A DNA stretch of 64,000 bases, taken from the IMG/VR virus record IMGVR_UViG_3300028045_000001, positions 175,961 to 239,960 of that record; one strand, given 5' to 3'. Position 1 is the stretch's first letter. Each line of letters begins with the position of its first letter. This document shows, in pieces, positions 1-64,000 of this stretch. Both the position numbers and the translations under genes were made by a program. The notes below the pieces were generated by a model, which was given only the letters and a program-made list of their open reading frames with translations, was not told where the DNA came from and searched no databases.

Positions 1-1
1 A

Positions 2-1645
2 GCTCCTAATACGCTTGTTAAAGCGAACACACCATTTACGGAACCACCTGGCGGTGGGGAGTTGGGTTGCAATGCAATGGTGGCAATGATGCGGTCCATA
101 TATACTTCAGAAGATGCTTTCGCTATAAGTGAATCATTTGCTAAAAGGAATCAAACTTATGGTATGTCGAAAGCATTCGTAGAAATCAACAAAAATCAAA
201 TACCCGCTAACATAATGGGCGATGAAGAAGAATATAAATTCATGCCCGATATAGGAGAGCAAGTTGGCGACGATGGGATACTGTGCGCCATAAAGACACC
301 AAAGGTAGATGTGATACTCAATGAGCTCTCCGATAATTCAACGAGGCCAGACTATCTACATGACGCATTGTACAAAGTCCCACCTGGAGCAACGATAGTT
401 AACATCGAAGTATATTGTGATCCAAAATTTAATAAAAACAAATCAAAATATTTTGATCAGTTAAGGAAATACAGAGATCAAAGTAAACGTTACTGGACGG
501 AATTAATTGAAGTATATAAAAAATTAAAATCAGATAGGGTCAAACTCTCGCCAACGCTACATGCACTGTTCGCTAGAGCTTTGTCCTTTGCTCCTATCCA
601 TACTAAGAAACAAGGTAACTTAATGGTCGAGGGTGGTGTCCAGGTCAAGTTCATTTATATTGAAGTGACCTACTCATGGATACAATCGGTACAGCGGGGA
701 TTTAAGTTCACTGGGACAGAAGGTGGGAAAGGAACTATTTGCGAGATACTGCCGGACGAATTTATGCCTACAAATGAGTACGGAGAGACAGCAGATGTTA
801 TAATCGATCCTATCACTGTTTTAAATAGAATGAATCTGGGGCAAGATTATGTAATGTTTTTAAATAGAACCTCCGATACAATAATGCGCTTTATGAACAT
901 AGGTATAGATGCAGATGATTTAAACAAGACCTCCCGCACAATTGTAAGCGACATAAATAACGGACACATCGCAGACCCGTATGAGTATATATTAAAATAT
1001 TTGACAATGGTAAACGAAAACTACGCCAATCTTATAAGAGGATTGTACGATAATGATCGGGATACTTTTGTGGGCATGTGTGTGGCGGACGGGATACATA
1101 TAAATTATCCCCCATATCTAAATACACTCACTAAGGAGCGCATTATAGAAATAGCAGATACCTTTTGTGTAAGGAACACTCCTGTCTCTTTCTGTATTAG
1201 AAAGAGGGATGGTACCATCAAACGGGTGACCACTGAGAATCCAGTACCCATGGGAAGGAAGTATATGATGGTACTATGTAAGGTGCCACATGTGAATAGT
1301 GCTGGCGTTGGGAGGGTATCTCAATTCTTGGTACCTATAAAGCCAAATTCTACGGACAAAGTATTGAAGAAAAGAACTGCAGTACGTTCAACTGCAATCA
1401 GGTTCGGTGAAGATGAGATTAGAAACTTACATATGTCCGCTGGGGTTGAAGCAACTGCAAGATTACTGTGTGTGTATGGATGTACTCCAGATGCAACATA
1501 TATGCTAATGCAAGAAATATTGAATGCAGCCAAACCGAGTCATATAAATAGGATACCAATGAAAACTTCAGAGTGTATAAAAAAGAACAGGTACATAAGT
1601 ATTCAAAAAAGCATGATGGCTATAGCTGGAATAGAGGTTGAGTAA
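2..1645 (+). CDS. rpoB: RNA polymerase beta subunit, C-terminal part (probably non-virion RNAP, phiKZ gp71-73-like); 5' truncated by window edge
   Basis: Frame is open from base 2. GFKFTGTEGGKGTICEILPDEFMP...ADVIIDPITVLNRMNLGQ matches the beta GDK-x-GRHGNKG...MP...D-x-x-x-NP-x-x-x-x-SRMN-x-GQ region, and RFGEDE matches the beta RFGEME motif. Confidence 0.9.
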   Translation, partial: APNTLVKANTPFTEPPGGGELGCNAMVAMMRSIYTSEDAFAISESFAKRNQTYGMSKAFVEINKNQIPANIMGDEEEYKFMPDIGEQVGDDGILCAIKTPKVDVILNELSDNSTRPDYLHDALYKVPPGATIVNIEVYCDPKFNKNKSKYFDQLRKYRDQSKRYWTELIEVYKKLKSDRVKLSPTLHALFARALSFAPIHTKKQGNLMVEGGVQVKFIYIEVTYSWIQSVQRGFKFTGTEGGKGTICEILPDEFMPTNEYGETADVIIDPITVLNRMNLGQDYVMFLNRTSDTIMRFMNIGIDADDLNKTSRTIVSDINNGHIADPYEYILKYLTMVNENYANLIRGLYDNDRDTFVGMCVADGIHINYPPYLNTLTKERIIEIADTFCVRNTPVSFCIRKRDGTIKRVTTENPVPMGRKYMMVLCKVPHVNSAGVGRVSQFLVPIKPNSTDKVLKKRTAVRSTAIRFGEDEIRNLHMSAGVEATARLLCVYGCTPDATYMLMQEILNAAKPSHINRIPMKTSECIKKNRYISIQKSMMAIAGIEVE

Positions 1646-1648
1646 TAG

Positions 1649-1684
1649 CATAAGTAGTTGAGGGAAGTCCCTCAACTACTTATG
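1649..1684. terminator. Perfect inverted repeat, 17-bp stem, 2-nt loop
   Basis: cataagtagttgaggga-ag-tccctcaactacttatg directly after the beta gene stop; terminator role is inferred. Confidence 0.65.
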
Positions 1685-1750
1685 TAACACGTGAATAGAA
1701 TTCGGCAATATGCCGTCCGGTACACTAACAATAAATTTCAATCACACTTT

Positions 1751-1763
1751 ATTTATATGTTAC
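1751..1763 (+). promoter_or_regulatory. Candidate early-type promoter variant (ATTTATATGTTAC)
   Basis: One mismatch to the ATTTATATATTAC motif found at 9606, 11101 and 49392; lies upstream of the beta' C-terminal gene. Confidence 0.4.
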
Positions 1764-1781
1764 ATGTATGGAATCTTGACT

Positions 1782-3923
1782 ATGGACATAACTAACGGGG
1801 TACACATGAAGATAACTTTAAAGAACATATCAAATCCGGATTTTGTGGATGAGCAATTAGAAAATGAACCAAGGGGAATGGCCACAATGGAACTAACTGA
1901 TGGCTCATTTGAGGTCCCTATTCGACGGGCATTATTGACAGCGCATCTAATGAAGCCGATGATCGGTAGAGTCCCTATAACAAGTGAATTTATTTATACT
2001 GAGGAAAAATTTAACACAAAGGGGATAACGAAATTATATAATAGAATAGCCGACGCATGGTCAGTTCGTTCACCAAGAAAATCCAAGGTGGAGAAGGAGC
2101 TGAGAGCGTTTCAAATAGATATTGCAATGAACATTGATGGACTCAACAACCTTGCACTTGAACATATGCAAGGGTACCAAGACTCATTTGACCTAGTGGA
2201 CATCTGCAGAATGATGGAACAGAAGCCGTTAAAAGAGCTGTGTGACAATTTAAAATTAGATAACAACGAGGGTACAAAAGTAGCAGAAAAGAAAATAGCA
2301 ATGGCTGGAAAAGAGCTCGGTCGTATACTTCGCGCAGGAACAGATGTGATCGATTTTAATCCACTGTATCCACACATAGAATATATTAATATGAATCAAT
2401 TAATACAAATATTAATATCATATGGTCCGAGGTCAGATATCGATGATAGTATGCTATCGCATGTTGTAAAAGGAAATGCATTGGACGGCCTAATGGATTT
2501 TGATGATTTCTATACCGAGGCACACTCAGCTAAAAAGTCAGCATGGGTATCTAAAGGAGCTATAAAGGAGGCACAGTATAATTCAAGAAAAGTTCAGTTG
2601 GCTTGTTTTGAATTAATACATATGGTAGCTGGAGATTGTAACACTACTGTCACAATCCAAATGATAATAGCGCCAGAAATAAAGCATAACTTTATAGGTA
2701 AGTTTGTAGATACTGGCGATAGCGGCCGAGGCATCCTATTGACAGAGGACAATATAGATGATTTTTTAAATAAGCCGATTAAGCTATACTCAGCATTCGG
2801 CTGTAAAGTAAAAAATGGAGTATGCGAGCACTGCTTCGGCAAAGCCGGTCAGGCTATTCAAAAAGCTATACATATTGGCATCCTATGCGCGAGCATAGTG
2901 CTTTCCGCTATAACTCAGAAAATACTATCAGCCAAGCATCTTGTGCGAACCGCATCTCAAATGTACAAACTTCCAAATGAATTGAAGTCTTTATTTATAA
3001 CCAATTACTCCAAGGAACAAGGAACCTATAAGTATACTGACGAAGAATTAAAAGAACAGATAACTGCATTCGCAAAAGTCGAGGGATCAGACGATGAGGA
3101 TGAGGACGGTATCGATGAGTTGGTCCGTGGTGAGATGGACGTAGACACCTATCGCTCTCTTATAGAGAACGAGGTGATCAATGACACTGAAGTATTTTGG
3201 AGGCCAGCACACGAGCGGTATCTACAAAGTGGACTAAAATTAATAATCCCTTTGGATGTGTTTAATGGAGTATTGTCCGACATCGCTTTGGATCCTGTGG
3301 CTAAATCATTCACAACTATACGAGAACTCGCTATACACAACGATTCCATGCGCTCCCCACTTCCACTAAAATTTATAGGCGACGACAAAGATAACTCAGT
3401 ATATTTTTCAAAGTATACATTGGAGTTTATACACGATAGGGTAACAAGAGAATTGGTTACCATACCTAATAATAAAGTCATCCATGTTCCTTTGGCTGGA
3501 TTCGATATAACAAAAGCATTCGTTATAAGTCCTACCATAAATATCGATGTTGTAAAATTTGTAGCACATGTTAATAGTTTCTTACAGTCTAAGCTTCCAA
3601 AATACACATCAGCGACAGAAGGGCTAACTGATTTCTTAAATCTAGTATACAGGGAATCCACAGTTCCTGTGTCTCATGTTGAGGTAGTGTTAAAAGCATT
3701 TACTATTACAAGCAGTGAGGATAAACGGATACCGGTAATAACGGATCCAAACAATATGGTGTTTGCTAACACAAATGATACCATTTCAAGAACTGCATCT
3801 GGGAAGATGTCATATGAGGATCTAAATAGATACTATGCACGTCCGGATACATATTTAGCTGAACCTGCAGTGGGCCTAGTGGATCCATTGTTCGGCTCAA
3901 TTGAACGCATTGTGGATAAATAA
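1782..3923 (+). CDS. rpoC: RNA polymerase beta' subunit, C-terminal part (probably non-virion RNAP, phiKZ gp74-like)
   Basis: GDCNT...CKVKNGVCEHCFG Zn-binding motif and trigger-loop-like ITQKILSAKH. No NADFDGD motif, consistent with a split beta'. Start more likely ATG 1782 or 1806 than 1710. Confidence 0.8.
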   Translation: MDITNGVHMKITLKNISNPDFVDEQLENEPRGMATMELTDGSFEVPIRRALLTAHLMKPMIGRVPITSEFIYTEEKFNTKGITKLYNRIADAWSVRSPRKSKVEKELRAFQIDIAMNIDGLNNLALEHMQGYQDSFDLVDICRMMEQKPLKELCDNLKLDNNEGTKVAEKKIAMAGKELGRILRAGTDVIDFNPLYPHIEYINMNQLIQILISYGPRSDIDDSMLSHVVKGNALDGLMDFDDFYTEAHSAKKSAWVSKGAIKEAQYNSRKVQLACFELIHMVAGDCNTTVTIQMIIAPEIKHNFIGKFVDTGDSGRGILLTEDNIDDFLNKPIKLYSAFGCKVKNGVCEHCFGKAGQAIQKAIHIGILCASIVLSAITQKILSAKHLVRTASQMYKLPNELKSLFITNYSKEQGTYKYTDEELKEQITAFAKVEGSDDEDEDGIDELVRGEMDVDTYRSLIENEVINDTEVFWRPAHERYLQSGLKLIIPLDVFNGVLSDIALDPVAKSFTTIRELAIHNDSMRSPLPLKFIGDDKDNSVYFSKYTLEFIHDRVTRELVTIPNNKVIHVPLAGFDITKAFVISPTINIDVVKFVAHVNSFLQSKLPKYTSATEGLTDFLNLVYRESTVPVSHVEVVLKAFTITSSEDKRIPVITDPNNMVFANTNDTISRTASGKMSYEDLNRYYARPDTYLAEPAVGLVDPLFGSIERIVDK

Positions 3924-3930
3924 GTAAGTT

Positions 3931-3960
3931 TGCTGGTAGGGGCACTGTCCCCTATCAACA
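3931..3960 (+). terminator. Imperfect stem-loop
   Basis: tgctggtagggg-cactgt-cccctatcaaca, with one G-U pair and one mismatch, after the beta' stop. Confidence 0.4.
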
Positions 3961-4028
3961 TCATTTATATTGGGCCTATCGAGTATTGGTAGGAAAGCAC
4001 ATATTCTTTTTAAATAAGAAGGTAACGT

Positions 4029-5540
4029 ATGTATAACAATAGTGATTATAAATTGTCGTTATTAAAACACTCCACGTATTTCACTATAGACTTTAATAAC
4101 GCACTTAGAGATAGACACCTTCGAATAAATAATATAATTAGGAGCTTTTTAAAGCAGGAACTAACGGCTCTAAAGTATCATGCAAGGTATAGGAGATGGA
4201 TACCTCAGTATATGTATTATTTAGTGACCTCAGATTGGTACAGGCTACCTATAGCTTACTTTCCAAAGCTTTGTAGAGCTTTGGACTCCAACCAGATAAA
4301 ATACGTTGCAACAGAAATGGCTCCAGTTGAACATAGTACAATGGGAGCATTGCCCGATTTGAGGTGGAGTCCCAGAGAGATACAACTTGTCCCGTTAGAT
4401 TTTTTAAGCGAGGGTAGTCGGCCGCAATCAGCGCTGTCCTTGGCTACAGGGAATGGTAAAACTTTTACAGCTATAAGAAGCGCATTGAACTTAAATCAGA
4501 CTACATTGATTCTTTGTACTGGATTAATAGAAGTTTGGTATAATTCAATACTGGCACAGACTAACTGTTCGAAAGATGATGTTTGGATCATGCAGGGATA
4601 TGCCACAGTGCATAGTTTAAATAGTATGGTAGACAATGGATACAAACCGAAATTCGTTATAGCCTCCATACCTACAGTGTATAACTTTATTCTAAGAAAA
4701 AACAAATATGAGTACATCGATTATACTTTTTCCGAGTTAGTAGAAAAGATAGGGTTCGGTACAAAAATAATCGACGAGTGTCATCAGCGATTAAGTCAAC
4801 TAGTGACGATTGATCTTGTCGCCAATATTAAAAATAACATTTATTTATCCGCAACCTATCTCGCCACAAATAAGATCATAAGTAGGATATTTAATACTAT
4901 CTTTAACAAAGCTATTAAACTTGTCGGAGCTGAGGGGATCAGACATTGCAATATAGAAAGATACACTTATCATGTTCTAGTGTCCGAGAGGAAATGTAAA
5001 ACTTCCCAGGGATATAATCATGCTAAGTATGAGCAATATATTCTCAAACGAAAAACTCTATGGGCGGCATTTGAGGAGTCCGTGTTACGTCCAATAGTAA
5101 TATCGAGATTCATCAGGGATAGGAGATCTTTCCATAGAGGATTAATATTTTGTAGTACCTTTGACATGGCGGACAGGATCATCGAATCTATAAGGAAAGC
5201 TTTTCCAGAGATTCGTGTAGCGAGATACTTTTCATCCAAGGGGGATAAGATAGATGATACGCTATATAACAAAGCTGTGGATCTATGTGTCACAACACCT
5301 GGATCATCTGGTACCGGGAAAGATATTCCCGATCTATGGTTCATATTGAACACTATTTCATTTTCTTCCGAACTAATGGCTATACAAATGATAGGTCGAC
5401 TGCGGCCATTGGATGGATTTGAAACTAGATTTATTGACATATCAAATGATTTTGTCGAATCCCACAAGAGGCATCTAAGAGATAGGAATTCCATATGGAA
5501 TTATCTTGGATTATCCTGTGTAGATTACAACATACCATAA
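4029..5540 (+). CDS. Superfamily 2 DExH helicase
   Basis: Walker A ATGNGKT, motif II IIDECHQ, motif V-like GTGKDIPDL, motif VI QMIGRLR. Follows the nvRNAP genes as phiKZ gp75 does. Confidence 0.9.
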   Translation: MYNNSDYKLSLLKHSTYFTIDFNNALRDRHLRINNIIRSFLKQELTALKYHARYRRWIPQYMYYLVTSDWYRLPIAYFPKLCRALDSNQIKYVATEMAPVEHSTMGALPDLRWSPREIQLVPLDFLSEGSRPQSALSLATGNGKTFTAIRSALNLNQTTLILCTGLIEVWYNSILAQTNCSKDDVWIMQGYATVHSLNSMVDNGYKPKFVIASIPTVYNFILRKNKYEYIDYTFSELVEKIGFGTKIIDECHQRLSQLVTIDLVANIKNNIYLSATYLATNKIISRIFNTIFNKAIKLVGAEGIRHCNIERYTYHVLVSERKCKTSQGYNHAKYEQYILKRKTLWAAFEESVLRPIVISRFIRDRRSFHRGLIFCSTFDMADRIIESIRKAFPEIRVARYFSSKGDKIDDTLYNKAVDLCVTTPGSSGTGKDIPDLWFILNTISFSSELMAIQMIGRLRPLDGFETRFIDISNDFVESHKRHLRDRNSIWNYLGLSCVDYNIP

Positions 5541-5548
5541 TGTAATAC

Positions 5549-5578
5549 TTGGTATGGCATCCATGGATGCCATACCAA
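5549..5578. repeat. Perfect 30-bp palindrome, no spacer
   Basis: ttggtatggcatcca|tggatgccataccaa. Confidence 0.9.
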
Positions 5579-5594
5579 TATTATATACACAACT
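5578..5594 (+). promoter_or_regulatory. Candidate late promoter motif TTATATA-N(0-3)-AACT
   Basis: ATATTATATACACAACT; the same motif recurs upstream of other structural genes. Confidence 0.4.
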
Positions 5595-5631
5595 TAATTT
5601 TTTCAAATAATTGTCACTAAAGGAGTTTCCT

Positions 5632-6990
5632 ATGTCTAAGGAAATCATATGTGGGTATATCGTCGATGAGGCTATGTTCAAGGAACGCAATTTATTGCCG
5701 GGTACGCCTGATCAAACATCGCCAGGTATCCTCAACACTAATATCCATTCATTTTTTGCGGACCCAGTTATAACGACTGCCTTACACAGCGATAGGTATA
5801 CGAATCTTCCTGACTATGAGACAGGAAAAGGCGACATGGGAATAATATTTGATACACCTTATTCTCCCCTATTTGCCAATAAGGTCGATAATAATCCAAG
5901 ATCTTCCGACATCATAAATATTTTTAATATCGTCGAATATTTATTACGGTCTAATTGTTTAACCACATCTAAACAAGCAGAGCTTGAAGAATACCTTGTG
6001 ACAAATACAGGCAACATATTTACTGGATATGTTCAAAATACAATGTCTGTAAGTAAGACGCACATAGAAGGGGAATGGAATAGTGTACAGTCAGGCCCTG
6101 GGAAGTTCGATTTCGAAACGAGCATAACATTTGAATTTAATGATGGGACAAACACCTATGTGTTTAAGTTATATGTCGATCCGGAAACATTTGTAAACGA
6201 ATATTTATACAGTACTATCGGTCAGGTAATCCCGCCGTGCGATCCAATCAATATCATAAATACAAATTTTCAAAGTAACTTGGATGCCATTATTGTCTCC
6301 AGTACCTACATTAACAAACAAATAAAACTTGCATCTGTTAATAAAAACTATACCAGCAACGTTGTCTTTAAAACGGATTATAATAAAGATGCCGCAACCA
6401 ACCCTGGGTTTCCATTTGGTATTCTGTACCATGGAAAAGAGCCGACGGTTGCCCAACAAAGGGGAGCTATACGAACATTCCTAACGGACACCGGAATAGT
6501 GACTGATGAGGAATGGTTAGCCATATTCCCAGAGATCTATACGGATAACCGATATCTGATCATCCCTGCTTGGGACAACGTATATGCGCTACCTGGGTTC
6601 GACCTTTTAAAGTGCTCAATACATTCAAGTAAGACATCATCGCTCAAGTCGTTACTTCCAGAAATAGATCCTATTTTAATAGATACCTATACAGATATTC
6701 TTGTAGAGCCAAATGGGTCGCTATTTTTATTTGCTATTCCCGATGGGTCGGTGAGTGCACATATCTCTGACTTACATCCAACATACCAAAGTTGCGATGC
6801 AACCGGGACCATGTATGCATTCCAAACAGAAGAGACAAAGAATTTCAATGAACGACTGTCTGCATGCTTAGCACAACTAAAGGGGACGTATAACACTTAT
6901 GTGTTCAATGATACCGAATTCTATGGCATAGAGTTTAAAACATTTTATGTGAACACTGTAGAATATTGTGTGATGAAGAAACCAGACTAA
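5632..6990 (+). CDS. Putative virion structural protein
   Basis: About 452 aa, RBS AAGGAG before ATG 5632; first gene of a three-gene structural-looking cluster; function inferred from context. Confidence 0.5.
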   Translation: MSKEIICGYIVDEAMFKERNLLPGTPDQTSPGILNTNIHSFFADPVITTALHSDRYTNLPDYETGKGDMGIIFDTPYSPLFANKVDNNPRSSDIINIFNIVEYLLRSNCLTTSKQAELEEYLVTNTGNIFTGYVQNTMSVSKTHIEGEWNSVQSGPGKFDFETSITFEFNDGTNTYVFKLYVDPETFVNEYLYSTIGQVIPPCDPINIINTNFQSNLDAIIVSSTYINKQIKLASVNKNYTSNVVFKTDYNKDAATNPGFPFGILYHGKEPTVAQQRGAIRTFLTDTGIVTDEEWLAIFPEIYTDNRYLIIPAWDNVYALPGFDLLKCSIHSSKTSSLKSLLPEIDPILIDTYTDILVEPNGSLFLFAIPDGSVSAHISDLHPTYQSCDATGTMYAFQTEETKNFNERLSACLAQLKGTYNTYVFNDTEFYGIEFKTFYVNTVEYCVMKKPD

Positions 6991-7010
6991 TCAAATAAAA
7001 AGAGGTCGAT

Positions 7011-7616
7011 ATGTTAGTACCTGGAAGCACATATAAGTTTGAATTTGTTCCGGTATTAGCTGGCATAAATGGCATATATGAAGTTACATCTATAGTTTCG
7101 TATAATCAGTATGTCTTAGATGGGGGAGATACGCTAAAAGATCTATTTGAAACAAACAGTTTAACGGAGGCAGAATATGCAACACACGCTGAAGAAATTG
7201 TTGGTTCAAAAGTAGCATATCTGTTATCTAAGACCACTGTCCAGCCAGCCATTCCGGTACCACTGTGTCTATTTCCAAAACATCCAGACACTAATCTGAA
7301 ACCGTATGGAAGATTAATTGTAACCTTAGATCTTGGGATATTTGGAGACCAGACAAGACTTGAGGCATTGATGAGTGCAATGAAGGATATAGCGCTCACA
7401 TCTGTTGGAATTGATAATGATCCAGTGTTGATGAATATAGACACCAAATGGTTAACCGATGCTGAGTATGCTGCCATAAGACAAACCCGCGAAGATCTAA
7501 TAACAAATGAGGTCACGTATTATAGTGAATTCAAACGAGTACAGGAAGCACTGAATAGAGCCAATGATAAAATATCAGCTTACGAGGCAGGACTCATCGC
7601 ACTACAAAATCCATAA
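7011..7616 (+). CDS. Putative virion structural protein with C-terminal coiled coil
   Basis: 201 aa, RBS GAGG; C-terminal EFKRVQEALNRANDKISAYE helix; context in the cluster. Confidence 0.45.
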   Translation: MLVPGSTYKFEFVPVLAGINGIYEVTSIVSYNQYVLDGGDTLKDLFETNSLTEAEYATHAEEIVGSKVAYLLSKTTVQPAIPVPLCLFPKHPDTNLKPYGRLIVTLDLGIFGDQTRLEALMSAMKDIALTSVGIDNDPVLMNIDTKWLTDAEYAAIRQTREDLITNEVTYYSEFKRVQEALNRANDKISAYEAGLIALQNP

Positions 7617-7635
7617 TTTATTAGGAGAATAGTAA

Positions 7636-9528
7636 ATGATAGAAATTGATCCAACTGGAGAGAATCCTGAATTTTTCGTAGCTGATAAAAGATTCATGGT
7701 CCACCAGCCAGCACAAATAATAGACCTTGGTGGGATCTACTTCGAGAAAGGGTTTACGCTATATCAAGTAGAGAATGCATTAAAGATCGAACTCATTGAA
7801 GATCAGGACTACCGAATAACCGATTCTGATTTAGCCGAACAAGCTTTGGGTAAGCTATTGTTGACCTACGATGATTTCAATGAGGTTATAATCAAATCGA
7901 TCACAATTTTAAAGCCATCCAATGTTAGGTACATGGTGTCCTGGGCAGGGAATGTGCTTAACAAAACATCAATCAGTGACCCCATAACCTTAACCGATGA
8001 ACTTATGGATATTCTTATATCGCAAGAATCTGACATCGATGATATCAAGAAGTCTATGATAAGCAATATCGGTGGAGTAGATCCATACACTTCGCCCTAT
8101 ATGTTAGAGAACGATATACACGGCGCTAATCCAGATAATCTTATTACCGGCGAAGTGCATAAAGTTGACGGGACAAAGGCGTACAATCAACTCATCTCTC
8201 CTGCCGCTGGACCATTCTTTGGGGATACATTAGAAGTTATAATGGTAGCAACTGGACAGCCAGTACTGCCATCAGAGTATAGTCCGATCTCCATCGATCT
8301 TGAACTGTCAGGTGAAAGTAATTATAAGGCACCTATATTCAAGTATATCTTTTTCAAGAACACTATCGTTGGCGATGTTGCTATAAACTACCATGCCGTT
8401 GGTGGGAGAGTAACTGTAGAAAACATGCGTTCGCTGGATCTTGAATTCAGGAACCTAACTTCATTTATGGGTGGAGGCAATATCATAACCTCCAATAATT
8501 TAAACAAGGCACCTACCTTTTTATCGTTAATTGAACGACTGGTTAAGATGGAGGATACTGTGAGAAGATTATTAGTTCAAAATTTGGCTGATTACTCAGA
8601 CGTTAGCGATGGCCAATCAATATTACTTCAAGTAACATCTCCTGATGCAGACATGCATTGGTATGACATAGCAACTTTATATAAAGTTTCTGGATCAGAT
8701 GATATAACTGAAGTTGATCAGTGTGTACTTAAGATTGGAACTGGCCAATCTAGAATGATATGCACCACTGTCATCACAACTAACTTACATGCGCAGAAGG
8801 GCAACCAGTTTTCTTTATCTGTACACGATGCATCTGTCCCGCAAAAATATAAAGATTTTGTGGACTATGTTTCAGTCGATGATCGCGTTATACCAATGTT
8901 CAGGATTGTATGGTCTAAGGATCCAAGTGACGGCATTGGCTCTGGCGTCGTGCTGCAGATGGGACTGAGATTAAAATTGTTTTCTTCAGAACAAATTGCC
9001 GTTGAGAGTATGTCCGGGGTTGAGTCCTGCTGGAAGCTGCTCCCACAACCAGCTGTGGCCATGGGGCCAAATGATGACCTTATCCAACTTCCGGACGGAA
9101 GAGTATGGGCATCGGGAGATTCAGTAGGCGCAATGCCAACATGCTTTGTTGAAGCGCTTCCTTTGCCCTTGCCAAATGGTATACTTGGATACGGTGGTGG
9201 GATACCTGCAGCTACACTTGTTGGTTGGACTATCATAGCCAACATCATGCCTCCGGAAGTGGACCTTTCAAAAACAAAGAAGGTCCGGATAGATATAACG
9301 GACAGCATCACTTCAGAGGTATCTTCATCAACCATAGAGTTCGCCAGGAATCAAAGTGTCCTTATGGGATCTGGTAATATAACAGGGGATACAACTGGTA
9401 GGCAAGTATTGATTAAGATCGATAATTCGCTTCCTCCAGAATCTCGTGTGGCTATAAGAGTTGATGTAGCGGCAGAAGATAATATTGCGGATAAATTTTT
9501 AGTAAATCAAATATTGTTTTATTTTTAA
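7636..9528 (+). CDS. Putative baseplate/virion structural protein
   Basis: 630 aa with two copies of a D-x-(T/H)-G-x-NP-x-(F/N) motif (IEIDPTGENPEFFV; LENDIHGANPDNLITGEVH...PAAGPFF), which resembles phiKZ-family virion proteins as recalled, not searched. Confidence 0.5.
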   Translation: MIEIDPTGENPEFFVADKRFMVHQPAQIIDLGGIYFEKGFTLYQVENALKIELIEDQDYRITDSDLAEQALGKLLLTYDDFNEVIIKSITILKPSNVRYMVSWAGNVLNKTSISDPITLTDELMDILISQESDIDDIKKSMISNIGGVDPYTSPYMLENDIHGANPDNLITGEVHKVDGTKAYNQLISPAAGPFFGDTLEVIMVATGQPVLPSEYSPISIDLELSGESNYKAPIFKYIFFKNTIVGDVAINYHAVGGRVTVENMRSLDLEFRNLTSFMGGGNIITSNNLNKAPTFLSLIERLVKMEDTVRRLLVQNLADYSDVSDGQSILLQVTSPDADMHWYDIATLYKVSGSDDITEVDQCVLKIGTGQSRMICTTVITTNLHAQKGNQFSLSVHDASVPQKYKDFVDYVSVDDRVIPMFRIVWSKDPSDGIGSGVVLQMGLRLKLFSSEQIAVESMSGVESCWKLLPQPAVAMGPNDDLIQLPDGRVWASGDSVGAMPTCFVEALPLPLPNGILGYGGGIPAATLVGWTIIANIMPPEVDLSKTKKVRIDITDSITSEVSSSTIEFARNQSVLMGSGNITGDTTGRQVLIKIDNSLPPESRVAIRVDVAAEDNIADKFLVNQILFYF

Positions 9529-9536
9529 TGTTTAAT

Positions 9537-9572
9537 TATAACAGCAGGTGGGAAATCCCACCTGCTGTTATA
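9537..9572. terminator. Perfect inverted repeat, 17-bp stem, 2-nt loop
   Basis: tataacagcaggtggga-aa-tcccacctgctgttata. Confidence 0.65.
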
Positions 9573-9605
9573 TGTATGTAATAAAAACATTTTCATCCCC
9601 TTTTT

Positions 9606-9618
9606 ATTTATATATTAC
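9606..9618 (+). promoter_or_regulatory. Candidate early promoter ATTTATATATTAC
   Basis: Identical 13-mer at 11101 and 49392; contains TATATTAC, the published phiKZ early promoter consensus. Confidence 0.6.
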
Positions 9619-9674
9619 AGTAATGATATTAGAAATTACATTTTAAACAACTGTTCAAATGGAGAAAACTATTT

Positions 9675-9755
9675 ATGGAGATTACAACTGAACTACACGA
9701 CTATGTAAATGAATCACTTAGTCATATTGGAAAAGGGAAATTCATACAAGGTTAA
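9675..9755 (+). CDS. Possible 26-aa small ORF (MEITTELHDYVNESLSHIGKGKFIQG)
   Basis: GGAG at 9661, ATG at 9675, TAA ending at 9755; below the ORF-track cutoff. Confidence 0.3.
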   Translation: MEITTELHDYVNESLSHIGKGKFIQG

Positions 9756-9811
9756 AATAACTTCAAGTGTCACATTGAATTTACTATTAGTAACGAGGAG
9801 GTGCTTTAAGA

Positions 9812-10273
9812 ATGGATGCAATGGTGAATACTGTAAAAGAACTTTTGAAGGAGGCATTTGGCGACGATGTAAAATATAGCTTGCTGGTTATTGAGTCGGC
9901 GACTAAAAGAAAACTATCTGTAATTTCCAATTTATCCTCTACTTTTGAACTATCGACATTTAAAGGATTGATAAAGTTTATAGAAAGTAATACAGATGCA
10001 TGGGTAGACCATGTCAAATATATTAGAGGGATTGTAGCTCGCCCGGATACCGAGGACGCCATAGTCATGGGTCTATTAAAAACTGTGTTTAAAGGCAATA
10101 GCATTATATTAAATATATCGTCTTCGAAAAGTCCAAGCCGGACCATGTCTTATATGATCCCCGCACACACCGGGACCACAGTCCCACTGGAGGCAATATA
10201 CATTAGGGTACATGACCTAGAAGTAAGAGAGGCCGTTAGAAAAATAGAGAGCGGATCTGTCCCCATACATTAA
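9812..10273 (+). CDS. Hypothetical protein
   Basis: 153-aa ORF with GAGGAGG RBS. Confidence 0.6.
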   Translation: MDAMVNTVKELLKEAFGDDVKYSLLVIESATKRKLSVISNLSSTFELSTFKGLIKFIESNTDAWVDHVKYIRGIVARPDTEDAIVMGLLKTVFKGNSIILNISSSKSPSRTMSYMIPAHTGTTVPLEAIYIRVHDLEVREAVRKIESGSVPIH

Positions 10274-10289
10274 AAAAGGAGAATTCGAT

Positions 10290-10727
10290 ATGCAAGTGGT
10301 AGTGATAACTGGCGAAATAAAAGAACGAATAGAAAAAGCTATAGAACTCGCATCTAACAACCCAAGAACAGTAGACGCTCTAACCAAGCTGATGGAATCA
10401 ACTGATGAGTTGCCAGATGATTTTCATGCAGAGTACACCGTACTTATACCAATGGGTATCTCGGTTACATATACCCACGATGAAGCGATGGAAGGGTTGA
10501 TGTGTAGACATATTTCAATTTGTGGTAACGTAAAAGAAAAAGTAGTTGATCCCCATACTGTAAAAATGATAATGGAGGAGTATGGATTCATCAATACCCA
10601 TGTAAACGACCCAGAGCACGAAAAACGCCCGATAGTTCGCTTGGAGTATAATGACTCTGGAGCTGGGATCATCCATGCCCTCGAACCATTAGATGGAGAT
10701 ATGAGTAAACTGCGAAAACAGGCGTAG
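10290..10727 (+). CDS. Hypothetical protein
   Basis: 145-aa ORF with AAGGAG RBS. Confidence 0.65.
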   Translation: MQVVVITGEIKERIEKAIELASNNPRTVDALTKLMESTDELPDDFHAEYTVLIPMGISVTYTHDEAMEGLMCRHISICGNVKEKVVDPHTVKMIMEEYGFINTHVNDPEHEKRPIVRLEYNDSGAGIIHALEPLDGDMSKLRKQA

Positions 10728-10740
10728 TATACATAGTCCA

Positions 10741-10783
10741 GTGCCTAACAAGTACATAGCAATGCTATGTACTTGTTAGGCAC
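10741..10783. repeat. Perfect inverted repeat, 21-bp stem, 1-nt spacer
   Basis: gtgcctaacaagtacatagca-a-tgctatgtacttgttaggcac. Confidence 0.9.
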
Positions 10784-10814
10784 AACTGATTTATAAATTA
10801 TAGGACGGTGATAA

Positions 10815-11048
10815 ATGGATAGTTCATACAACGATGGATTCAAAGCTGGAGTTTTAAATGGAAGGGAACAAGTGCTTGAAAACATGAGAGAGATCGCCGC
10901 CACAATTGATGTCTGTAGGGCTTCCTCAAACTACATAGAAAAACAATTACACATTGGGCATTCGACTATGTACGACATATATGAATATAAATCAAATCTA
11001 TTGGATACCTTATTAAATAAAATAGATGGGATGATGGTGGACGACTAA
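10815..11048 (+). CDS. Hypothetical protein
   Basis: 77-aa ORF; N-terminal YNDGFKAG motif is common in small phage proteins. Confidence 0.55.
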   Translation: MDSSYNDGFKAGVLNGREQVLENMREIAATIDVCRASSNYIEKQLHIGHSTMYDIYEYKSNLLDTLLNKIDGMMVDD

Positions 11049-11100
11049 AATAGATGGGGGCAAGTGCCAAGTTATTGATTAGCGCTTATTAGATCTTTTC

Positions 11101-11113
11101 ATTTATATATTAC
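11101..11113 (+). promoter_or_regulatory. Candidate early promoter ATTTATATATTAC
   Basis: Exact copy of the motif, about 50 nt upstream of the first zinc-finger gene. Confidence 0.6.
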
Positions 11114-11161
11114 TACTATGTGTAAGGTATATGTATGTAGTTTTTAATATAGGAGAATAAT

Positions 11162-11353
11162 ATGGAAATATGTCAAGTCGATGGATGTAATAGAAAACAC
11201 TATGTCAAGGGCCATTGTGAAAAACACAATAAAGAAATGCAGATATGCGGCAGGATACTCCCAGTTATAAAGTGTAAGTTCGAAGGATGCGATGAAGAGC
11301 GTTTTAAGGAGGGGTACTGTCATGGATGCTACATGCGGATGTATAAACCATGA
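11162..11353 (+). CDS. Zinc-finger repeat protein, 2 units
   Basis: CQVDGC...GHCEKH and CKFEGC...GYCHGC; RBS AGGAG. Confidence 0.75.
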   Translation: MEICQVDGCNRKHYVKGHCEKHNKEMQICGRILPVIKCKFEGCDEERFKEGYCHGCYMRMYKP

Positions 11354-11378
11354 CAGAATAACATCATAGGAGAATAAT

Positions 11379-12164
11379 ATGAAAATATGTAAGGTTGATG
11401 GATGTGATAGAAAACACCATGCTAAAGGTTACTGTCACAAACATTATCTACAAATACAAAAATATGGCAAGATCCTGCCAGATAGAGTTATAACTGTTGG
11501 ATGTAAAGTCGATAGATGCGATGAAAAGCACCATGCTAAAGGATACTGTAGGAAACACTATCTACAAGTGCAACAACATGGCAAGACCATGTCTGATAGA
11601 GTTAAGCCAGTTGGATGTAAAGTCGATAGATGTGATGGAAAACGCTATGCTAAAGGGTATTGTAGTAGACACTATCGACAAGTGCATAAGCGTGACAAGA
11701 TCCTGCCAGATAGAGTTAAGCCCGTTGGATGTAAAGTCGATAGATGTGACGGAAAACACTATGCTAAAGGGTATTGTAGCAAACATTATCGCCGGATGAG
11801 AAGACATGGTAAGATTCTGCCAGATAGAGTCAAACCCGTTGGATGTACAGTCGATAGATGTAATGAAGAGCGTGTAGCTAAGGGGTATTGTCACAAACAC
11901 TATCATCAGATGCAGAGGAAGGGCAAGCTCCTGCCAGATAGAGTTGTTGGATGTAAAGTTGATGGATGTAAGGGAAAACACTATGCTAAAGGCCACTGTA
12001 GGAAACATTATCTACAAATGCATAGGTACGGTAAGATCCTACCAGATAAAGTCAAACACGTTGGATGTAAATTCAAAGGATGTGATGAAAAATACAAAGC
12101 CAAGGGCTATTGTAATACACATTACAATCAAATATGGCGACTTGGCAAGATCATAGGAGAATGA
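11379..12164 (+). CDS. CCCH zinc-finger tandem-repeat protein, 7 units
   Basis: Seven units of about 38 aa, C-K-V-D-(G/R)-C-x5-AKG-(Y/H)-C-x2-H-Y-x6-GK; very basic; no catalytic domain. Confidence 0.85.
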   Translation: MKICKVDGCDRKHHAKGYCHKHYLQIQKYGKILPDRVITVGCKVDRCDEKHHAKGYCRKHYLQVQQHGKTMSDRVKPVGCKVDRCDGKRYAKGYCSRHYRQVHKRDKILPDRVKPVGCKVDRCDGKHYAKGYCSKHYRRMRRHGKILPDRVKPVGCTVDRCNEERVAKGYCHKHYHQMQRKGKLLPDRVVGCKVDGCKGKHYAKGHCRKHYLQMHRYGKILPDKVKHVGCKFKGCDEKYKAKGYCNTHYNQIWRLGKIIGE

Positions 12165-12165
12165 T

Positions 12166-12600
12166 ATGAAAATATGTAAAGTTAGCTGGTGTGATAGGGG
12201 GCGTGTAGCTAAGGGGTATTGCATTACACACTACCAACAAATGCGGAGGAAGGGGAAGCTCCTACCAGACGGACCCGCAGTATGTAAAGTCGATGGGTGC
12301 GATGGAAAGCACTATGCTAAAGGCTACTGTCAAAAACACTATCTACAAATGCATAAGCGTGGCAAGACCATGCCAGATAGAGTTGCTGAATGTCAAGTCG
12401 ATGGGTGTGATAGAAAACACCATGCTAAAGGGTATTGTAGTAGACACTATCGACAAGTGCAAAAACATGGCAAGACCATGTCTGATAGAGTTATAACTGT
12501 TGGATGTAAAGTTGATGGATGTAAGAGAAAATACTATGCTAAAGGCCACTGTAGTAAACACTATCTACAAATATGGAAGCATGGTGAGATCATAAAATAA
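12166..12600 (+). CDS. CCCH zinc-finger tandem-repeat protein, 4 units
   Basis: Four units of the same motif; its RBS overlaps the stop of the previous paralogue. Confidence 0.85.
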   Translation: MKICKVSWCDRGRVAKGYCITHYQQMRRKGKLLPDGPAVCKVDGCDGKHYAKGYCQKHYLQMHKRGKTMPDRVAECQVDGCDRKHHAKGYCSRHYRQVQKHGKTMSDRVITVGCKVDGCKRKYYAKGHCSKHYLQIWKHGEIIK

Positions 12601-12640
12601 AAGTGTGCACTTAATCACACGCGATAGGAGGTAGTTGGAC

Positions 12641-13120
12641 ATGCACGAATGCATAGGTTCGTCTGTAATCCATGCGATGATGGCAGATGATGACTCGTAT
12701 ATAGCGCAGGAATTGTACGACTATTGCGCCTATAGTTTCGACAGAGATATTTATTTAGAAAGTGTCAATGAAAACTTCGAGATTATTCCTGGACTATTAA
12801 GAACCACTATGCGATCTGATACAGCCACCAATATGTATGTACTGACGGTGCACACTCTATGTGGATATGTGCTCACTATCCATACATCCAATAATTCGGG
12901 GTTACTTGATGCTTCTGGTGGGATCCTACAATTTAAAGACGTGTATATAGGTAAACACATATTGACATATTCTGGTGGATATGTTGGACCCGGTAGAATC
13001 CTCGACATCAAATGGGCTTGTTGCGCCATACCTTACTATGTGGACCTATACATGGACTACGGGATAAACTACCCCATTATTGATGGGGCAATAGTGCCAC
13101 CGATTAAATCAATTCTATAA
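12641..13120 (+). CDS. Stand-alone Hint/intein-like domain protein, paralogue 1
   Basis: ECIGSSVI...MYVLTV...TSNNSGLL...IGKHILT...IIDGAIVP; ATG 12641 is well spaced from GGAGG. Confidence 0.55.
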   Translation: MHECIGSSVIHAMMADDDSYIAQELYDYCAYSFDRDIYLESVNENFEIIPGLLRTTMRSDTATNMYVLTVHTLCGYVLTIHTSNNSGLLDASGGILQFKDVYIGKHILTYSGGYVGPGRILDIKWACCAIPYYVDLYMDYGINYPIIDGAIVPPIKSIL

Positions 13121-13135
13121 GGGAGGACGAATAAC

Positions 13136-13657
13136 GTGACTCACTATGGTACAAAAGAGTCCAAAGTATATGGAACATTATTCGGCGAGAACGAGTACAC
13201 TCTTGAAGATCTATTCGAATACTACTACGTGAGTATGTATGAGACCGATGAGCTCCCATATGCATTCGAGGAACTCGATGTCCCGACGTACATAGACAGT
13301 GTTGACAACAGAGGCTATTTAGTGCCAGCAGCGCTGATGGATATGTACTATGTTGGCGATCACCACTTATGCTACAGGATAACTACACAAGCTAATAATT
13401 ACAATTGTAATATTATTTCAACTAAAACTTCCAGGGACAGTTATTTTGTAGGGGTAGGAGGAGAGCTATTGCACGTGAGCCAATTGCAACAAGGTACTTC
13501 GATATTGGTATGCCCATTCCCTCCAGATGGAAATTTGTCCATAGGAGTGATAAGCGATGTAACTATATTGCCTCCAGAAGAAATATATGGGATAGTATTA
13601 GAGGCCGATGTACAATACTACATCAAGGATGGGTTTGTAGTCCCATCGAACACATAA
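13136..13657 (+). CDS. Stand-alone Hint/intein-like domain protein, paralogue 2
   Basis: YGTKESKV...TLEDL...CYRIT...SRDSYFV...SQLQQGTSIL...ISDV...EEIYGIVL...IKDGFVVPSN follows the intein block A-B-F-G pattern. Confidence 0.65.
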   Translation: MTHYGTKESKVYGTLFGENEYTLEDLFEYYYVSMYETDELPYAFEELDVPTYIDSVDNRGYLVPAALMDMYYVGDHHLCYRITTQANNYNCNIISTKTSRDSYFVGVGGELLHVSQLQQGTSILVCPFPPDGNLSIGVISDVTILPPEEIYGIVLEADVQYYIKDGFVVPSNT

Positions 13658-13673
13658 TAGTTGGAGAATAAAT

Positions 13674-14156
13674 ATGCACTATTGTACCATATGCGCAGAA
13701 GCAACATATGAAAATAGATGGTTATACACCATGTTTGATATAATTGAGATGCTTAAGCAACCGGACAGCTTATTAGTAGATGGAATAAATGCGAACGGAG
13801 AAACTATACTGACACCAGTACTCGGACTTAGTCCTGCTAAAGAAGCATCGTGCTACACCGTGGTAGCCAGAGTAGTACGTGGACTCACATATTCAATGGC
13901 GACGCGCACTTCTTCGGATAGTTATTTTGTTAAACTAGGTGGCGAACTAGTGGCAGTGACCCAACTTAAAGAAGGAGCAACTATATTGATGCATCCATAC
14001 ATGAATGCTTTGACGCCAGGGGTGGTCTTGAGTATTAGCGTAGACCAGATAAGAACAATGTGGGCATTAGAAGTAGACTATAAAACACCATATTACATTA
14101 AAGATGGGTTCGTAGTACCATCAAACAATATATTACAATTGGCCAACATGAGGTGA
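13674..14156 (+). CDS. Stand-alone Hint/intein-like domain protein, paralogue 3
   Basis: CYTVV...SSDSYFVKLGG...TQLKEGATIL...VLSISV...YYIKDGFVVPSN. Confidence 0.62.
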   Translation: MHYCTICAEATYENRWLYTMFDIIEMLKQPDSLLVDGINANGETILTPVLGLSPAKEASCYTVVARVVRGLTYSMATRTSSDSYFVKLGGELVAVTQLKEGATILMHPYMNALTPGVVLSISVDQIRTMWALEVDYKTPYYIKDGFVVPSNNILQLANMR

Positions 14157-14160
14157 TTGA

Positions 14161-14685
14161 ATGTACTATTTATCTGAATGTGAATATTTTCTTCATAGGA
14201 GCAAACGATACGATCTGCCCGAACTAAGTAAACAGACCGAATGTGGCACCATGCCTTCAATACAATTGCTCTCTATTAATAACAATGGTGGATTCCAAAT
14301 AGCCAATATACTGAGTGTGAATCAACTCAGTTACATAGATATACGCTACTTCGTTGCGGTTAGATCGCCTATATGTGAACATGGTCGTAGGGTAGATGAC
14401 ATATTCGCATTGAATGCTGCGCCCAACACTACATTTATTAAATTGGGAGGAGAGCCAATAAGAGCATCTCAATTAAAGAAGGGCCTCGCTATACTAATGT
14501 GTTCTCCGGAATTACAAGTAATAGAGGGGTCTGCTGCTAATGTGGGATACGGTGTGGTGGAGTCTATAACTGAATTACGCGATAGTAACATTTATGGCGT
14601 GGAACTTGAAGCTGACGATATCGCATACAACATTAAGAATAATTTCATTATTGCCAATGCTATGGCCATACAGGCGCTTAACTAA
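14161..14685 (+). CDS. Stand-alone Hint/intein-like domain protein, paralogue 4
   Basis: APNTTFIKLGG...ASQLKKGLAIL...VESITEL...IYGVEL...NNFIIAN. Confidence 0.62.
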   Translation: MYYLSECEYFLHRSKRYDLPELSKQTECGTMPSIQLLSINNNGGFQIANILSVNQLSYIDIRYFVAVRSPICEHGRRVDDIFALNAAPNTTFIKLGGEPIRASQLKKGLAILMCSPELQVIEGSAANVGYGVVESITELRDSNIYGVELEADDIAYNIKNNFIIANAMAIQALN

Positions 14686-14700
14686 TTTGGGGATTTATAA

Positions 14701-15267
14701 ATGTATTACGGAACAGAAGATACTTATGTACATTACAATGGATTAGATGTCACTCTATCAGAACTACATGACCGCAATATGGTCAATGATAGTGGGGGAA
14801 GGCCTATGTCCATTTACGGCATAAGCAAGTACGGCAATCTAATGGCCGCTAATATAGTAGCGACACAGTACGTTGGCGAGCTAATGTGCCGTACGGTGAC
14901 TGCAGTACCTAACGGATATCTTGGTGAAACATGCAGAATAACTATCGCCCATTACAGTTACTTTGTTGGAATTGGGGGACAGTTAATAAAAAGTGCACAG
15001 TTACAAAAAGGCGCGACAGTTGCAGTGTTCCCAAACTACATGTACCTGCCACATGTCCCAAAGAACTTGTGTCGATTTATAACACCTGGAAGAATATCCC
15101 ACATAAGTAAAACATCCATTAAAAAGATATACTGCTTAGCACCATCGACATATATCCCAGTTTTAATTGATAGTGGATTCATCACTTCCCACGACCAATG
15201 GGAGTACTGCAGGGCCTTCCAACAATCACCAATCTACAAAAGAATACAACTTATTGGAAAGGATTAA
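14701..15267 (+). CDS. Stand-alone Hint/intein-like domain protein, paralogue 5
   Basis: YGTEDTYV...TLSEL...AHYSYFVGIGG...SAQLQKGATV...ISHI...KIYCL...DSGFITSH. Confidence 0.62.
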   Translation: MYYGTEDTYVHYNGLDVTLSELHDRNMVNDSGGRPMSIYGISKYGNLMAANIVATQYVGELMCRTVTAVPNGYLGETCRITIAHYSYFVGIGGQLIKSAQLQKGATVAVFPNYMYLPHVPKNLCRFITPGRISHISKTSIKKIYCLAPSTYIPVLIDSGFITSHDQWEYCRAFQQSPIYKRIQLIGKD

Positions 15268-15274
15268 TAAATAT

Positions 15275-15784
15275 ATGTATATGTGCACAAAGGAATCAGT
15301 CGTATATGCAATGGCCCGTGGGGATGGAGCTTACGTGGCATGTAATCTTTTTGACTCGCACAATTGGGACATCAATGAGGGCATATTTATTGAGAGTATA
15401 GACAATGAGTTTGCTCCGATGCCATCTCTGTTGTATGGGATAATAAAGACCGGCAATAAAAGCATATTTTGTGTTGAGATACTCACTGCATCAAAGGTTG
15501 ACATTACGATACACATGTCTATAGACTCATGTTTAATTGATCTCTGTGGAGGTATAATAAAACCTATAAATGTATCTATTGGTAAACATGTGCTAACATT
15601 TAAAGGCACCGTTATTGAACCGGGCGTAATAACTAACATCACGCGGTCCGAGGCAACGATGACATATTGTTTAGATCTGCACTTGGGTGAGGATACCGAA
15701 GAATATGTATGTTATCCGGTGATAGATGGTGTAGTGGTCCCAGCATTTAATCATAGGGATGCATCCAGCAGGGTAGACTTTTAG
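15275..15784 (+). CDS. Stand-alone Hint/intein-like domain protein, paralogue 6
   Basis: MCTKESVV...SIDSCLI...VSIGKHVLT...ITNI...TYCLDL...VIDGVVVP. Start reassigned to ATG 15275, which removes the overlap with paralogue 5. Confidence 0.58.
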   Translation: MYMCTKESVVYAMARGDGAYVACNLFDSHNWDINEGIFIESIDNEFAPMPSLLYGIIKTGNKSIFCVEILTASKVDITIHMSIDSCLIDLCGGIIKPINVSIGKHVLTFKGTVIEPGVITNITRSEATMTYCLDLHLGEDTEEYVCYPVIDGVVVPAFNHRDASSRVDF

Positions 15785-15823
15785 CACTCCGATACTGTCC
15801 ACTGATGGACAGTATCGGAGTGC
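15784..15823. terminator. Bidirectional terminator-like inverted repeat, 18-bp stem, 4-nt loop
   Basis: gcactccgatactgtcca-ctga-tggacagtatcggagtgc between convergent genes; a T-run follows at about 15830. Confidence 0.75.
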
Positions 15824-15839
15824 CGGATATTTTTTTTAT

Positions 15840-17534
15840 TTACTGCAATGCCTCTATCTCTGTCGGTAAGAATGGCCTCGTCAAAGCATATAAGTTTGCT
15901 TTTGTAAATCCATTATGTTCGAACCTAAGTTTCCTATCTGGCGTTATAACTCCATTCAGTGAGAATAAGAAATCTTCTATGTTTTTATTTGCCTCTGTGG
16001 TTAGTATAGCGGAGCCATTGAGTGCATCGCCATCATAGTCAGCGTCAAAAGTACTTAAGGTTCCAGGATGAACGATCATCGAATCTACATATCCGTTACC
16101 GATTATTGGGTAATGGGGAAGTGTTATGAATACATCTGGATCGAACATAGTCGTTAGCCTAACCAATCTATCTGGCTTCGTGGTCGCAACTCTTATCCTT
16201 GGAGTTATAGTGTTATCGTCATTAGTTACTGGGTATCTGGTACATAGGCCATGTTTTCCTTTTGTGGCATGAAATGCAACTATGTAGAACATCTCGATGT
16301 AAGTTAACGGTCGTATATAGCTCTTATCTATATCGCCTTCACGATATGTCGATAACTCATTTATATCCCTAAAGATTATAACTTGCTCACCATCATCATA
16401 GACATTATAAATGTTCCATGTCTTACCATCAAGATCTTCCAGAGTAACGTTACTTGCTCTAAACGAGGCATCCTCAAATCTTTTAATGGTAGTACTAATT
16501 CCGTCAGAAGATACAAATCGATCTCGCATTTTTGGGGATATTTCAGTATAATGTAAGGACAGGCTCTTTGGGTCAATTACAGGTATCTGAGTAGAGGTTT
16601 CTTGCACCACCTGATTAAAGAACATTCTTTTAAGATAGTATATAGCTATCGGTTGAGTTACATTTATTGATTGTAGTGTCCCCATAATACACTCGTGGGA
16701 TTTCAACATCCTAGGATCAGTCGGAGAGTCTCCCGCTATTGTTGCAGCACTGATCACATTTCTTGCGCCATGTACTATACTTCGTTTTTGAAATTTGTCT
16801 TGAGCCCAACCATGTTTGTCGCTCATGAAATTCGTATAGTAATCAAAGATCTCATTAGCCTTTCTTTGGATAGCGTATCTAACAGTATCATATACTGGAT
16901 TTACTTTATAACTACCAGACGGCAAAGCCTGTGATAAGGCTATCAATGACATATATAGTTTGTTGGCATCGTCGTAGTTATCGATGTCGCCCATATTAAT
17001 ATCTCTGATGCCGGCCATCATAATTAGATATTTGTCGATATGCATACTTTCTATATGGTTATCTATCAGCTTTACTTTATAGCTCCGCTGTAAAGATTTG
17101 CTCGCTTTAAATTTTATTTTTTGTACATACTCCATAAAGAAACTATATCCTGTGCGAGCACGCTCGTCCTCTCTATCGATTTTAATTAAATCGCCAACTT
17201 CTTCATCAAAGTATGCAAAAGTATTACTCGACATTATTTCTCCGTATAATTTTTTTAGGGAGAGGAGGGTCTTGTATATTTTTGGATGAAATATCTTTGT
17301 CCTAAGGTTTATGTAGCCAAAATTTAACATCCTTTCAGGAGAACCTATTTCCCCAAAAATAGTTTGACTGAATAATCCATTTGGATCTAATTCATTGCTG
17401 GAGGGGACACGTATAAATTGTGAGGTAACTTCCCCAATATTGTTTTCTTTTATGTATTTGTCTACATCAAGTAAAGCTATTTTATACGGTTCTTTAGTGT
17501 CAGTGATTGTTGGCTCTTCTATTTGTATACTCAT
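15840..17534 (-). CDS. rpoC: RNA polymerase beta' subunit, N-terminal catalytic part (probably virion RNAP, phiKZ gp180-like)
   Basis: PNGLFSQTIFG...FGYINL N-terminal motif, RYP motif and catalytic HPGTLSTFDADYDGD (NADFDGD variant). Confidence 0.9.
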   Translation of the reverse strand: MSIQIEEPTITDTKEPYKIALLDVDKYIKENNIGEVTSQFIRVPSSNELDPNGLFSQTIFGEIGSPERMLNFGYINLRTKIFHPKIYKTLLSLKKLYGEIMSSNTFAYFDEEVGDLIKIDREDERARTGYSFFMEYVQKIKFKASKSLQRSYKVKLIDNHIESMHIDKYLIMMAGIRDINMGDIDNYDDANKLYMSLIALSQALPSGSYKVNPVYDTVRYAIQRKANEIFDYYTNFMSDKHGWAQDKFQKRSIVHGARNVISAATIAGDSPTDPRMLKSHECIMGTLQSINVTQPIAIYYLKRMFFNQVVQETSTQIPVIDPKSLSLHYTEISPKMRDRFVSSDGISTTIKRFEDASFRASNVTLEDLDGKTWNIYNVYDDGEQVIIFRDINELSTYREGDIDKSYIRPLTYIEMFYIVAFHATKGKHGLCTRYPVTNDDNTITPRIRVATTKPDRLVRLTTMFDPDVFITLPHYPIIGNGYVDSMIVHPGTLSTFDADYDGDALNGSAILTTEANKNIEDFLFSLNGVITPDRKLRFEHNGFTKANLYALTRPFLPTEIEALQ

Positions 17535-17624
17535 GCGTATCCACCTTTTTTATATAGTAACTTATTATATACTTTACAATAGTAGTTATATATAATAATT
17601 TGACTCTAACAAAAAGGATGCGTC

Positions 17625-18434
17625 ATGGGAAAGGACATAGATTGGAATGAGGTCTCAGAGGACATCGTCCGCAGCAAATTAAAGCGAGTAGATTCCGTAT
17701 ACATTGACCTGGCTATGATTAAAGACATACGCATTATGGCGTATATACTGCTTAATTTGGCTAAGGATCGCTATGTTAAAATAATGGACGAGATAAAGGG
17801 ATACAATGCACGATATGATCATGAGGTTGTAAAACATTTTTCATTGAAGGATTACACAGAGGAAGATATCGACAACTACATTAATGATAAAACAAATCAT
17901 CCATTACTGAGTGCTGCACCTGAGACCTCTGTAGTTACTTTCGTTACCAGAACTATAGATGAAATAATTAAGCATAACCGAGTGTGTGAAACCACTGAAA
18001 ATAATATAACCGTATATTTAAATATGAAAAATATACAACTGACAGATGAAGTTAAAGAATACTATAAGGTGATATTTAAACACCAACATGCCACAAATCT
18101 CATTTTCCTTAGCGTGCCATTTAATGAGATAGAAGAGAAGTTACTACGCTCCATAGATTTCTTTTTCTTAGATGATATACCAACTTATTTGGAAGTTGAG
18201 TCTAAGTATATGGAACAGTATGACGATGTAGAGGACTACCCCGATCCAGAAGAAATGGATAACCTGTTTGCAAAATTATTCTACAAATTGGTTTTTCAAA
18301 GAAAGCATGTTGTGTCATCTATGCAAATATTGGATAGGGATCCAAATATGGATGTAGAAGATATATTTAAAAAAACCAAAGTTATTTTAGATATGTTCAC
18401 ATCCTTCTCATATATTGAGAAATTACTCATTTAA
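17625..18434 (+). CDS. Hypothetical protein divergent from the virion RNAP beta' gene
   Basis: 269 aa, acidic, with VYIDL motif; no function assignable. Confidence 0.6.
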   Translation: MGKDIDWNEVSEDIVRSKLKRVDSVYIDLAMIKDIRIMAYILLNLAKDRYVKIMDEIKGYNARYDHEVVKHFSLKDYTEEDIDNYINDKTNHPLLSAAPETSVVTFVTRTIDEIIKHNRVCETTENNITVYLNMKNIQLTDEVKEYYKVIFKHQHATNLIFLSVPFNEIEEKLLRSIDFFFLDDIPTYLEVESKYMEQYDDVEDYPDPEEMDNLFAKLFYKLVFQRKHVVSSMQILDRDPNMDVEDIFKKTKVILDMFTSFSYIEKLLI

Positions 18435-18445
18435 GGAGTTTGATT

Positions 18446-21400
18446 ATGTCTGATGAAATATTTGGGGACGACACCTCGGGCGATGACGTCATGTTTGATT
18501 TCGAGGACGATCTTACTGACGACCGTAAAGCGGTCAGCTTACCAAAGGCCATTACAAAAACAGCGTTTCAGGGTTTAACAAAAGGATCCACCGCTGGAAT
18601 ACGTGCCGGTATATCGAATGTTCTTCCAGAAGTAGGTGCCGTTGCTGCAGATTTTATCAGTGAAAAAGACAATGCATTACAGACCATAACTGACGTTCAA
18701 GACGAAGGTTCAGAAGCCTTCTTGTCGATTAAAAAAACTACTGAGAAACTCCTGCCGAGAGCTAAGAGCTTTATACCTAAGCGGATATACGATGTGATGA
18801 GTGACTTCGCTACATCTTATGAGCCTGAAGTCGATTCCGCAGCAGAGGTAACGGAAGAAGATCAGCGGGAACTTGATATAGCTGATCGATTGGCTACTAT
18901 CTTTTCCATAAAAGCCGAACAAGAAAGAGATTTAGCAGTAACCGAAAATCTGGAAACTAATATAAGCAGACAGTTAGACTTAAACATGCATAGTTCTAGG
19001 ATGAGTGTCGCCAAACAAACAGCATTCTCACTTAGAAATATAGCGGACTTTTCGTACAACCAAACAATGGCATACATGAAAGAATCTTTGTATGCTAAAT
19101 GGCGACATATTTATATCTCCAAAGATATTCTTAGCTCTATCAAAATACTTACTGGAATGAGTGAGAAGAATCTAAGAATTATATCTAAGAATACTGGATT
19201 GCCCGATATACAAAAGAAACGGTTATTAGAGTCACTTAAAGAAACTTCTGTTGGTGGCCTATCCTCCTCAATAAGTGGAAAAGTAAGTGGGTATGCCGGT
19301 AGAGTGTTGTCTAAATTAAAAGATGATGCACTGTCCCCAGGCATAGAACTTATGGGCGGGATAGCCGATGCAGGCGACGCTACAAATGAGCTACTTGAAA
19401 TGCAGGACTCCATGAGGGACATGGGCGACGACGACGGTGGGCTGGCTGGAATGGCAGCTGGAGCTGGAGCCGGTGGGATCGGATCGTTGTTGGGTAGATC
19501 ATTTATAAGTAAGAAATTGCAAGAAATTTTTGATACAAGATCTCTAAATGAAACTGTAGGTAACATAAAAACCAAGGGGATATTGGGGTTAGGGGATATT
19601 GCAGAACGAGGTGGGCTAATTGGAACGCTGGCTGCAAGCTTACCTGGATTGTCTGAGGAAAGTAACATACTCAAAGCCAAAGAAGAGGTGGACGACGGCG
19701 GTGTTCGTCTTGCTACAGTGGAGGTTATCCCTGGACTGCTAAGTAGAATACTGCAAGAAATAAATGCGCTAAGAATTGGAGAGGTTAGTGAGTTACAAGT
19801 TTATGATCCAAAGGCATCGGAATTTGTAGATGCAAGTGAACGTAAGCAACGTATGGTCACTCAGATATTCGGTGATAGAGACATACGGGCAGAACGAGCA
19901 GCAGATGCGATCGGTACTCTGAAAGCAGCGTTCCTTCAATCAAAAGACGACGATATCGATATAGAGGAATTCGATGATCTTAGTTTAGATATGGCCAGAG
20001 TAGCAAATAATATGGCCCATAGTGAGACCCTACTTAAGCCAAAGAAATTAATTGAGTACAATGAAGACCCATCAAATGTTAGTTTCTATATGAGTAAACT
20101 TATAGATGGGGTAGAGAATCCAGAAGAAGTTGTTAATACTATCCTACAATCTGTGACCGATGGGACAGGGGATATCTTAAAATCGACCGTAGGCATATTC
20201 AATAATAAAATTATTAATATGATGAATCGAGCTTCGCATCTTGATCTAATACAGAAGATGTGGGACAGTGAGTCCGGCGAGGTAATGAAAGACTTGCGGG
20301 ATACGTCCGGTAAGATAAGTCAAAAATTTATATCAGAAAGTTTTTCCGATATTGATAAAGAGACCTTCGCCAAACAAACAACCAATCGGGTTGAATTGCT
20401 GTCTAAAGAAATAGAAGGTTCAGTTGCTAACAAGAATAAAGTAAAACATAGCGTACGATCCACTGCCCTTAAAGGGGCCGAATTGGTAATGTCAGACGAT
20501 AGGTTTGAGAGTTTCTTTCTTGAACATATTAGAAACAGTGAGTTTAAAAAAGAAGCTGCCGATATAATCGATGCCGTTAATTCCGATCCAGACATACTTG
20601 GAAGAGATAGATTTAAAGTAATACGGGATCGCATAGAGCAAGTAATCGACGCCAAGTATCCATCTTCTCCTGGCATAAAAGAAAGTCTCGGGAGAGCGTT
20701 GGATGGATTGAAGTTGGCACCGACCTACATTAAGGGGGCCGTCAAGCGAGTGATCTCTCCTTCTTATGCTAAAATGATAAGTGGCATAAGTGAAGAAGTC
20801 TTGCAGACTTCAGTTAGAGACATAGTCAATTCCGTATTACTTGACCAGACTATTCCAGTTAAGGATCAGATCAACGCGATACGTTCCAGAGTTACTGAAT
20901 TGTTAAGTCAGGATATATATCGAGAAGATCGTCCAAGACTCACAAGAGAGTTCGATGTAGCTTTACGAAAAATACGTCTTTCTTCTTATGACGACGAGGG
21001 CCAGTTGAAGGAGCACTCTCGTAATATATTTGATAAATCCGACCCTATCAACGTTGTTCTTGATAGGACCCAACGTGAGAACGAAGCAAAATTAAACGAA
21101 GAGTACGATAATGTACTGTCCGGTATGTCTGTAGTAGTGGAGGAATCCATTGCTGCTATAAATGAAAAACTTAACACCGCCGCTGATGGGATCAAAGATA
21201 GGGTAGCTCAAGCAGATGACAAGTATGGAGTTAGCGAACGAGTACATTCCATTAAAGATGTTGTACGCAATAGAGTTGACCAACTTAAGGACAATGTAAA
21301 AGATAGCAGTGAGGCAGTCGACGAGTCCATTACAAATGCAGCTTCTGAGAATGAACTTGCTCCCGAAGCAGATTCATTTGCAGCTGTGGATAAATTGTTG

Positions 21401-24400
21401 GAAGATTCAAGAAATATAAACGAGCAGATTGCAGAACTCAAAGATAAGTTAGGTATAGATAAGCTCATTCCGGCCGTCGGTTCCACCATCAAGGAACTGC
21501 GGGGCATATTGCATGTTACAACGGAAGACCTCGAAGTGTCCGACGATGATAAAGTCGTCGATGCGATGGAGATAGTCCAACCGACTTCAATAGAACTTCC
21601 GCAAAGACTAACAGACTTTTTAACAACAGTCGCGAAAAAAACTGAGGACATAAAAGAGAACGTAATTCAGCCGGCACAGGAGCAGGCACGGACTCGAGTT
21701 CAGAGTATGAAAGACTTCTTATCCACTACAGTTAGTGTAGAGGACACTGGAAATGAGATAGCTGGATTTGTTCGTGAGATTGCAGAGACTGTCGCTGAAC
21801 ATGGAGAGCCCGATCTAACTCAAGGAGAAGAAACAGAAACAGCCGTAGATCACCTCAGTAGTGTAAAGGATACAAATGAGAAAATAGTTAGCATCCTATC
21901 CGAAAGTAGTGATAGTCGGGGCGGTAGAGAGCTTCTTGATAGTGTTCTTCAAATACAGAAGAACGTTATGACGTTGTCCTCCAAAGAACATACTCTTGAG
22001 TGGAAGGATGCGCTAAAGGAAGTTCATTATAGTTCAGAGAATCCAATTGTATCTGGCCTAAATGAAATTGTACATAGATTGAATACCCTGAATGAAACCT
22101 TTACAGGTAGTGAACAACTCACATCGCAAGATGGAGATGGTACTTCTCCTAAATCTAAGAAACGTGGGGTATTTGGTATCATGCAGGATGGGTTTAACTC
22201 TGTTGGATCCATTGCGGCGGCAGGGGCTAAAGGATATGCCTCTCTATATGGCAACTTAATTAAATCAAGTGGATCTGCTGCTGGATCGATACTCGAAGGT
22301 GGTGGGAACCTACTCGGCAAAGCAGGTGAATTAGCCGGCAAAGCATTACCTGGCGCATTCAATATGTACAAAGATGTTCTAACAGGAACCATCGGTGCCA
22401 CTACAACAGGTGCATCTAAAATACTTGGCTCAGTTTTTGGAAGAGGAGGGAAAGTCGAGCCATTTGTAAATGTATACCTTAAGGATAGTATAGACCCAGG
22501 CAATCCGCTGTTATCAAAGAGGCTGCAGAAAAAAGGAGTCTTCTTTGAGGATGGGAGTGAACTAGAAGCATCAGATGAAATAACGGAACCTATCTTTAAT
22601 ACCGATGGAGAAGTTCTTGTAACTGAGGAAGATATCGATACTGGACTTGTGGACGTAGATAATAACCCATTAGGAACAAAATCAGTATTTGATAAAGTTA
22701 CAACGAAGGGCGGAGGAACAATCGGCAAACTCTTTGGTGGGCTAAAAGACATCGGAGGCTTACTCGCCGGAAAAGCGTTACCCGCGTATTACAAAGGTAT
22801 ATTTGGATTGGGATCATCCTTGGTTAAGGGCGGAACCGATATGGTCTCTGGACTGTTCGGTGTCCGGTCCAATAAAAAGGATCTCGAGACCATCGTAGGA
22901 ACTAGGCTGGACGCGATCTTAGATATAATAGACACACGTACAGAGACCATTATAGAGTCCATGAAAAAGGATGAAACAAAATCTATATTCGGTGATACAG
23001 ATGGCGATGGCGACGTAGAGGGCTCGTACAAGGATAGACTTGGAAAAACTAAATCGAAGTCTAAGACTTCATCAGAAGTAAGGAACGCTATTGCCCGCAA
23101 AACAAACATAACCCAGAAAAAACCTGGCATTGCGGCTAAGGCTGGTATATTGAGTTCGATAGCTGGTGGTGCTGGATACTTAGCGAGGAGTGCTGGTCGT
23201 AAGTTGGGACTCAGTGATAAACAAAGCGAAGTTGCTGGGTTAGCCGGTGGTGGGACAGCGATGGGCGTAGCCGGACTTGGTGCAACTGGGGTCGGACGCA
23301 AGGCGATGACTACCGTTGGTAGACAATTAGGGAAGACTGCTCTTTCAATCGGAGGGCGAGTACTCGCTACTGGTGCTGCAACTGGCATGGGAAGTGCAGC
23401 TATGGGTGGACTGGCTACAGCTGGCGGGGCATTGGCAACAGGTGCCGCTTCTATAGCTGCTTCTCCAGTGTTGTTGGCTGGTCTTGCTGCTGCTGGCGTT
23501 GGGGCTGTCGGGTATGGTCTCTATAAGCATTTAACTAAGGACAAAAGTATTAAAGAAGGCAATGATCTTGCACGACTCATGGTCGATCAAGGATTCATGC
23601 ATGATGGAATAGGTTGGGCAGATTGGGATCTTACAGAAGAAGGCGAAGAAGCGATCCAAATGAGCTTCGATAAAAAAGAATTAGAAATTCTAATGAAATC
23701 GGATAAGATTTCTGATGAAGCTAAGGAATATATACAAGCTCGTTTGGATAATTGGGAAGCTATCATACGTCTAAGAAAAAAAAGTGACCCTAACCGTAAG
23801 ATCAGTAGTAAGGTAGATGATATTACAAAGGCCAGTGATGAAAAGATTAAAGACCGTGAGGAGAGTGGCGAATTTAAAGGGAAGATAAAAGCAGCATTAA
23901 AGGAAAGTGCTATATTCGCTTTGGGTCCCACTGCAGTAGCGGCAGCTGGAATATATAAATATTTTTCTAGAGGAGACGAAGTAAAAAACGCTAACGAATT
24001 TGCGAGGAAGATGGTGGATTCTGGACTTCTTCATGATGGCTGGGGCTGGGCAGATTGGAGTTTAACGGAAGATGGCAAAGAAGCCGTGTCGACAACATTC
24101 ACAATTGAAGAGCTTAAGCTACTCATTGACTCCGATCAAATTGATGATGATGCTAAGGAATTTATACAGGCGCAGCTTGATAAATTGGAGTTAAAATCAG
24201 CCAAGAGATTAGATCCGAAGAAGATCAAACTATCTAATTTAAACAAAACATATGTGAACGAATCAGGGGCAATTGATCCGTTTAAAGTTCCAGTGAATAA
24301 GGATATCATTGGTGCGGATCGAGTTCCTAACTCTTTATCTTTTAATGATCCAAGTAATACGTCTGTATACGGCCAAGCCACTGTTGCGGCGAATGATGCA

Positions 24401-24700
24401 ACTATAAAAGAACAACCAATTGTAGTTAACACTAACACCGACAATACTGAACTTATAAATGCAATAAGGGAACAAACCTCGGTGATGTCCGGCAAACTTG
24501 GCAACATAGCAGACAATACTTTAGAAGCGGCCAATAAAGAGATCAAGGTCGATGTTCTTGTACCGGCCGATAACGGATCAAAGAATCCAGTACCCCCACA
24601 GGTGGGGATACATGAGATAGATAAGACTACTTCTAAAGTAGTTAGAACACAAACTCTCTCTACCATGAAGGAGGCGGCCACGCCTCCATTGTTCAGCTAA
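18446..24700 (+). CDS. Large tail-associated/tape-measure-like protein (phiKZ gp181-like)
   Basis: About 2084 aa, helical, with Gly/Ala-rich hydrophobic stretches and a DTDGDGD motif; sits next to the vRNAP beta' gene and a lysozyme gene, as gp181 does. Confidence 0.7.
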   Translation: MSDEIFGDDTSGDDVMFDFEDDLTDDRKAVSLPKAITKTAFQGLTKGSTAGIRAGISNVLPEVGAVAADFISEKDNALQTITDVQDEGSEAFLSIKKTTEKLLPRAKSFIPKRIYDVMSDFATSYEPEVDSAAEVTEEDQRELDIADRLATIFSIKAEQERDLAVTENLETNISRQLDLNMHSSRMSVAKQTAFSLRNIADFSYNQTMAYMKESLYAKWRHIYISKDILSSIKILTGMSEKNLRIISKNTGLPDIQKKRLLESLKETSVGGLSSSISGKVSGYAGRVLSKLKDDALSPGIELMGGIADAGDATNELLEMQDSMRDMGDDDGGLAGMAAGAGAGGIGSLLGRSFISKKLQEIFDTRSLNETVGNIKTKGILGLGDIAERGGLIGTLAASLPGLSEESNILKAKEEVDDGGVRLATVEVIPGLLSRILQEINALRIGEVSELQVYDPKASEFVDASERKQRMVTQIFGDRDIRAERAADAIGTLKAAFLQSKDDDIDIEEFDDLSLDMARVANNMAHSETLLKPKKLIEYNEDPSNVSFYMSKLIDGVENPEEVVNTILQSVTDGTGDILKSTVGIFNNKIINMMNRASHLDLIQKMWDSESGEVMKDLRDTSGKISQKFISESFSDIDKETFAKQTTNRVELLSKEIEGSVANKNKVKHSVRSTALKGAELVMSDDRFESFFLEHIRNSEFKKEAADIIDAVNSDPDILGRDRFKVIRDRIEQVIDAKYPSSPGIKESLGRALDGLKLAPTYIKGAVKRVISPSYAKMISGISEEVLQTSVRDIVNSVLLDQTIPVKDQINAIRSRVTELLSQDIYREDRPRLTREFDVALRKIRLSSYDDEGQLKEHSRNIFDKSDPINVVLDRTQRENEAKLNEEYDNVLSGMSVVVEESIAAINEKLNTAADGIKDRVAQADDKYGVSERVHSIKDVVRNRVDQLKDNVKDSSEAVDESITNAASENELAPEADSFAAVDKLLEDSRNINEQIAELKDKLGIDKLIPAVGSTIKELRGILHVTTEDLEVSDDDKVVDAMEIVQPTSIELPQRLTDFLTTVAKKTEDIKENVIQPAQEQARTRVQSMKDFLSTTVSVEDTGNEIAGFVREIAETVAEHGEPDLTQGEETETAVDHLSSVKDTNEKIVSILSESSDSRGGRELLDSVLQIQKNVMTLSSKEHTLEWKDALKEVHYSSENPIVSGLNEIVHRLNTLNETFTGSEQLTSQDGDGTSPKSKKRGVFGIMQDGFNSVGSIAAAGAKGYASLYGNLIKSSGSAAGSILEGGGNLLGKAGELAGKALPGAFNMYKDVLTGTIGATTTGASKILGSVFGRGGKVEPFVNVYLKDSIDPGNPLLSKRLQKKGVFFEDGSELEASDEITEPIFNTDGEVLVTEEDIDTGLVDVDNNPLGTKSVFDKVTTKGGGTIGKLFGGLKDIGGLLAGKALPAYYKGIFGLGSSLVKGGTDMVSGLFGVRSNKKDLETIVGTRLDAILDIIDTRTETIIESMKKDETKSIFGDTDGDGDVEGSYKDRLGKTKSKSKTSSEVRNAIARKTNITQKKPGIAAKAGILSSIAGGAGYLARSAGRKLGLSDKQSEVAGLAGGGTAMGVAGLGATGVGRKAMTTVGRQLGKTALSIGGRVLATGAATGMGSAAMGGLATAGGALATGAASIAASPVLLAGLAAAGVGAVGYGLYKHLTKDKSIKEGNDLARLMVDQGFMHDGIGWADWDLTEEGEEAIQMSFDKKELEILMKSDKISDEAKEYIQARLDNWEAIIRLRKKSDPNRKISSKVDDITKASDEKIKDREESGEFKGKIKAALKESAIFALGPTAVAAAGIYKYFSRGDEVKNANEFARKMVDSGLLHDGWGWADWSLTEDGKEAVSTTFTIEELKLLIDSDQIDDDAKEFIQAQLDKLELKSAKRLDPKKIKLSNLNKTYVNESGAIDPFKVPVNKDIIGADRVPNSLSFNDPSNTSVYGQATVAANDATIKEQPIVVNTNTDNTELINAIREQTSVMSGKLGNIADNTLEAANKEIKVDVLVPADNGSKNPVPPQVGIHEIDKTTSKVVRTQTLSTMKEAATPPLFS

Positions 24701-24707
24701 CCAAGGT

Positions 24708-24741
24708 ACCAGTTGCACTACAATACATCGGTGCAACTGGT
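24708..24741 (+). terminator. Stem-loop, 11-bp stem, 12-nt loop
   Basis: accagttgcac-N12-gtgcaactggt. Confidence 0.45.
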
Positions 24742-24770
24742 GCATTCAACTATAGACAGGAGAATACAAC

Positions 24771-25415
24771 ATGATTGCGAAGAATGAAAATAAGTACATA
24801 GCTATGCTTTCAATTGCTGGATATGAGGGGTGTCGACTATCTAAATACAAGGACACAAAAGGTTATTGGACAATAGGATTTGGTCACCTTATACTGGAAG
24901 GTGAATCATACAACAAAAAATTATCTTTTTCTGCAGCAGATCATTTGTTTGAACAGGATTTCGAAACATGCATGGAAGCTGCCACATCTGTTCCTAACTA
25001 TAGTGAGCTAAACGATGCCAGAAAGATCGCGATCTTAAACATCGTCTACAATATGGGAGCCCCAGGATTTATAAAGAAATTTCCATCATGCATTAGAGCT
25101 ATAAAAAACCTTAACTTTAAGGAGGCTGCCGCTCAATTACTATGTGGGAGCTCTAAAAATGTTAAAAGTAAGTATTTAAAGGAGGTTGGCCAAAGGGCAT
25201 TGGATGTGGCTAAGTTATTGGAGTCGGGTAAGCTTGAGGATGTGGTCATCAATGAGGTCAACTATGGACCGGATGGCGCTAGGAAATCTAAGTCCTACTT
25301 CTGGGAACATCTGAATGTAAATAAGCCAAAGTACACTGAACGGGTAACTGCGTCGCTTCCAAAGGACCTGTATGTCGCACTGGTTGCAAGTGGAGCAGAT
25401 GTATTAAAAGCATAA
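24771..25415 (+). CDS. Phage lysozyme (GH24, T4-lysozyme-like)
   Basis: YEG...YKDTKGYWTIGFGHL carries the E-x8-D-x5-T catalytic pattern; VYNMG motif. Confidence 0.88.
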   Translation: MIAKNENKYIAMLSIAGYEGCRLSKYKDTKGYWTIGFGHLILEGESYNKKLSFSAADHLFEQDFETCMEAATSVPNYSELNDARKIAILNIVYNMGAPGFIKKFPSCIRAIKNLNFKEAAAQLLCGSSKNVKSKYLKEVGQRALDVAKLLESGKLEDVVINEVNYGPDGARKSKSYFWEHLNVNKPKYTERVTASLPKDLYVALVASGADVLKA

Positions 25416-25442
25416 CATCATATCTGCAATGGGGTGAACCAT

Positions 25443-27290
25443 ATGAGTTCGAATATTATATTGAGGGACAATGATCCATCTTGGGTCAAGAACCCAACGG
25501 CCATTCGCATAGGCGAGGAATTCAGTAAGCTGAGTGATATGATGGCTAACATTATGCGGGATGATGATGGGAACCGTGAGGCCAGCGCGGAAAATTTAAA
25601 ATCATTAATAGAGAGTCTCCCTAAATCATTCTTTAGACATACTTACCAATCATCAGAGCCAGGTGGGAATGATGCTATGAATCCTGTCTGGCAATTTTGT
25701 GAGTACGATGATGTTCCAGCTCAATTGTCAGATAACGGAGTTCCAGGGGAAGGAGTTGGTAGAGTTTACGACGATATGTATAATCGTAATCAGCAGATAT
25801 TGTGGATGACTTTTGGGGTACCTCAATACAGTGACCCTACGACATTCTTTTCTGAAGCCGCTTCTTCTGGATTGTCACATCTAATGAATACTGGAGAACA
25901 AAGTATCCCGGGTACATTAGGGAGACTATTAGGCAAGACGCTTAATGTAGCATTTAAAATTCCACTTTATCCAATCATATGGATACAAGATTTAGGAAAG
26001 GCTATGGCCGGAAAGGAGCAGACGATCACTGAGTACTGCTCGTTAAAAAATACTCAATTATTGTACCTTAAGGGAGTTAACTCATTACTCACTCCACTTG
26101 CGGTATCATTAGGCATACTGCCTAATGGTATAGAAGGGGACGCAGTGTCCAGTACTGGTGCAAGTGGCTCGGAAGTTACACTTAAGGAAAGATATGATGC
26201 TTCCGGGCTTCCGGGAATAATGAAGCATGGGCCAGATATATTGTCCATAATGACGAGCAAGGCTCGAAGGCGAAAGAGTGCAGATAGCTCAGTCTTAAGC
26301 ACAGATCAAATATACGAAGAGTTGATGGCGGACAAAGCTATTAAAAAAGAACCTACTGCTGCAGATAAGTTTGCAGATGCCCTCGCTGTATCGGCCTTAG
26401 ATGGAGCTCAATATATAGGGTTTCGTGTAGAGAAAGGTTCCGTTCCAACAGAGACTTTCTCTAACACGGCTGGTCCATCTGCCATGGCATCTACTCTTAA
26501 CAACGTTAGCAAGAGTAAAAAAGATAAGAAGTTCATGTTGAGTGGATTGAAGGAAGGCGATGGAATACTTGGTGCGCTTGCATCTGTAGTAACTGGTGCC
26601 ACTGATTTTGCAGCCAAAGCTATATCAGAACTGACGGGGTTTGCTGGAGCAGTTGAGCTGGCTTCCGGCAATGGATACTTTGCATTACCGGAAATGTATT
26701 TGGATAGTAAGTTTTCAACCTCATTTAGTATGAGTTTGCAACTGAGGGCCAGAGCAGGAGATCCTGTAAGTGTGTTCCAATCGGTATATATTCCACTATG
26801 TTGTTGGATCGCAGCTGTGTCCCCAAGAGCCATAGGGGCCAACATGTACACTTCCCCATTCCTGTTTAGAGCATATAGCAAAGGCCAAGTATCAATACCA
26901 TTTGGATTAGTTGAGTCATTAAGTATTAAACGTGGAGTTGGTGAGTTTGGATGGAGTCGACAGATGCTACCAACAGCAATAGATTTGGATATATCTTTAA
27001 GGAACTTGAACCCTGCGCTGTTTATGACAATAGGTGGGGACAATACTTTGATGCAGCAGATCTTCGCTAAGAACTCCGGCATGTCTGAGTACTTGACCAC
27101 TTTATCTGGGATAGGATTATATGACCGGGAAAGTGTCAAATCGCGCATGGCATTAAAATTCAACACAATGTTGCAGACGCTTAAGCTCAAGCATAGTCCA
27201 ACTCACTACGGTATGGGATTAGGTGATACTACCATCGCTAAACTCGTAGCAGCAGTCGGTCCGTGGAAAATGAAGGTACCTAGAAATTAG
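25443..27290 (+). CDS. Putative tail/baseplate structural protein (phiKZ gp182-like position)
   Basis: About 615 aa with GGNDAMNP-x-WQF and AQYIGFRV motifs; follows the gp181-like gene and lysozyme. Confidence 0.55.
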   Translation: MSSNIILRDNDPSWVKNPTAIRIGEEFSKLSDMMANIMRDDDGNREASAENLKSLIESLPKSFFRHTYQSSEPGGNDAMNPVWQFCEYDDVPAQLSDNGVPGEGVGRVYDDMYNRNQQILWMTFGVPQYSDPTTFFSEAASSGLSHLMNTGEQSIPGTLGRLLGKTLNVAFKIPLYPIIWIQDLGKAMAGKEQTITEYCSLKNTQLLYLKGVNSLLTPLAVSLGILPNGIEGDAVSSTGASGSEVTLKERYDASGLPGIMKHGPDILSIMTSKARRRKSADSSVLSTDQIYEELMADKAIKKEPTAADKFADALAVSALDGAQYIGFRVEKGSVPTETFSNTAGPSAMASTLNNVSKSKKDKKFMLSGLKEGDGILGALASVVTGATDFAAKAISELTGFAGAVELASGNGYFALPEMYLDSKFSTSFSMSLQLRARAGDPVSVFQSVYIPLCCWIAAVSPRAIGANMYTSPFLFRAYSKGQVSIPFGLVESLSIKRGVGEFGWSRQMLPTAIDLDISLRNLNPALFMTIGGDNTLMQQIFAKNSGMSEYLTTLSGIGLYDRESVKSRMALKFNTMLQTLKLKHSPTHYGMGLGDTTIAKLVAAVGPWKMKVPRN

Positions 27291-27291
27291 C

Positions 27292-27323
27292 TTATAGTCT
27301 GCCCTACGTAGGGCAGACTATAA
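27292..27323. repeat. Perfect 32-bp palindrome, no spacer
   Basis: ttatagtctgccctac|gtagggcagactataa. Confidence 0.9.
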
Positions 27324-27398
27324 AAAATACAATAATGATATTATATATCAAAAGAATTCTTAAATCAAATGTATAACTTTTTTAATTGAGAGGTTGCA

Positions 27399-30300
27399 AT
27401 GTTAAAATACCCCCAATTTTATAGAAAATATGGCGTTTATAATTCGTCTGGATTTAAAACAATAATTACTCATAGAGAGGGACAACTAACAGAACTCCCA
27501 ATGGATTCAAGGCTACATATATTTGATAGTGTCTATAACTATACTAAAAACTATACTGTGGCGTTTGATATGAATCAGCCTTACTTCGGGAAGAAGAAGT
27601 TTGGAGTCTACAACATCCATAACACTTCGGCTGGGATCATTCCAAAAGATACTAAGCTTCAGTTCCCAACAAAAGATTTAAAACTTAAAACATTGGAGTT
27701 TGCAAACACTAATAAATCGAGATTCATTACTATCCCGGATGATCGTAAAATAGATAGCACTATGCCTATGAATTTAGTGGTTATTAATTACAACGCTTTA
27801 TCTAGAGTTAGGTTGATGGGTAAATTTATAGAGCAGAGACTTGTTGAACTGTTTTTAACAGAAGCAGTGAACCGAATAAATAAGTACAATGGGAACCATT
27901 TCGTATATGTCCCACTCGATACTATGACTTTTGTGCAGCAAGATTTTACAAGAACATATAAGGCATTTGTACCAGTCAGTTTTAAGTATACAACTAACGT
28001 ACAGTATATTCTAACGGTGCATATATTGAACTTGCTTAACATAGATTCGATTAATGGTACACTAAGTAAGTTACCTCCACACAAATATGACAGCGTTACA
28101 TTCATATTTAATGTTGGAGACAAATACGTGTATTACAATCTTGGAGAGATCTTTAAACTAAATGAAAAGAATAAAGCTTTCTTGCAGATTCAACGTCAAT
28201 TTAATGACTTAAGCGTGGCAGGAAGACCTACTGCGACAAAAGATCTAACCGCCATAGACCCAGAAAAAAATATAGATGCTCGTAGTTGCGATGTCCTGGT
28301 TGATGCGTTATCAGATTCTAAAACTGAAGTAACTCCAACCATTATAGATAGTGTTGCTGAAGTTGATCTCGCTGGGGAAATAGCTATCGAGCGGAGTAAG
28401 GAGCGCCTAACTACCAAACAATATGCGAAATTGAAAAAAATTTCAGTTAAGTATAAGGACGTTGTTTTAGAAAAGGGGTCCGGGGAAACCCTAGAGGCAA
28501 TATTAAATACTCCTATAGAACAAACCAATACCCTCGACATAGCGAACTTGGATTATTTAAAAGATGTCGTTCCAGACCAATCTATGTTGAGTACTTCGAT
28601 ACTGACTTCAAGAATACAGTATATGCAAAAGGCCTTTAAAAAAGATCTTGCCGGGACACTAACTGATTTTTCTAAGAATGGTTTGTTTCTAGTTGGGATT
28701 GAAAAGAATGAGGCACGTACAGAACTATCCAGAATAGATCATTATTCTGTGACATATGTTAACGAGAGGCAAGAGCAAACGACTATAAAATTTCATCTCC
28801 CTCATGTTGACAAAGATGGCGATATACTGGTCAACGGGATTAAGATGCGCTTGCGTTATCAAAATATAACAAAGCCTATATGTAAAATATCCAAGGACAC
28901 TGTTTCTTTATCATCAAACAATAACAAGGCTTTAGTGCAAAGACACCGGACAAAGGCCACGACATTCAATGAACACTTATTGAAGCATATCGTTAAACGG
29001 GGCGAAGATAAGATAAATCTTATATACGGGGTAGTTGCACCTATAGGTGACGTTCGGGCAAAGTTGCCGTATGAGTATACTTCACTTTCAGAAAAAATTA
29101 CTCAGATGCAAATTAAAGATCCGAAAATGGGGTCTGCTGAAATCGAGTTTAATTTTGAGTATACCGACCGGCTTCATGGGCTAACTGACAAAACTTCTAA
29201 GTTTGTAGAAAAGTTCGAGGAAGACAACAATACGGTGTATCTGGGTGGAAACACCACTACCCTATTTTTTATTGAGATCCAAGGGAAACTTTCTATCATA
29301 GACGTAAAAACCCTGGCAGTAATTCCAAACTCCCCAGATACATTACTGGACTACATATATGGCGTAGTAGGGCCACCATCAAAGCCACTTGCCAATTGGG
29401 TTGACTTGAGAATCCTCAGTAAAGATTTCCCAATGATTTTTATACTTGGATATAGATTTGGATTATCAAAGATATTGAAGTATCTAAATATAGATTACGC
29501 AGAATTCCCAAAAGGAGTCCGAGTTGTTGCCAAAGATCGATCCGACGTCATAATTGCTTTCCAGGATAAGTCCATAGTATTTAAACGATCGCCGTTAGCT
29601 AAATCGCTATTTTCTAATGGACTGAGATGGATGGATCTAAGGAAGTATTATTTTGAGGACATGGATGATCCACAAAAATATATCAATATATTACTTGATA
29701 AAAAAATTGGACCGCATTATTTGAGGGGCATCAGCAATTTCTTTGAAATGTTCTTAGACTACAAAACAAAAGAGGTTCTTTCGCAGATGGGAGAGCCAAC
29801 CAACATGTTAGACTTACTTGTAAGGGCTACCACTATGTTGGTCGATCAACAACACTTACCTCCAGCCAGTGTTGAGAATTTTAGAACGAGAACATACGAG
29901 AAATTCATCGATGTAATATATAACGAAATGAGTAGAGCACTTGGGCAACAAAAATATGCTGGACATCTAAGTAAGGAGAAGTTCACTATAAATCCCAATG
30001 CTGTATTTAATTCGGTTATGTCGGACACCCTCATGGATAATGTCTCAACGATAAATCCGATACATCAGGTTAAGATGGATTCTGCTTTCTCATACACTGG
30101 GATAGGCGGCAGGGATCAACAGTCGTTTGTTCACAGGGACAGACAATTTCCAGAGGACGGCGTGGGCGTTATATCTGAAGCAACTGTCGATAGTGGTAGG
30201 GTTGCCCTTAATTCCTGCTTCAGTCAAAATCCCAGTATAACTAATAACAATGGAATAATTAAACCAGTTGATTTAGATGAAGTTGAACCTGGACAGATGT

Positions 30301-31496
30301 TATCGGTCACTGGATTACTTATGCCTGGGGTTACATCTGATGATGGGAAGCGTGCCAACTTTGTTAATGGCCAATTTAGTCAATTTGTAGCAACTGAAGA
30401 TAGTGACATCTGTAAAGTTCGAACTGGGTATGATAAAGTAATTGCATCCCTATCGCGATATCCATTCGCAGTAGTAGCGAAGCAACCTGGAGTTGTGGTG
30501 GATGTTAATGAAAAACTTAAGATGTTTAAGATACAATACAAAGATGGGACAGTACGGTCTTATGAGTATGGAGCTATACCGACCATGGTTACTGGCGTAA
30601 GTGTAACTCAAAACATAGACTGTATAGTTAAAAAGGGCCAGAAGTTCCAGCGAGGTGACACACTATGTTACAATAGAGATTATTTTAAATTAACCTCGGA
30701 TGGCATACCGACATTTAAAATGGGCGTCCTTATGAATATCGCATTTATTGAGAACGACAATACCATAGAGGATAGTTCGGGGGTATCTAAAAGAGCCGCA
30801 AGTAGGATGGGGTATGAGCCGGTGCACAGAAGATCTATATCTATACATAAAGATTCTATTGTGTTTGATATAGTGAAACTTGGACAAGCAGTATTGAACA
30901 CTCATAACCTTCTAATATTTGACGATGGCGATATACCACAAATGTTCTTAAAAAATGAGTATATTGACGAGATATCAGAGCTAAATAGATCTACACCAAA
31001 ATGTAAATTCTCTGGAAAGATTCTGAGAATAAATGTTGTTTACAATTGTGAGCTATCTGATATGTCGGAGTCTCTAAGAGCAGTCGTCAAAGAAATCACT
31101 AGGCCTCAAAACTCCAAAGCTAACTTTTCTAATGACCCCGACGAAGGATTCGTTAAATCAAAGCCACTTATCGGAGAAAATAAATTAGGAAAGGTTACAG
31201 TGGACGAGGACAGTGTAGTGTTTGATTTCTACATCCAGGAAAAAGATAGCCTAGATGCTGGAGATAAAATATTCATAGCGTCCTCTTTAAAATCCGTTAT
31301 ATCTGAGATATTTGAGGAGCCCATAATAGCATCTGATCTAAAGGACGTTGACACTGGCAAACCACTCGAGATAGATTGTTTATTCTCTCAGACCAGTGTG
31401 TCGAATAGAATAGTGACATCACCTATGATACTTGGACTGGGAACACGATGGTGCGATGCCTTAGAAAAAAAACTATTGGACATATGGGAAGCTTGA
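27399..31496 (+). CDS. rpoB: RNA polymerase beta subunit, large part (probably virion RNAP, phiKZ gp178-like)
   Basis: 1365 aa. GVISEATVDSGRVAL, DDGKRANF, TGYDKVIA, IEDSSGVS and GDKIFIASSLKSVI...SNRIV correspond to conserved beta regions. Confidence 0.88.
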   Translation: MLKYPQFYRKYGVYNSSGFKTIITHREGQLTELPMDSRLHIFDSVYNYTKNYTVAFDMNQPYFGKKKFGVYNIHNTSAGIIPKDTKLQFPTKDLKLKTLEFANTNKSRFITIPDDRKIDSTMPMNLVVINYNALSRVRLMGKFIEQRLVELFLTEAVNRINKYNGNHFVYVPLDTMTFVQQDFTRTYKAFVPVSFKYTTNVQYILTVHILNLLNIDSINGTLSKLPPHKYDSVTFIFNVGDKYVYYNLGEIFKLNEKNKAFLQIQRQFNDLSVAGRPTATKDLTAIDPEKNIDARSCDVLVDALSDSKTEVTPTIIDSVAEVDLAGEIAIERSKERLTTKQYAKLKKISVKYKDVVLEKGSGETLEAILNTPIEQTNTLDIANLDYLKDVVPDQSMLSTSILTSRIQYMQKAFKKDLAGTLTDFSKNGLFLVGIEKNEARTELSRIDHYSVTYVNERQEQTTIKFHLPHVDKDGDILVNGIKMRLRYQNITKPICKISKDTVSLSSNNNKALVQRHRTKATTFNEHLLKHIVKRGEDKINLIYGVVAPIGDVRAKLPYEYTSLSEKITQMQIKDPKMGSAEIEFNFEYTDRLHGLTDKTSKFVEKFEEDNNTVYLGGNTTTLFFIEIQGKLSIIDVKTLAVIPNSPDTLLDYIYGVVGPPSKPLANWVDLRILSKDFPMIFILGYRFGLSKILKYLNIDYAEFPKGVRVVAKDRSDVIIAFQDKSIVFKRSPLAKSLFSNGLRWMDLRKYYFEDMDDPQKYINILLDKKIGPHYLRGISNFFEMFLDYKTKEVLSQMGEPTNMLDLLVRATTMLVDQQHLPPASVENFRTRTYEKFIDVIYNEMSRALGQQKYAGHLSKEKFTINPNAVFNSVMSDTLMDNVSTINPIHQVKMDSAFSYTGIGGRDQQSFVHRDRQFPEDGVGVISEATVDSGRVALNSCFSQNPSITNNNGIIKPVDLDEVEPGQMLSVTGLLMPGVTSDDGKRANFVNGQFSQFVATEDSDICKVRTGYDKVIASLSRYPFAVVAKQPGVVVDVNEKLKMFKIQYKDGTVRSYEYGAIPTMVTGVSVTQNIDCIVKKGQKFQRGDTLCYNRDYFKLTSDGIPTFKMGVLMNIAFIENDNTIEDSSGVSKRAASRMGYEPVHRRSISIHKDSIVFDIVKLGQAVLNTHNLLIFDDGDIPQMFLKNEYIDEISELNRSTPKCKFSGKILRINVVYNCELSDMSESLRAVVKEITRPQNSKANFSNDPDEGFVKSKPLIGENKLGKVTVDEDSVVFDFYIQEKDSLDAGDKIFIASSLKSVISEIFEEPIIASDLKDVDTGKPLEIDCLFSQTSVSNRIVTSPMILGLGTRWCDALEKKLLDIWEA

Positions 31497-31569
31497 TAAC
31501 TTATTTTTATGTACAGTTGTTATGTTATAACCTATTTCATTTGGAACACCAATAACTTTATTATTAAGT

Positions 31570-32055
31570 ATGGAGGAAAACATGATTAATTTACTTAGGA
31601 CTTTTGGTATGAAAATACTTAGTTTCCTTGTTGGACTAAGTCTCACAGATGTTATCAATTTCGCTGAGGGAGCATCTAAGGGCATCGGCGCTATAGAGGC
31701 ACTCAAGGCCTCATACAGAGTCATACGTATTGCACTGGGGGATAGGGAATACGAGCAAATACTTACGGAGCTTTACAATATAGACTCTACCGTAGATGAG
31801 CTCAAGGTATCCCATCCAGGCATTGAAACACTTGTCATGCATATTGTCGATGAATTGAACGATTATTTTCATTTGCCGGAAAACATTGAGAAGGATAAGA
31901 ACGATGGCATTGTCAACGTAAGTACATTAAAGACCATCGATAAATTTATAACCAAACATGGCGTCAAGGATCTCCCAGTAGATGCGCTTGGCAAAAAAGC
32001 ACTTAAGTATATATCAGAGACAATAGTGCAGGATAGATTGGCTGTCCCAGAATAG
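31570..32055 (+). CDS. Hypothetical protein
   Basis: 161-aa ORF. Confidence 0.55.
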   Translation: MEENMINLLRTFGMKILSFLVGLSLTDVINFAEGASKGIGAIEALKASYRVIRIALGDREYEQILTELYNIDSTVDELKVSHPGIETLVMHIVDELNDYFHLPENIEKDKNDGIVNVSTLKTIDKFITKHGVKDLPVDALGKKALKYISETIVQDRLAVPE

Positions 32056-32081
32056 TACCATGTTGAATTTTATAACACTGC

Positions 32082-32118
32082 TACCTTGGCCTTGCCTACT
32101 ATAGGCAAGGCCAAGGTA
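32082..32118. terminator. Perfect inverted repeat, 17-bp stem, 3-nt loop
   Basis: taccttggccttgccta-cta-taggcaaggccaaggta. Confidence 0.65.
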
Positions 32119-32164
32119 ACTAATGAGTTTATCTATCCCATGTGCAATTAAATACATACATTGT

Positions 32165-32177
32165 AATTATATAAACT
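32165..32177 (+). promoter_or_regulatory. Candidate late promoter motif
   Basis: AATTATATAAACT upstream of the fibre cluster. Confidence 0.35.
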
Positions 32178-32247
32178 GAACTGTATATATTTAAAGATCG
32201 AATATTAATATAAATTTTATAATTTTAATACATAGGGGAATGTTGCC

Positions 32248-33075
32248 ATGAGTCCTAATTTACCAATAAATGATTATACTATCGCCCAACAACAAGCATT
32301 GGTTAAAGTCAATGCAAAGACACAACTGGCCAATGGTAGCAATAGGACGTTGACTGAGATAAAGTCTGAAGTATTGGATACTAAGACTACATTAGAAAGC
32401 AAGGTCAATGGAATGTCCCCAAGACTCGACAATGTGAATGTAGCCATCCCTAATAAAGTGATCGAATTTGGTGCCCTTATAGCGGAAGAAGAAACATTAT
32501 ACCAGAGCATCTCCCAAGTTGCTACTACAAAATTCACAATGACACTTGACGGCAGTGTTGAAAAATTTTATCCTGTATGGTTTAAGTTTAATTCCGAAAC
32601 CATTAATTTTTTGGAGATATATAGGAATAAGAATCTAAACAGTGAGTTATTTGTTTTAGATAAAACTATACCAAGTGGGTACATATACATTGAAGGATGC
32701 GGGTACGACCCACTTACAGAATTACCCGGTAGACTAACCGTACGGTCATTCAATGAAATCGGAAATAAATGCATGAGTCTACCTAGTCCTAATCTGTATA
32801 GCAGTAGAGAAATTAATTCTGAAAAGGGGTACTACACAGTTGGGATCTCTGGAATTTATCTGCGTGGAGGATTAACCTATAATTTCCGATGTAACGATCT
32901 TGATGTTATACACAATATTGAAACCATATTTAACGATGGAACCAAAGACGCTTACACCATAACTGGCGTGGATGGAGAAGAGTACTATGCAGAAGCTACT
33001 ACAGTCGAAGACTGTGATAAAATAGATTGGGATGCGTCAATAAGCCCATTGTACGGAACCCAACAACAACCATAA
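32248..33075 (+). CDS. Fibre/appendage family protein (coiled coil + FYP/LRGG domain)
   Basis: LDGSVEKFYPVWF...SGIYLRGGLTY. Confidence 0.6.
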   Translation: MSPNLPINDYTIAQQQALVKVNAKTQLANGSNRTLTEIKSEVLDTKTTLESKVNGMSPRLDNVNVAIPNKVIEFGALIAEEETLYQSISQVATTKFTMTLDGSVEKFYPVWFKFNSETINFLEIYRNKNLNSELFVLDKTIPSGYIYIEGCGYDPLTELPGRLTVRSFNEIGNKCMSLPSPNLYSSREINSEKGYYTVGISGIYLRGGLTYNFRCNDLDVIHNIETIFNDGTKDAYTITGVDGEEYYAEATTVEDCDKIDWDASISPLYGTQQQP

Positions 33076-33185
33076 AGCATTTGACTGTTCAACCGGAACT
33101 GATAGTGTGGATTGTAGAAACCTTCTACCGACAATCTGGTGCCATGCTTCGGTATCAAACGCATAAAGATTAAGGGATATTGATT

Positions 33186-34964
33186 ATGAGTGCAAATTTA
33201 TTAACGAGTGAATATATTCGAGCTCAACGAACCAACATAGCTACCGTTGAAGACAAAATACCAAGTGCTGATAAAACTAGGACCGATATATCGGAACGCC
33301 TTGTTGAAGATGCGACTTATGCCACAGAAAAAAATATATTGTTAAATAGTAGAGACGCTAAAAGTACGGAGTTAGAGAACCACAGTAATGATAATAACGA
33401 ACTCCTGACTGAGGCAACTACGACGATAAATTCTAATGATGCGATAGTTAAATATAACTATAAGAATGAAATAGAGTTTGTTGTGAACGGAGAAATAAAT
33501 AAATTCTATCCAGTCTGGTTTCTTACTGGAACAGTAGGGCCGGCACCATCTCAAATATATGGAAGTATTTACATAGACGTTATCCGAACATCTGATATGG
33601 ATAGGCTATTGTTTGCCAATGACCCATCAAAGACTCCGACCGTTTATATGCACATCGATGCTGACAGCACAGATAGATGTAAGAATGTACCAACTGATTT
33701 TAAAGTTAGAAACTACTCTCCTAAACATGTAGAGTGTATCGCTATACCGAATAAAAAGTTATATTGTTCAAAGACACGATTTCCTTGGTTGCCCAAATAC
33801 CAACATCCGGTGTTATCTGGATTCTATGTTAGGGGCGGTATTAAATTTAAAATTTTTACCGATAGTGAGCAAGTTTCTAATGCACTCATAGCCAGAATGG
33901 AGTTACCGGCACTGGATGAGTACAACATTCAATCTTCTGGAGAGGATGACTACTATTGTAGAACTATAAAGGAAGAACACATTACACACATCCCATGGGG
34001 CATATCTGCATATAACTACCCTACGGAATATGCTCCGTTGGTTGGGGATACAGGATTATTGGTTGGTGGCACCTCCGCAGGCGATATTATAACCAGAAAT
34101 GAAATAGGCTATATATCAACTAAAGCCGCTACAATTGGTGCAGGTAACTTAAGTTTCCATATGGTACAACCGGAATGTGCCTCGAACGGTGGGAATGATA
34201 TCTGTGTTACAACTGGGGATGACGACGATAGTCTTGGGAACAGTCACGATGCGCAGTCTATTGTATCGACGGGATCCGACACACTTACGACTGCTGCGAT
34301 GTCTAAAGGCGTTAGTCTCAGTAAAGGAACATCCAACAATGTAAGTGATGTAGCTGTATTTACTGGAGGAGTAGGGTCGGGTGTACCCCTAACTGATATA
34401 CGGAGGGTTGCAGTACCGACTGTGGCCGAACATGCAGTTGTCGGTAATTTATTGGGAGCCGTAGTTGGCCATGTGTGTGATTCTAATGGGACACTTGATC
34501 AGGCAGTAGTAGTTGGGGGACATGAACTCGATGGAACACAATCCTCGATAGTGCAACAGTTCATTATTTCAACTGGATCGAACTCTGCGAAGACAGCTGA
34601 CCTGACAACGTATACCAAGTATGGAGAGTCCACCTCAATTGGTAATAGCGTAGGCGACCAAATTACAATTGCTGGTGGAAAAGATATGGAAAATGGGGAT
34701 GTTGTTATCCCACACATATACAGTTCTGTTGTGTCAACAGGAGCGGATGTAAATACGACGAGTGACCTTTCTATAGCTACGGCTACAACTGGAGGTACCT
34801 CAAATGGCACAGGTGATATTGGAACTATATATGGAGTTGGAGGAGATGGCGGGGTTATGTCAGACGAGTTACAGCAACTTGTTGTCTCTACCGGAACCTA
34901 TAGTTCGCAAACTAACAACGTTGCGACTGCTTCCATTTTAAATGGCGCTGCATCTAATGCATAG
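33186..34964 (+). CDS. Fibre/appendage family protein (coiled coil + FYP/LRGG domain + Kelch-like repeats)
   Basis: VNGEINKFYPVWF...FYVRGG, then repeated (I/V)STG...SNG..D....GG units. Confidence 0.65.
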   Translation: MSANLLTSEYIRAQRTNIATVEDKIPSADKTRTDISERLVEDATYATEKNILLNSRDAKSTELENHSNDNNELLTEATTTINSNDAIVKYNYKNEIEFVVNGEINKFYPVWFLTGTVGPAPSQIYGSIYIDVIRTSDMDRLLFANDPSKTPTVYMHIDADSTDRCKNVPTDFKVRNYSPKHVECIAIPNKKLYCSKTRFPWLPKYQHPVLSGFYVRGGIKFKIFTDSEQVSNALIARMELPALDEYNIQSSGEDDYYCRTIKEEHITHIPWGISAYNYPTEYAPLVGDTGLLVGGTSAGDIITRNEIGYISTKAATIGAGNLSFHMVQPECASNGGNDICVTTGDDDDSLGNSHDAQSIVSTGSDTLTTAAMSKGVSLSKGTSNNVSDVAVFTGGVGSGVPLTDIRRVAVPTVAEHAVVGNLLGAVVGHVCDSNGTLDQAVVVGGHELDGTQSSIVQQFIISTGSNSAKTADLTTYTKYGESTSIGNSVGDQITIAGGKDMENGDVVIPHIYSSVVSTGADVNTTSDLSIATATTGGTSNGTGDIGTIYGVGGDGGVMSDELQQLVVSTGTYSSQTNNVATASILNGAASNA

Positions 34965-34978
34965 GGAGATATTTTGTA

Positions 34979-37900
34979 ATGAGTGATAAAAAAATAATAA
35001 TCGGGGATAAAACTATATCCGACATATCAGATGACATTTCAATATCCAACAGCGATAGTACCATATTGGCATCTGGCAAAGCGTATGATTCTGTTTATAA
35101 AGAATTGACCAGTATTATCCAAGGTACGAAACAAGGCCAAATAACTGCACTTAATCAGAGACTAATAGAAGCACTCGATGCATTACAAGAAATAATCGAT
35201 GAGAATAATGATAGTTTATTTGATATCCAAGATGACGATCTGTCTGCATTGAGAACTGTTCTTGAAAGAGGAAACCTGATACGAGCAGATATTGTGAATA
35301 GTGGCATACAATATGAACTCACTGAAACCGGACATGACGTCAATGAATACGCCATAGACTGCTTAGAGCAATTTGTAGCGGGTTTAATTACAGACACCGG
35401 ACACTCTGCCATAGTAACCGTCGGCGGTGATGCTACTAAATTTTACCCCATTGTTTGGCCATTTCCAACTGGTTATGTTGGCACTGTTCGGATTGAGCGA
35501 GATAACACTCTGCCAACTGGTCACTCCGACCTAAGTATGTCGTTGTTCTTTAAGTGTTATGGATTTGGTTCGGGTGTAGATGTGAATGAATCACATGAGT
35601 TCAGAATAACTGACTTTACTGAGGCGAATGGAATATCCCTTAGGCTCGCAAGTCAGGATGTGTTCAATACTCCAAGCGGACTAGATCCAGTGAAACATGG
35701 CACTTACTCCTGCCCTATTGGAAACTGTGTGTTTTTAAGAGGGAATACGCAATACAAAATAACATGCAGCGATGTAGCTATACTGGCAGCTATCCAAGTT
35801 TCAGCCGATAACGTCGTGTCGAATTCCTTGCATGAAATAAACGGATACACTTACAATGTATCATGCATAGATGAGTCTATTATAACTAATATAATTAGTG
35901 ACGAGCGATTAAAATGGCTATTCCGTCAGCAGCATGTTATTAATACTAATAAGGTCAATGCTGTAACAGGTATGAATGTCCCAGTCGACTCAACTACTGG
36001 GAATTATTCAATAACATGGGGTACAACGAGTACTGCGGACGCAGAGTATGTTCTCGAACAAGCAACAGATTCTAATTTTTCAGATACTGTCGAATTGTAC
36101 AGTGGCCCGAATAGACAATTGGAGTTCATCGACCATGGTCCAGGGATTTTCTACTATAGAGTTAAAGCTATCAAATCTGGCTTAGCTGGAAGTGATTGGG
36201 TAGTTGGATCCGACACATGCTCTGTTGTTAAGTATCTATCTCGACCAACGGGCCTCACTGTTCCTGAGATGAGTACAAACGATGGCGAATTCACTGCGAA
36301 TTGGGCAGGCACATTACCAGTTAATGCAGAATACGTTCTTGAGTATGCCTTACAACACCAGTACTTGGATGCAGTTTCGATATACCAAGGGACAGATACA
36401 AGTAAACAATTTGTACATCTGGAACTTCCCCAAGATAGGTATTATTTTAGAGTTAAGATTATTAAAGAGAACTATACGGATAGTAGTTACTTCGGCGGAA
36501 CTACATGCTTAGTCATTATAGTTGCACATGCACCAGATTCAGTTAGCGTACCAGATGAAAATGAGTCTGGTTCTTTTACTACCACTTGGGCTCCAACAAC
36601 AACGGCGGATGGTAGCTATATACTTGAACGAGCTACTGAATCCGACTTCAGTGATGCGACTCAGTTCCCAATTACTACGAACCAGTATGACAATATCGAC
36701 CTACTAACGGATACGTATTATTTTCGTGTAAAGACGGTATGTGTTGGCATGACGGATAGTGATTGGGTGGAATCAATTCCATGTGTTGTTACAAGAACCA
36801 TTGTCAAGCCCTCAGAGTTCATCGTGCCGTCCGATAATTCGACTGGGGATTTCATGGTACGTTGGACCCGCTCACCTGAAAGCGACGTTACCTATATTGT
36901 TCAGTATTCAAATGATTCTGACTTCGGGGATGATGCTATAGTTGAAATACAGACTACTGGCACTACCCATAGCTACACCGACATATACCCAGATGTGCTA
37001 TATTTTAGAATAAAGGCTATTAAGGATAACATGTACGATAGCCCATGGGAAGGTGGATCTACCAGTATAACTGTAACAAGAACAGTAGAGACTCCAATGG
37101 ATATCGTTGTTCCATCAGACAACAGTGATGGGACTTACACTATCAGTTGGACTGCTACAGAGACGCCTGAGGTCATGTATACACTTGAAGAGTTTACAGA
37201 CAGTGACTCTCCTGATAGCACTGTTACAAGAAGCATCGATTGCACTGACGCGTTCTTTACCTTTTTGGAACAAGTTCCCGGAACATACTACTACAGAGTA
37301 CGTGCCAGTAAAGAACCAGATTGGTATCATAGTGACTGGGGAACAGGGGAAACTGGATGTGAGGTCGAACGAACTGTAGAGCTTCCGTCATTAACAGTCC
37401 CACCAAACGACCATGATGGGGATGGTGTATTTAATATAGTTATAGGTCCATCTGAAACTGCAGGTGCGTCATATGTAATTGAAGTCACTGCAACTGATGG
37501 CTTCTCTGATGAAATCAATGTAGCAGCCGGCTCCTCGCTGACTATTGCAATGTTGGATTTGGATCCAGACATTTATTCTTTTAAAATCATGGCTACGAAA
37601 CCGGAATGGGAGAATAGTGATTGGGTAGATGGTAGTGATCCATGCGACGTTCGAAGAATTATAGAGCCTCCAACAAATTTTATTGTTACTGATTCTAATC
37701 TTACTGGGGATCTTACCGTAGCTTGGACAGCTTCTCCAGAAGAAGATGTCGCATATGTTCTTCAGCGTGCCACAGATGATTTATTCCCAACAGAATCTAC
37801 ACTTGAAGTGCAAGTAACAGGTACTTCATATAGTTACACAGATGTCCAACCAGGAGAACATTATTTTAGGGTCAAGGCCACCAAGTCTGAATGGAGGGAT

Positions 37901-40072
37901 AGCGATTGGGCGATCGGTAGTTGCGAAGTGAACAGGCAACCTGCCCCACCAATAAGCCTATCGGTTCCAAGCAACTCTCCAATTGACACTGTTGGTTTAG
38001 TGGAACTGACTATAGTGCCGCCTTCTGTCGCTAGTGACATTAGCAACTATGTTATCGAACGATCTACTCAATCAACCTTCGATCCATCGGATACAGTTGA
38101 AGTGTATTCTGGTTCTGGACTCAATCCAACCATCACTGAAACCATGCCAGGCACATATTGGTACCGAGTTAGAGCCATAGGATTAGATCCAGCTACTTGG
38201 GATCCGAGTCCTTGGACAGTTGGCGGTAGTTGCGAGGTAGAAATAAAAGTTGCAAAACCAAGTTCATTAACTGTGCCTGAAACTAACGACGACGGATCGC
38301 CGGTCTTAAATATAGTTGCATCTAGTTCCAATGTAACTTATGTGGTAAACCGCGCAAGAGCATCGAATTTTTCAGATGCAACTGAAATTTATAGGGGAGG
38401 GGGATTAGTTGTCATTGGCGGATCCAACTTGAATCCAGGTACTTACTACTACCAAGTCCGAGCTATTAGGAATAATTGGAAAGACAGTGACTGGACTAAT
38501 TCACATATCTCATGTGTGGTGAGTAGGACTGTCGTCAACCCAACGGGATTAACCGTGCCGCCAAACAGCGCTGGAGGAAATATAGCCTTGACAATAGGTG
38601 CATCTTCTACGCAAGGCTGCGTGTATGTCGTAGAAAGAGCCCTTAATCAAAGTTTTACACAGGGAAGACAGACTGTCTACACTGGCCAAACGCCATCCTG
38701 TTCGGCTCCTGTAGGAGGGGTTCCAAATAGGTATTATTTTAGAGTTAGGGGAATTAAAACGAACAATTGGAAAAGTAGTGCTTGGGTACCTGGCAATACC
38801 TCTTGCTTGATTACACCAAAGTTGAGAAATCCAACATATTTATCTATACCGCCAAGGTCTGTAAAGGACGCTCTTATGCCGGTAGTTATAGGGGCATCTC
38901 CAGATGCACCAGATTATTATGGAATATACATGTCCCGCTACAGTGACATGGCTAATCAATATCAAGTGTATCAAGGCCCTGCTCAAAATCCTAAAATTAC
39001 TATAGGTTCAGTTATTGGGGCATCGTATTTTCGAGTTAAAGCGTTTAAATCACAATGGGCCAGTAGCGATTATGTGGGAGGCAATAGGCCGACCAATAGC
39101 CTACGATATGGCGACGATGGTATGTTTACGGGAGGAACACAAGATAATGCTTATTTAGATAGTGCCCATAACGTAAAGATATCTACCGGCGCTATATCTT
39201 TTAATAGCGGCAACGTCACCAAGAGATCATATCATGGCATGGCATCCGACAGTCACAATGATAATTACATAGTACACGCAGGCCGCAAAGGACCAGATAG
39301 TGGAGACTTGCTCCAAAGTTCTGTCTATGGCAATGTATCGACAAGTAGTGTTGCAACAGTAGGAGGTGTTATTTCAACATGTCGCCTTTCCCTTTATTTA
39401 GATAATGACGTTGAAGGCCAATATGTTGTACTTGGTGGCTATAAGTCCAGTGGCAATAGGGATGTCTTAAAGGGCCACATATCCACTAGGCAAGAGACAC
39501 TTTCTGCGGTCGGCGACAATACTGCCGTATATGGTTCTGTTGGAGGAAATAAGGAGGATGTAGGATTCTTTATCCCGGGAGCATTCTCTTGGACCAGTTC
39601 CGGTAACTATCGAAGAAGCGTATTGGATGCGAGTGCGCATTTCATTATTTCTACTGAAGTAAGAAGTGAAACCACTGAAAGTATTTCTACAAGACACTTC
39701 TCTAGTTCCGTAGATAATAATAGTGGCGATACCATGATAGTTGTCAATGGGAGAAGATACCTTAAGTGGACAATATACGGGCCGAACAATAGATTGCGCT
39801 CTTATTACTACGAGGATGATATTACTTCAAATGATAAATATATCATGTCGACTGGAGTGCTATCTATGGGCGTCAGCGATTTATCAGAACCTTATGGGAT
39901 CGGCGGCTGTCAAAGCGGAGCAAATAACTCTATTAATTCCGAAGGGGTCATAATGGGAGGTAATGCCTCTGTAACAAAAATAACAATTGACACAAATGCT
40001 ACAGCCACAGATATTGGTTCTTTGCCAAATCCAAATGTGCTCATGAATCCTGCCGCAACCAGCAATGGGTAA
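34979..40072 (+). CDS. Large fibre/adhesin: N-terminal module, coiled coil, FYP domain, 11 FN3 repeats, C-terminal Kelch-like repeats
   Basis: Repeated VP...W....Y.LE.A....F......Y.G........YY(Y/F)RV(K/R)A......S.W units; C-terminal ISTG/SNG repeats. Confidence 0.8.
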   Translation: MSDKKIIIGDKTISDISDDISISNSDSTILASGKAYDSVYKELTSIIQGTKQGQITALNQRLIEALDALQEIIDENNDSLFDIQDDDLSALRTVLERGNLIRADIVNSGIQYELTETGHDVNEYAIDCLEQFVAGLITDTGHSAIVTVGGDATKFYPIVWPFPTGYVGTVRIERDNTLPTGHSDLSMSLFFKCYGFGSGVDVNESHEFRITDFTEANGISLRLASQDVFNTPSGLDPVKHGTYSCPIGNCVFLRGNTQYKITCSDVAILAAIQVSADNVVSNSLHEINGYTYNVSCIDESIITNIISDERLKWLFRQQHVINTNKVNAVTGMNVPVDSTTGNYSITWGTTSTADAEYVLEQATDSNFSDTVELYSGPNRQLEFIDHGPGIFYYRVKAIKSGLAGSDWVVGSDTCSVVKYLSRPTGLTVPEMSTNDGEFTANWAGTLPVNAEYVLEYALQHQYLDAVSIYQGTDTSKQFVHLELPQDRYYFRVKIIKENYTDSSYFGGTTCLVIIVAHAPDSVSVPDENESGSFTTTWAPTTTADGSYILERATESDFSDATQFPITTNQYDNIDLLTDTYYFRVKTVCVGMTDSDWVESIPCVVTRTIVKPSEFIVPSDNSTGDFMVRWTRSPESDVTYIVQYSNDSDFGDDAIVEIQTTGTTHSYTDIYPDVLYFRIKAIKDNMYDSPWEGGSTSITVTRTVETPMDIVVPSDNSDGTYTISWTATETPEVMYTLEEFTDSDSPDSTVTRSIDCTDAFFTFLEQVPGTYYYRVRASKEPDWYHSDWGTGETGCEVERTVELPSLTVPPNDHDGDGVFNIVIGPSETAGASYVIEVTATDGFSDEINVAAGSSLTIAMLDLDPDIYSFKIMATKPEWENSDWVDGSDPCDVRRIIEPPTNFIVTDSNLTGDLTVAWTASPEEDVAYVLQRATDDLFPTESTLEVQVTGTSYSYTDVQPGEHYFRVKATKSEWRDSDWAIGSCEVNRQPAPPISLSVPSNSPIDTVGLVELTIVPPSVASDISNYVIERSTQSTFDPSDTVEVYSGSGLNPTITETMPGTYWYRVRAIGLDPATWDPSPWTVGGSCEVEIKVAKPSSLTVPETNDDGSPVLNIVASSSNVTYVVNRARASNFSDATEIYRGGGLVVIGGSNLNPGTYYYQVRAIRNNWKDSDWTNSHISCVVSRTVVNPTGLTVPPNSAGGNIALTIGASSTQGCVYVVERALNQSFTQGRQTVYTGQTPSCSAPVGGVPNRYYFRVRGIKTNNWKSSAWVPGNTSCLITPKLRNPTYLSIPPRSVKDALMPVVIGASPDAPDYYGIYMSRYSDMANQYQVYQGPAQNPKITIGSVIGASYFRVKAFKSQWASSDYVGGNRPTNSLRYGDDGMFTGGTQDNAYLDSAHNVKISTGAISFNSGNVTKRSYHGMASDSHNDNYIVHAGRKGPDSGDLLQSSVYGNVSTSSVATVGGVISTCRLSLYLDNDVEGQYVVLGGYKSSGNRDVLKGHISTRQETLSAVGDNTAVYGSVGGNKEDVGFFIPGAFSWTSSGNYRRSVLDASAHFIISTEVRSETTESISTRHFSSSVDNNSGDTMIVVNGRRYLKWTIYGPNNRLRSYYYEDDITSNDKYIMSTGVLSMGVSDLSEPYGIGGCQSGANNSINSEGVIMGGNASVTKITIDTNATATDIGSLPNPNVLMNPAATSNG

Positions 40073-40111
40073 TCGGTACAACTGTATTTAAAGTTAAATT
40101 ATTTTTACATC

Positions 40112-40145
40112 ATGAGGAAGTTCTCCTGTAGGAGAACTTCCTCAT
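40112..40145. terminator. Perfect inverted repeat, 16-bp stem, 2-nt loop
   Basis: atgaggaagttctcct-gt-aggagaacttcctcat. Confidence 0.65.
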
Positions 40146-40160
40146 TAATAATGTTTTAAG

Positions 40161-40175
40161 ATATTATATACAACT
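40161..40175 (+). promoter_or_regulatory. Candidate late promoter motif
   Basis: ATATTATATACAACT. Confidence 0.4.
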
Positions 40176-40211
40176 AATTCAATATTATTAAGTTATCTAT
40201 GAGGTGAGATT

Positions 40212-42950
40212 ATGAGTGGCAACACTACTGTAGATGTACCAGTCACGGACGATGACATGGCTGAAAAAGCATGGTTAGAGAACAGAATGGAGGATGAATT
40301 CAACGAAATGAATTCCAATACTTCTGAACTTGAAGCATTTAAAAATGAAGGCAACATTGTAAAGCAGAATATATTCAACAACCAAGTGCTGATCGATAAA
40401 GAAAATGCAGAATTAGAATTGAATCTATCGAAGCAGGCACAGAACTTAACTGACCATGCAATTCGATTGGAAAATATCCAAGACGAATTGGCAGAGCTAA
40501 AGTCTGGAGTTAACTATACCTTAACTTTTACTATGGGTGGGAACTTAAATCAATTTTTTCCAATGGCATGGGCCATAACTTATGACGCTATAGTTAGAGT
40601 CATTCTATCAAGAGGATCTGATCAAAATACTGAATTGTTTACTGGCGACGCTATCCCTCCGGGAGTATACTTTGATTTGATTCAAAAGTTTGACAATGCT
40701 GCAACAAACAAAGTCGGTTTTTTTAGAGTCAATACAGATCGGTATACGGGGCAAGCATGTGTGAAAATACCAAGTGATAAGTTACTTTCCACACTAACTG
40801 AAAATGGCAACCTTAGTACCTATGATTATCAGAATACCGGATACAGTGGATTTTGGTTACGTGGGGCACTCACCTACACTGTTGCCACCAATGATCCAGA
40901 CGTCATGCTCGATTTACAAAACTGTATTGATAAGAGCAACGAGAGTGATCCAATTTATAACTGGGATGATAACAAGCCACAGGCGCTGCCACCTACTAAT
41001 TTTCAAGTACCTGATACAAGCACATCTGGTACCATCCTATTGTCCTGGCTCGCATCCGATTCCCCGTTAGCTTCATACATTGTGGAGGAATCAAAGCTCC
41101 CAGATTTTCACACGTCAGAGATAGTATATACTGGGGATGATGCTTCCATAGAGTTAGAGTATATGGAGCCCGGTACATACCACTACCGGGTCAGAGCAAC
41201 CAAATCACAATATGGCGACAGCCCCTGGGTTGGATCCACAGAATGTGTTGTTACGAGGACTACGGAGATCCCGGATACAATCTATGTGCCAAGTACTAAT
41301 GATGATGGGGACTTAGTTGTGTCCTGGACTACTTCCGAAACCCCACATGCGTCATACACATTAGAAGAAGATACCGATCCATTGTTTAGTGATCCTACCC
41401 AATTATATATTGGTTCTGATACGACCCACTCTATAGTCAACCAATTAGAAGGAGTGTATCACTATAGGGTCAAATCAATTCGCTCTGGGTATGCGGATAG
41501 TGATTGGGTAGAAGCAACAAATTCACTTTCCGTAACTAAGAATATGAGTCCAATTGATGGTATGGATATACCGACAACCTCCTCTGGAATATACATTGTG
41601 ACATGGAGCGCCCTATCTAATCCGACTTCCGATATAATCTACACCATAGAAGAGGCGACGAATGTAGGGTTCACTGAGAACCTCATATCGCGGATCACTG
41701 CGGATACATTTGCGAACTTCGACCACGATGAATTAGAACTCGGGGCGTTCTATTACCGAGTAAAGGCATCTAAAGTTGGATGGAATGATACCGGTTGGAC
41801 AGAAGGATCAAATGCCTGCATCATATCAAAAACTGTGGAGCCACTGAGTGATCTTGTGATCCCAACTTATAATGAGACCGGTGAATTTACAATAAGTTGG
41901 GCACCCTCCCCAACTGAGAATATAATATACGAAATACAGGAAGCAATCGATATAGACTTTAGCAATGCCCAGTCTATCGCACTTCAAACTGGACTGTCAG
42001 TTGAACTCACTGGCAAAGTTGAGGGAGAGTATTACTATAGGGTTAGAGGAATAAGAACTAACTTTACGTCGAGCGCGTGGACACTCGGGGAGAATCCGTG
42101 CTTTGTACGAAGAGTCGTACCTACTCCATATTTCACCGAATATCCAGAGACAAGTGAATCTGGCAATTATTCCATCTCTTGGGATGACATGTTGCCAGGA
42201 TGTACATACACTTTACAGGAATCTACTTCTGGGGAGCTGTCTGACTTTAACACAATATTTATTGGCACCGCCCGTACCTATCACATAGAGGCTCAAGATC
42301 CTGGAGAATACTACTACCGAATCAAGGCCTCGAGAGATCCGCTCAATGATAGTGATTGGCAAGCATATCAAGCTGCAGTGAATGTGTCAAGAGTTACTCT
42401 CAAGGCATCCAATGTCATTGTGCCAGTCAATAATGGAACTGGGGACTACGGCATAACGTGGGATGCCTCAGAAACAGCTGGTGTTACCTATGAACTACAA
42501 GAATCCACTTCCGTTGATTTTTCGACTGTAGCAGTGATATACGTGGGTAGCAATACTACAACTTCCATATCGGATAAAGCGCCTGGCACGTACTATTATC
42601 GAGTCAGAACACTTAAGAGTGGATGGGTATCTTCATATTCTGAAAGTGTGGATGGCTGTCAAGTTATACGAACCACTGATCCAGCGGGAGAGATCTCCAT
42701 TACAGCTACTGGCACTAAAATTGATATAGACTGGCCTAACTCTGAAACATCAGATGTAACCTATGGGGTCAACGTGGTGTGGTCCGGGGAAACAACTGGG
42801 CACTATTATAGCGTAAGTAGTTTGACATCGTCCATCCTAAGCATCGACGCATCCAATTGGGAAGCAGGCCAATATACATTTAATGTTACTGTCGATAAGC
42901 CGGGCTGGTTTAGTTCGAACACGTACAGTGCACCTTATACATGGTCGTAA
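40212..42950 (+). CDS. Fibre/adhesin: coiled coil, FYP domain, 6-7 FN3 repeats
   Basis: MGGNLNQFFPMAW...FWLRGALTY, followed by FN3 units with YYYRV. Confidence 0.8.
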   Translation: MSGNTTVDVPVTDDDMAEKAWLENRMEDEFNEMNSNTSELEAFKNEGNIVKQNIFNNQVLIDKENAELELNLSKQAQNLTDHAIRLENIQDELAELKSGVNYTLTFTMGGNLNQFFPMAWAITYDAIVRVILSRGSDQNTELFTGDAIPPGVYFDLIQKFDNAATNKVGFFRVNTDRYTGQACVKIPSDKLLSTLTENGNLSTYDYQNTGYSGFWLRGALTYTVATNDPDVMLDLQNCIDKSNESDPIYNWDDNKPQALPPTNFQVPDTSTSGTILLSWLASDSPLASYIVEESKLPDFHTSEIVYTGDDASIELEYMEPGTYHYRVRATKSQYGDSPWVGSTECVVTRTTEIPDTIYVPSTNDDGDLVVSWTTSETPHASYTLEEDTDPLFSDPTQLYIGSDTTHSIVNQLEGVYHYRVKSIRSGYADSDWVEATNSLSVTKNMSPIDGMDIPTTSSGIYIVTWSALSNPTSDIIYTIEEATNVGFTENLISRITADTFANFDHDELELGAFYYRVKASKVGWNDTGWTEGSNACIISKTVEPLSDLVIPTYNETGEFTISWAPSPTENIIYEIQEAIDIDFSNAQSIALQTGLSVELTGKVEGEYYYRVRGIRTNFTSSAWTLGENPCFVRRVVPTPYFTEYPETSESGNYSISWDDMLPGCTYTLQESTSGELSDFNTIFIGTARTYHIEAQDPGEYYYRIKASRDPLNDSDWQAYQAAVNVSRVTLKASNVIVPVNNGTGDYGITWDASETAGVTYELQESTSVDFSTVAVIYVGSNTTTSISDKAPGTYYYRVRTLKSGWVSSYSESVDGCQVIRTTDPAGEISITATGTKIDIDWPNSETSDVTYGVNVVWSGETTGHYYSVSSLTSSILSIDASNWEAGQYTFNVTVDKPGWFSSNTYSAPYTWS

Positions 42951-42962
42951 TAAAAAGCAAGC

Positions 42963-42996
42963 CATATGTCCCTTCTCATATGAGAAGGGACATATG
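42963..42996. repeat. Perfect 34-bp palindrome, no spacer
   Basis: catatgtcccttctcat|atgagaagggacatatg. Confidence 0.9.
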
Positions 42997-42997
42997 A

Positions 42998-43010
42998 ATA
43001 TTATATAACT
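42998..43010 (+). promoter_or_regulatory. Candidate late promoter motif
   Basis: ATATTATATAACT immediately after the palindrome. Confidence 0.45.
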
Positions 43011-43049
43011 AAAAAAAGACAAATCCTTAAAATAAGAGAAGGTGAGAGT

Positions 43050-43871
43050 ATGGCTAATGGCGATGTAACTGATGCGCAGATGGATATGAAGGACGAACTC
43101 GAGGATACAAAACTCGGGCAGGATATTTCGATAGAGTATACTGTCCAGAGAGTCGATAGTCTTAACGCGGACGTCCCAACTAAAATCGAAGGTGTGTCCG
43201 ACATAGTCAATTCTACAAATGCAAGCATTATAAATTTGGAAGCGACCTTTAATAACTATACCACTAATTATTTAAATCGCATCAATAGATTACCTATAAT
43301 CCAGACCGCGTACGATAATTACGAACACAGACTATGGCGATTAACTTTCCTACTGCACGGGACTATTTCTAACTTCTATCCTATTCGCCTCAAGCTCAAT
43401 GGTGATGTGCTAAAAAAATTCTCTATATATAGGAATAAAAATCAGGAGACAGCAGCATTCGTGGCATTGGGTATACCAAGTGGCGGAGTCCGACTAAACG
43501 CACATACTATTGGAAACAGTAACTCAGACGGAAATAGAGTTTTTAGGATTTTAAATTATGAGGAAGAGGGGTCTAAGTGCATCGGGGCGATAGGGTTAGA
43601 TTTATATGGATCAGTATCTGGAGAAGACCCAGGTTATGATTGTAACTCTCATGCTGGGCTATATTTACGAGGTGGGATAAGCTACACTCTTGAAACCAAT
43701 GATCGGGAACTGATGAATGATCTTCAGGATTTTTTGGAGTACGCCGGATCTACTGATCCATGGATAATTGGGGACTTTATAGCAACAGCACTAACCCTTG
43801 AAGAAATTTCTTTACTGGATAATGACCCGAGATTAAATCTTAACTACCTTGAGGGCAGGGGTGGGATATAA
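43050..43871 (+). CDS. Fibre/appendage family protein (coiled coil + FYP/LRGG domain)
   Basis: LHGTISNFYPIRL...GLYLRGGISY. Confidence 0.6.
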   Translation: MANGDVTDAQMDMKDELEDTKLGQDISIEYTVQRVDSLNADVPTKIEGVSDIVNSTNASIINLEATFNNYTTNYLNRINRLPIIQTAYDNYEHRLWRLTFLLHGTISNFYPIRLKLNGDVLKKFSIYRNKNQETAAFVALGIPSGGVRLNAHTIGNSNSDGNRVFRILNYEEEGSKCIGAIGLDLYGSVSGEDPGYDCNSHAGLYLRGGISYTLETNDRELMNDLQDFLEYAGSTDPWIIGDFIATALTLEEISLLDNDPRLNLNYLEGRGGI

Positions 43872-43909
43872 GCCTTATATCCTTATTTGAACAACGAAGG
43901 AATAAAATC

Positions 43910-44692
43910 ATGACAGAGTTCGCAACTGATGTACAAATGACTTTAAAGCAGTCTACGGATGCGCAACGTGAAGAACAACATCCAACAATAATTGCAAACC
44001 GTGAGGTCATTAACGAGATAGACACGGTCTCCTTTATAATAGGAAAAGTAAATGTTGTCAACCTTGTTGATGACCGAGTCACCGTAACCGAAGAAACCCT
44101 ACAAGCATTGATTGATAACTATGCTGTAGATTATTCTGATTATCGATCAAAATTAAATTCATTCAAGACTTCTGATATGGGATTGATAGAATATAAGTTC
44201 ACTATGTTCGGAGACATAAATAATTTTTATCCACTCCCATTTAAATTTAACAGCGACATAGTTAAACGGTTTTCTATATACAGAGGGATTCATGATGACT
44301 CATCTACATTCACCGCAAATGGGAAACAGCCCAGTGGAGGACTGATCCAACTAACTGGCTCTAATGCCATATTTAGAATAAATGCCTACTCTAACGTTGG
44401 AGACATATGCATGCAGCTCCTTAATCAGCGACTGTACTCCTCATACAATGGGGACCCTGAGACATTTAGTTGTAGCGAGACTAATGGGGTGTACCTTAGG
44501 GGAGGAATAAGTTACACAATAGTTGCCGATTCATTTAGCATGATCTCAGACATAACTGCCCACATATCCATGGGACTCCAACCGAATTGGGCATGGGGAC
44601 TACATGTGGCAGAATCTATACCTGACACCAACATAGAAAGTATAGAACAATCTAATGTATATGAGAATGACAATCATCTGGAAGGCAGGTAA
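43910..44692 (+). CDS. Fibre/appendage family protein (coiled coil + FYP/LRGG domain)
   Basis: MFGDINNFYPLPF...GVYLRGGISY. Confidence 0.6.
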   Translation: MTEFATDVQMTLKQSTDAQREEQHPTIIANREVINEIDTVSFIIGKVNVVNLVDDRVTVTEETLQALIDNYAVDYSDYRSKLNSFKTSDMGLIEYKFTMFGDINNFYPLPFKFNSDIVKRFSIYRGIHDDSSTFTANGKQPSGGLIQLTGSNAIFRINAYSNVGDICMQLLNQRLYSSYNGDPETFSCSETNGVYLRGGISYTIVADSFSMISDITAHISMGLQPNWAWGLHVAESIPDTNIESIEQSNVYENDNHLEGR

Positions 44693-44710
44693 TACCTCCA
44701 CATAATATAC

Positions 44711-44752
44711 TTCTATGGCCCACTCCTTTTATAAAAGGAGTGGGCCATAGAA
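44711..44752. repeat. Perfect 42-bp palindrome, no spacer
   Basis: ttctatggcccactcctttta|taaaaggagtgggccatagaa. Confidence 0.9.
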
Positions 44753-44761
44753 TACTATAGG

Positions 44762-44774
44762 CTATTATATAACT
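44762..44774 (+). promoter_or_regulatory. Candidate late promoter motif
   Basis: CTATTATATAACT. Confidence 0.45.
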
Positions 44775-44804
44775 AAACAAACTTTTCATTACAGGTGATA
44801 AACT

Positions 44805-46664
44805 ATGTCTGATAAAAATGTACTGATAGAAGATAAAATAATAAAGGGTATATCGGACGAATGTCCAGAAACGGATGGGTCAGAAAATATACTGGTATCT
44901 ACAAAAGGACTGTACGATCTAAGGCAAGAACTGTTGGCCCAAATTATAGCGGCCGATGGTAACATAATTGAAGTGGTTAACAACGAACTAATAGTTGCCT
45001 TGACTAAACAACTAGGAATCATAAACTCTAATTCCCAGCTAATAGCTGAGATAGATACCATCATTGACACAGGCTTCGATGACATAGAGAACTCGGTTTC
45101 AGTCATAGAAGGAGAGGTGACTACAGTAAATGAGAATATGATTGAGTTAGAAGAGAAAAGTGCACAGTCCACTACTAATTTAAATAATCTAAATTCGGCC
45201 CTGGCCCGTATGGAAGTTCGCGATTTTGTCAGCATAACAATAGATGGCGATGATGACAAATTTTATCCGGTATACTGGAAATTTGACAATCACGAACCCT
45301 GCACTATAGTCATCAAAAGGGACGGTGCTGGGGAAAGTAACAGGGGAGTATATATAGAACTGGTCGGTATTGGAGGTAACGTCAAAGAAGAGTATGCCAG
45401 ATCATTATTCATAAAAGAGTTCACCGATAAGGGCGGGATCAGTGCAAAATTATTAAGTTTAAATATGTACTCATTTGAGGGCACCGGCAATCAGGGAAAC
45501 TCTGATTTTATAGCACATTGTGCAAGTGGACTGTATCTTAGGGGTGCGGCAACATATCAATTATATTGTGAGCTACAGTCAATACGAGTCGCTATACAAA
45601 GCCAAGTTATGGATGGGGTAGCTAGTGTAAAATCTGTAAGTGAGAACAGTCGAACGTACATGATGATCCCCATATCTGAATCTGACATGGTGGCGCTACC
45701 ATCTGATCCAGCACTGCGATTTGAAAATTCCATAAACAAATACATCATGCCTGGCGACATAGCGGTTCACCATGGTGGACAATATACATTTAACTCTGAT
45801 TTAACTCAAACAAATAGTATCCACCAATCATCTGTGTCTACTGGCGCTGCTGCTGTCATCACAGGAACCTTGCCGATTGCTTTATGGGGCATGGTGGCAA
45901 CATCAAATAGTTCCGGAGACATTGCACTCTCCGCAAGCGGTGAATCGGACATAACTTCCTTCGCATTTAAATATAAGTCCATTATATCTACTGGTGGAGA
46001 TGCCATACCTCTGATTTCTTTGGCTAACCCACAAAAAAACATGGCATCAACTTCCAATGGGTATAAGGACATGGCCTGCTTCATTGGAGGTGGGTCCGAT
46101 GGAAACTATTCAAGTTCCATTGAAAAAAATATAATTTCAACGGATGTCGTTGTGACAACTACGCCACAGATGGCAGTAGCAACTGGGAATAGTGGCGCAA
46201 CCTCTAACTTGATCTACGATACTGGAATATTGGTAGGTGGACAAGTTGACAACGGTAACAGTATGGCAGTGTTGACCGACGCCATACATCAATTTGTTGT
46301 ATCCAATGATGTAGATTCCATTGTAACAGGCGCACTAAATATATCCTGCGACGGTGGGCGGCTTGTTTCAAATGGCATCGCTGATACTTGTCTGGATGTA
46401 GAGGGATCCCCCGTTGTAGAGTATGCTAGAACTATCATCATATCTACCGCAGCTAACTCCGTACTCTCCGGGAGCATAAATACATACGGTTATAAATCAG
46501 CATCCCAAGCATCGAATTCAGTTGGGGATAGGGCAGTCTACGCTGGTGGGGACGCATACACTGACACCATAAGACAGTATGTTATTTCCACCCCATCGTG
46601 CGCACTTGCACCAGGGGCACTAACAGAATCATTACGAGCTGCTGCCGGTACATCCAATGGATAG
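44805..46664 (+). CDS. Fibre/appendage family protein (N-terminal module, coiled coil, FYP domain, Kelch-like repeats)
   Basis: IDGDDDKFYPVYW...GLYLRGAATY, then six to seven IST.../SNG..D....GG units. Confidence 0.68.
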   Translation: MSDKNVLIEDKIIKGISDECPETDGSENILVSTKGLYDLRQELLAQIIAADGNIIEVVNNELIVALTKQLGIINSNSQLIAEIDTIIDTGFDDIENSVSVIEGEVTTVNENMIELEEKSAQSTTNLNNLNSALARMEVRDFVSITIDGDDDKFYPVYWKFDNHEPCTIVIKRDGAGESNRGVYIELVGIGGNVKEEYARSLFIKEFTDKGGISAKLLSLNMYSFEGTGNQGNSDFIAHCASGLYLRGAATYQLYCELQSIRVAIQSQVMDGVASVKSVSENSRTYMMIPISESDMVALPSDPALRFENSINKYIMPGDIAVHHGGQYTFNSDLTQTNSIHQSSVSTGAAAVITGTLPIALWGMVATSNSSGDIALSASGESDITSFAFKYKSIISTGGDAIPLISLANPQKNMASTSNGYKDMACFIGGGSDGNYSSSIEKNIISTDVVVTTTPQMAVATGNSGATSNLIYDTGILVGGQVDNGNSMAVLTDAIHQFVVSNDVDSIVTGALNISCDGGRLVSNGIADTCLDVEGSPVVEYARTIIISTAANSVLSGSINTYGYKSASQASNSVGDRAVYAGGDAYTDTIRQYVISTPSCALAPGALTESLRAAAGTSNG

Positions 46665-46693
46665 TGACAATATATAAATATATAAATGCATAG

Positions 46694-47455
46694 ATGTATA
46701 GCGAGGTAACTATGACGACACCAATGAAATTTAAAACGACATTGAAACAAGCTTTAATTTCATCTAAAGAGCTACATAGGAATAGCAAGAGATTATATAA
46801 AAAACATAGCTCGCTTCAAGGTAATCAGCGGGCCACATCTATTCAGTTGCGAACACAGAATGAACTGCACAAAAACTCTATCGATTTAATCAAGGCGAAG
46901 CTATCTTACGCTAAGTCAATGATCGATCGTATCGACTCAGATAAACTAAAGAATGCGGATGCCCTATCTTTTATAAGACCAAAGGAAGTTACTTTCATGG
47001 TGAGTGGAGATGAGAACACATTCTATCCAATCATGTGGGACTTTCCAAACGACACCGACTCCGTCATTATAATAGCACGTGATGCGAGTAATGTACACTG
47101 TAGTACTGCGCCTTCGCGTGTACCAAGATTGTTTTTCAGGATGGTGTCAGGATCGATTCCAATAGATGGAGTCCGTTACTGTGCGGATGTGGATATGTTT
47201 GTACAGGATGGGGATGAGGTATTATTACACCCCTCCAATCAAATGCTATCGTCACTAAATGATCCGAAAGCTGAGAAGCACCACCATTGTCCAACTAAGT
47301 GTGGGTGCTTTCTTAAGGGTGGCACAGAATACAGATTGCTTTATAGCACAAAGTCGGTAAAGGATCAAATATTGCACTGGGCCGAAAACACTGTCGATGA
47401 GACAATGCTCACTTCAGGCGACGATAAGTATTTTGTACATTCTATAGTTAGCTAA
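46694..47455 (+). CDS. Fibre/appendage family protein (coiled coil + FYP domain)
   Basis: VSGDENTFYPIMW...GCFLKGGTEY. Confidence 0.6.
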   Translation: MYSEVTMTTPMKFKTTLKQALISSKELHRNSKRLYKKHSSLQGNQRATSIQLRTQNELHKNSIDLIKAKLSYAKSMIDRIDSDKLKNADALSFIRPKEVTFMVSGDENTFYPIMWDFPNDTDSVIIIARDASNVHCSTAPSRVPRLFFRMVSGSIPIDGVRYCADVDMFVQDGDEVLLHPSNQMLSSLNDPKAEKHHHCPTKCGCFLKGGTEYRLLYSTKSVKDQILHWAENTVDETMLTSGDDKYFVHSIVS

Positions 47456-47485
47456 TATAAATCAACACATGAGGAAACTACTGTA

Positions 47486-47659
47486 ATGAGCAATAAGCAA
47501 ATCCAAGTAGGTAAAACTATAGTCGTTGGTCTGATGGGAGAGTACGACGAAACCAATGTCCACAGTGGCACTGTTATAACCCAAGCGGATCTTACGGAGT
47601 TGGCCACAAAAATGAAGAACGCTATCCAAGATGCGATAGAATCAGACTCGGGGGATTAA
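47486..47659 (+). CDS. 57-aa orphan N-terminal fibre module
   Basis: ATG 47486 to TAA 47659 (MSNKQIQVGKTIVVGLMGEYDETNVHSGTVITQADLTELATKM...), resembling the N-termini of the 34979, 44805 and 47664 proteins. Confidence 0.6.
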   Translation: MSNKQIQVGKTIVVGLMGEYDETNVHSGTVITQADLTELATKMKNAIQDAIESDSGD

Positions 47660-47663
47660 GGAT

Positions 47664-48572
47664 ATGGCTGACATCAAGGTACTGATTGATGGTGTTAAAA
47701 TAACTAAAGTTGTAAATGAGTACAATCCAAATTTAGCTCCATCTGAGAAAACCGTAGTGTCGCAAAGCATAATACCACAAATGTACGACATGGTTCGAGA
47801 TGGATTGGCGATAGGAGAGGATGATGCTTCTGTGCAAGAATTACTGTCTGCATCTAATGCGGAATTAGATGCGGCAGAAGTGACCATGAAATTCACTGGG
47901 GATAATATCGACCTACATAATGACTATGCCGATATCATCACTACGGTAGAGGAGATGGAAATAGTAAATGCTCAGGCTCTCGCCGCCGTTACAGCTGCGG
48001 AAGCCGCCGCCACTGCAGCCCAAGCAGAGTTATATGCTGTACCAAAAGTTCATGAAAGAACCTATCGCTTGGGAGGCAGTGACAAGTGTTTCTATCCAAT
48101 CTGGTTTGTTTCCCATCCAACTGAGTTACATACATTAATAGTATCTAATGCGGAGTTGCTGTGTGAAATAGATATCATAGGTGGAGGCGATGAAAATTTA
48201 AATGTTAGAGCTATGCATATAACTTCTATCACACAGGACCCAGAAAACAAATTACTATTGTTGCCAGGAGTGAGCATGTATAGTCGTAAGGGCAATTCCG
48301 CGTATGGGTATTCGTGTTCGAACAGGCACGGCATCTATCTTAGAGGAGGGAGATCCTACACGGTTCAGTCATACTACAAAACAATGATAGATGAGCTGGC
48401 TGCTCCATTTGTAATTGGAACTGTCGATAGTTCGGTGGAGCAGGATACATCAGCTATCGAAGAAACCTTCCATTTGGTGTTTGATTCCATCAGGTATACA
48501 ATGAAAAAACTCACTGAAACCGAGGTTGACGCGATACCTATCGATCTGAGGGTTTCTGGGGCAACGGTATAA
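47664..48572 (+). CDS. Fibre/appendage family protein (N-terminal module, Ala-rich coil, FYP domain)
   Basis: LGGSDKCFYPIWF...GIYLRGGRSY. Confidence 0.6.
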   Translation: MADIKVLIDGVKITKVVNEYNPNLAPSEKTVVSQSIIPQMYDMVRDGLAIGEDDASVQELLSASNAELDAAEVTMKFTGDNIDLHNDYADIITTVEEMEIVNAQALAAVTAAEAAATAAQAELYAVPKVHERTYRLGGSDKCFYPIWFVSHPTELHTLIVSNAELLCEIDIIGGGDENLNVRAMHITSITQDPENKLLLLPGVSMYSRKGNSAYGYSCSNRHGIYLRGGRSYTVQSYYKTMIDELAAPFVIGTVDSSVEQDTSAIEETFHLVFDSIRYTMKKLTETEVDAIPIDLRVSGATV

Positions 48573-48589
48573 AAGGGATAGAAAATATC

Positions 48590-49348
48590 ATGATTGAAGA
48601 AATGGATAAGTCAACAAATGCGGATAGGTTGATTCTACGCGATCGTGTGGTTGATATGAGACGAACACTAAAAGAAAAACACACCGCATATATCAGCTTG
48701 AAAAATAATCAACAGAAGGTTAGAAACTTAGCCACTCATAAATTGAGTCAAATTAGCAATGCTATATCTGACTCCAATAAGCACATAGATGCCACTTCAA
48801 CTGCTTTGGCTACTGCTACTCAGATACAATCGGGGTTCCATGGAGCACTGGTTAAAAATAAACATCGGGTGAGACAGCAAGTTATACTCCCCTTAACCGG
48901 GGAGCCTGATAAGTTTTATCCAATCATACTAACGGGAATCGACGAATGTAAAATTAGGTTTTCTATAGCTACCGGCCACAGTCAAGATGATTACCTTATT
49001 GAAAAAATCTCTATCCTCGGCTCAAATAGCGGTAGCTCTATATGTGAGTTGAAAGAGGAGTTTCTTAGTGCTAAAGGGAAGAGATATATTTGCCTCTTGA
49101 ATACTAAAATGTGGTGTGAGTTGAATGGACACCCTGCATCCTTTAGTTGTCTACATCATCAAGGATTTTATTTAAGAGGAGGTACAACTTATACAGTTTG
49201 TTCAGATCATCAAGATATACTAACTAAATTAATAATTAACTTTAGTCGACCTATGTCTGATACATACACACTCACTAATAAATCCGATACTATGATCTTT
49301 AGATCAATACGTGATACAGAACTTATTCAAACATTAGATCGAATGTAA
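48590..49348 (+). CDS. Fibre/appendage family protein (coiled coil + FYP domain)
   Basis: LTGEPDKFYPIIL...GFYLRGGTTY. Confidence 0.6.
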   Translation: MIEEMDKSTNADRLILRDRVVDMRRTLKEKHTAYISLKNNQQKVRNLATHKLSQISNAISDSNKHIDATSTALATATQIQSGFHGALVKNKHRVRQQVILPLTGEPDKFYPIILTGIDECKIRFSIATGHSQDDYLIEKISILGSNSGSSICELKEEFLSAKGKRYICLLNTKMWCELNGHPASFSCLHHQGFYLRGGTTYTVCSDHQDILTKLIINFSRPMSDTYTLTNKSDTMIFRSIRDTELIQTLDRM

Positions 49349-49391
49349 CACCGATGCAGTAGCCGTAAAGTCACATACTCACCACATTTTT

Positions 49392-49404
49392 ATTTATATA
49401 TTAC
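49392..49404 (+). promoter_or_regulatory. Candidate early promoter ATTTATATATTAC
   Basis: Exact copy of the motif, at the switch from structural to accessory genes. Confidence 0.6.
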
Positions 49405-49472
49405 TATTATAGCTATAAGAATAAATGCATCTTTTATACACATTAAAGACTTCGAGTCAAAGGAGTGCAACT

Positions 49473-50000
49473 ATGTTAACCATGGACATTTTTCGAGAGG
49501 CAGCTATATGTTTTATAATTGGGGTACCTACAACGATATTGTTATTCGGGATAGGCTACCTCAAACTTGTAATGATTAATAAAAATGATAGGAGGGATGC
49601 GTATAAAAAATTCTTCAAGCGCTGCGAATTTGAATATATCGAAGAGTTGCTGCATTTGTATTACACAAGAAACGATGAACTATGGGGAGCGTTGCAAGAC
49701 TTGCAGCGAATACGGAGACTATTCGTGAAATACGATACTATGTTACGGAATGGCTTCCATATTGATGGGGTAAAAAGAAGACGCATACGTGTAATACAGT
49801 CATATATTCCAACATACATTAAACGAGCACGCGATGGGTTCAAGAATCACCCATGTGCGATCAGCGAAAATAAGTTAGCTAACTACTTAGCATCAATAGA
49901 GTCAGTCGTCGATAGTGTACGAATGTACCAAGACGACGTTCCAATTGACAGCGCTATATGGGAAGGGCCAGGGAGAGGATACTATGAGCCGAATACCTGA
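49473..50000 (+). CDS. Hypothetical membrane-anchored protein
   Basis: N-terminal hydrophobic segment AAICFIIGVPTTILLFGIGYL; AGGAG before ATG 49473. Confidence 0.55.
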   Translation: MLTMDIFREAAICFIIGVPTTILLFGIGYLKLVMINKNDRRDAYKKFFKRCEFEYIEELLHLYYTRNDELWGALQDLQRIRRLFVKYDTMLRNGFHIDGVKRRRIRVIQSYIPTYIKRARDGFKNHPCAISENKLANYLASIESVVDSVRMYQDDVPIDSAIWEGPGRGYYEPNT

Positions 50001-50427
50001 TACGATATACGATATGGAGGACTGTGACCGCTTATCCATAAGGGACATCTCATTTCCTAGAAAGGAGGTTTGGACATCTTTGGAATCTATATCCGAGTCA
50101 ATAATAGCTGATATAGAAGAGGCCAAGATAAATGATAGCACCTTTATAGCGTCATTTACAGTTTTAAACACATACAAAGTAGCATTGGAAAAGTTATGTG
50201 AAGGGAAGTTACACGGTGTTTCTGAGGCAGATGGATTGGCGGCACTTGGGATAGACTCGAGGGACATTATGGTGACGTTTGAGTACACTACCGAATATGT
50301 TTCGGCGGTGCTTGGGGAAATAGATGTACGTCTACGATCAAAGATAATAGAGTACATCGTTCGACTGATTAATTTTAAAAAATTAGTACTGGCTATGGAG
50401 AAAAATATAACATGTCCAATAAATTAG
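49984..50427 (+). CDS. Hypothetical protein
   Basis: About 147 aa from ATG 49984, with GAGGA RBS. Confidence 0.55.
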   Translation: MSRIPDTIYDMEDCDRLSIRDISFPRKEVWTSLESISESIIADIEEAKINDSTFIASFTVLNTYKVALEKLCEGKLHGVSEADGLAALGIDSRDIMVTFEYTTEYVSAVLGEIDVRLRSKIIEYIVRLINFKKLVLAMEKNITCPIN

Positions 50428-51653
50428 AATTAGTGGAACAGAGCGCAACGTTATTAGATGCTTACGGATTGGAATGCATAGAAAAAGCTGGGAGAACTTG
50501 CTATGCTTCAGTTAGTAAAACTGACTGTAAAGATAAAACTGGCTTAACTTGCGCTAACCTTGGAGAACCGTGTGGAGAATGCGAACACCACTCTTCCTAT
50601 CGATTCACAAAGTCTATCATAGGGTCCAAGCACGAGGCCATGTTGGAGCACCTTAACACAGCCTTTATTATACCCGATAATCTCAAAGATGAACTTAATA
50701 AAATCCAACATGTTTATTTAAAGTATTTCAATATCACTGATTTTGATCGATGTGTTATTTCTGGTAACATGCGAGCGTGGAGAGAATTGGTACTGCATCT
50801 GCCAACCCAATTTGTATTAGCGCTTGCATTCGCAGTCAAAGAAAAATACGATCTAATGTTTTCAGGACTGTCAATGGAAGTAGATGCGTTATTAGATAAC
50901 CATGTGCCACTGTTTGAGCCAGTCGTGGTGGAACCTTTAGATATGCCATTTAAAGAAAGGGTATATCATCAGTATATAAGCATGGTATTGGAGACGAATA
51001 GATCTACGTGTATGTGTGTCATACGGCATCGTCCGAATAGTTTTGCTATGACATCCACCAGATGGATTAAGTTTGATGCTCTAAAAATAACGTTGCCAGT
51101 GTGGGCAGATAAAAAATTGTTGAGAACCATGTTCGATTCAAAAGATACACATGAATTGATATTTGATTTAGTGCCTGGCTCTTTCCAACAATTTCCACAT
51201 TCAAATGATTCTTGTAAAATAAACGATTTTTATTCTGATGCGCAAACTAAGTTGGATAAAATTCCGGAGTGGTTATTTTACATGTCGTGCATGCAAGCCC
51301 AGCAAAGATATACCCAGCTTATGGAAGCAGGCTGGGATAGAGGTGAGGCACGAGAAGTTCTTCCAAATGGACTTCATGCCAGTCTTGTAGTTACTACCAA
51401 CATACGGGAATGGTGGGTCATGTTGAACATCCGAAAGTATGGCCTAACTGGAAAACCACATGCTCAGATTAAGGACCTGTTTACAAAAGTTCACACTTTA
51501 CTTGAAGGACAATACCCAGATCATTTTGGCAAATGGTATAAAGAAAGGATAAATGCTTTAAAAAATAAACTTGAACACTCATTACACCCAATGGAGTTCA
51601 TTAGAGTTTTGGAGGATCGGGATGCCATACTATGCGAAAAACAAAAAACTTAG
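50412..51653 (+). CDS. thyX: FAD-dependent thymidylate synthase (extended)
   Basis: AGRTCY, HEAMLEH, ThyX signature RHR-x7-S (RHRPNSFAMTSTRW), AREVLPN and NIREW. Confidence 0.88.
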   Translation: MSNKLELVEQSATLLDAYGLECIEKAGRTCYASVSKTDCKDKTGLTCANLGEPCGECEHHSSYRFTKSIIGSKHEAMLEHLNTAFIIPDNLKDELNKIQHVYLKYFNITDFDRCVISGNMRAWRELVLHLPTQFVLALAFAVKEKYDLMFSGLSMEVDALLDNHVPLFEPVVVEPLDMPFKERVYHQYISMVLETNRSTCMCVIRHRPNSFAMTSTRWIKFDALKITLPVWADKKLLRTMFDSKDTHELIFDLVPGSFQQFPHSNDSCKINDFYSDAQTKLDKIPEWLFYMSCMQAQQRYTQLMEAGWDRGEAREVLPNGLHASLVVTTNIREWWVMLNIRKYGLTGKPHAQIKDLFTKVHTLLEGQYPDHFGKWYKERINALKNKLEHSLHPMEFIRVLEDRDAILCEKQKT

Positions 51654-51849
51654 AAAGGCTTATACCGTTATTATAGATGACGTTATAAATGCCAGCGATG
51701 ATGCCCCAATAAAGAATGGACATTCAACATTATACATGAGTGGGAGTAGTTTAATGAGGAGCTTCTTTATTAAGTTACTCGTCGGAAAAAATACTCTGTT
51801 CATTAGAGGCACCAGGGAGTTTGAAAAGAAATTTGATACTACTCCGTAG
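51622..51849 (+). CDS. Hypothetical protein
   Basis: 75 aa from ATG 51622, with GGAGG RBS. Confidence 0.45.
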   Translation: MPYYAKNKKLRKAYTVIIDDVINASDDAPIKNGHSTLYMSGSSLMRSFFIKLLVGKNTLFIRGTREFEKKFDTTP

Positions 51850-51857
51850 GAGGTTAC

Positions 51858-52718
51858 ATGAGCGACATACTTTGTTTTTATCACAAAGACTTGGATGGCA
51901 TATGTGCGGCCTCCATAGTCAAACATAAATTTCCAGATTGTGAATGTATCGGATTAACATACGAAAAGGATCTCCCAAACCTCCCAGAAAAAGGCAAGAC
52001 AATCTATATAGTTGACTACACGTTCCCGGTTGATTATATGCATCAATTAAATGAAGACCATATAGTGCACTGGATAGATCACCATCACAATGCCATATCG
52101 GAGGTTAAAAGTTCTGGGTTTAAGGCATCTGGATCTGAAACGTTAGATCCATCTTATAGTGGAGCCGCACTAACTTGGATGCACTTTAACCGTCATATAA
52201 AACTTCCACGATTTATCGAATTAGTTAGTAACTGGGACCTATGGAAACACGATGATCCAGAATGTGTATATTTTCATTACGGTATTTTTTGTAATGCGGA
52301 CACAAGTCCAGGTGCTGAAGTGTGGAATAAATTAAATAATGCCGCCCACCTATCTTTGGTATCAGAAACCATCATACGTGAAATTGTCGAGTGTGGTAAA
52401 AAAGCACGGTCATACCAAGGTATAATTGATAAAGACCACGTACAAAGATTTGCATACGTTGTTGATTTCGAAGGACATAAGGCATTGGTCGCCAATTACC
52501 ACAGGGGGACCTCAGAAATATTTGACTCTATAATAGAGGAAGATAAATACAGGTGCGACGTTATGATAATTTATAGCCATAGGAAGAATGGATACAAGTA
52601 TTCAATACGATCCAACGACGATACTGTGGACGTTGCACTCATCGCAAAAAAGTATGGGGGTAACGGACATAGGGCATCCGCTGGCTTCTGGCACGACACC
52701 CTATTGTGGGAGACATAG
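51858..52718 (+). CDS. DHH-family phosphoesterase (with DHHA1-like C-terminus)
   Basis: YHKDLDG, IVDY, WIDHH and C-terminal YGGNGHRASAG. Confidence 0.88.
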   Translation: MSDILCFYHKDLDGICAASIVKHKFPDCECIGLTYEKDLPNLPEKGKTIYIVDYTFPVDYMHQLNEDHIVHWIDHHHNAISEVKSSGFKASGSETLDPSYSGAALTWMHFNRHIKLPRFIELVSNWDLWKHDDPECVYFHYGIFCNADTSPGAEVWNKLNNAAHLSLVSETIIREIVECGKKARSYQGIIDKDHVQRFAYVVDFEGHKALVANYHRGTSEIFDSIIEEDKYRCDVMIIYSHRKNGYKYSIRSNDDTVDVALIAKKYGGNGHRASAGFWHDTLLWET

Positions 52719-52722
52719 GACC

Positions 52723-52764
52723 ACACTTAGACGCTGATAGGATGTCCTATCAGCGTCTAAGTGT
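52723..52764. terminator. Perfect inverted repeat, 20-bp stem, 2-nt loop
   Basis: acacttagacgctgatagga-tg-tcctatcagcgtctaagtgt. Confidence 0.65.
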
Positions 52765-52782
52765 AATATAATTATAAAGGAG

Positions 52783-54027
52783 ATGAAAATGTATCTTGAG
52801 GGCTGGATAAGAAAAACCATATGTAAACAAAAATATTATGAAAGTATCGATGAGGAAGATGGTTCACTGTTACTAACTCCTTACGTGGTAGTGAATAGGT
52901 ATGTGAGAGAAGGAGTTACTGACAAGAAAGGCGATGTCATACACGGAGAGTGGATACCTGCAGATCATCCCAAAGTACCAGATCAAATTTGTGACGTACC
53001 TGAGGAGCGAATCAATTGCACCATAGCCGAAGTATCTATTATGTTAAAGTATAACCTTAGACCTGACGAGCCAAGTCCGACCTATCGTATATTTCGTCGA
53101 GATAACTCGCATATCGGGGTAGCATGTCCATCATTGCCAGGTTACTTTGATAGTGAGATAACTTGGCTACGAACAATACAACTCAATATGGTGGATAGTC
53201 ATGTTGTACAAAAATGCATGATCAGTGGACTAACTATAGATCGAGTGGGTGACCCACAAATGGATAGGATGTGTAAACTATATGAAGGTAAGGTATACGT
53301 CTACTTTAATCCAAGTGCCAAAGAACCGGATGAATATTGGAAATTAGAGTACTGCGTTCCGATGAAGGTAACTTCGGGACAGTATTACGGCGATAACCCA
53401 AGCGGCGATATCATTAATAGGATTGATGGCATAGATAATTACATTCACAAAAAGACATCAATAATTGATCAGATACTGCGCAGTAATAATAAATTTACTG
53501 CAATAAAGGATAAGGTAGTTGGATTTATATATGGTGGAAGAGGATACCACTCTCCTTCTATTAATGCGGATGGACCAGATTTTGTATCTGGAAAAGCAAT
53601 AGATGGCGTGGGGCTATTCCTTCCAAGTGGAAATGCCTCAGGGCGATTCTCCGTTGATTTGCACAAGCATCGCATAAGCCTCATGTATGAACACACACTG
53701 TATGCTGTCAGGGATAAGCTATATTTAAATGGCTGCAGAGTTGGGGGCGATCACATGGGTTTAAATAACATGACGATCAATGAGCTTGAGCTCTCCCTTA
53801 GAACTTATCTTTCTAAGGGTAGAAGTGCGGATGCTTTAGTGGCATGCCTAATAAATAAATCTTTGCCAGACGTAAGATGTATCGAGGTAATTAAATCGCC
53901 AGCTGTACAAATGGCCCCGGCCCCCAGGCAGTATTATGTAAATGATGTACGCATAGATATATTGGAAGAAAGGGACAGGACAGATGGCTTCAAAAAAGAA
54001 TTAGCTTTTATACAGAATGGAGATTAA
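52783..54027 (+). CDS. Hypothetical protein, paralogue of 54475-55869
   Basis: Shares WI.K..C.Q.Y.E, WIPA.H..VP, EYWK, VTSG.Y.G.N, VGFIY.GRGY and VRDK.YLNG with the second copy. Confidence 0.7.
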   Translation: MKMYLEGWIRKTICKQKYYESIDEEDGSLLLTPYVVVNRYVREGVTDKKGDVIHGEWIPADHPKVPDQICDVPEERINCTIAEVSIMLKYNLRPDEPSPTYRIFRRDNSHIGVACPSLPGYFDSEITWLRTIQLNMVDSHVVQKCMISGLTIDRVGDPQMDRMCKLYEGKVYVYFNPSAKEPDEYWKLEYCVPMKVTSGQYYGDNPSGDIINRIDGIDNYIHKKTSIIDQILRSNNKFTAIKDKVVGFIYGGRGYHSPSINADGPDFVSGKAIDGVGLFLPSGNASGRFSVDLHKHRISLMYEHTLYAVRDKLYLNGCRVGGDHMGLNNMTINELELSLRTYLSKGRSADALVACLINKSLPDVRCIEVIKSPAVQMAPAPRQYYVNDVRIDILEERDRTDGFKKELAFIQNGD

Positions 54028-54438
54028 ATGAAATTCATTGATCAAATGGTTTTTGAAAAAGGAAAGGGTGACTGTGTAAGAGCTTGTTTGGCCTCAATTT
54101 TAGAATTTCCAATCAAAGACATGCCAAATTTTTGGGAAGTAGCGTATAATGTAGAGGAATTTTGGAAATTAGTAAATACATGGATATCAGACAATTATAA
54201 CTATAATTGTCTGATAACTAAAAATTTACCTACTTTAGAATGTAAAGATATCCTATGCATCGCCATCGGCTCTCCTGCTCATTGTGATGGAAAAGAATGC
54301 GAAGAAGTGCATGCAGTTATTTGGTTTGAGGGAAAGGTAATATTTGATCCACATCCTAATAGAGCTGGTCTAAGTAAAATAAACTCATTCCTTTTTCTAA
54401 TACCTACAATTAATCGATTCAAAGATCCAACTGCCTAA
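54028..54438 (+). CDS. Putative papain-fold (C39-like) cysteine peptidase
   Basis: GDCVRACLASIL, VHAVIW and FDPHP give a candidate Cys-His-Asp triad. Confidence 0.55.
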   Translation: MKFIDQMVFEKGKGDCVRACLASILEFPIKDMPNFWEVAYNVEEFWKLVNTWISDNYNYNCLITKNLPTLECKDILCIAIGSPAHCDGKECEEVHAVIWFEGKVIFDPHPNRAGLSKINSFLFLIPTINRFKDPTA

Positions 54439-54474
54439 CAAATTAAATTATCAAACTTTTTAAGGATGAATTAA

Positions 54475-55869
54475 ATGGAACTAACAACTCAAATTAGCGA
54501 TAATGATGACCATATGATAACTGATTGTTGGATACATAAATTCGTATGTCAACAACAATACCACGAGGCAGTAACTGTGGATTGGGAACTGATGCTATCT
54601 CCATATGTAAAAGTGAAACAGTATATGCGGAGAGTGTCGATTGTAGACGGTGACCTTAAGAGCACTGCCTGGATTCCCGCAAACCATGATGATGTTCCAC
54701 CTGCACATAGAGCGGCCGATGAACGGATAATTCATTGTGATATAGAAGACATTTCAATTCTATTGAATACTGATATTGTGACCAAAAAGAGATCGAGTAT
54801 ATTTATAAACAAGCCGAATAAAGATCCTATAACCAATGAATACCGAAACGGTACTCATTCAAAGATACCAGGCTATATCAATACGGGAATAGATGGATTG
54901 TGGTCATTTCAACTTACCATCGAGCAGAGATGCAACATCGGTCGTTTCCATAAAAGACCATCGCAGTTAAGTATCGATACTACATATAAGCTACAGGAAG
55001 GTCAAATAGAGATTTATTTTGATCCTAACATGGAAGATACGCTTGAGTATTGGAAAACTCTCTATAACGATGCGATGCCAGTAACTTCTGGAGTGTACAA
55101 CGGGGGGAATTTAAGTAATTACGTTTTTAATGAGATAGGAGGCATCGAAGGATATCTAACTATTAAATATTTAATAACAGATTCGTTTACTTCATGCAAA
55201 CATGGAGACGAAGAGATTGTTGGATTTATATATGAGGGTAGAGGATATAACCTACGATCTTTTTCTGCTAGCTCTGGTAGGATTGGTGGAGAGTTGATTG
55301 ATAAGACAGTCTTTTTTGATACCAATGATGAATTAGATGATGTCGTTATAGACATATATAAAAGCTACATTAAATTGATGCGCAAGAATATATTGTATAT
55401 TGTAAGAGACAAGGTATACTTGAATGGGGACCCTATAGAAGTAATAAATCCAGAAATGTTTGTTAGTGAATTTAGAGAATCACTTAAAAAATACATTACA
55501 ATGGATTGTGGCATTGGTCCATTAACCACATGCTATATAAACATAATGCTTCCAGAAGTATTGTATATTCAGATGGGCACTGAAACGGTGGACGTCTATG
55601 AGAGAAAAAATAGATGCAATCAATTTAAAGAAGAGATCCCTTTTATACTTGATTGTCCTAGAACAAGAGTTGGGGATATAGGAAACGGCCCATTTCAATT
55701 TGAAAATCATGAGAATACCGACACCGTATCAAAGCAAGTATTAGACGACATGAAACATGGTTATGAAATGCTTCTGATGGATACGGAAGTGTGTCAACCT
55801 AAGGAAGTCGATGTGCCCGCTGATGTAGGTTATGAAATAAAACTTGAGGATGATCCGGAGTTTGAATAA
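54475..55869 (+). CDS. Hypothetical protein, paralogue of 52783-54027
   Basis: Shared motifs listed for the first copy. Confidence 0.7.
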   Translation: MELTTQISDNDDHMITDCWIHKFVCQQQYHEAVTVDWELMLSPYVKVKQYMRRVSIVDGDLKSTAWIPANHDDVPPAHRAADERIIHCDIEDISILLNTDIVTKKRSSIFINKPNKDPITNEYRNGTHSKIPGYINTGIDGLWSFQLTIEQRCNIGRFHKRPSQLSIDTTYKLQEGQIEIYFDPNMEDTLEYWKTLYNDAMPVTSGVYNGGNLSNYVFNEIGGIEGYLTIKYLITDSFTSCKHGDEEIVGFIYEGRGYNLRSFSASSGRIGGELIDKTVFFDTNDELDDVVIDIYKSYIKLMRKNILYIVRDKVYLNGDPIEVINPEMFVSEFRESLKKYITMDCGIGPLTTCYINIMLPEVLYIQMGTETVDVYERKNRCNQFKEEIPFILDCPRTRVGDIGNGPFQFENHENTDTVSKQVLDDMKHGYEMLLMDTEVCQPKEVDVPADVGYEIKLEDDPEFE

Positions 55870-55893
55870 CTAAATGATAGAAGGGAGTTTAAA

Positions 55894-56295
55894 ATGGCAG
55901 AAACAGAGTGTGATATTAGATTTGGACCGTATCTAATTGATATTATCAATGGGTATTGTTCGATACGACGAGAAGATGGTGCGCCAGTTGAACCCACCTT
56001 TTTTGAAATGCAGTACATAAAGGATACTGTGTTTGGTGTGGATGCTATAGGAATTGAAATATTCCCTGCCACAGGTAAAGCCTTCAATTTTACAGAAGTG
56101 ACTTCCGAGCCACCTAAACGATATTTGTGGAGGATGGGAATAGATGCTATCGATGAAACAGTTGGTGCATTTACGTCATATACAGGAGATGAAGAGGCGG
56201 AGCTACAACGTGAGGAGGATGCTAAAAAGCATGCCTCCGATGACGTAGTATGTATGTCCACTTACTACAAGCGCAATAAATTAGGGAATAAATAG
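55894..56295 (+). CDS. Conserved-type phage hypothetical protein
   Basis: PTFFEMQYIKDTVFG....IEIFP...YLW pattern, recalled from small phage proteins. Confidence 0.5.
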   Translation: MAETECDIRFGPYLIDIINGYCSIRREDGAPVEPTFFEMQYIKDTVFGVDAIGIEIFPATGKAFNFTEVTSEPPKRYLWRMGIDAIDETVGAFTSYTGDEEAELQREEDAKKHASDDVVCMSTYYKRNKLGNK

Positions 56296-56299
56296 GGGT

Positions 56300-56890
56300 A
56301 TGTCAAATAGAGGGAGAATCACTATGTTTGAATCTAAATTCAAAGCAATGCGACACGTTGAAACTGTAAGAAATTTTATTTCTACTGTAATTAAAGAATT
56401 ACTTAATCGACAGGAACTCCACGATCAAACAAAACTCCAATCCCCTGAAGCTGAGATATTCGCGGAGCACACACCGAAGTTAAGGGATAGCGCTTACGCT
56501 TCTGAGGAATATAATGAGTGTCTAAAGGAAATGAATGTCGCATTGGAACATCATTACAAGAACAGCCGACATCATCCAGAGCATTTCGGTCACATGCGAT
56601 GTGCCGCTTGTATGGACACATACACTATTGATCCGGATGCTCATTGTGTCGATTGTAGTAGGAACGGTATTCCGAAACACAGTATACTTTCAATGAACCT
56701 AATTGATATGATCGAGATGTTATGCGATTGGAAGGCAGCTACATTACGTCATGACACTGGTGACCTATATCAAAGTATCGAATTGAATCAAAAACGTTTT
56801 GGGTATGGGAATGAAATAAAGAAACTATTGATCAACACTGCTAAATGGCTGGATGAGCAGGATACCTTCCACCATGCAAAAGAAAGTTGA
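56300..56890 (+). CDS. HD-like protein (DUF5662-type) with Zn-ribbon insertion
   Basis: HDQTKL, HHY..SRHHPEHF, IEMLCDW.AA; inserted CAAC-x11-CVDC. Confidence 0.6.
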   Translation: MSNRGRITMFESKFKAMRHVETVRNFISTVIKELLNRQELHDQTKLQSPEAEIFAEHTPKLRDSAYASEEYNECLKEMNVALEHHYKNSRHHPEHFGHMRCAACMDTYTIDPDAHCVDCSRNGIPKHSILSMNLIDMIEMLCDWKAATLRHDTGDLYQSIELNQKRFGYGNEIKKLLINTAKWLDEQDTFHHAKES

Positions 56891-56929
56891 TACTACTATA
56901 ACAATACTACCATAGCTTTGGAGAATTAA

Positions 56930-57403
56930 ATGGAGTTTATAGATATATGCCGTACTTACGACTACGCAATGTATGATTCGCATATTTGTGAAATGCGAGA
57001 CGCCATGGAAGTGGAGATGCTCGACCACATACCTGAGAACTTACATGCGTTTTATAAAGAAGTTTACTCATACGTTCCAAAGTCAATCCATGACTTTTCA
57101 ATGACAATATTCCATGATCCACACAGAAGGTTTTTTATACTGAAGAACGACAATGTGATCGTAGGATACATATACCTCATGCTACATGAGCCAGTCATAC
57201 ATATAGAGGAGATATATATTTATAGGAAATACCGGGGCAAGCAGATAGGACCTGCCGTTATACAAAAATTAAGCGACAGTATGAAGGATTTTACTTCGAT
57301 TAATTTAAATGTAATAGTTGCTAACAGTGCAGCTTTAAGCATGTATATAAAGTTGGGGTTTAGCATGCATACGATGACTATGTATAAGAAAATAAATCAA
57401 TAA
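56930..57403 (+). CDS. GNAT-family N-acetyltransferase
   Basis: Acetyl-CoA motif A IYIYRKYRGKQIG; motif B LNV...NSAALSMYIKLGF. Confidence 0.85.
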   Translation: MEFIDICRTYDYAMYDSHICEMRDAMEVEMLDHIPENLHAFYKEVYSYVPKSIHDFSMTIFHDPHRRFFILKNDNVIVGYIYLMLHEPVIHIEEIYIYRKYRGKQIGPAVIQKLSDSMKDFTSINLNVIVANSAALSMYIKLGFSMHTMTMYKKINQ

Positions 57404-57414
57404 TTTATTATTTC

Positions 57415-57442
57415 TACGGATGGTTCATATGAACCATCCGTA
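57415..57442. repeat. Perfect 28-bp palindrome, no spacer
   Basis: tacggatggttcat|atgaaccatccgta. Confidence 0.9.
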
Positions 57443-57482
57443 CTATAAATTTAATTAAAATAAAGGGGGCTAATAAAAAAAA

Positions 57483-58214
57483 ATGGAAGTTGGATACCCA
57501 CATAAAAACTCTATTATTTACATTGCAGATATTGGAGATGATATAGATGATCAAATTGCTGTTGAATATCTTCATCTGTCTGGTTGCTTAAATGGCGTTG
57601 TTTTAGATGGTACAAAGAGCTCTAATCAAATAGAATCACGAATAAAATTTTTAAAAGATAGGGGGGTGCAATTTTACGACACTGTCCCACTTGGAACAGA
57701 AATTATATTTTGTGGTGGAAGACTAACTAAAGTGGCAAGGTACATTGAAGATGGAGGACATTTGGAATTTCTTTGTATGAATGGAGGATTTGCTGGTAAA
57801 AATTGTGTAGCAAAAAAACATATACTTGAAAAATTTAAAAAGCACACTACAGTAAGAACTTACAATTTTAACATGGACGTGTCCGCTGCAATGAATGTGA
57901 TAGATTCACTACATATAGATTCTATTCTTTTAGTTAGTAAAAATATATGCCACCACAAAAAGAATACTTTTCCAAACTTACATAAAGAATTATTTCTTGA
58001 AAAATATAAATTACGGGAAACAAAGTGTTTACATGACTTATTGGCTGTAAAAGAAGGCATGGCGTTTTTAAACAAACAACATATGCTATGCCAATATTTA
58101 CCAGTTAAAGTTTACAATAAGTATAACGAAAAAAATGAAACCATGACTGAATGGGGGGCACACTTTAATCCAAATTCACATGTATTAATATCTGTCGGTT
58201 GGGAAATAAAATAA
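57483..58214 (+). CDS. Nucleoside hydrolase-like protein (IU-NH fold)
   Basis: IADIGDDIDDQIA (D-x-D-x-x-x-DD), MNGG, YNFNMDVSAA and LHDLLA. Confidence 0.7.
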   Translation: MEVGYPHKNSIIYIADIGDDIDDQIAVEYLHLSGCLNGVVLDGTKSSNQIESRIKFLKDRGVQFYDTVPLGTEIIFCGGRLTKVARYIEDGGHLEFLCMNGGFAGKNCVAKKHILEKFKKHTTVRTYNFNMDVSAAMNVIDSLHIDSILLVSKNICHHKKNTFPNLHKELFLEKYKLRETKCLHDLLAVKEGMAFLNKQHMLCQYLPVKVYNKYNEKNETMTEWGAHFNPNSHVLISVGWEIK

Positions 58215-58395
58215 TTTAAATATTTAATAAAAGGTATAAATTTGATATGTTTAAACTGATTAAAAAGATTTCATTGGCCAGTATCCTTATTCTACAAATG
58301 AATCTATTATAGAAGAACTTAAAAAGGAATATACATTAGGTAACGAAGATAGTGTCATACATTAATGTAGAATTATTTAAAGGAAAATATTTAAG

Positions 58396-58788
58396 ATGAG
58401 CAATGAATTGCCATATGATCCAAAATTAAAAGAAGCAATGGCCGAAATAAAAGTGATTCTAAAGAAACACGATATTGCGGGAGCGGTTTCGTTGGTATCT
58501 GAAACACATTCAGAATATCTCTATGACTTTCCATCATGGTCTGGCATTAAACTTACTGGCGACGGATTAAAAATGGATATAAAACATAAAGATTTTAAAG
58601 CTAAAGCAGATTTCAATGAAGCCGCCACTATAGCGATGCACGTACTTCATCAAATAAGGGATATAGGTGGTAAATCATTTATGATATTCGAAAAGGTCAT
58701 AAATACGATAATTGAAAAAACCGGTATAGAAGTGGAGCATGAGCCATTTCACAATTCTACCCACATAGAAACAATTAAAGTAAAATAA
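58396..58788 (+). CDS. Hypothetical protein
   Basis: 130-aa ORF with AAGGA RBS. Confidence 0.6.
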   Translation: MSNELPYDPKLKEAMAEIKVILKKHDIAGAVSLVSETHSEYLYDFPSWSGIKLTGDGLKMDIKHKDFKAKADFNEAATIAMHVLHQIRDIGGKSFMIFEKVINTIIEKTGIEVEHEPFHNSTHIETIKVK

Positions 58789-58795
58789 ACTTTTA

Positions 58796-58829
58796 TGTAA
58801 CATGTTGGTGCGTACACCAACATGTTACA
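58796..58829. terminator. Perfect inverted repeat, 15-bp stem, 4-nt loop
   Basis: tgtaacatgttggtg-cgta-caccaacatgttaca, followed by a T-rich run. Confidence 0.7.
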
Positions 58830-58913
58830 GCCAAGCCTTTATTTTTTTTTATCATTTAATAATGGATAATTACATTGACGACCATCTGATCAAAAATTAG
58901 GGAGATAGAGTAG

Positions 58914-59903
58914 ATGAAAAAGTTACTTAGCTTGGCTGGAATCGAGGATGCGAGACTTACTGCCGATTCATATATTGAGCGCGAGAAGCAATTCTCTGAC
59001 CTACATGACATTCTAGTTATAACGATTGCCTTGAAAGAGAATATAGAAACGCATGGCTTCACCAAACAGATTGCAGAGTATGTACAAACAATAGGTGGCG
59101 ACACATTCTTTACTGATGCCACTGTCTCACTCCAAGGCTTTCTCGATGGAACTGATGACCAGCATGAGGTGTCAGAAATAGCAATGAATGGGATATCTAG
59201 TGCTATAGCTTCCGCTATAAAAAAAATTAAAGGGATTATAAAAAAGGCAGTCGATAAATTAAAAGCCCTATTTAAAGAAGTGGATGGCGCTACACTAGAC
59301 CTAAATGAGTTCCTTAAAAATAATGCAGTTCTTCTAACTGATAAAGTTGATTGGGACTCCATTAAGGATAAAAGGATCCCTGGGCCGCGCATTATAAAAT
59401 TAAAGCCACTGATGAAATCACTCACATCTTTTTCTAAATGGGATATTCTTGAATTAACCAATCTTCTTGACATAAGTAGAATCACCACATTACAAGATAT
59501 ACCGAACACTGCCTCCATATCAAAAGATATGTATATAGTGTGTACAGATGATCTCAGGGATATCAAGAATATGCAAAATATCGAAAAGGATCTCCTAAAA
59601 ATGCCCAATATCACAACACTAAAGGTAAAGGATAACATCAAAGAATTGTATGACACAGTCGTTGTATTATTAAAGCATGTGTCGAAACTATTCGAGAGTC
59701 GGGACGAACTGTTTGCTGCCTTGAATTCATTTATAGTGGACCTACAGAATTTGCCAGATGCCGAGTTTAATAAACGGATTCAACATTCGAGCATATCGGA
59801 GGCTTGGTTCATATCAACCATCTTCGAGGTGATGCTTGAATCAAAGAATGTTTTTCTAAGGGCTAGTTACAAGGTGTTTGATACCGTACACGAAGGTATA
59901 TGA
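58914..59903 (+). CDS. Putative internal head/ejection protein (phiKZ-type propeptide architecture)
   Basis: Acidic helical N-terminus, VSLQG...IAMNG, then an amphipathic basic helix AIKKIKGIIKKAVDKL. Confidence 0.55.
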   Translation: MKKLLSLAGIEDARLTADSYIEREKQFSDLHDILVITIALKENIETHGFTKQIAEYVQTIGGDTFFTDATVSLQGFLDGTDDQHEVSEIAMNGISSAIASAIKKIKGIIKKAVDKLKALFKEVDGATLDLNEFLKNNAVLLTDKVDWDSIKDKRIPGPRIIKLKPLMKSLTSFSKWDILELTNLLDISRITTLQDIPNTASISKDMYIVCTDDLRDIKNMQNIEKDLLKMPNITTLKVKDNIKELYDTVVVLLKHVSKLFESRDELFAALNSFIVDLQNLPDAEFNKRIQHSSISEAWFISTIFEVMLESKNVFLRASYKVFDTVHEGI

Positions 59904-59928
59904 TCTTATAAAGGTAGCTGTAACGCGT

Positions 59929-59968
59929 AGGTGGCTCTGGGTACCACATGTGGTACCCAGAGCCACCT
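59929..59968. repeat. Perfect 40-bp palindrome, no spacer
   Basis: aggtggctctgggtaccaca|tgtggtacccagagccacct. Confidence 0.9.
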
Positions 59969-60008
59969 TCACTACAAGCATTATAAAATTATAAATAGGA
60001 TACTCATT

Positions 60009-61052
60009 ATGCAATACTACGCAGCCCCTATATCGGAAAATGATTTTAGTGATATAGATTCGCCACCTATATTGGAGTACAGTAATATGATCAATGGGGG
60101 GAATACAAATAAGCCCGTAGTTGGGGACGTGGCAGTCATAGTAGGCGGCCATACCGTTCATTCCGATATGGGTGACGGGAGCCCAATTAAGTCTACCCAA
60201 ATGACATTGGTATCAACCGGAGCAAGCTCACAACTATCTGGAGAACTAAATACCGTTAGGTCCTTTTTCGATTCAACCTCAAACAGCACCCTGGATCAGG
60301 CTGTGCATACAGGTGGGGTTGTTGGCGGTTGGAGCGAGGTGACTGAATATCGTACATTCGAGAGTCCACCGAATCCAATAGAGCAGACGGTTGTGTCAAC
60401 TGGTGGGACTACGACCAGAGTGGGCAATATGGCCCTTGCTTCACTCGCACACACTTCTACATCAAACGGAGAAAGGGACACACAAATAGTTACTTGTGGA
60501 ATAAGTATGACTGGTGCCTACGTCGCACTTATGCAACGCTCTACCATATCTACATGTACCGATGCAGTTGAAAGTGGGGACGGGAGTCAAGGTATACTAA
60601 GTGACCATGGTGGATCTACCTCTAGTGGCAAGAGCGACATAGCGCTTCATGTACACCAGCAAGTTATAGCCACTTCAGTTATCTCAACTGGTGCAAGCAT
60701 GGTTATAGTGGAACATACGCCCTACTCTTTATTCTCCAATTGTGGTGCTTCCAATGGTGTAGGGGATGTAGGTATTATGATAGGCGGATTGTCCAATGAT
60801 GTCGCCAAGTATGCGGTAGAGAGATACACTATATCCACTGGATCTTTTGTTGGGGGTACCGGCAGTTTAATTAAGAAAGTATTATTTGGTGGAGCCACTT
60901 CTAACGGGATTGACGACGTTGCCATAATTAGTGGCGGCCTTGCAGACGACGGAAGTATACAACAAAAGATTATATCTACCAACGATGATGCCATTGTCAC
61001 CGGAACATTGGTATCACATGCAACTGGAATTGCGGCTACTTGTAACAGTTGA
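60009..61052 (+). CDS. Kelch-like repeat virion appendage tip protein
   Basis: About seven (I/V)STG...SNG..D.....GG units. Start is probably ATG 60009, because 59931 lies inside the palindrome. Confidence 0.62.
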   Translation: MQYYAAPISENDFSDIDSPPILEYSNMINGGNTNKPVVGDVAVIVGGHTVHSDMGDGSPIKSTQMTLVSTGASSQLSGELNTVRSFFDSTSNSTLDQAVHTGGVVGGWSEVTEYRTFESPPNPIEQTVVSTGGTTTRVGNMALASLAHTSTSNGERDTQIVTCGISMTGAYVALMQRSTISTCTDAVESGDGSQGILSDHGGSTSSGKSDIALHVHQQVIATSVISTGASMVIVEHTPYSLFSNCGASNGVGDVGIMIGGLSNDVAKYAVERYTISTGSFVGGTGSLIKKVLFGGATSNGIDDVAIISGGLADDGSIQQKIISTNDDAIVTGTLVSHATGIAATCNS

Positions 61053-61075
61053 ATTTTTAAAAAATAGGTGATATT

Positions 61076-62734
61076 ATGGAATACTATGCCAAGCCCTTCT
61101 TAGAAGCGGAAATCGACGCCCTGCCAAATTATAAGAGAGGGTCATTATGCTACGGTAACATGATACAAGGTGGCACCATTATAGCTCCACCTAATGTATT
61201 GCCTGAAATAAATACTGTCACTATATCTGGAGTCACTGAAGCACCAAACGGCGAGTTAGTGAATGGCCGATATCCCCAGGCAGGTAGAGATGCAAATGGC
61301 TTTCCGTATTTCAAACATGAATCATATGATTATTATTTATGGTTTGTCGCAGACACATGGTACCTTGCTGAAACTACTGTGGCAGATGTTACAAATGCTG
61401 TACCTCCTGTTGATAATTTTTGGGCCCATGGGACTGACGACAATTATATAGTAGGTGCAATGTATACCCCATATGGAAGTTATATCTCGTTCCCAATAGT
61501 AAAATATATTTCAACGGAAGGTAATCAACATTTTGTTGGGGCTGCCAAAGCAGAGATAGCTAATCCATATTATATAGTTTCCCAGATAGGGCCGAGTGGT
61601 CCACCCGAACCAGGGGAGGCCGGATATGTGCCAACTGATGGTATAGATATCCCTGGGAATAACAGAGCCATTGTTGCTAATATAGCAGACATACCATCAG
61701 ATAATAAATCATTCAATGGTGTGTACTTGCACGAAGACAAATGGTCCGATAATGGATTCCCCTATTTTAAACATAACGTTAGTGATATATACATTTATTA
61801 TTCTAACGACCGTTGGTATCTTGCCGAGGCTTCTGAAGATACCGCAATAGTGGGGGATGTACCGCAAGGTAATTATTGGGAAAAGACGACTCTACCTACC
61901 AACTACAAGATAGATGGCGCTTTCCAACCTGTGGGATATGTAACAACTGGCGCTGTGATCTATCTATCCATATATGACGACACTTTCTTTTGGGGAGCAT
62001 TTGATGGCCAGAAAGCTAACCCATGTGCGCCTGGACTTGTTGGTGAAGGGACGTATAGTCCATGGGATAGTGATGGAAAGTGTAACTGGGCTGGATCATG
62101 GATATGCGGCGAAGGTCCAGATAGATGTATAGCTTGCTATTGTGATACCGATTGCAATTGTGTGTACGATCCAGAAGTGGAGCCACCATTGGACCTTATT
62201 ACTCCGACCGAAGCTAGTGAGTCTGGATATCCTATATCTTGGACACACTCTGAGACACCGGGAGTTACATATGAAATTGCTCGCTCTACTTCCATAGACA
62301 TGCGTAATCCAGAAGTAACTACGACTACACAAACTACTTTGACGTATGGTTCAACTGAGCCAAGGACATACTGGCACACAGTCATAGCCACACTTGATGG
62401 CGTTCGTAGCCCGATAGCTATGGGAGGCTCATGTAAAGTAACTGAAAATTATATACCGATAGCACCTCCAACAAATCTTATAGTCCCAGATACTGTAGTA
62501 GGGGAGGATGGGTACACTATATCGTGGACTGTTACTAACGAATTGGGTGCAGTGTATGAACTTGCCAGATCTATAAATTCTGATATGTCCGATTCAGAAA
62601 TCGCCACCATATCGTTCGGTCAATTTACTTACAGTAGAACAAGTCCCAACACATACTATCACACCATCCAAACAGTAGTAATTGGTACTGATCGTAGTGT
62701 TGTAATCGGCCCAGAAGCATGTATTGTTACTTAA
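61076..62734 (+). CDS. Modular virion appendage protein (two NG-Y/NGFPYFKH modules, Cys-rich segment, two FN3)
   Basis: Duplicated NG.Y......NGFPYFKH...WYLAE; CIACYCDTDCNC; two FN3-like units at the C-terminus. Confidence 0.62.
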   Translation: MEYYAKPFLEAEIDALPNYKRGSLCYGNMIQGGTIIAPPNVLPEINTVTISGVTEAPNGELVNGRYPQAGRDANGFPYFKHESYDYYLWFVADTWYLAETTVADVTNAVPPVDNFWAHGTDDNYIVGAMYTPYGSYISFPIVKYISTEGNQHFVGAAKAEIANPYYIVSQIGPSGPPEPGEAGYVPTDGIDIPGNNRAIVANIADIPSDNKSFNGVYLHEDKWSDNGFPYFKHNVSDIYIYYSNDRWYLAEASEDTAIVGDVPQGNYWEKTTLPTNYKIDGAFQPVGYVTTGAVIYLSIYDDTFFWGAFDGQKANPCAPGLVGEGTYSPWDSDGKCNWAGSWICGEGPDRCIACYCDTDCNCVYDPEVEPPLDLITPTEASESGYPISWTHSETPGVTYEIARSTSIDMRNPEVTTTTQTTLTYGSTEPRTYWHTVIATLDGVRSPIAMGGSCKVTENYIPIAPPTNLIVPDTVVGEDGYTISWTVTNELGAVYELARSINSDMSDSEIATISFGQFTYSRTSPNTYYHTIQTVVIGTDRSVVIGPEACIVT

Positions 62735-62768
62735 ATAAATAATGGAAGTCACCAAAGGAGACTCTGCA

Positions 62769-63854
62769 ATGAAAGATCTATTTGATGGGATTACAAACGA
62801 CGACGATATAGTAACCAATCCAAAAGAAATTATGTTGGAGATCAATGAGATACTCTCGGATATAAGTGCCAACTTTGAAGAGTTGTCTATATTGGAAGAT
62901 GCGATCGAAGATGTGTCTCTTATCAAGGACACTATTTCCGAACAGGGGCTTACTGTACCATTGGCCAAACTAATTCAGAATAAAGGTGGAGAAGTATTGT
63001 TCGATGGTACAGACATATCCCTGCAAGGATATATCGACAACATGCACACGTCCGAGGAATCCCAAGAAATCGTGATGAATGGTCTTGTGAAGACACTAAA
63101 GATTGGGTTAGATAAAATTTATAACTTCGTTATGTCGATTTTAAAAAAAGTAGGCGAAGCATTAAAAAAACTTTTTAAATTTTTAACTAGAAAAAATTGG
63201 GCTCATTATAAATGGAGATATTATTCGGATAAATTCATAATAGATGAAAAAATGAAGCACGGCTACGCTACTGCTCCTTGGAGTGTAGATAGTATGTCAA
63301 CCCTACTAATTGAATTAAGTAAGGGCTATAATAGAAAGTCATTGAAAGCACTCGATGTTTTTTATAGCGGAGTTCCATTGACGGAAGCATTAGATAAAGT
63401 CAGACATGAGCTACTCTTTAAATGTGCGTCAGAATGTATCGGACTTAATGTTATACTGGATACTACAACAGGGAACACAGCGGTACACCTTGAATATAAT
63501 GTAAGAGATAAATTTGACTATGATCCGGATCAACATATATCGCTTTACGATGCCGGATGGAGAGTTGGAAAATCAAAAGAAATAGAAAAGACATTCGAGG
63601 GATTATTGGCCCTTAATAGTACAATCAAAGCCATAGAGAATAAATCCAATTATATTGCTGTAGCACTAGGGGGGGCCAAGCGCGCTACTGAGAAAAACCC
63701 AACTGATCCGAACGCTGCAGAAAGATATGCTACAATGGTAAATAACAGTAAGTTCGTAATAAAATTCGTCAATACAAGCAGTCGTTGTCTCATTAAGCTG
63801 TTCAAGGAGATAGGTGATGACGTAGAGAAAGTAGATCGACTATGTAAAAAATAA
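62769..63854 (+). CDS. Putative internal head/ejection protein, paralogue of 58914-59903
   Basis: ISLQG...IVMNG, then an amphipathic helix LDKIYNFVMSILKKVGEALKKLF; AAAGGAG before ATG 62769. Confidence 0.55.
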   Translation: MKDLFDGITNDDDIVTNPKEIMLEINEILSDISANFEELSILEDAIEDVSLIKDTISEQGLTVPLAKLIQNKGGEVLFDGTDISLQGYIDNMHTSEESQEIVMNGLVKTLKIGLDKIYNFVMSILKKVGEALKKLFKFLTRKNWAHYKWRYYSDKFIIDEKMKHGYATAPWSVDSMSTLLIELSKGYNRKSLKALDVFYSGVPLTEALDKVRHELLFKCASECIGLNVILDTTTGNTAVHLEYNVRDKFDYDPDQHISLYDAGWRVGKSKEIEKTFEGLLALNSTIKAIENKSNYIAVALGGAKRATEKNPTDPNAAERYATMVNNSKFVIKFVNTSSRCLIKLFKEIGDDVEKVDRLCKK

Positions 63855-63878
63855 TTTATTACTGGGGGCCATTCTATC

Positions 63879-64000
63879 ATGAAAAATCTATTCGATAACG
63901 AAACCGATGATCAAAAAAGGCGAAGACTGCATATACAAGAAGATGGATTTGATCTAATGCAATTCCTCATCAATGCCTCAGATAATATGGAAGTGCGCAC
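63879..64000 (+). CDS. Partial ORF, possibly another head-protein paralogue (3' truncated)
   Basis: MKNLFDNETDD... resembles the MKDLFDGITNDDD start of the previous gene. Confidence 0.4.
   Translation, partial: MKNLFDNETDDQKRRRLHIQEDGFDLMQFLINASDNMEVR

What the first reader, a model, noticed from the sequence alone, without database searches (positions are those of the whole stretch)
12641..15784. Six tandem stand-alone intein/Hint-like proteins with catalytic residues systematically replaced
Seen in sequence: six adjacent ORFs of 159-188 aa share an ordered motif series. It runs: an N-terminal x-(G/C)-T-x-(D/E)-(S/T)-x-V in three copies (looser in the others), (C/M)Y-x-(I/V/L)T, (S/A)-x-x-(S/T)-x-F-(V/I), (S/T)QL-x-x-G-x-x-IL, (V/I)-x-x-I...IY-x-L and (K/I)DG-x-VV-x-x-N. 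Established knowledge: this order and spacing matches intein/Hint blocks A (CL-x-x-DT-x-V), B (T-x-x-H-x-F, then A-x-x-L-x-x-GD), F (VYDL) and G (NG-x-VVHN), and the sizes match endonuclease-free mini-inteins. Unusual: there are no exteins. By eye, position 1 is Y/M/E rather than Cys/Ser in the four copies with an alignable block A. The block-B His is Ser/Thr in all six, and the penultimate His before Asn is lost. Inference: a diversified family of non-splicing Hint folds repurposed as binding proteins or decoys, for example competing with host Hint-activated toxins or defence proteins, or acting as interaction hubs. I know of no described phage array of this kind.
Basis: partly seen in the sequence, partly recalled or inferred. 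Interest (0 to 1): 0.9.

Follow-up and report, generated by a model that had tools for sequence, protein, structure and literature searches.

The report
Six stand-alone dead intein-fold phage genes
An uncultivated giant (phiKZ-like) phage carries an operon of six old, diverged gene copies that each encode only an intein-type (Hint) fold, with no host protein around it and none of the residues needed for protein splicing; this free-living form of the fold is almost unknown elsewhere and its job is still unknown.

Summary
Window 12641-15784 (+) carries six separately translated genes of 159-188 aa. They form one paralog family in two subfamilies: p1/p6 and p2-p5.

The Hint/intein fold call is supported three ways:
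- A profile of the six gives one full-length hit, to a genuine ThyX mini-intein.
- hhalign against 14 ThyX inteins gives 98.3% probability, end to end.
- AlphaFold models match only inteins, Hedgehog and BIL structures. For p6 the pLDDT is 81 and the TM-score is 0.84-0.86.

There are no exteins. Only two residues precede intein position 1. All 14 real inteins keep Cys1, block-B His, block-F Asp, His-Asn and Ser+1. The six copies have E/Y/M at position 1 and Ser/Thr for the block-B His. The penultimate His is absent, and the terminal Asn survives at its canonical position in one copy only.

The family is almost unique. One other homolog was found among 1.84 billion representative proteins. None was found in 50,697 GenBank phages.

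Function is not shown. My best guess is non-catalytic binding proteins made from one operon. The decoy and anti-defence idea has no evidence either way. I rate this a new variant of a known kind, of moderate to high interest.

The parts
12641..13120 (+). p1, 159-aa stand-alone Hint-fold protein (subfamily A); pI 4.6
   Evidence: ORF and AGGAGG Shine-Dalgarno site 8 nt upstream. Paralog of p6, E 2e-22. Site table: A:1 Glu, B:10 Ser, G:6 Pro, G:7 Pro.
13136..13657 (+). p2, 173-aa stand-alone Hint-fold protein (subfamily B); GTG start; pI 4.2
   Evidence: Best hit in the window for an HMM built from real ThyX inteins. A:1 Tyr, B:10 Ser, G:6 Pro; an Asn lies one residue after the canonical site and is followed by Thr then stop.
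13674..14156 (+). p3, 160-aa stand-alone Hint-fold protein (subfamily B) with a shortened block A
   Evidence: AF2 model with pLDDT 59; the Foldseek PDB top 50 are all inteins, Hog or BIL domains. Site table.
14161..14685 (+). p4, 174-aa stand-alone Hint-fold protein (subfamily B); the only copy with Asn at the canonical terminal position (Ala-Asn-Ala)
14701..15267 (+). p5, 188-aa stand-alone Hint-fold protein (subfamily B); basic (pI 8.9); near-canonical block A apart from Tyr-Gly at positions 1-2; Cys at F:4; about 25-residue C-terminal tail
15275..15784 (+). p6, 169-aa stand-alone Hint-fold protein (subfamily A); Cys at F:4
   Evidence: Gene call and start. AF2 pLDDT 81.2, pTM 0.78. Foldseek PDB TM 0.84-0.86 and rmsd 2.3-2.7 A to DnaB, RecA and NrdJ-1 mini-inteins.
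15784..15823 (.). Perfect 18-bp hairpin followed by a T run. Likely a bidirectional terminator that closes the six-gene operon and the convergent RNA polymerase gene.
   Evidence: I1.

Best explanation
The locus is an operon of six anciently duplicated genes. Each encodes a complete Hint (Hedgehog/intein) fold as a free protein of about 18-21 kDa, and most are acidic. The genes descend from, or share an ancestor with, mini-inteins. They are not inserted in any host protein, and they lack the Cys/Ser1, block-B His, block-F Asp and His-Asn(+1 nucleophile) set, so they cannot splice and most likely cannot self-cleave.

Shown here:
- the fold and the homology to inteins;
- the loss of the catalytic residues;
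- separate translation of each gene;
- one transcription unit ending at a strong terminator;
- maintenance of six intact ORFs despite 14-38% identity.

Inferred: the fold is kept as a rigid beta scaffold. Its family-conserved residues are the former active-site cleft (N-terminal M-x-Y-[CG]-T, S-x-[DN]-[ST] in block B, and D-G-F-V-V-P in block G) and the core glycines. The surfaces have diverged. The copies therefore probably act as non-enzymatic binding proteins with different partners during infection. Whether those partners belong to the host or the phage is unknown.
For: Fold: the p6 model has pLDDT 81 and pTM 0.78. All of its top 50 PDB matches are inteins, Hedgehog or BIL domains, with TM up to 0.86 over whole mini-inteins. 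The p3 model gives the same families.

Homology: a profile of the six was scored against 1.84 billion proteins and gave a collinear, full-length hit to the intein of a ThyX protein that Pfam also calls Intein_splicing. hhalign against 14 ThyX inteins gives 98.3% probability, E 1e-13, over 155 columns. In the reverse HMM search, p2, p6 and p1 are the three best of 567 window ORFs.

Dead catalytic sites: site table, in the same register.

No exteins, separate cistrons and a terminator.

Selection: six intact ORFs with no DNA-level repeat left and GC content like the rest of the genome.

Five of the six copies are acidic, and the family is Cys-rich (2.6% against 0.85% in large ORFs of the window).
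Against: There is no direct evidence for any binding partner, expression time or phenotype. The family is found in essentially one phage lineage, so no comparative or dN/dS test is possible. The four contigs recovered are at least 99.9% identical.

Ser/Thr is conserved at the former His site, and Cys occurs at position 2 (p1, p3, p6) or at F:4 (p5, p6). These could point to a different chemistry rather than none.

The neighbouring genes are virion and RNA polymerase genes, which would also fit a structural role.

Pfam, NCBIfam and PHROG models do not recognise the proteins.
Confidence: 0.5

Rival explanations
1. The proteins keep, or have gained, a catalytic activity at the old active-site cleft. 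Candidates are self-cleavage by a non-canonical route, or a trans-acting peptidase or acyl-transfer activity. It would use the conserved Ser/Thr at block-B position 10, the Cys at position 2, or the Cys at block-F position 4.
For: The replacements are patterned rather than random: Ser/Thr in 7 of 7 members at B:10, Ser in 5 of 7 at B:7, and Pro in 5 of 7 at G:6. The best-conserved segments of the family are the former catalytic blocks. p5 and p6 have Cys at F:4, the nucleophile position of class 3 inteins, and p5 also has Thr at G:5. The outside homolog P0007 has Cys at position 1.
Against: The block-B His is missing in every member, although it is invariant in the 14 real inteins compared and near-universal in the superfamily (established knowledge). 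The class 3 Trp at B:12 is absent; the family has Phe or Leu there. No single candidate nucleophile is conserved across all copies. With only 2 residues upstream and 0-25 downstream there is nothing meaningful to cleave or ligate in cis.
Confidence: 0.12
2. They are virion or assembly proteins, for example internal head or scaffold-like paralogs of the kind expanded in phiKZ-like phages. The Hint fold would then be only a building block.
For: The array lies among virion structural genes, a virion-type multisubunit RNA polymerase and the giant tail/lysin protein. phiKZ-like phages are known to carry tandem paralog families of head proteins (established knowledge, not tested here).
Against: No similarity to any PHROG structural family. 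The array sits with other small accessory ORFs and a repeat-expanded Zn-ribbon gene set at a break in synteny relative to Psa21. The family is absent from all sequenced relatives, which is unusual for structural components.
Confidence: 0.15
3. They are functionless leftovers of selfish elements: former inteins or intein-like mobile genes that were copied and are decaying.
For: All splicing residues are lost. The adjacent genes are made only of the Zn-ribbon DNA-binding module of phage HNH homing endonucleases, without a nuclease domain, so the neighbourhood looks like a deposit of mobile-element parts. The taxonomic spread is extremely narrow.
Against: All six ORFs of 159-188 codons are intact, each with a ribosome-binding site, although the copies have diverged to 14-38% identity with no DNA similarity left. 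At this GC content a random 165-codon frame stays open with a probability of about 2e-5 (my estimate from base composition). The fold is still predicted confidently. Family-specific motifs are conserved, including in the outside homolog.
Confidence: 0.1
4. The Hint assignment is an artefact of shallow alignments and of beta-rich composition, and the proteins have another fold.
For: The alignments used for modelling hold only 6-7 sequences. The p3 model is weak, at pLDDT 59. Three other profile hits at similar E-values are beta-repeat proteins that look spurious. Pfam Hint-clan models give no hit at E of 1 or better.
Against: Three independent lines agree: the profile hit to a real intein, profile-profile comparison end to end, and two structure models whose top 50 PDB neighbours are all Hint superfamily members. 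Blocks A, B, F and G fall in register in every alignment.
Confidence: 0.03

Closest known systems
Class 1 mini-inteins (for example the ThyX, DnaB, RecA and NrdJ-1 mini-inteins)
   Same: Same size (about 140-170 residues) and same horseshoe beta fold, with TM up to 0.86. Profile-level sequence homology runs over the whole domain, and blocks A, B, F and G are in the same order and register.
   Different: Not inserted in a host protein. No Cys/Ser1, block-B His, block-F Asp, penultimate His or +1 nucleophile, and the terminal Asn sits at its canonical place in only one copy. Present as six diverged paralogs in tandem rather than as one mobile insertion.
Bacterial intein-like (BIL) domains
   Same: Hint-fold domains that are not classical inteins, occur in variable non-essential proteins, and do not need a +1 nucleophile. 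BIL structures are among the structural matches.
   Different: BIL domains are embedded in larger proteins and keep the N-terminal nucleophile and the block-B His for cleavage (established knowledge; PMC7664689). These proteins are free-standing and lack both.
Yeast HO endonuclease and the WHO elements (domesticated intein-derived genes)
   Same: A precedent for an intein-derived protein that exists without exteins and does not splice (PMC7282813, abstract seen).
   Different: HO keeps a LAGLIDADG nuclease and a zinc-finger DNA-binding domain and acts on DNA. The phage proteins are Hint-only, mostly acidic, and have no nuclease domain. The Zn-ribbon genes next door are separate genes.
Class 3 inteins (WCT motif, proposed phage origin)
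   Same: No nucleophile at position 1. p5 and p6 carry Cys at block-F position 4, and p5 carries Thr at G:5.
   Different: The block-B His and the Trp at B:12 are absent, and there are no exteins, so the defining triad is not present.
Unnamed stand-alone viral Hint-fold proteins in BFVD (A0A2Z3EFP0, 172 aa; 'Hint module' A0A8S5P792, 144 aa)
   Same: Similar length, and a predicted whole-protein Hint fold. TM is 0.73/0.72 for A0A2Z3EFP0 and 0.58/0.66 for A0A8S5P792.
   Different: About 12% identity, and not retrieved by any sequence search. Their catalytic residues, genome context and copy number could not be examined with the tools at hand.

Membership tests
Hint (Hedgehog/intein) fold superfamily | Horseshoe-like all-beta fold with pseudo-twofold symmetry and adjacent termini | tested here: met
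   AF2 models of p6 (pLDDT 81) and p3 (pLDDT 59). The Foldseek PDB top 50 are all inteins, Hedgehog-C or BIL domains, with TM up to 0.86 and rmsd 2.3-2.7 A.
Hint (Hedgehog/intein) fold superfamily | Detectable sequence homology to bona fide members over the whole domain | tested here: met
   Profile hit to the ThyX intein P0009, E 4.6e-5 against 1.84e9 proteins, profile positions 7-153. hhalign against 14 inteins: 98.3% probability, E 1e-13.
Hint (Hedgehog/intein) fold superfamily | Match to a curated Hint-clan model (Pfam or NCBIfam) above its threshold | tested here: not met
   No Pfam hit at E of 1 or better and no NCBIfam intein model hit at E of 10 or better for any member. The family is too divergent for single-sequence to model searches.
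Intein (protein-splicing element) | In-frame insertion inside a host protein, with N- and C-exteins | tested here: not met
   Each copy is its own cistron with a Shine-Dalgarno site, a start and a stop. Two residues (Met-X) precede position 1 and 0-25 follow the domain.
Intein (protein-splicing element) | Cys/Ser/Thr nucleophile at position 1 (classes 1) | tested here: not met
   E, Y, Y, Y, Y, M in p1-p6, against Cys in 14 of 14 ThyX inteins.
Intein (protein-splicing element) | Block B T-x-x-H histidine | tested here: not met
   S, S, S, T, S, S in p1-p6, against His in 14 of 14 real inteins. The register is the same.
Intein (protein-splicing element) | C-terminal His-Asn followed by Cys/Ser/Thr at +1 | tested here: not met
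   G:6 is P, P, P, A, S, P. G:7 is P, S, S, N, H, A. The +1 residue is I, N, N, A, D, F. Only p4 has Asn in place, and it is followed by Ala.
Intein (protein-splicing element) | Protein splicing or cleavage activity | not testable with these tools
   Needs expression of tagged fusions.
Class 3 intein | Trp (B:12), Cys (F:4), Thr (G:5) triad together with the block-B His | tested here: not met
   F:4 Cys occurs only in p5 and p6. B:12 is Phe or Leu. G:5 Thr occurs only in p5. The B:10 His is absent in all.
Bacterial intein-like (BIL) domain | Hint domain embedded in a larger variable protein, with the N-terminal nucleophile and block-B His retained | tested here: not met
   The proteins are free-standing and lack both residues.
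Split intein / fractured gene | N- and C-halves of the Hint fold on separate genes, each fused to an extein half | tested here: not met
   Every ORF holds blocks A, B, F and G, that is a complete fold, and carries no extein.
HO/WHO-type domesticated intein | Hint-derived domain fused to a LAGLIDADG nuclease and a zinc-finger DNA-binding domain | tested here: not met
   There is no room and no match for a nuclease domain in 159-188 aa. The Zn-ribbon modules are in separate upstream genes.

The most novel reading that the evidence does not exclude
Free-living, non-splicing Hint-fold proteins may be a distinct functional class in large phages. In this class the former splice-site cleft would be re-used as a peptide-, protein- or ligand-binding site and diversified by tandem duplication, for instance as a set of inhibitors of host factors. 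Alternatively they may be a surviving lineage of the extein-free ancestors from which inteins arose. Either reading would give the first handle on what the Hint fold does when it is not a selfish element. The unnamed 172-aa BFVD protein hints that the class may be wider than sequence searches show.
Probability: 0.2. Interest if true: 0.8.

Novelty: new variant of a known kind. Interest (0 to 1): 0.6.

Why it matters
Inteins and their relatives are known almost only as self-processing modules inside other proteins. How the Hint fold arose, and whether it has any life outside self-processing, are open questions.

This locus offers six naturally extein-free, catalytically stripped versions of the fold. 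A phage has kept them intact through long divergence, which argues that the bare fold does something useful.

The family gives a concrete test set for several questions: residual chemistry, what the empty splice cleft binds, and domestication of selfish-element parts in giant phages. It could also supply compact, stable beta scaffolds for engineering.

Its value is limited by an unknown host, an unknown function and a very narrow distribution.

Tried and rejected
Searches that found nothing:
- Single-sequence searches of the proteins against Pfam, PHROGs, NCBIfam and PADLOC gave nothing usable. The weak hits were DUF7561 at E 0.15 and phrog_32812 at E 0.02, which I treated as noise.
- Megablast and tblastn against 50,697 GenBank phages found no relatives. 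The only hits were chance matches to Bacillus phage capsid genes at E 2-3.
- Word-indexed searches of 5.8 billion protein clusters returned only the phage's own proteins.
- Scans of IMG/VR and JGI metagenome contigs returned only the source contig and its near-identical copies. An alignment of all six was too divergent to derive search patterns.
- Literature searches for stand-alone or non-splicing Hint proteins in phages, and for Hint domains in anti-phage defence, found no precedent. Sample accessions are not mentioned in any paper held.

Analyses that could not be completed:
- Population variation for a selection test: the four other contigs are at least 99.9% identical, with one non-synonymous SNP in p4.
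- The only outside homolog, P0007, lies on a 668-bp contig, so it has no context.

Readings considered and rejected:
- A polyprotein or read-through: the frames differ, and each gene has its own start and ribosome-binding site.
- Split inteins or fractured genes: each ORF holds a complete fold.
- DNA binding, as in the PI-SceI/HO Hint domains: five of the six proteins are strongly acidic.
- Profile hits P0008, P0010 and P0011: these are beta-repeat proteins and probably spurious.
Full report
**1. What is there**

The window is the last 64 kb of a 239,960-bp uncultivated viral contig, IMG/VR UViG_3300028045_000001. It belongs to a divergent phiKZ-like jumbo phage.

- Its split multisubunit RNA polymerase genes are about 30% identical to those of Pseudomonas phage Psa21 and relatives.
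- Virion structural genes, a helicase, a lysozyme and a 2086-aa tail/tape-measure-like protein surround the locus.

Between 12641 and 15784 on the + strand lie six ORFs of 159, 173, 160, 174, 188 and 169 aa (gene calls).

- Each has its own Shine-Dalgarno-like sequence 6-10 nt before the start.
- The gaps between genes are 4-16 nt, and the genes lie in different frames. They are therefore six cistrons, not one polyprotein.
- A perfect 18-bp hairpin with a T run (15784-15823) follows the last stop and faces the convergent RNA polymerase gene. The six genes thus end in one terminator.

**2. Are they a family?**

Yes. Pairwise BLASTP defines two subfamilies:

- p1/p6, with E 2e-22;
- p2-p5, with E from 1e-16 down to 3e-2.

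Profile-profile comparison joins the two at 97% probability, E 5e-11. Identities are 14-38%.

No DNA-level repeat remains, and GC content matches the genome. The duplications are therefore old and the genes are resident. No seventh copy exists in the window.

The order of the blocks is right.

**3. Is it a Hint/intein fold?**

Three independent lines say yes.

(a) A profile of the six was scored by HMMER against 1.84 billion representative proteins.
- It found the six themselves and one 157-aa homolog, P0007 (E 4e-15).
- It also found a 395-aa ThyX protein, P0009. The match covers profile positions 7-153 and protein residues 107-250. That is the segment Pfam calls Intein_splicing, inserted in the Thy1 domain.
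- Three further hits at E 1e-5 to 1e-3 are beta-repeat proteins and look spurious.

(b) I collected 13 more ThyX inteins and trimmed them to the splicing domain.
- hhalign against the seven-member family alignment gives 98.3% probability, E 1.2e-13, over 155 columns. The alignment runs from the residue before Cys1 to the residue after the terminal Asn.
- In reverse, an HMM of the real inteins ranks p2, p6 and p1 first among 567 six-frame ORFs of the window.

(c) AlphaFold2 models were compared with solved structures.
- The p6 model, built from the seven-sequence alignment, has pLDDT 81.2 and pTM 0.78.
- Its 50 best PDB neighbours are all inteins, Hedgehog autoprocessing domains or BIL domains. 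TM-scores of 0.84-0.86 and rmsd of 2.3-2.7 A extend over entire DnaB, RecA and NrdJ-1 mini-inteins.
- The weaker p3 model (pLDDT 59) gives the same list.

Curated single-family models do not detect the proteins. That is why the locus is unannotated.

**4. Catalytic residues**

MAFFT with the real inteins, HMMER and hhalign all give the same register. The 14 genuine inteins are invariant at every catalytic position. The six copies are not:

| Position | 14 ThyX inteins | p1-p6, in order |
|---|---|---|
| A:1 | Cys | E, Y, Y, Y, Y, M |
| B:7 | Thr or Ser | S, S, S, A, A, S |
| B:10 | His | S, S, S, T, S, S |
| F:4 | Asp | Y, G, A, G, C, C |
| G:6 | His | P, P, P, A, S, P |
| G:7 | Asn | P, S, S, N, H, A |
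| +1 | Ser | I, N, N, A, D, F |

- Two residues (Met-X) precede position 1. Between 0 and about 25 residues follow the domain.
The loss goes further than stated, because the block-F Asp and, in five copies, the terminal Asn are also gone.
- The substitutions are patterned: Ser/Thr at B:10 in all seven members and Pro at G:6 in five. The most conserved parts of the family are the former catalytic blocks plus the core glycines. This pattern may reflect fold constraints or a re-used cleft.
- The outside homolog P0007 has Cys at position 1 (M-F-C...). It shares the Ser, Gly, Pro, Pro pattern elsewhere.
- The class 3 (WCT) signature is not met. Cys at F:4 occurs in p5 and p6 only, there is no Trp at B:12, and there is no block-B His.

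**5. Distribution**

The family is nearly private to this phage.

- Four other contigs from other samples are the same phage at 99.9% identity or more.
- P0007 sits on a 668-bp contig with no informative neighbour.
- Nothing was found in 50,697 GenBank phages, in IMG/VR, in JGI metagenome contigs or in 5.8 billion protein clusters.

Structure search of BFVD mostly returns intein-bearing terminases, polymerases and helicases. Its best hit, however, is an unnamed stand-alone 172-aa viral protein (A0A2Z3EFP0; TM 0.73/0.72), and a 144-aa 'Hint module' also appears. Free Hint-fold ORFs may therefore exist elsewhere in viruses without being recognisable by sequence. I could not examine those entries further.

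**6. Context**

In Psa21 the orthologous RNA polymerase gene is followed directly by the large RNA polymerase subunit gene. Here that subunit lies at 27399-31496. The space downstream of the 564-aa polymerase gene is occupied by the Hint array and a run of small ORFs.

Immediately upstream (11162-12600) are three genes of 63, 261 and 144 aa.

- They are built only from a 38-aa Cys/His module repeated about 12 times at 60-81% DNA identity.
- The module matches the N-terminal DNA-binding part of phage HNH homing endonucleases and Pfam DUF5763, without the nuclease half.

Two expansions of parts typical of selfish elements thus sit side by side at a synteny break. That fits an accessory, fast-evolving island. 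A common origin of the two expansions is only a conjecture.

**7. Mechanism**

Shown:
- a complete Hint fold;
- no exteins;
- no splicing residues;
- six separately translated proteins from one terminated unit;
- long-term maintenance of the open frames.

Inferred:
- The proteins do not splice or self-cleave, and they act through binding.
- Five are acidic (pI 4.2-5.3) and one is basic (pI 8.9). All are soluble by composition and comparatively Cys-rich.
- This argues against the DNA-binding role that Hint domains play in PI-SceI and HO. It is compatible with protein-binding or mimicry roles.

I put about 0.9 on 'stand-alone, splicing-dead Hint-fold paralog family'. I put about 0.5 on the combined statement that includes a non-catalytic binding function. 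The specific idea of decoys for Hint-activated toxins or defence proteins has no support. PADLOC gave no match, and no paper in the library connects Hint domains with anti-phage defence.

The rivals are residual or novel catalysis at the old cleft (0.12), a virion or assembly role (0.15), decaying selfish-element remnants (0.10) and a fold artefact (0.03).

**8. Comparison and novelty**

By fold and remote homology the proteins belong to the Hint superfamily. They fail every defining test for an intein, a class 3 intein, a BIL domain, a split intein or an HO-type domesticated intein (see the membership table).

The nearest concept is domestication of an intein-derived gene, as in yeast HO (PMC7282813). 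Unlike HO, these proteins have no nuclease, they are a tandem multigene family, and they are in a phage.

A comparative survey of 224 jumbo phages mentions inteins only as insertions in essential genes (PMC7824862). I found no description of such an array.

I rate it a new variant of a known kind, with interest 0.6. The structural identification is solid, and the object is unusual and testable. The function is unknown and the family is confined to one uncultivated lineage.

Noticed in passing
window 11149-12617 (genes 11162-11353, 11379-12164, 12166-12600, + strand): Three adjacent genes consist only of a 38-aa Cys/His module (C-K-V-D-G-C-x5-A-K-G-Y-C-x-K-H-Y). It is repeated about 12 times as a 114-nt tandem repeat at 60-81% DNA identity. 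It matches the N-terminal part of phage HNH homing endonucleases (PHROG 5351 and 1271) and Pfam DUF5763, but no nuclease domain is present. This is a recent expansion lying next to the old Hint expansion.
   Followed up: partly
window 15840-17534 (-) and 27399-31496 (+); L006 (Psa21): Synteny break. In Psa21 the ortholog of the 564-aa RNA polymerase subunit is followed directly by the large RNA polymerase subunit. Here the large subunit lies 10 kb away on the other strand, and the Hint array with small ORFs fills the junction.
   Followed up: partly
L001:151-624 (protein P0007): The only outside homolog (157 aa, subfamily A) has Cys at intein position 1, preceded by Met-Phe, but shares the loss of the block-B His, the penultimate His and the terminal Asn. 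Its contig is 668 bp, so its context is unknown.
   Followed up: partly
BFVD entries A0A2Z3EFP0 (172 aa) and A0A8S5P792 (144 aa): These are stand-alone viral proteins predicted to be entirely Hint fold. A0A2Z3EFP0 was the best BFVD neighbour of the p6 model (TM 0.73/0.72). They are not retrievable by sequence, and I could not look up their identity or context.
   Followed up: no
proteins P0012-P0023 (ThyX inteins fetched as yardsticks): Most ThyX inteins related to P0009 carry an inserted HNH-type (C-x-x-C-H ... H) endonuclease segment rather than LAGLIDADG. Two are annotated with Pfam HNH (PF01844).
   Followed up: no
window 12603-12620: A small hairpin (GTGTG-N8-CACAC) followed by an A/T-rich stretch lies between the last Zn-ribbon gene and p1, just upstream of the p1 ribosome-binding site. 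It may be a weak terminator or a processing site separating the two gene sets.
   Followed up: no
window 14243 (p4 codon 28): The only polymorphism inside the array among five near-identical contigs changes Cys28 to Phe in p4 (contig Ga0233413_10009459).
   Followed up: no
window 9812-11048: Three small ORFs (153, 145 and 77 aa) upstream of the Zn-ribbon genes have no Pfam or PHROG match at all.
   Followed up: no

What the first reader, a model, noticed from the sequence alone, without database searches (positions are those of the whole stretch)
32248..49348. Ten-member fibre family sharing one FYP...LRGG domain as a modular adaptor
Seen in sequence: all ten long ORFs have a coiled-coil stalk followed by a domain bounded by G-x3-4-F(Y/F)P(V/I/L/M) and (Y/F/W)(L/V)(R/K)G(G/A/N). 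Six stop there, at 252-302 aa. Four extend with FN3 arrays and/or Kelch-like repeats. Inference: a combinatorial appendage kit, possibly heterotrimers of short and long chains, that gives broad or switchable receptor binding.
Basis: partly seen in the sequence, partly recalled or inferred. Interest (0 to 1): 0.65.

Follow-up and report, generated by a model that had tools for sequence, protein, structure and literature searches.

The report
Ten-gene tail-fibre paralog array
A marine phiKZ-like giant phage carries ten neighbouring genes for fibre-type virion proteins that share one helix-plus-beta-sandwich module, also found inside P2-type tail fibres, and four of them add distal propeller or FN3 parts, so this is most likely a multi-fibre host-recognition kit of a known general kind built from an uncharacterised domain.

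Summary
Ten consecutive + strand ORFs (32248-49348) each carry both motifs 87-112 aa apart. No other ORF in six frames of the window has either motif, and the 240-kb genome has exactly ten copies.

The motifs lie in one confidently predicted ~170-aa beta-sandwich (pLDDT 96.5) after a long N-terminal helix. Six proteins end 0-6 residues after it. F2, F3 and F7 add a six-repeat Kelch-like propeller. F3 adds 11 FN3-like repeats and F4 adds 7.

The domain has no Pfam model and no significant solved-structure match. It equals phrog_10758 (unknown function) and has 116 representatives among 1.84 billion proteins. Outside giant phages it sits inside, or directly after, P2/HP1-type gpH tail fibres, so a tail-fibre role is well supported.

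A related 221-kb phage contig has 12 copies at the same position. Orthologous N-terminal modules there carry different C-terminal parts, which shows modularity. It is not the phiKZ gp131 family or DUF7941.

Heterotrimers remain untested. Genetic switching is not supported: no invertase, reverse transcriptase or long repeats. I rate it a new variant of a known kind, of moderate interest.

The parts
32248..33075 (+). F1, 275 aa, class A short member: helix 7-89 plus shared domain aa 85-269
33180..34964 (+). F2, 594 aa (TTG start; ATG two codons later gives 592 aa): class A module (domain aa 87-280) plus six-repeat Kelch-like propeller aa 280-594 (nt 34017-34961)
34979..40072 (+). F3, 1697 aa: class B module (extra ~45-aa N-terminal segment; domain aa 138-315), 11 FN3-like repeats aa 323-1373 (nt 35945-39097), six-repeat propeller aa ~1374-1697 (nt 39098-40069)
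40212..42950 (+). F4, 912 aa: class A module (domain aa 93-274) plus 7 FN3-like repeats aa 257-908 (nt 40980-42935)
43050..43871 (+). F5, 273 aa, class A short member (domain aa 87-267)
43910..44692 (+). F6, 260 aa, class A short member (domain aa 86-255)
44805..46664 (+). F7, 619 aa: class B module (domain aa 132-309) plus six-repeat Kelch-like propeller aa 301-619 (nt 45705-46661)
46694..47455 (+). F8, 253 aa, class A short member (domain aa 88-253)
47664..48572 (+). F9, 302 aa, class B short member (domain aa 122-301)
48590..49348 (+). F10, 252 aa, class A short member (domain aa 87-251)
47486..47659 (+). 57-aa ORF in the F8-F9 gap that weakly resembles the class B N-terminal segment; possible stand-alone or remnant anchor peptide (uncertain)
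32084..32176 (+). Intergenic cassette before F1: perfect hairpin 32084-32116, then AATTATATAAAC at 32165-32176; candidate terminator/processing site plus phage promoter
40114..40174 (+). Intergenic cassette F3-F4: hairpin 40114-40143, then ATATTATATACAAC at 40161-40174
42963..43009 (+). Intergenic cassette F4-F5: hairpin 42963-42996, then ATATTATATAAC at 42998-43009
44711..44773 (+). Intergenic cassette F6-F7: 42-nt perfect palindrome 44711-44752, then CTATTATATAAC at 44762-44773

Best explanation
The ten genes encode a paralogous set of tail-fibre-type virion appendage proteins of an uncultivated marine phiKZ-like jumbo phage.

Each protein starts with a conserved assembly module. This is a long N-terminal helix, with an extra ~45-aa N-terminal segment in class B (F3, F7, F9), followed by a ~170-aa beta-sandwich 'knob' that holds the FYP and LRGG motifs.

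My reading is that this module fixes each paralog to its own slot in the baseplate-peripheral fibre apparatus, or to a partner chain. Whatever follows it points outward. In F2, F3 and F7 that is a six-bladed Kelch-like propeller. In F3 and F4 it is an FN3 array acting as a spacer, and in the six short members nothing follows. The propellers, and possibly the knob itself, contact the host surface. Together the virion would display several different fibres.

Shown here: the family, the common predicted fold, its presence in bona fide P2-type tail fibres, conservation of the array and of orthologous slots in a second phage, and swapping of the C-terminal modules.

Inferred: virion location, oligomeric state, which parts bind receptor, and the attachment site.
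For: Family and fold:
- Motifs occur only in these ten ORFs, and the genome has ten copies.
- AF2 models are confident: full F1 pLDDT 93.8 and the domain alone 96.5 with pTM 0.91.

Tail-fibre link:
- The word search found one outsider, in an E. coli P2-like prophage. It lies between a 173-aa Phage_tail_fib stub and DUF4376.
- The profile search found 116 representatives, several named tail fiber or phage tail protein in Xenorhabdus.
- P0030 is the gpH-position fibre of a P2-like tail cluster, with the domain at aa 436-596.
- The Vibrio HP1-like prophage homologue follows the 'probable tail fiber' gene.
- BFVD gives 16 hits at E<=1e-3, led by tail-fibre and S74-chaperone proteins at TMq 0.57-0.64.

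Array conservation:
- Contig JAAEOX010000219.1 has vRNAP, a small ORF, 12 family genes and ThyX in the same order as the window.
- A third lineage has at least 6 consecutive members with RCC1-type propellers.

Slots and modularity:
- The tree gives well-supported cross-phage pairs: F3-M4, F4-M5, F2-M3 and F7-(M8,M9). C-terminal parts differ within pairs.

Context:
- Tail genes lie just upstream: a gp181-like 2086-aa protein, a lysozyme and a gp182-like protein.
- The phiKZ fibre families are reduced or absent. There is one gp131-N-like domain in the genome and no DUF7941, with a positive control in phiKZ.
Against: - There is no experimental or proteomic evidence that any of the ten is in the virion.
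- The array lies between the virion RNAP gene and nucleotide-metabolism genes. It is not beside the sheath, tube and baseplate genes at genome 76-85 kb.
- The trimer prediction gave no verdict.
- The N-terminal helices are polar, with weak heptad periodicity.
- Six of the ten have no distal module, which is unusual for independent receptor-binding fibres.
- The fold has no significant solved relative, so its role is argued from context only.
Confidence: 0.6

Rival explanations
1. Hetero-oligomeric fibres. Class B chains (F3, F7, F9) co-assemble through their helices with specific class A chains into mixed trimers, or into six-helix bundles like the phiKZ gp131x3+gp133+gp134+gp135 fibre base. 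Short chains would then serve as structural partners of long chains. This refines the best explanation and is.
For: - There are two discrete N-terminal length classes, at ratios 3:7 here and 4:8 in the related phage.
- Class A/class B gene pairs are adjacent, tightly spaced (14-30 nt) and orthologous between the two phages: F2-F3 with M3-M4, F7-F8 with M9-M10, and F9-F10 with M11-M12 (the F9/F10 with M11/M12 and F8 with M10 pairings rest on long branches that the tree tool flagged).
- Most orthogroups are retained in both phages, which argues for non-redundant roles.
- There is a precedent for a hetero-hexameric fibre base made of paralogs in phiKZ (PMC13250141).
Against: - No interaction test succeeded (one search gave no verdict).
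- Nearly all characterised phage fibres are homotrimers (general knowledge).
- Adjacency and tight spacing are also expected for any co-expressed structural genes.
- Four class A members (F1, F4, F5, F6) have no adjacent class B partner.
Confidence: 0.25
2. The beta-sandwich knob is itself the receptor-binding (lectin-like) head. The six short proteins are then complete short fibres, and the array is ten independent receptor-binding proteins rather than one adaptor with optional tips.
For: - In the split P2/HP1-like fibres the helix-plus-knob protein is the last fibre piece. Only small accessory ORFs follow it.
- P0059 carries the domain at its extreme C-terminus.
- The weak solved-structure matches are C-terminal beta-sandwich domains of tailspikes.
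Against: - The most conserved residues (G, FYP, LRGG, Y) are invariant across very different phages and hosts. That suits a structural or assembly role better than diversifying receptor contact.
- In gpH-type fibres and in F2, F3, F4 and F7 the domain is internal and is followed by other distal modules.
Confidence: 0.3
3. A self-polymerising filament system analogous to the Goslar DUF7941 'fibre cloud'. Abundant short members would chain head-to-tail, and a few long members would add host-recognition domains.
For: - The family layout is strikingly parallel. Goslar has ten DUF7941 proteins, three of them extended with host-recognition domains (preprint 10.64898/2026.04.21.720040).
- This genome lacks DUF7941, while phiKZ has three members and lacks the FYP/LRGG domain.
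Against: - There is no sequence relation to PF25613.
- The module architecture differs: helix plus beta-sandwich here, against globular domain, disordered linker and globular domain in DUF7941.
- The domain's other homes are ordinary gpH-type fibres.
- No evidence of polymerisation was obtained.
Confidence: 0.1
4. Virion decoration not involved in adsorption (head, neck or sheath whiskers), or non-virion proteins.
For: - The array is not next to the baseplate and sheath genes.
- FN3/Ig-like arrays also occur on decoration proteins (general knowledge).
- Some giant phages have hairy tails (PMC5259590, title and abstract seen).
Against: Every informative homologue context is a tail-fibre position. 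Structural neighbours are tail fibres.
Confidence: 0.1

Closest known systems
P2/HP1-type gpH tail fibres and their split variants (Xenorhabdus P0030, P0117 and P0040; E. coli P0002; Vibrio cyclitrophicus prophage elements)
   Same: They contain the very same domain (profile E 1e-15 to 1e-37). In the split variants a short N-terminal helix precedes it, as in the window's short members.
   Different: They are single-copy per tail cluster. The domain is attached to, or follows, the Phage_tail_fib baseplate-binding N-terminus, which none of F1-F10 has. There is no array, and the distal tips differ (Gp10_C, Gp53-like_C, Collar/S_tail_recep_bd).
phiKZ gp131-gp135 paralogous fibre proteins (PMC13250141)
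   Same: This is a block of adjacent paralogs in a phiKZ-like phage that share an N-terminal module. Only some carry a C-terminal beta-propeller, and helices bundle at the fibre base. They are proposed to form twelve peripheral fibres for adsorption.
   Different: There is no sequence relation: phmmer finds nothing, the PHROGs differ (13857 and 2163 against 10758), and the A4 profile finds nothing in phiKZ. The order of parts is reversed: domain then helix in gp131, helix then domain here. The gp131 propeller has seven blades, while these have six ~50-aa repeats. The copy number is ten to twelve rather than five.
Chimallivirus DUF7941 (PF25613) family, Goslar 'fibre cloud' (bioRxiv 10.64898/2026.04.21.720040)
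   Same: It is a ten-member family with a shared N-terminal module. A minority of members are extended by host-recognition domains and many are short. It is proposed to sit on the peripheral baseplate.
   Different: There is no Pfam hit to PF25613 in F1-F10 or anywhere in the genome. The predicted fold and architecture differ. The FYP/LRGG domain is not restricted to giant phages.
Branched multi-receptor-binding-protein systems (e.g. the hyperbranched fibres of Klebsiella jumbo phage PhiKp24, PMC9700779 as cited in PMC13250141; CBA120-type tailspike sets, from my own knowledge)
   Same: Many receptor-binding proteins are encoded in a row, with conserved N-terminal anchoring modules and variable distal parts.
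   Different: Those use T4 gp10-like anchor domains and enzymatic beta-helix tailspikes. Here the anchor is a helix plus a beta-sandwich with no significant match among solved structures, and the distal parts are Kelch-like propellers and FN3 arrays. I did not compare them directly.
T4 gp9/gp10 baseplate-fibre connectors
   Same: There is weak fold resemblance: Foldseek prob 0.99 but E 0.023 and TM 0.37 to 1qex, and an Atlas gp9/10-N cluster at TM 0.45. Gp9 also has an N-terminal coiled coil followed by beta-sandwich domains.
   Different: The scores are below significance. There is no sequence similarity, and membership is not supported.

Membership tests
phrog_10758 (unknown function) | Match to the PHROG profile | tested here: met
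   All ten proteins hit it, with E from 2.5e-9 (F7) to 1.8e-3 (F2). Several hits cover only part of the profile.
FYP/LRGG beta-sandwich domain family (defined here, alignments A2 and A4) | ~170-aa domain with G-x3-4-F/Y-Y-P near its start and Y-L-R-G-G ~100 aa later; one predicted fold | tested here: met
   All ten score 86-145 bits against the 92-row profile. The AF2 model has pLDDT 96.5. P and G are invariant across 92 sequences.
P2 gpH-type tail fibre | N-terminal Phage_tail_fib (PF12571) baseplate-binding domain and Phage_fiber_2 repeat | tested here: not met
   No Pfam hit in F1-F10 at E<=0.1. The relatives P0030, P0117, P0040 and P0058 do have them. Only the internal domain is shared.
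phiKZ gp131-like fibre paralogs (phrog_13857 / phrog_2163) | gp131-like N-terminal domain | tested here: not met
   No phmmer hit either way. F1-F10 do not hit these PHROGs. The only gp131-N-like domain in the genome is in the 630-aa ORF at window 7636-9528.
phiKZ gp131-like fibre paralogs | C-terminal seven-bladed propeller of gp131 | tested here: inconclusive
   F2, F3 and F7 have six repeats. There is no sequence hit to gp131 or to any PDB chain. No structural comparison with 4GBF was possible.
DUF7941 (PF25613) | Match to the Pfam model | tested here: not met
   No hit in F1-F10 or in the genome. The same search finds three copies in phiKZ.
Kelch-repeat beta-propeller | Six ~50-aa blades with the Kelch sequence signature (PF01344) and propeller fold | tested here: inconclusive
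   Six ~50-aa repeats with GG doublets. No Pfam Kelch hit at E<=0.05. The ESM Atlas model of F2 aa 286-594 superposes on Kelch proteins at TM 0.83-0.85 and on viral clusters at up to 0.89, but the whole-protein model has low confidence (pLDDT 0.53).
Fibronectin type III | Match to PF00041 and ~95-aa tandem repeats | tested here: met
   F3 hits fn3 at E 1.2e-5, 25.8 bits against a cut-off of 25. F4 hits the FN3-bearing regions of phrog_31 and phrog_23968. An iterated repeat profile finds 11 units in F3 and 7 in F4, each E<=1e-16.
T4 gp9/gp10-like connector | Fold match to gp9/gp10 domains | tested here: inconclusive
   Foldseek 1qex E 0.023, TMq 0.37. Atlas T4_gp9_10_N cluster TM 0.45.
Chimalliviridae (context of the genome) | Chimallin nuclear-shell protein | tested here: inconclusive
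   The split virion and non-virion RNAP subunits are present. phiKZ gp54 and PhuZ give no phmmer hit. phrog_4795 gives no hit, and I ran no positive control for it.

The most novel reading that the evidence does not exclude
The array encodes a combinatorial, hetero-oligomeric fibre system. Class B chains would pair with specific class A neighbours through their long helices, for example as mixed trimers or six-helix bundles. 'Blank' short chains and long chains bearing a propeller or FN3 array would then co-assemble into a fixed set of asymmetric fibres. This system would replace both the gp131-type fibres and the DUF7941 filaments of cultured phiKZ-like phages. It would be a previously undescribed assembly principle for a domain also used in ordinary P2-type fibres.
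Probability: 0.2. Interest if true: 0.75.

Novelty: new variant of a known kind. Interest (0 to 1): 0.5.

Why it matters
Host recognition by giant phiKZ-like phages is only now being resolved, through the 2026 structures of phiKZ and Goslar. In both, the outermost fibres are the least understood part.

This locus shows that an uncultivated marine lineage uses a different building block, repeated ten to twelve times. The block is a helix plus a beta-sandwich that has no Pfam model and no solved structure. The usual gp131 and DUF7941 families are reduced or absent.

The same domain sits in P2/HP1-type tail fibres of E. coli, Xenorhabdus and Vibrio prophages, which are genetically tractable. Its role as assembly adaptor or receptor binder can therefore be tested directly.

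The conserved 'slots' with swapped distal modules give a natural data set on how fibre kits evolve host range. The array as a whole belongs to a known general kind, the multi-paralog fibre set.

Tried and rejected
- Megablast of the array and tblastn of F6 against 50,697 phage records found nothing.
With the vRNAP C-terminus it found no close relative in IMG/VR.
- Sequence searches of PDB with F7, the domain profile A4 and the propeller profile A5 gave no meaningful hit.
- The fold search with the full-length F1 model was swamped by coiled-coil matches to the N-terminal helix, so I folded the domain alone.
- Complex prediction with three copies of F1 returned 'no answer' (score 0.00, controls not run). 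This is neither evidence for nor against trimerisation.
- The heptad-periodicity test of the N-terminal helices was significant only for F7.
- I looked for switching machinery and found none. There are no long direct or inverted repeats between paralogs, no RVT_1 and no resolvase or invertase in the genome.
- Sigma-70-like promoters are not enriched. The ATTATATAAC motif is not enriched window-wide (17 found against 15 expected), although it recurs after hairpins inside the array.
- Contigs of three seawater runs laid on 43050-48900 showed no variants, so they gave no microdiversity information and no RNA evidence.
- I considered and rejected membership in the phiKZ gp131 family and in DUF7941.
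- The domain profile found nothing in phiKZ or in five other cultured phiKZ-like phages: Vibrio sm033 and BONAISHI, Xanthomonas RTH11, Aeromonas AhC3_1 and a Salmonella Seoulvirus. The positive control on the own genome is.

Full report
**What is there**

The window is the last 64 kb of a 239,960-bp virus record with direct terminal repeats, judged complete. It is a phiKZ-like giant phage. It encodes split multisubunit RNA polymerase subunits, including a 1365-aa virion RNAP subunit at 27399-31496. It also encodes a gp181-like 2086-aa tail protein, a lysozyme and a gp182-like protein just upstream of the finding. Its RNAP is only about 27% identical to that of any cultured phage. Seawater metagenomes from three studies hold the sequence.

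Between 32248 and 49348 lie ten consecutive + strand ORFs, which I call F1-F10: 275, 594, 1697, 912, 273, 260, 619, 253, 302 and 252 aa.

**Check of the observation**

- Each ORF has exactly one copy of each motif, 87-112 aa apart. In a six-frame scan of the whole window the motifs occur nowhere else.
- The ten are linked by pairwise phmmer hits. They align with invariant G, F, P and G, and all hit phrog_10758, a family of unknown function.
- Profile searches find exactly ten copies in the genome.
- AlphaFold2 with a 92-row alignment gives a very confident model of F1 (pLDDT 93.8). Residues 7-89 form one long helix, followed by a beta-rich domain at 94-258. The domain alone reaches pLDDT 96.5 and pTM 0.91.
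- The FYP motif sits on the second strand. LRGG sits in a turn about 50 residues before the domain's end. With the structural boundary, the six short proteins stop 0-6 residues after the domain.
- F3 has 11 and F4 has 7 FN3-like repeats (Pfam fn3 on F3).
- F2, F3 and F7 end in six ~50-aa repeats. These have no Pfam or PDB sequence match. The ESM Atlas model of the F2 repeats superposes on Kelch propellers at TM 0.83-0.89.
Two refinements apply: LRGG is not the domain boundary, and 'coiled coil' is an inference from a predicted helix with weak heptad periodicity.

**What the shared domain is**

Among predicted viral structures it has 16 matches at E<=1e-3. The top matches are tail-fibre proteins, including an S74-chaperone fibre of a crAss-like phage and the Aeromonas phage Ah1 tail fibre (TMq 0.57-0.64). 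The ESM Atlas gives TM 0.60-0.66 to unnamed clusters and to an S74 cluster.

A profile search of 1.84 billion representative proteins finds only 116 members, 64 of them at E<=1e-10. Their architectures vary:
- after a 50-140-aa helix in 230-300-aa proteins;
- in the middle of long proteins;
- at the C-terminus (P0059, after RCC1 repeats);
- in tandem (two copies in Xenorhabdus P0006 and P0007, four in P0064).

It is thus a real, autonomous and rare domain.

**Why I call it a tail-fibre module**

- The only outsider found by the word search (P0002, E. coli) lies in a P2-like prophage. It comes directly after baseplate J, gpI and a 173-aa Phage_tail_fib stub, and before DUF4376.
- Xenorhabdus relatives are named tail fiber or phage tail protein.
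- P0030 is the gpH-position gene of a P2-like tail cluster. It has Phage_tail_fib at 1-149, Phage_fiber_2 at 169-210, the domain at 436-596 and a Gp10_C tip at 635-809.
- In Vibrio cyclitrophicus HP1-like prophage elements the homologue follows the 'probable tail fiber' gene.
- Every informative context is therefore a tail-fibre position. The domain is either fused into the fibre or encoded as a separate helix-plus-knob piece after the proximal fibre part.

**Comparative evidence on how the array is organised**

A 221-kb contig filed under an alphaproteobacterial MAG (JAAEOX010000219.1) has the same local order as the window: virion RNAP, a small ORF, then twelve consecutive family genes, then thymidylate synthase. 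A third lineage of metagenomic contigs has at least six consecutive members, several with RCC1-type propellers.

A maximum-likelihood tree of the N-terminal modules gives well-supported cross-phage pairs:
- F3-M4, F4-M5, F2-M3 and F7-(M8,M9) are well supported;
- F1 groups with M1 and M2 inside a well-supported five-member clade that also holds F2-M3;
- F8-M10, (F5,F6)-(M6,M7) and F9/F10/M11/M12 are looser groups. The tool flagged the long-branch ones as uncertain.

So the paralogs are old and most slots are retained. Within slots the C-terminal part differs. F1 is short but M1 and M2 carry propellers. F3 has eleven FN3 repeats and a propeller but M4 is short. F4 has FN3 only, while M5 ends in a propeller.

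There are two classes of N-terminus. In class A the domain starts near residue 85-95 (F1, F2, F4, F5, F6, F8, F10). Class B has an extra conserved ~45-aa N-terminal segment (F3, F7, F9; four of twelve in the relative). Three class A/class B gene pairs are adjacent, tightly spaced and apparently orthologous between the phages; two of the pairings rest on the flagged long-branch groups.

**Relation to known giant-phage fibre systems**

- phiKZ builds twelve peripheral fibres from the paralogs gp131 and gp133-135, which share an N-terminal domain and form a six-helix bundle. Only gp131 has the seven-bladed propeller (PMC13250141).
- Goslar has ten DUF7941 proteins. Three are extended by host-recognition domains, and they are proposed to form a fibre cloud (bioRxiv 10.64898/2026.04.21.720040).
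- The present family resembles both in layout but belongs to neither. There are no phmmer or PHROG links to gp131-135. There is no PF25613 hit in the ten proteins or in the genome, while the same search finds three copies in phiKZ.
- Conversely, the domain profile finds nothing in phiKZ or in five other cultured phiKZ-like phages.
- The genome keeps only one gp131-N-like domain, inside a 630-aa ORF at 7636-9528. It has no detectable gp130 (no positive control run).
- I infer that this lineage replaced most of the usual outer fibre proteins with the FYP/LRGG family.

**Mechanism**

The best-supported reading (confidence 0.6) has three parts:
- The helix-plus-knob module is the conserved proximal or assembly part that gives each paralog its slot.
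- FN3 arrays act as spacers.
- The Kelch-like propellers, and perhaps the knob itself, contact the host surface.

The virion would therefore carry several different fibres.

Open alternatives:
- Chains may assemble as homotrimers or as specific class A/class B hetero-oligomers. The one complex job gave no verdict.
- The knob may be the binding head of the six short proteins.
- The proteins may polymerise like DUF7941.
- They may decorate another part of the virion.

Genetic 'switching' is not supported. There are no long repeats or inversions in the array, and no reverse transcriptase or invertase in the genome. Four intergenic gaps each hold a perfect hairpin followed by an ATTATATAAC-like motif. 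This suggests four transcription units: F1-F3, F4, F5-F6 and F7-F10.

**Verdict**

The domain is uncharacterised. It has a PHROG of unknown function, no Pfam model and no solved structure. The ten-to-twelve-gene arrays in marine phiKZ-like phages appear undescribed in the papers and collections I could search. The general kind, a paralogous fibre kit with a shared anchoring module, is known. I rate it a new variant of a known kind, with interest 0.5.

Noticed in passing
window 7636-9528 (+), 630 aa: This ORF holds the only gp131-N-like domain in the genome (aa 154-259; hits phrog_2163 at E 5.8e-12 and phrog_13857 at E 2.9e-10). The domain is internal rather than N-terminal. It could be the docking hub for the FYP/LRGG fibres.
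   Followed up: partly
window 47486-47659 (+): A 57-aa ORF in the 208-nt F8-F9 gap weakly resembles the conserved class B N-terminal segment (MS-x-K-x-I...). It may be a stand-alone anchor peptide or a remnant of an eleventh member.
   Followed up: partly
window 32084-32176, 40114-40174, 42963-43009, 44711-44773: Four intergenic cassettes each hold a perfect GC-rich hairpin followed 2-50 nt later by an ATTATATAAC-like motif. The motif is not enriched window-wide, but its position after hairpins recurs. A similar ATTATATATC lies at 27340, before the vRNAP gene. These are candidate terminator plus phage-RNAP promoter units.
   Followed up: partly
window 18440-24700 and 24771-25415 (+): The gp181-like giant tail protein (2086 aa, TTG start) is followed by a separate 214-aa lysozyme-type ORF (phrog_7, phrog_13211). 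phiKZ annotates gp181 as one tail-associated endolysin, so the lytic part may be split off here.
   Followed up: no
whole genome G000 (window = 175961-239960): No homologue of chimallin (phiKZ gp54, phrog_4795) or PhuZ was detected by phmmer or profile search, although the split virion and non-virion RNAP set is present. Sheath, tube, gp128, gp129 and gp139 homologues lie at genome 76-85 kb. I ran no positive control for phrog_4795.
   Followed up: partly
window 11379-12164 (+), 261 aa: An HNH-endonuclease-type ORF made of about five repeated short motifs (phrog_5351, five stretches) sits among small ORFs of unknown function.
   Followed up: no
L013 10738-12185 (Xenorhabdus P2-like tail cluster): Downstream of the gpH-type fibre that contains the domain lie inverted Caudo_TAP and gp37_C/Gp34_trimer genes. 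This is the layout of an invertible alternative fibre tip. Switching may therefore exist in the P2-like relatives, though not in the giant phage.
   Followed up: no
L015 9630-12164 (P0059, 836-838 aa): One member of the third-lineage array has the reverse architecture: an N-terminal RCC1-type propeller and a C-terminal FYP/LRGG domain. Xenorhabdus fibres P0006 and P0007 carry two tandem copies, and P0064 carries four.
   Followed up: partly
window 43050-48900 in run X3: A seawater metagenome from a different study holds low-depth contig pieces identical to the window. The phage therefore recurs in the sea, and no strain variation was visible.
   Followed up: yes
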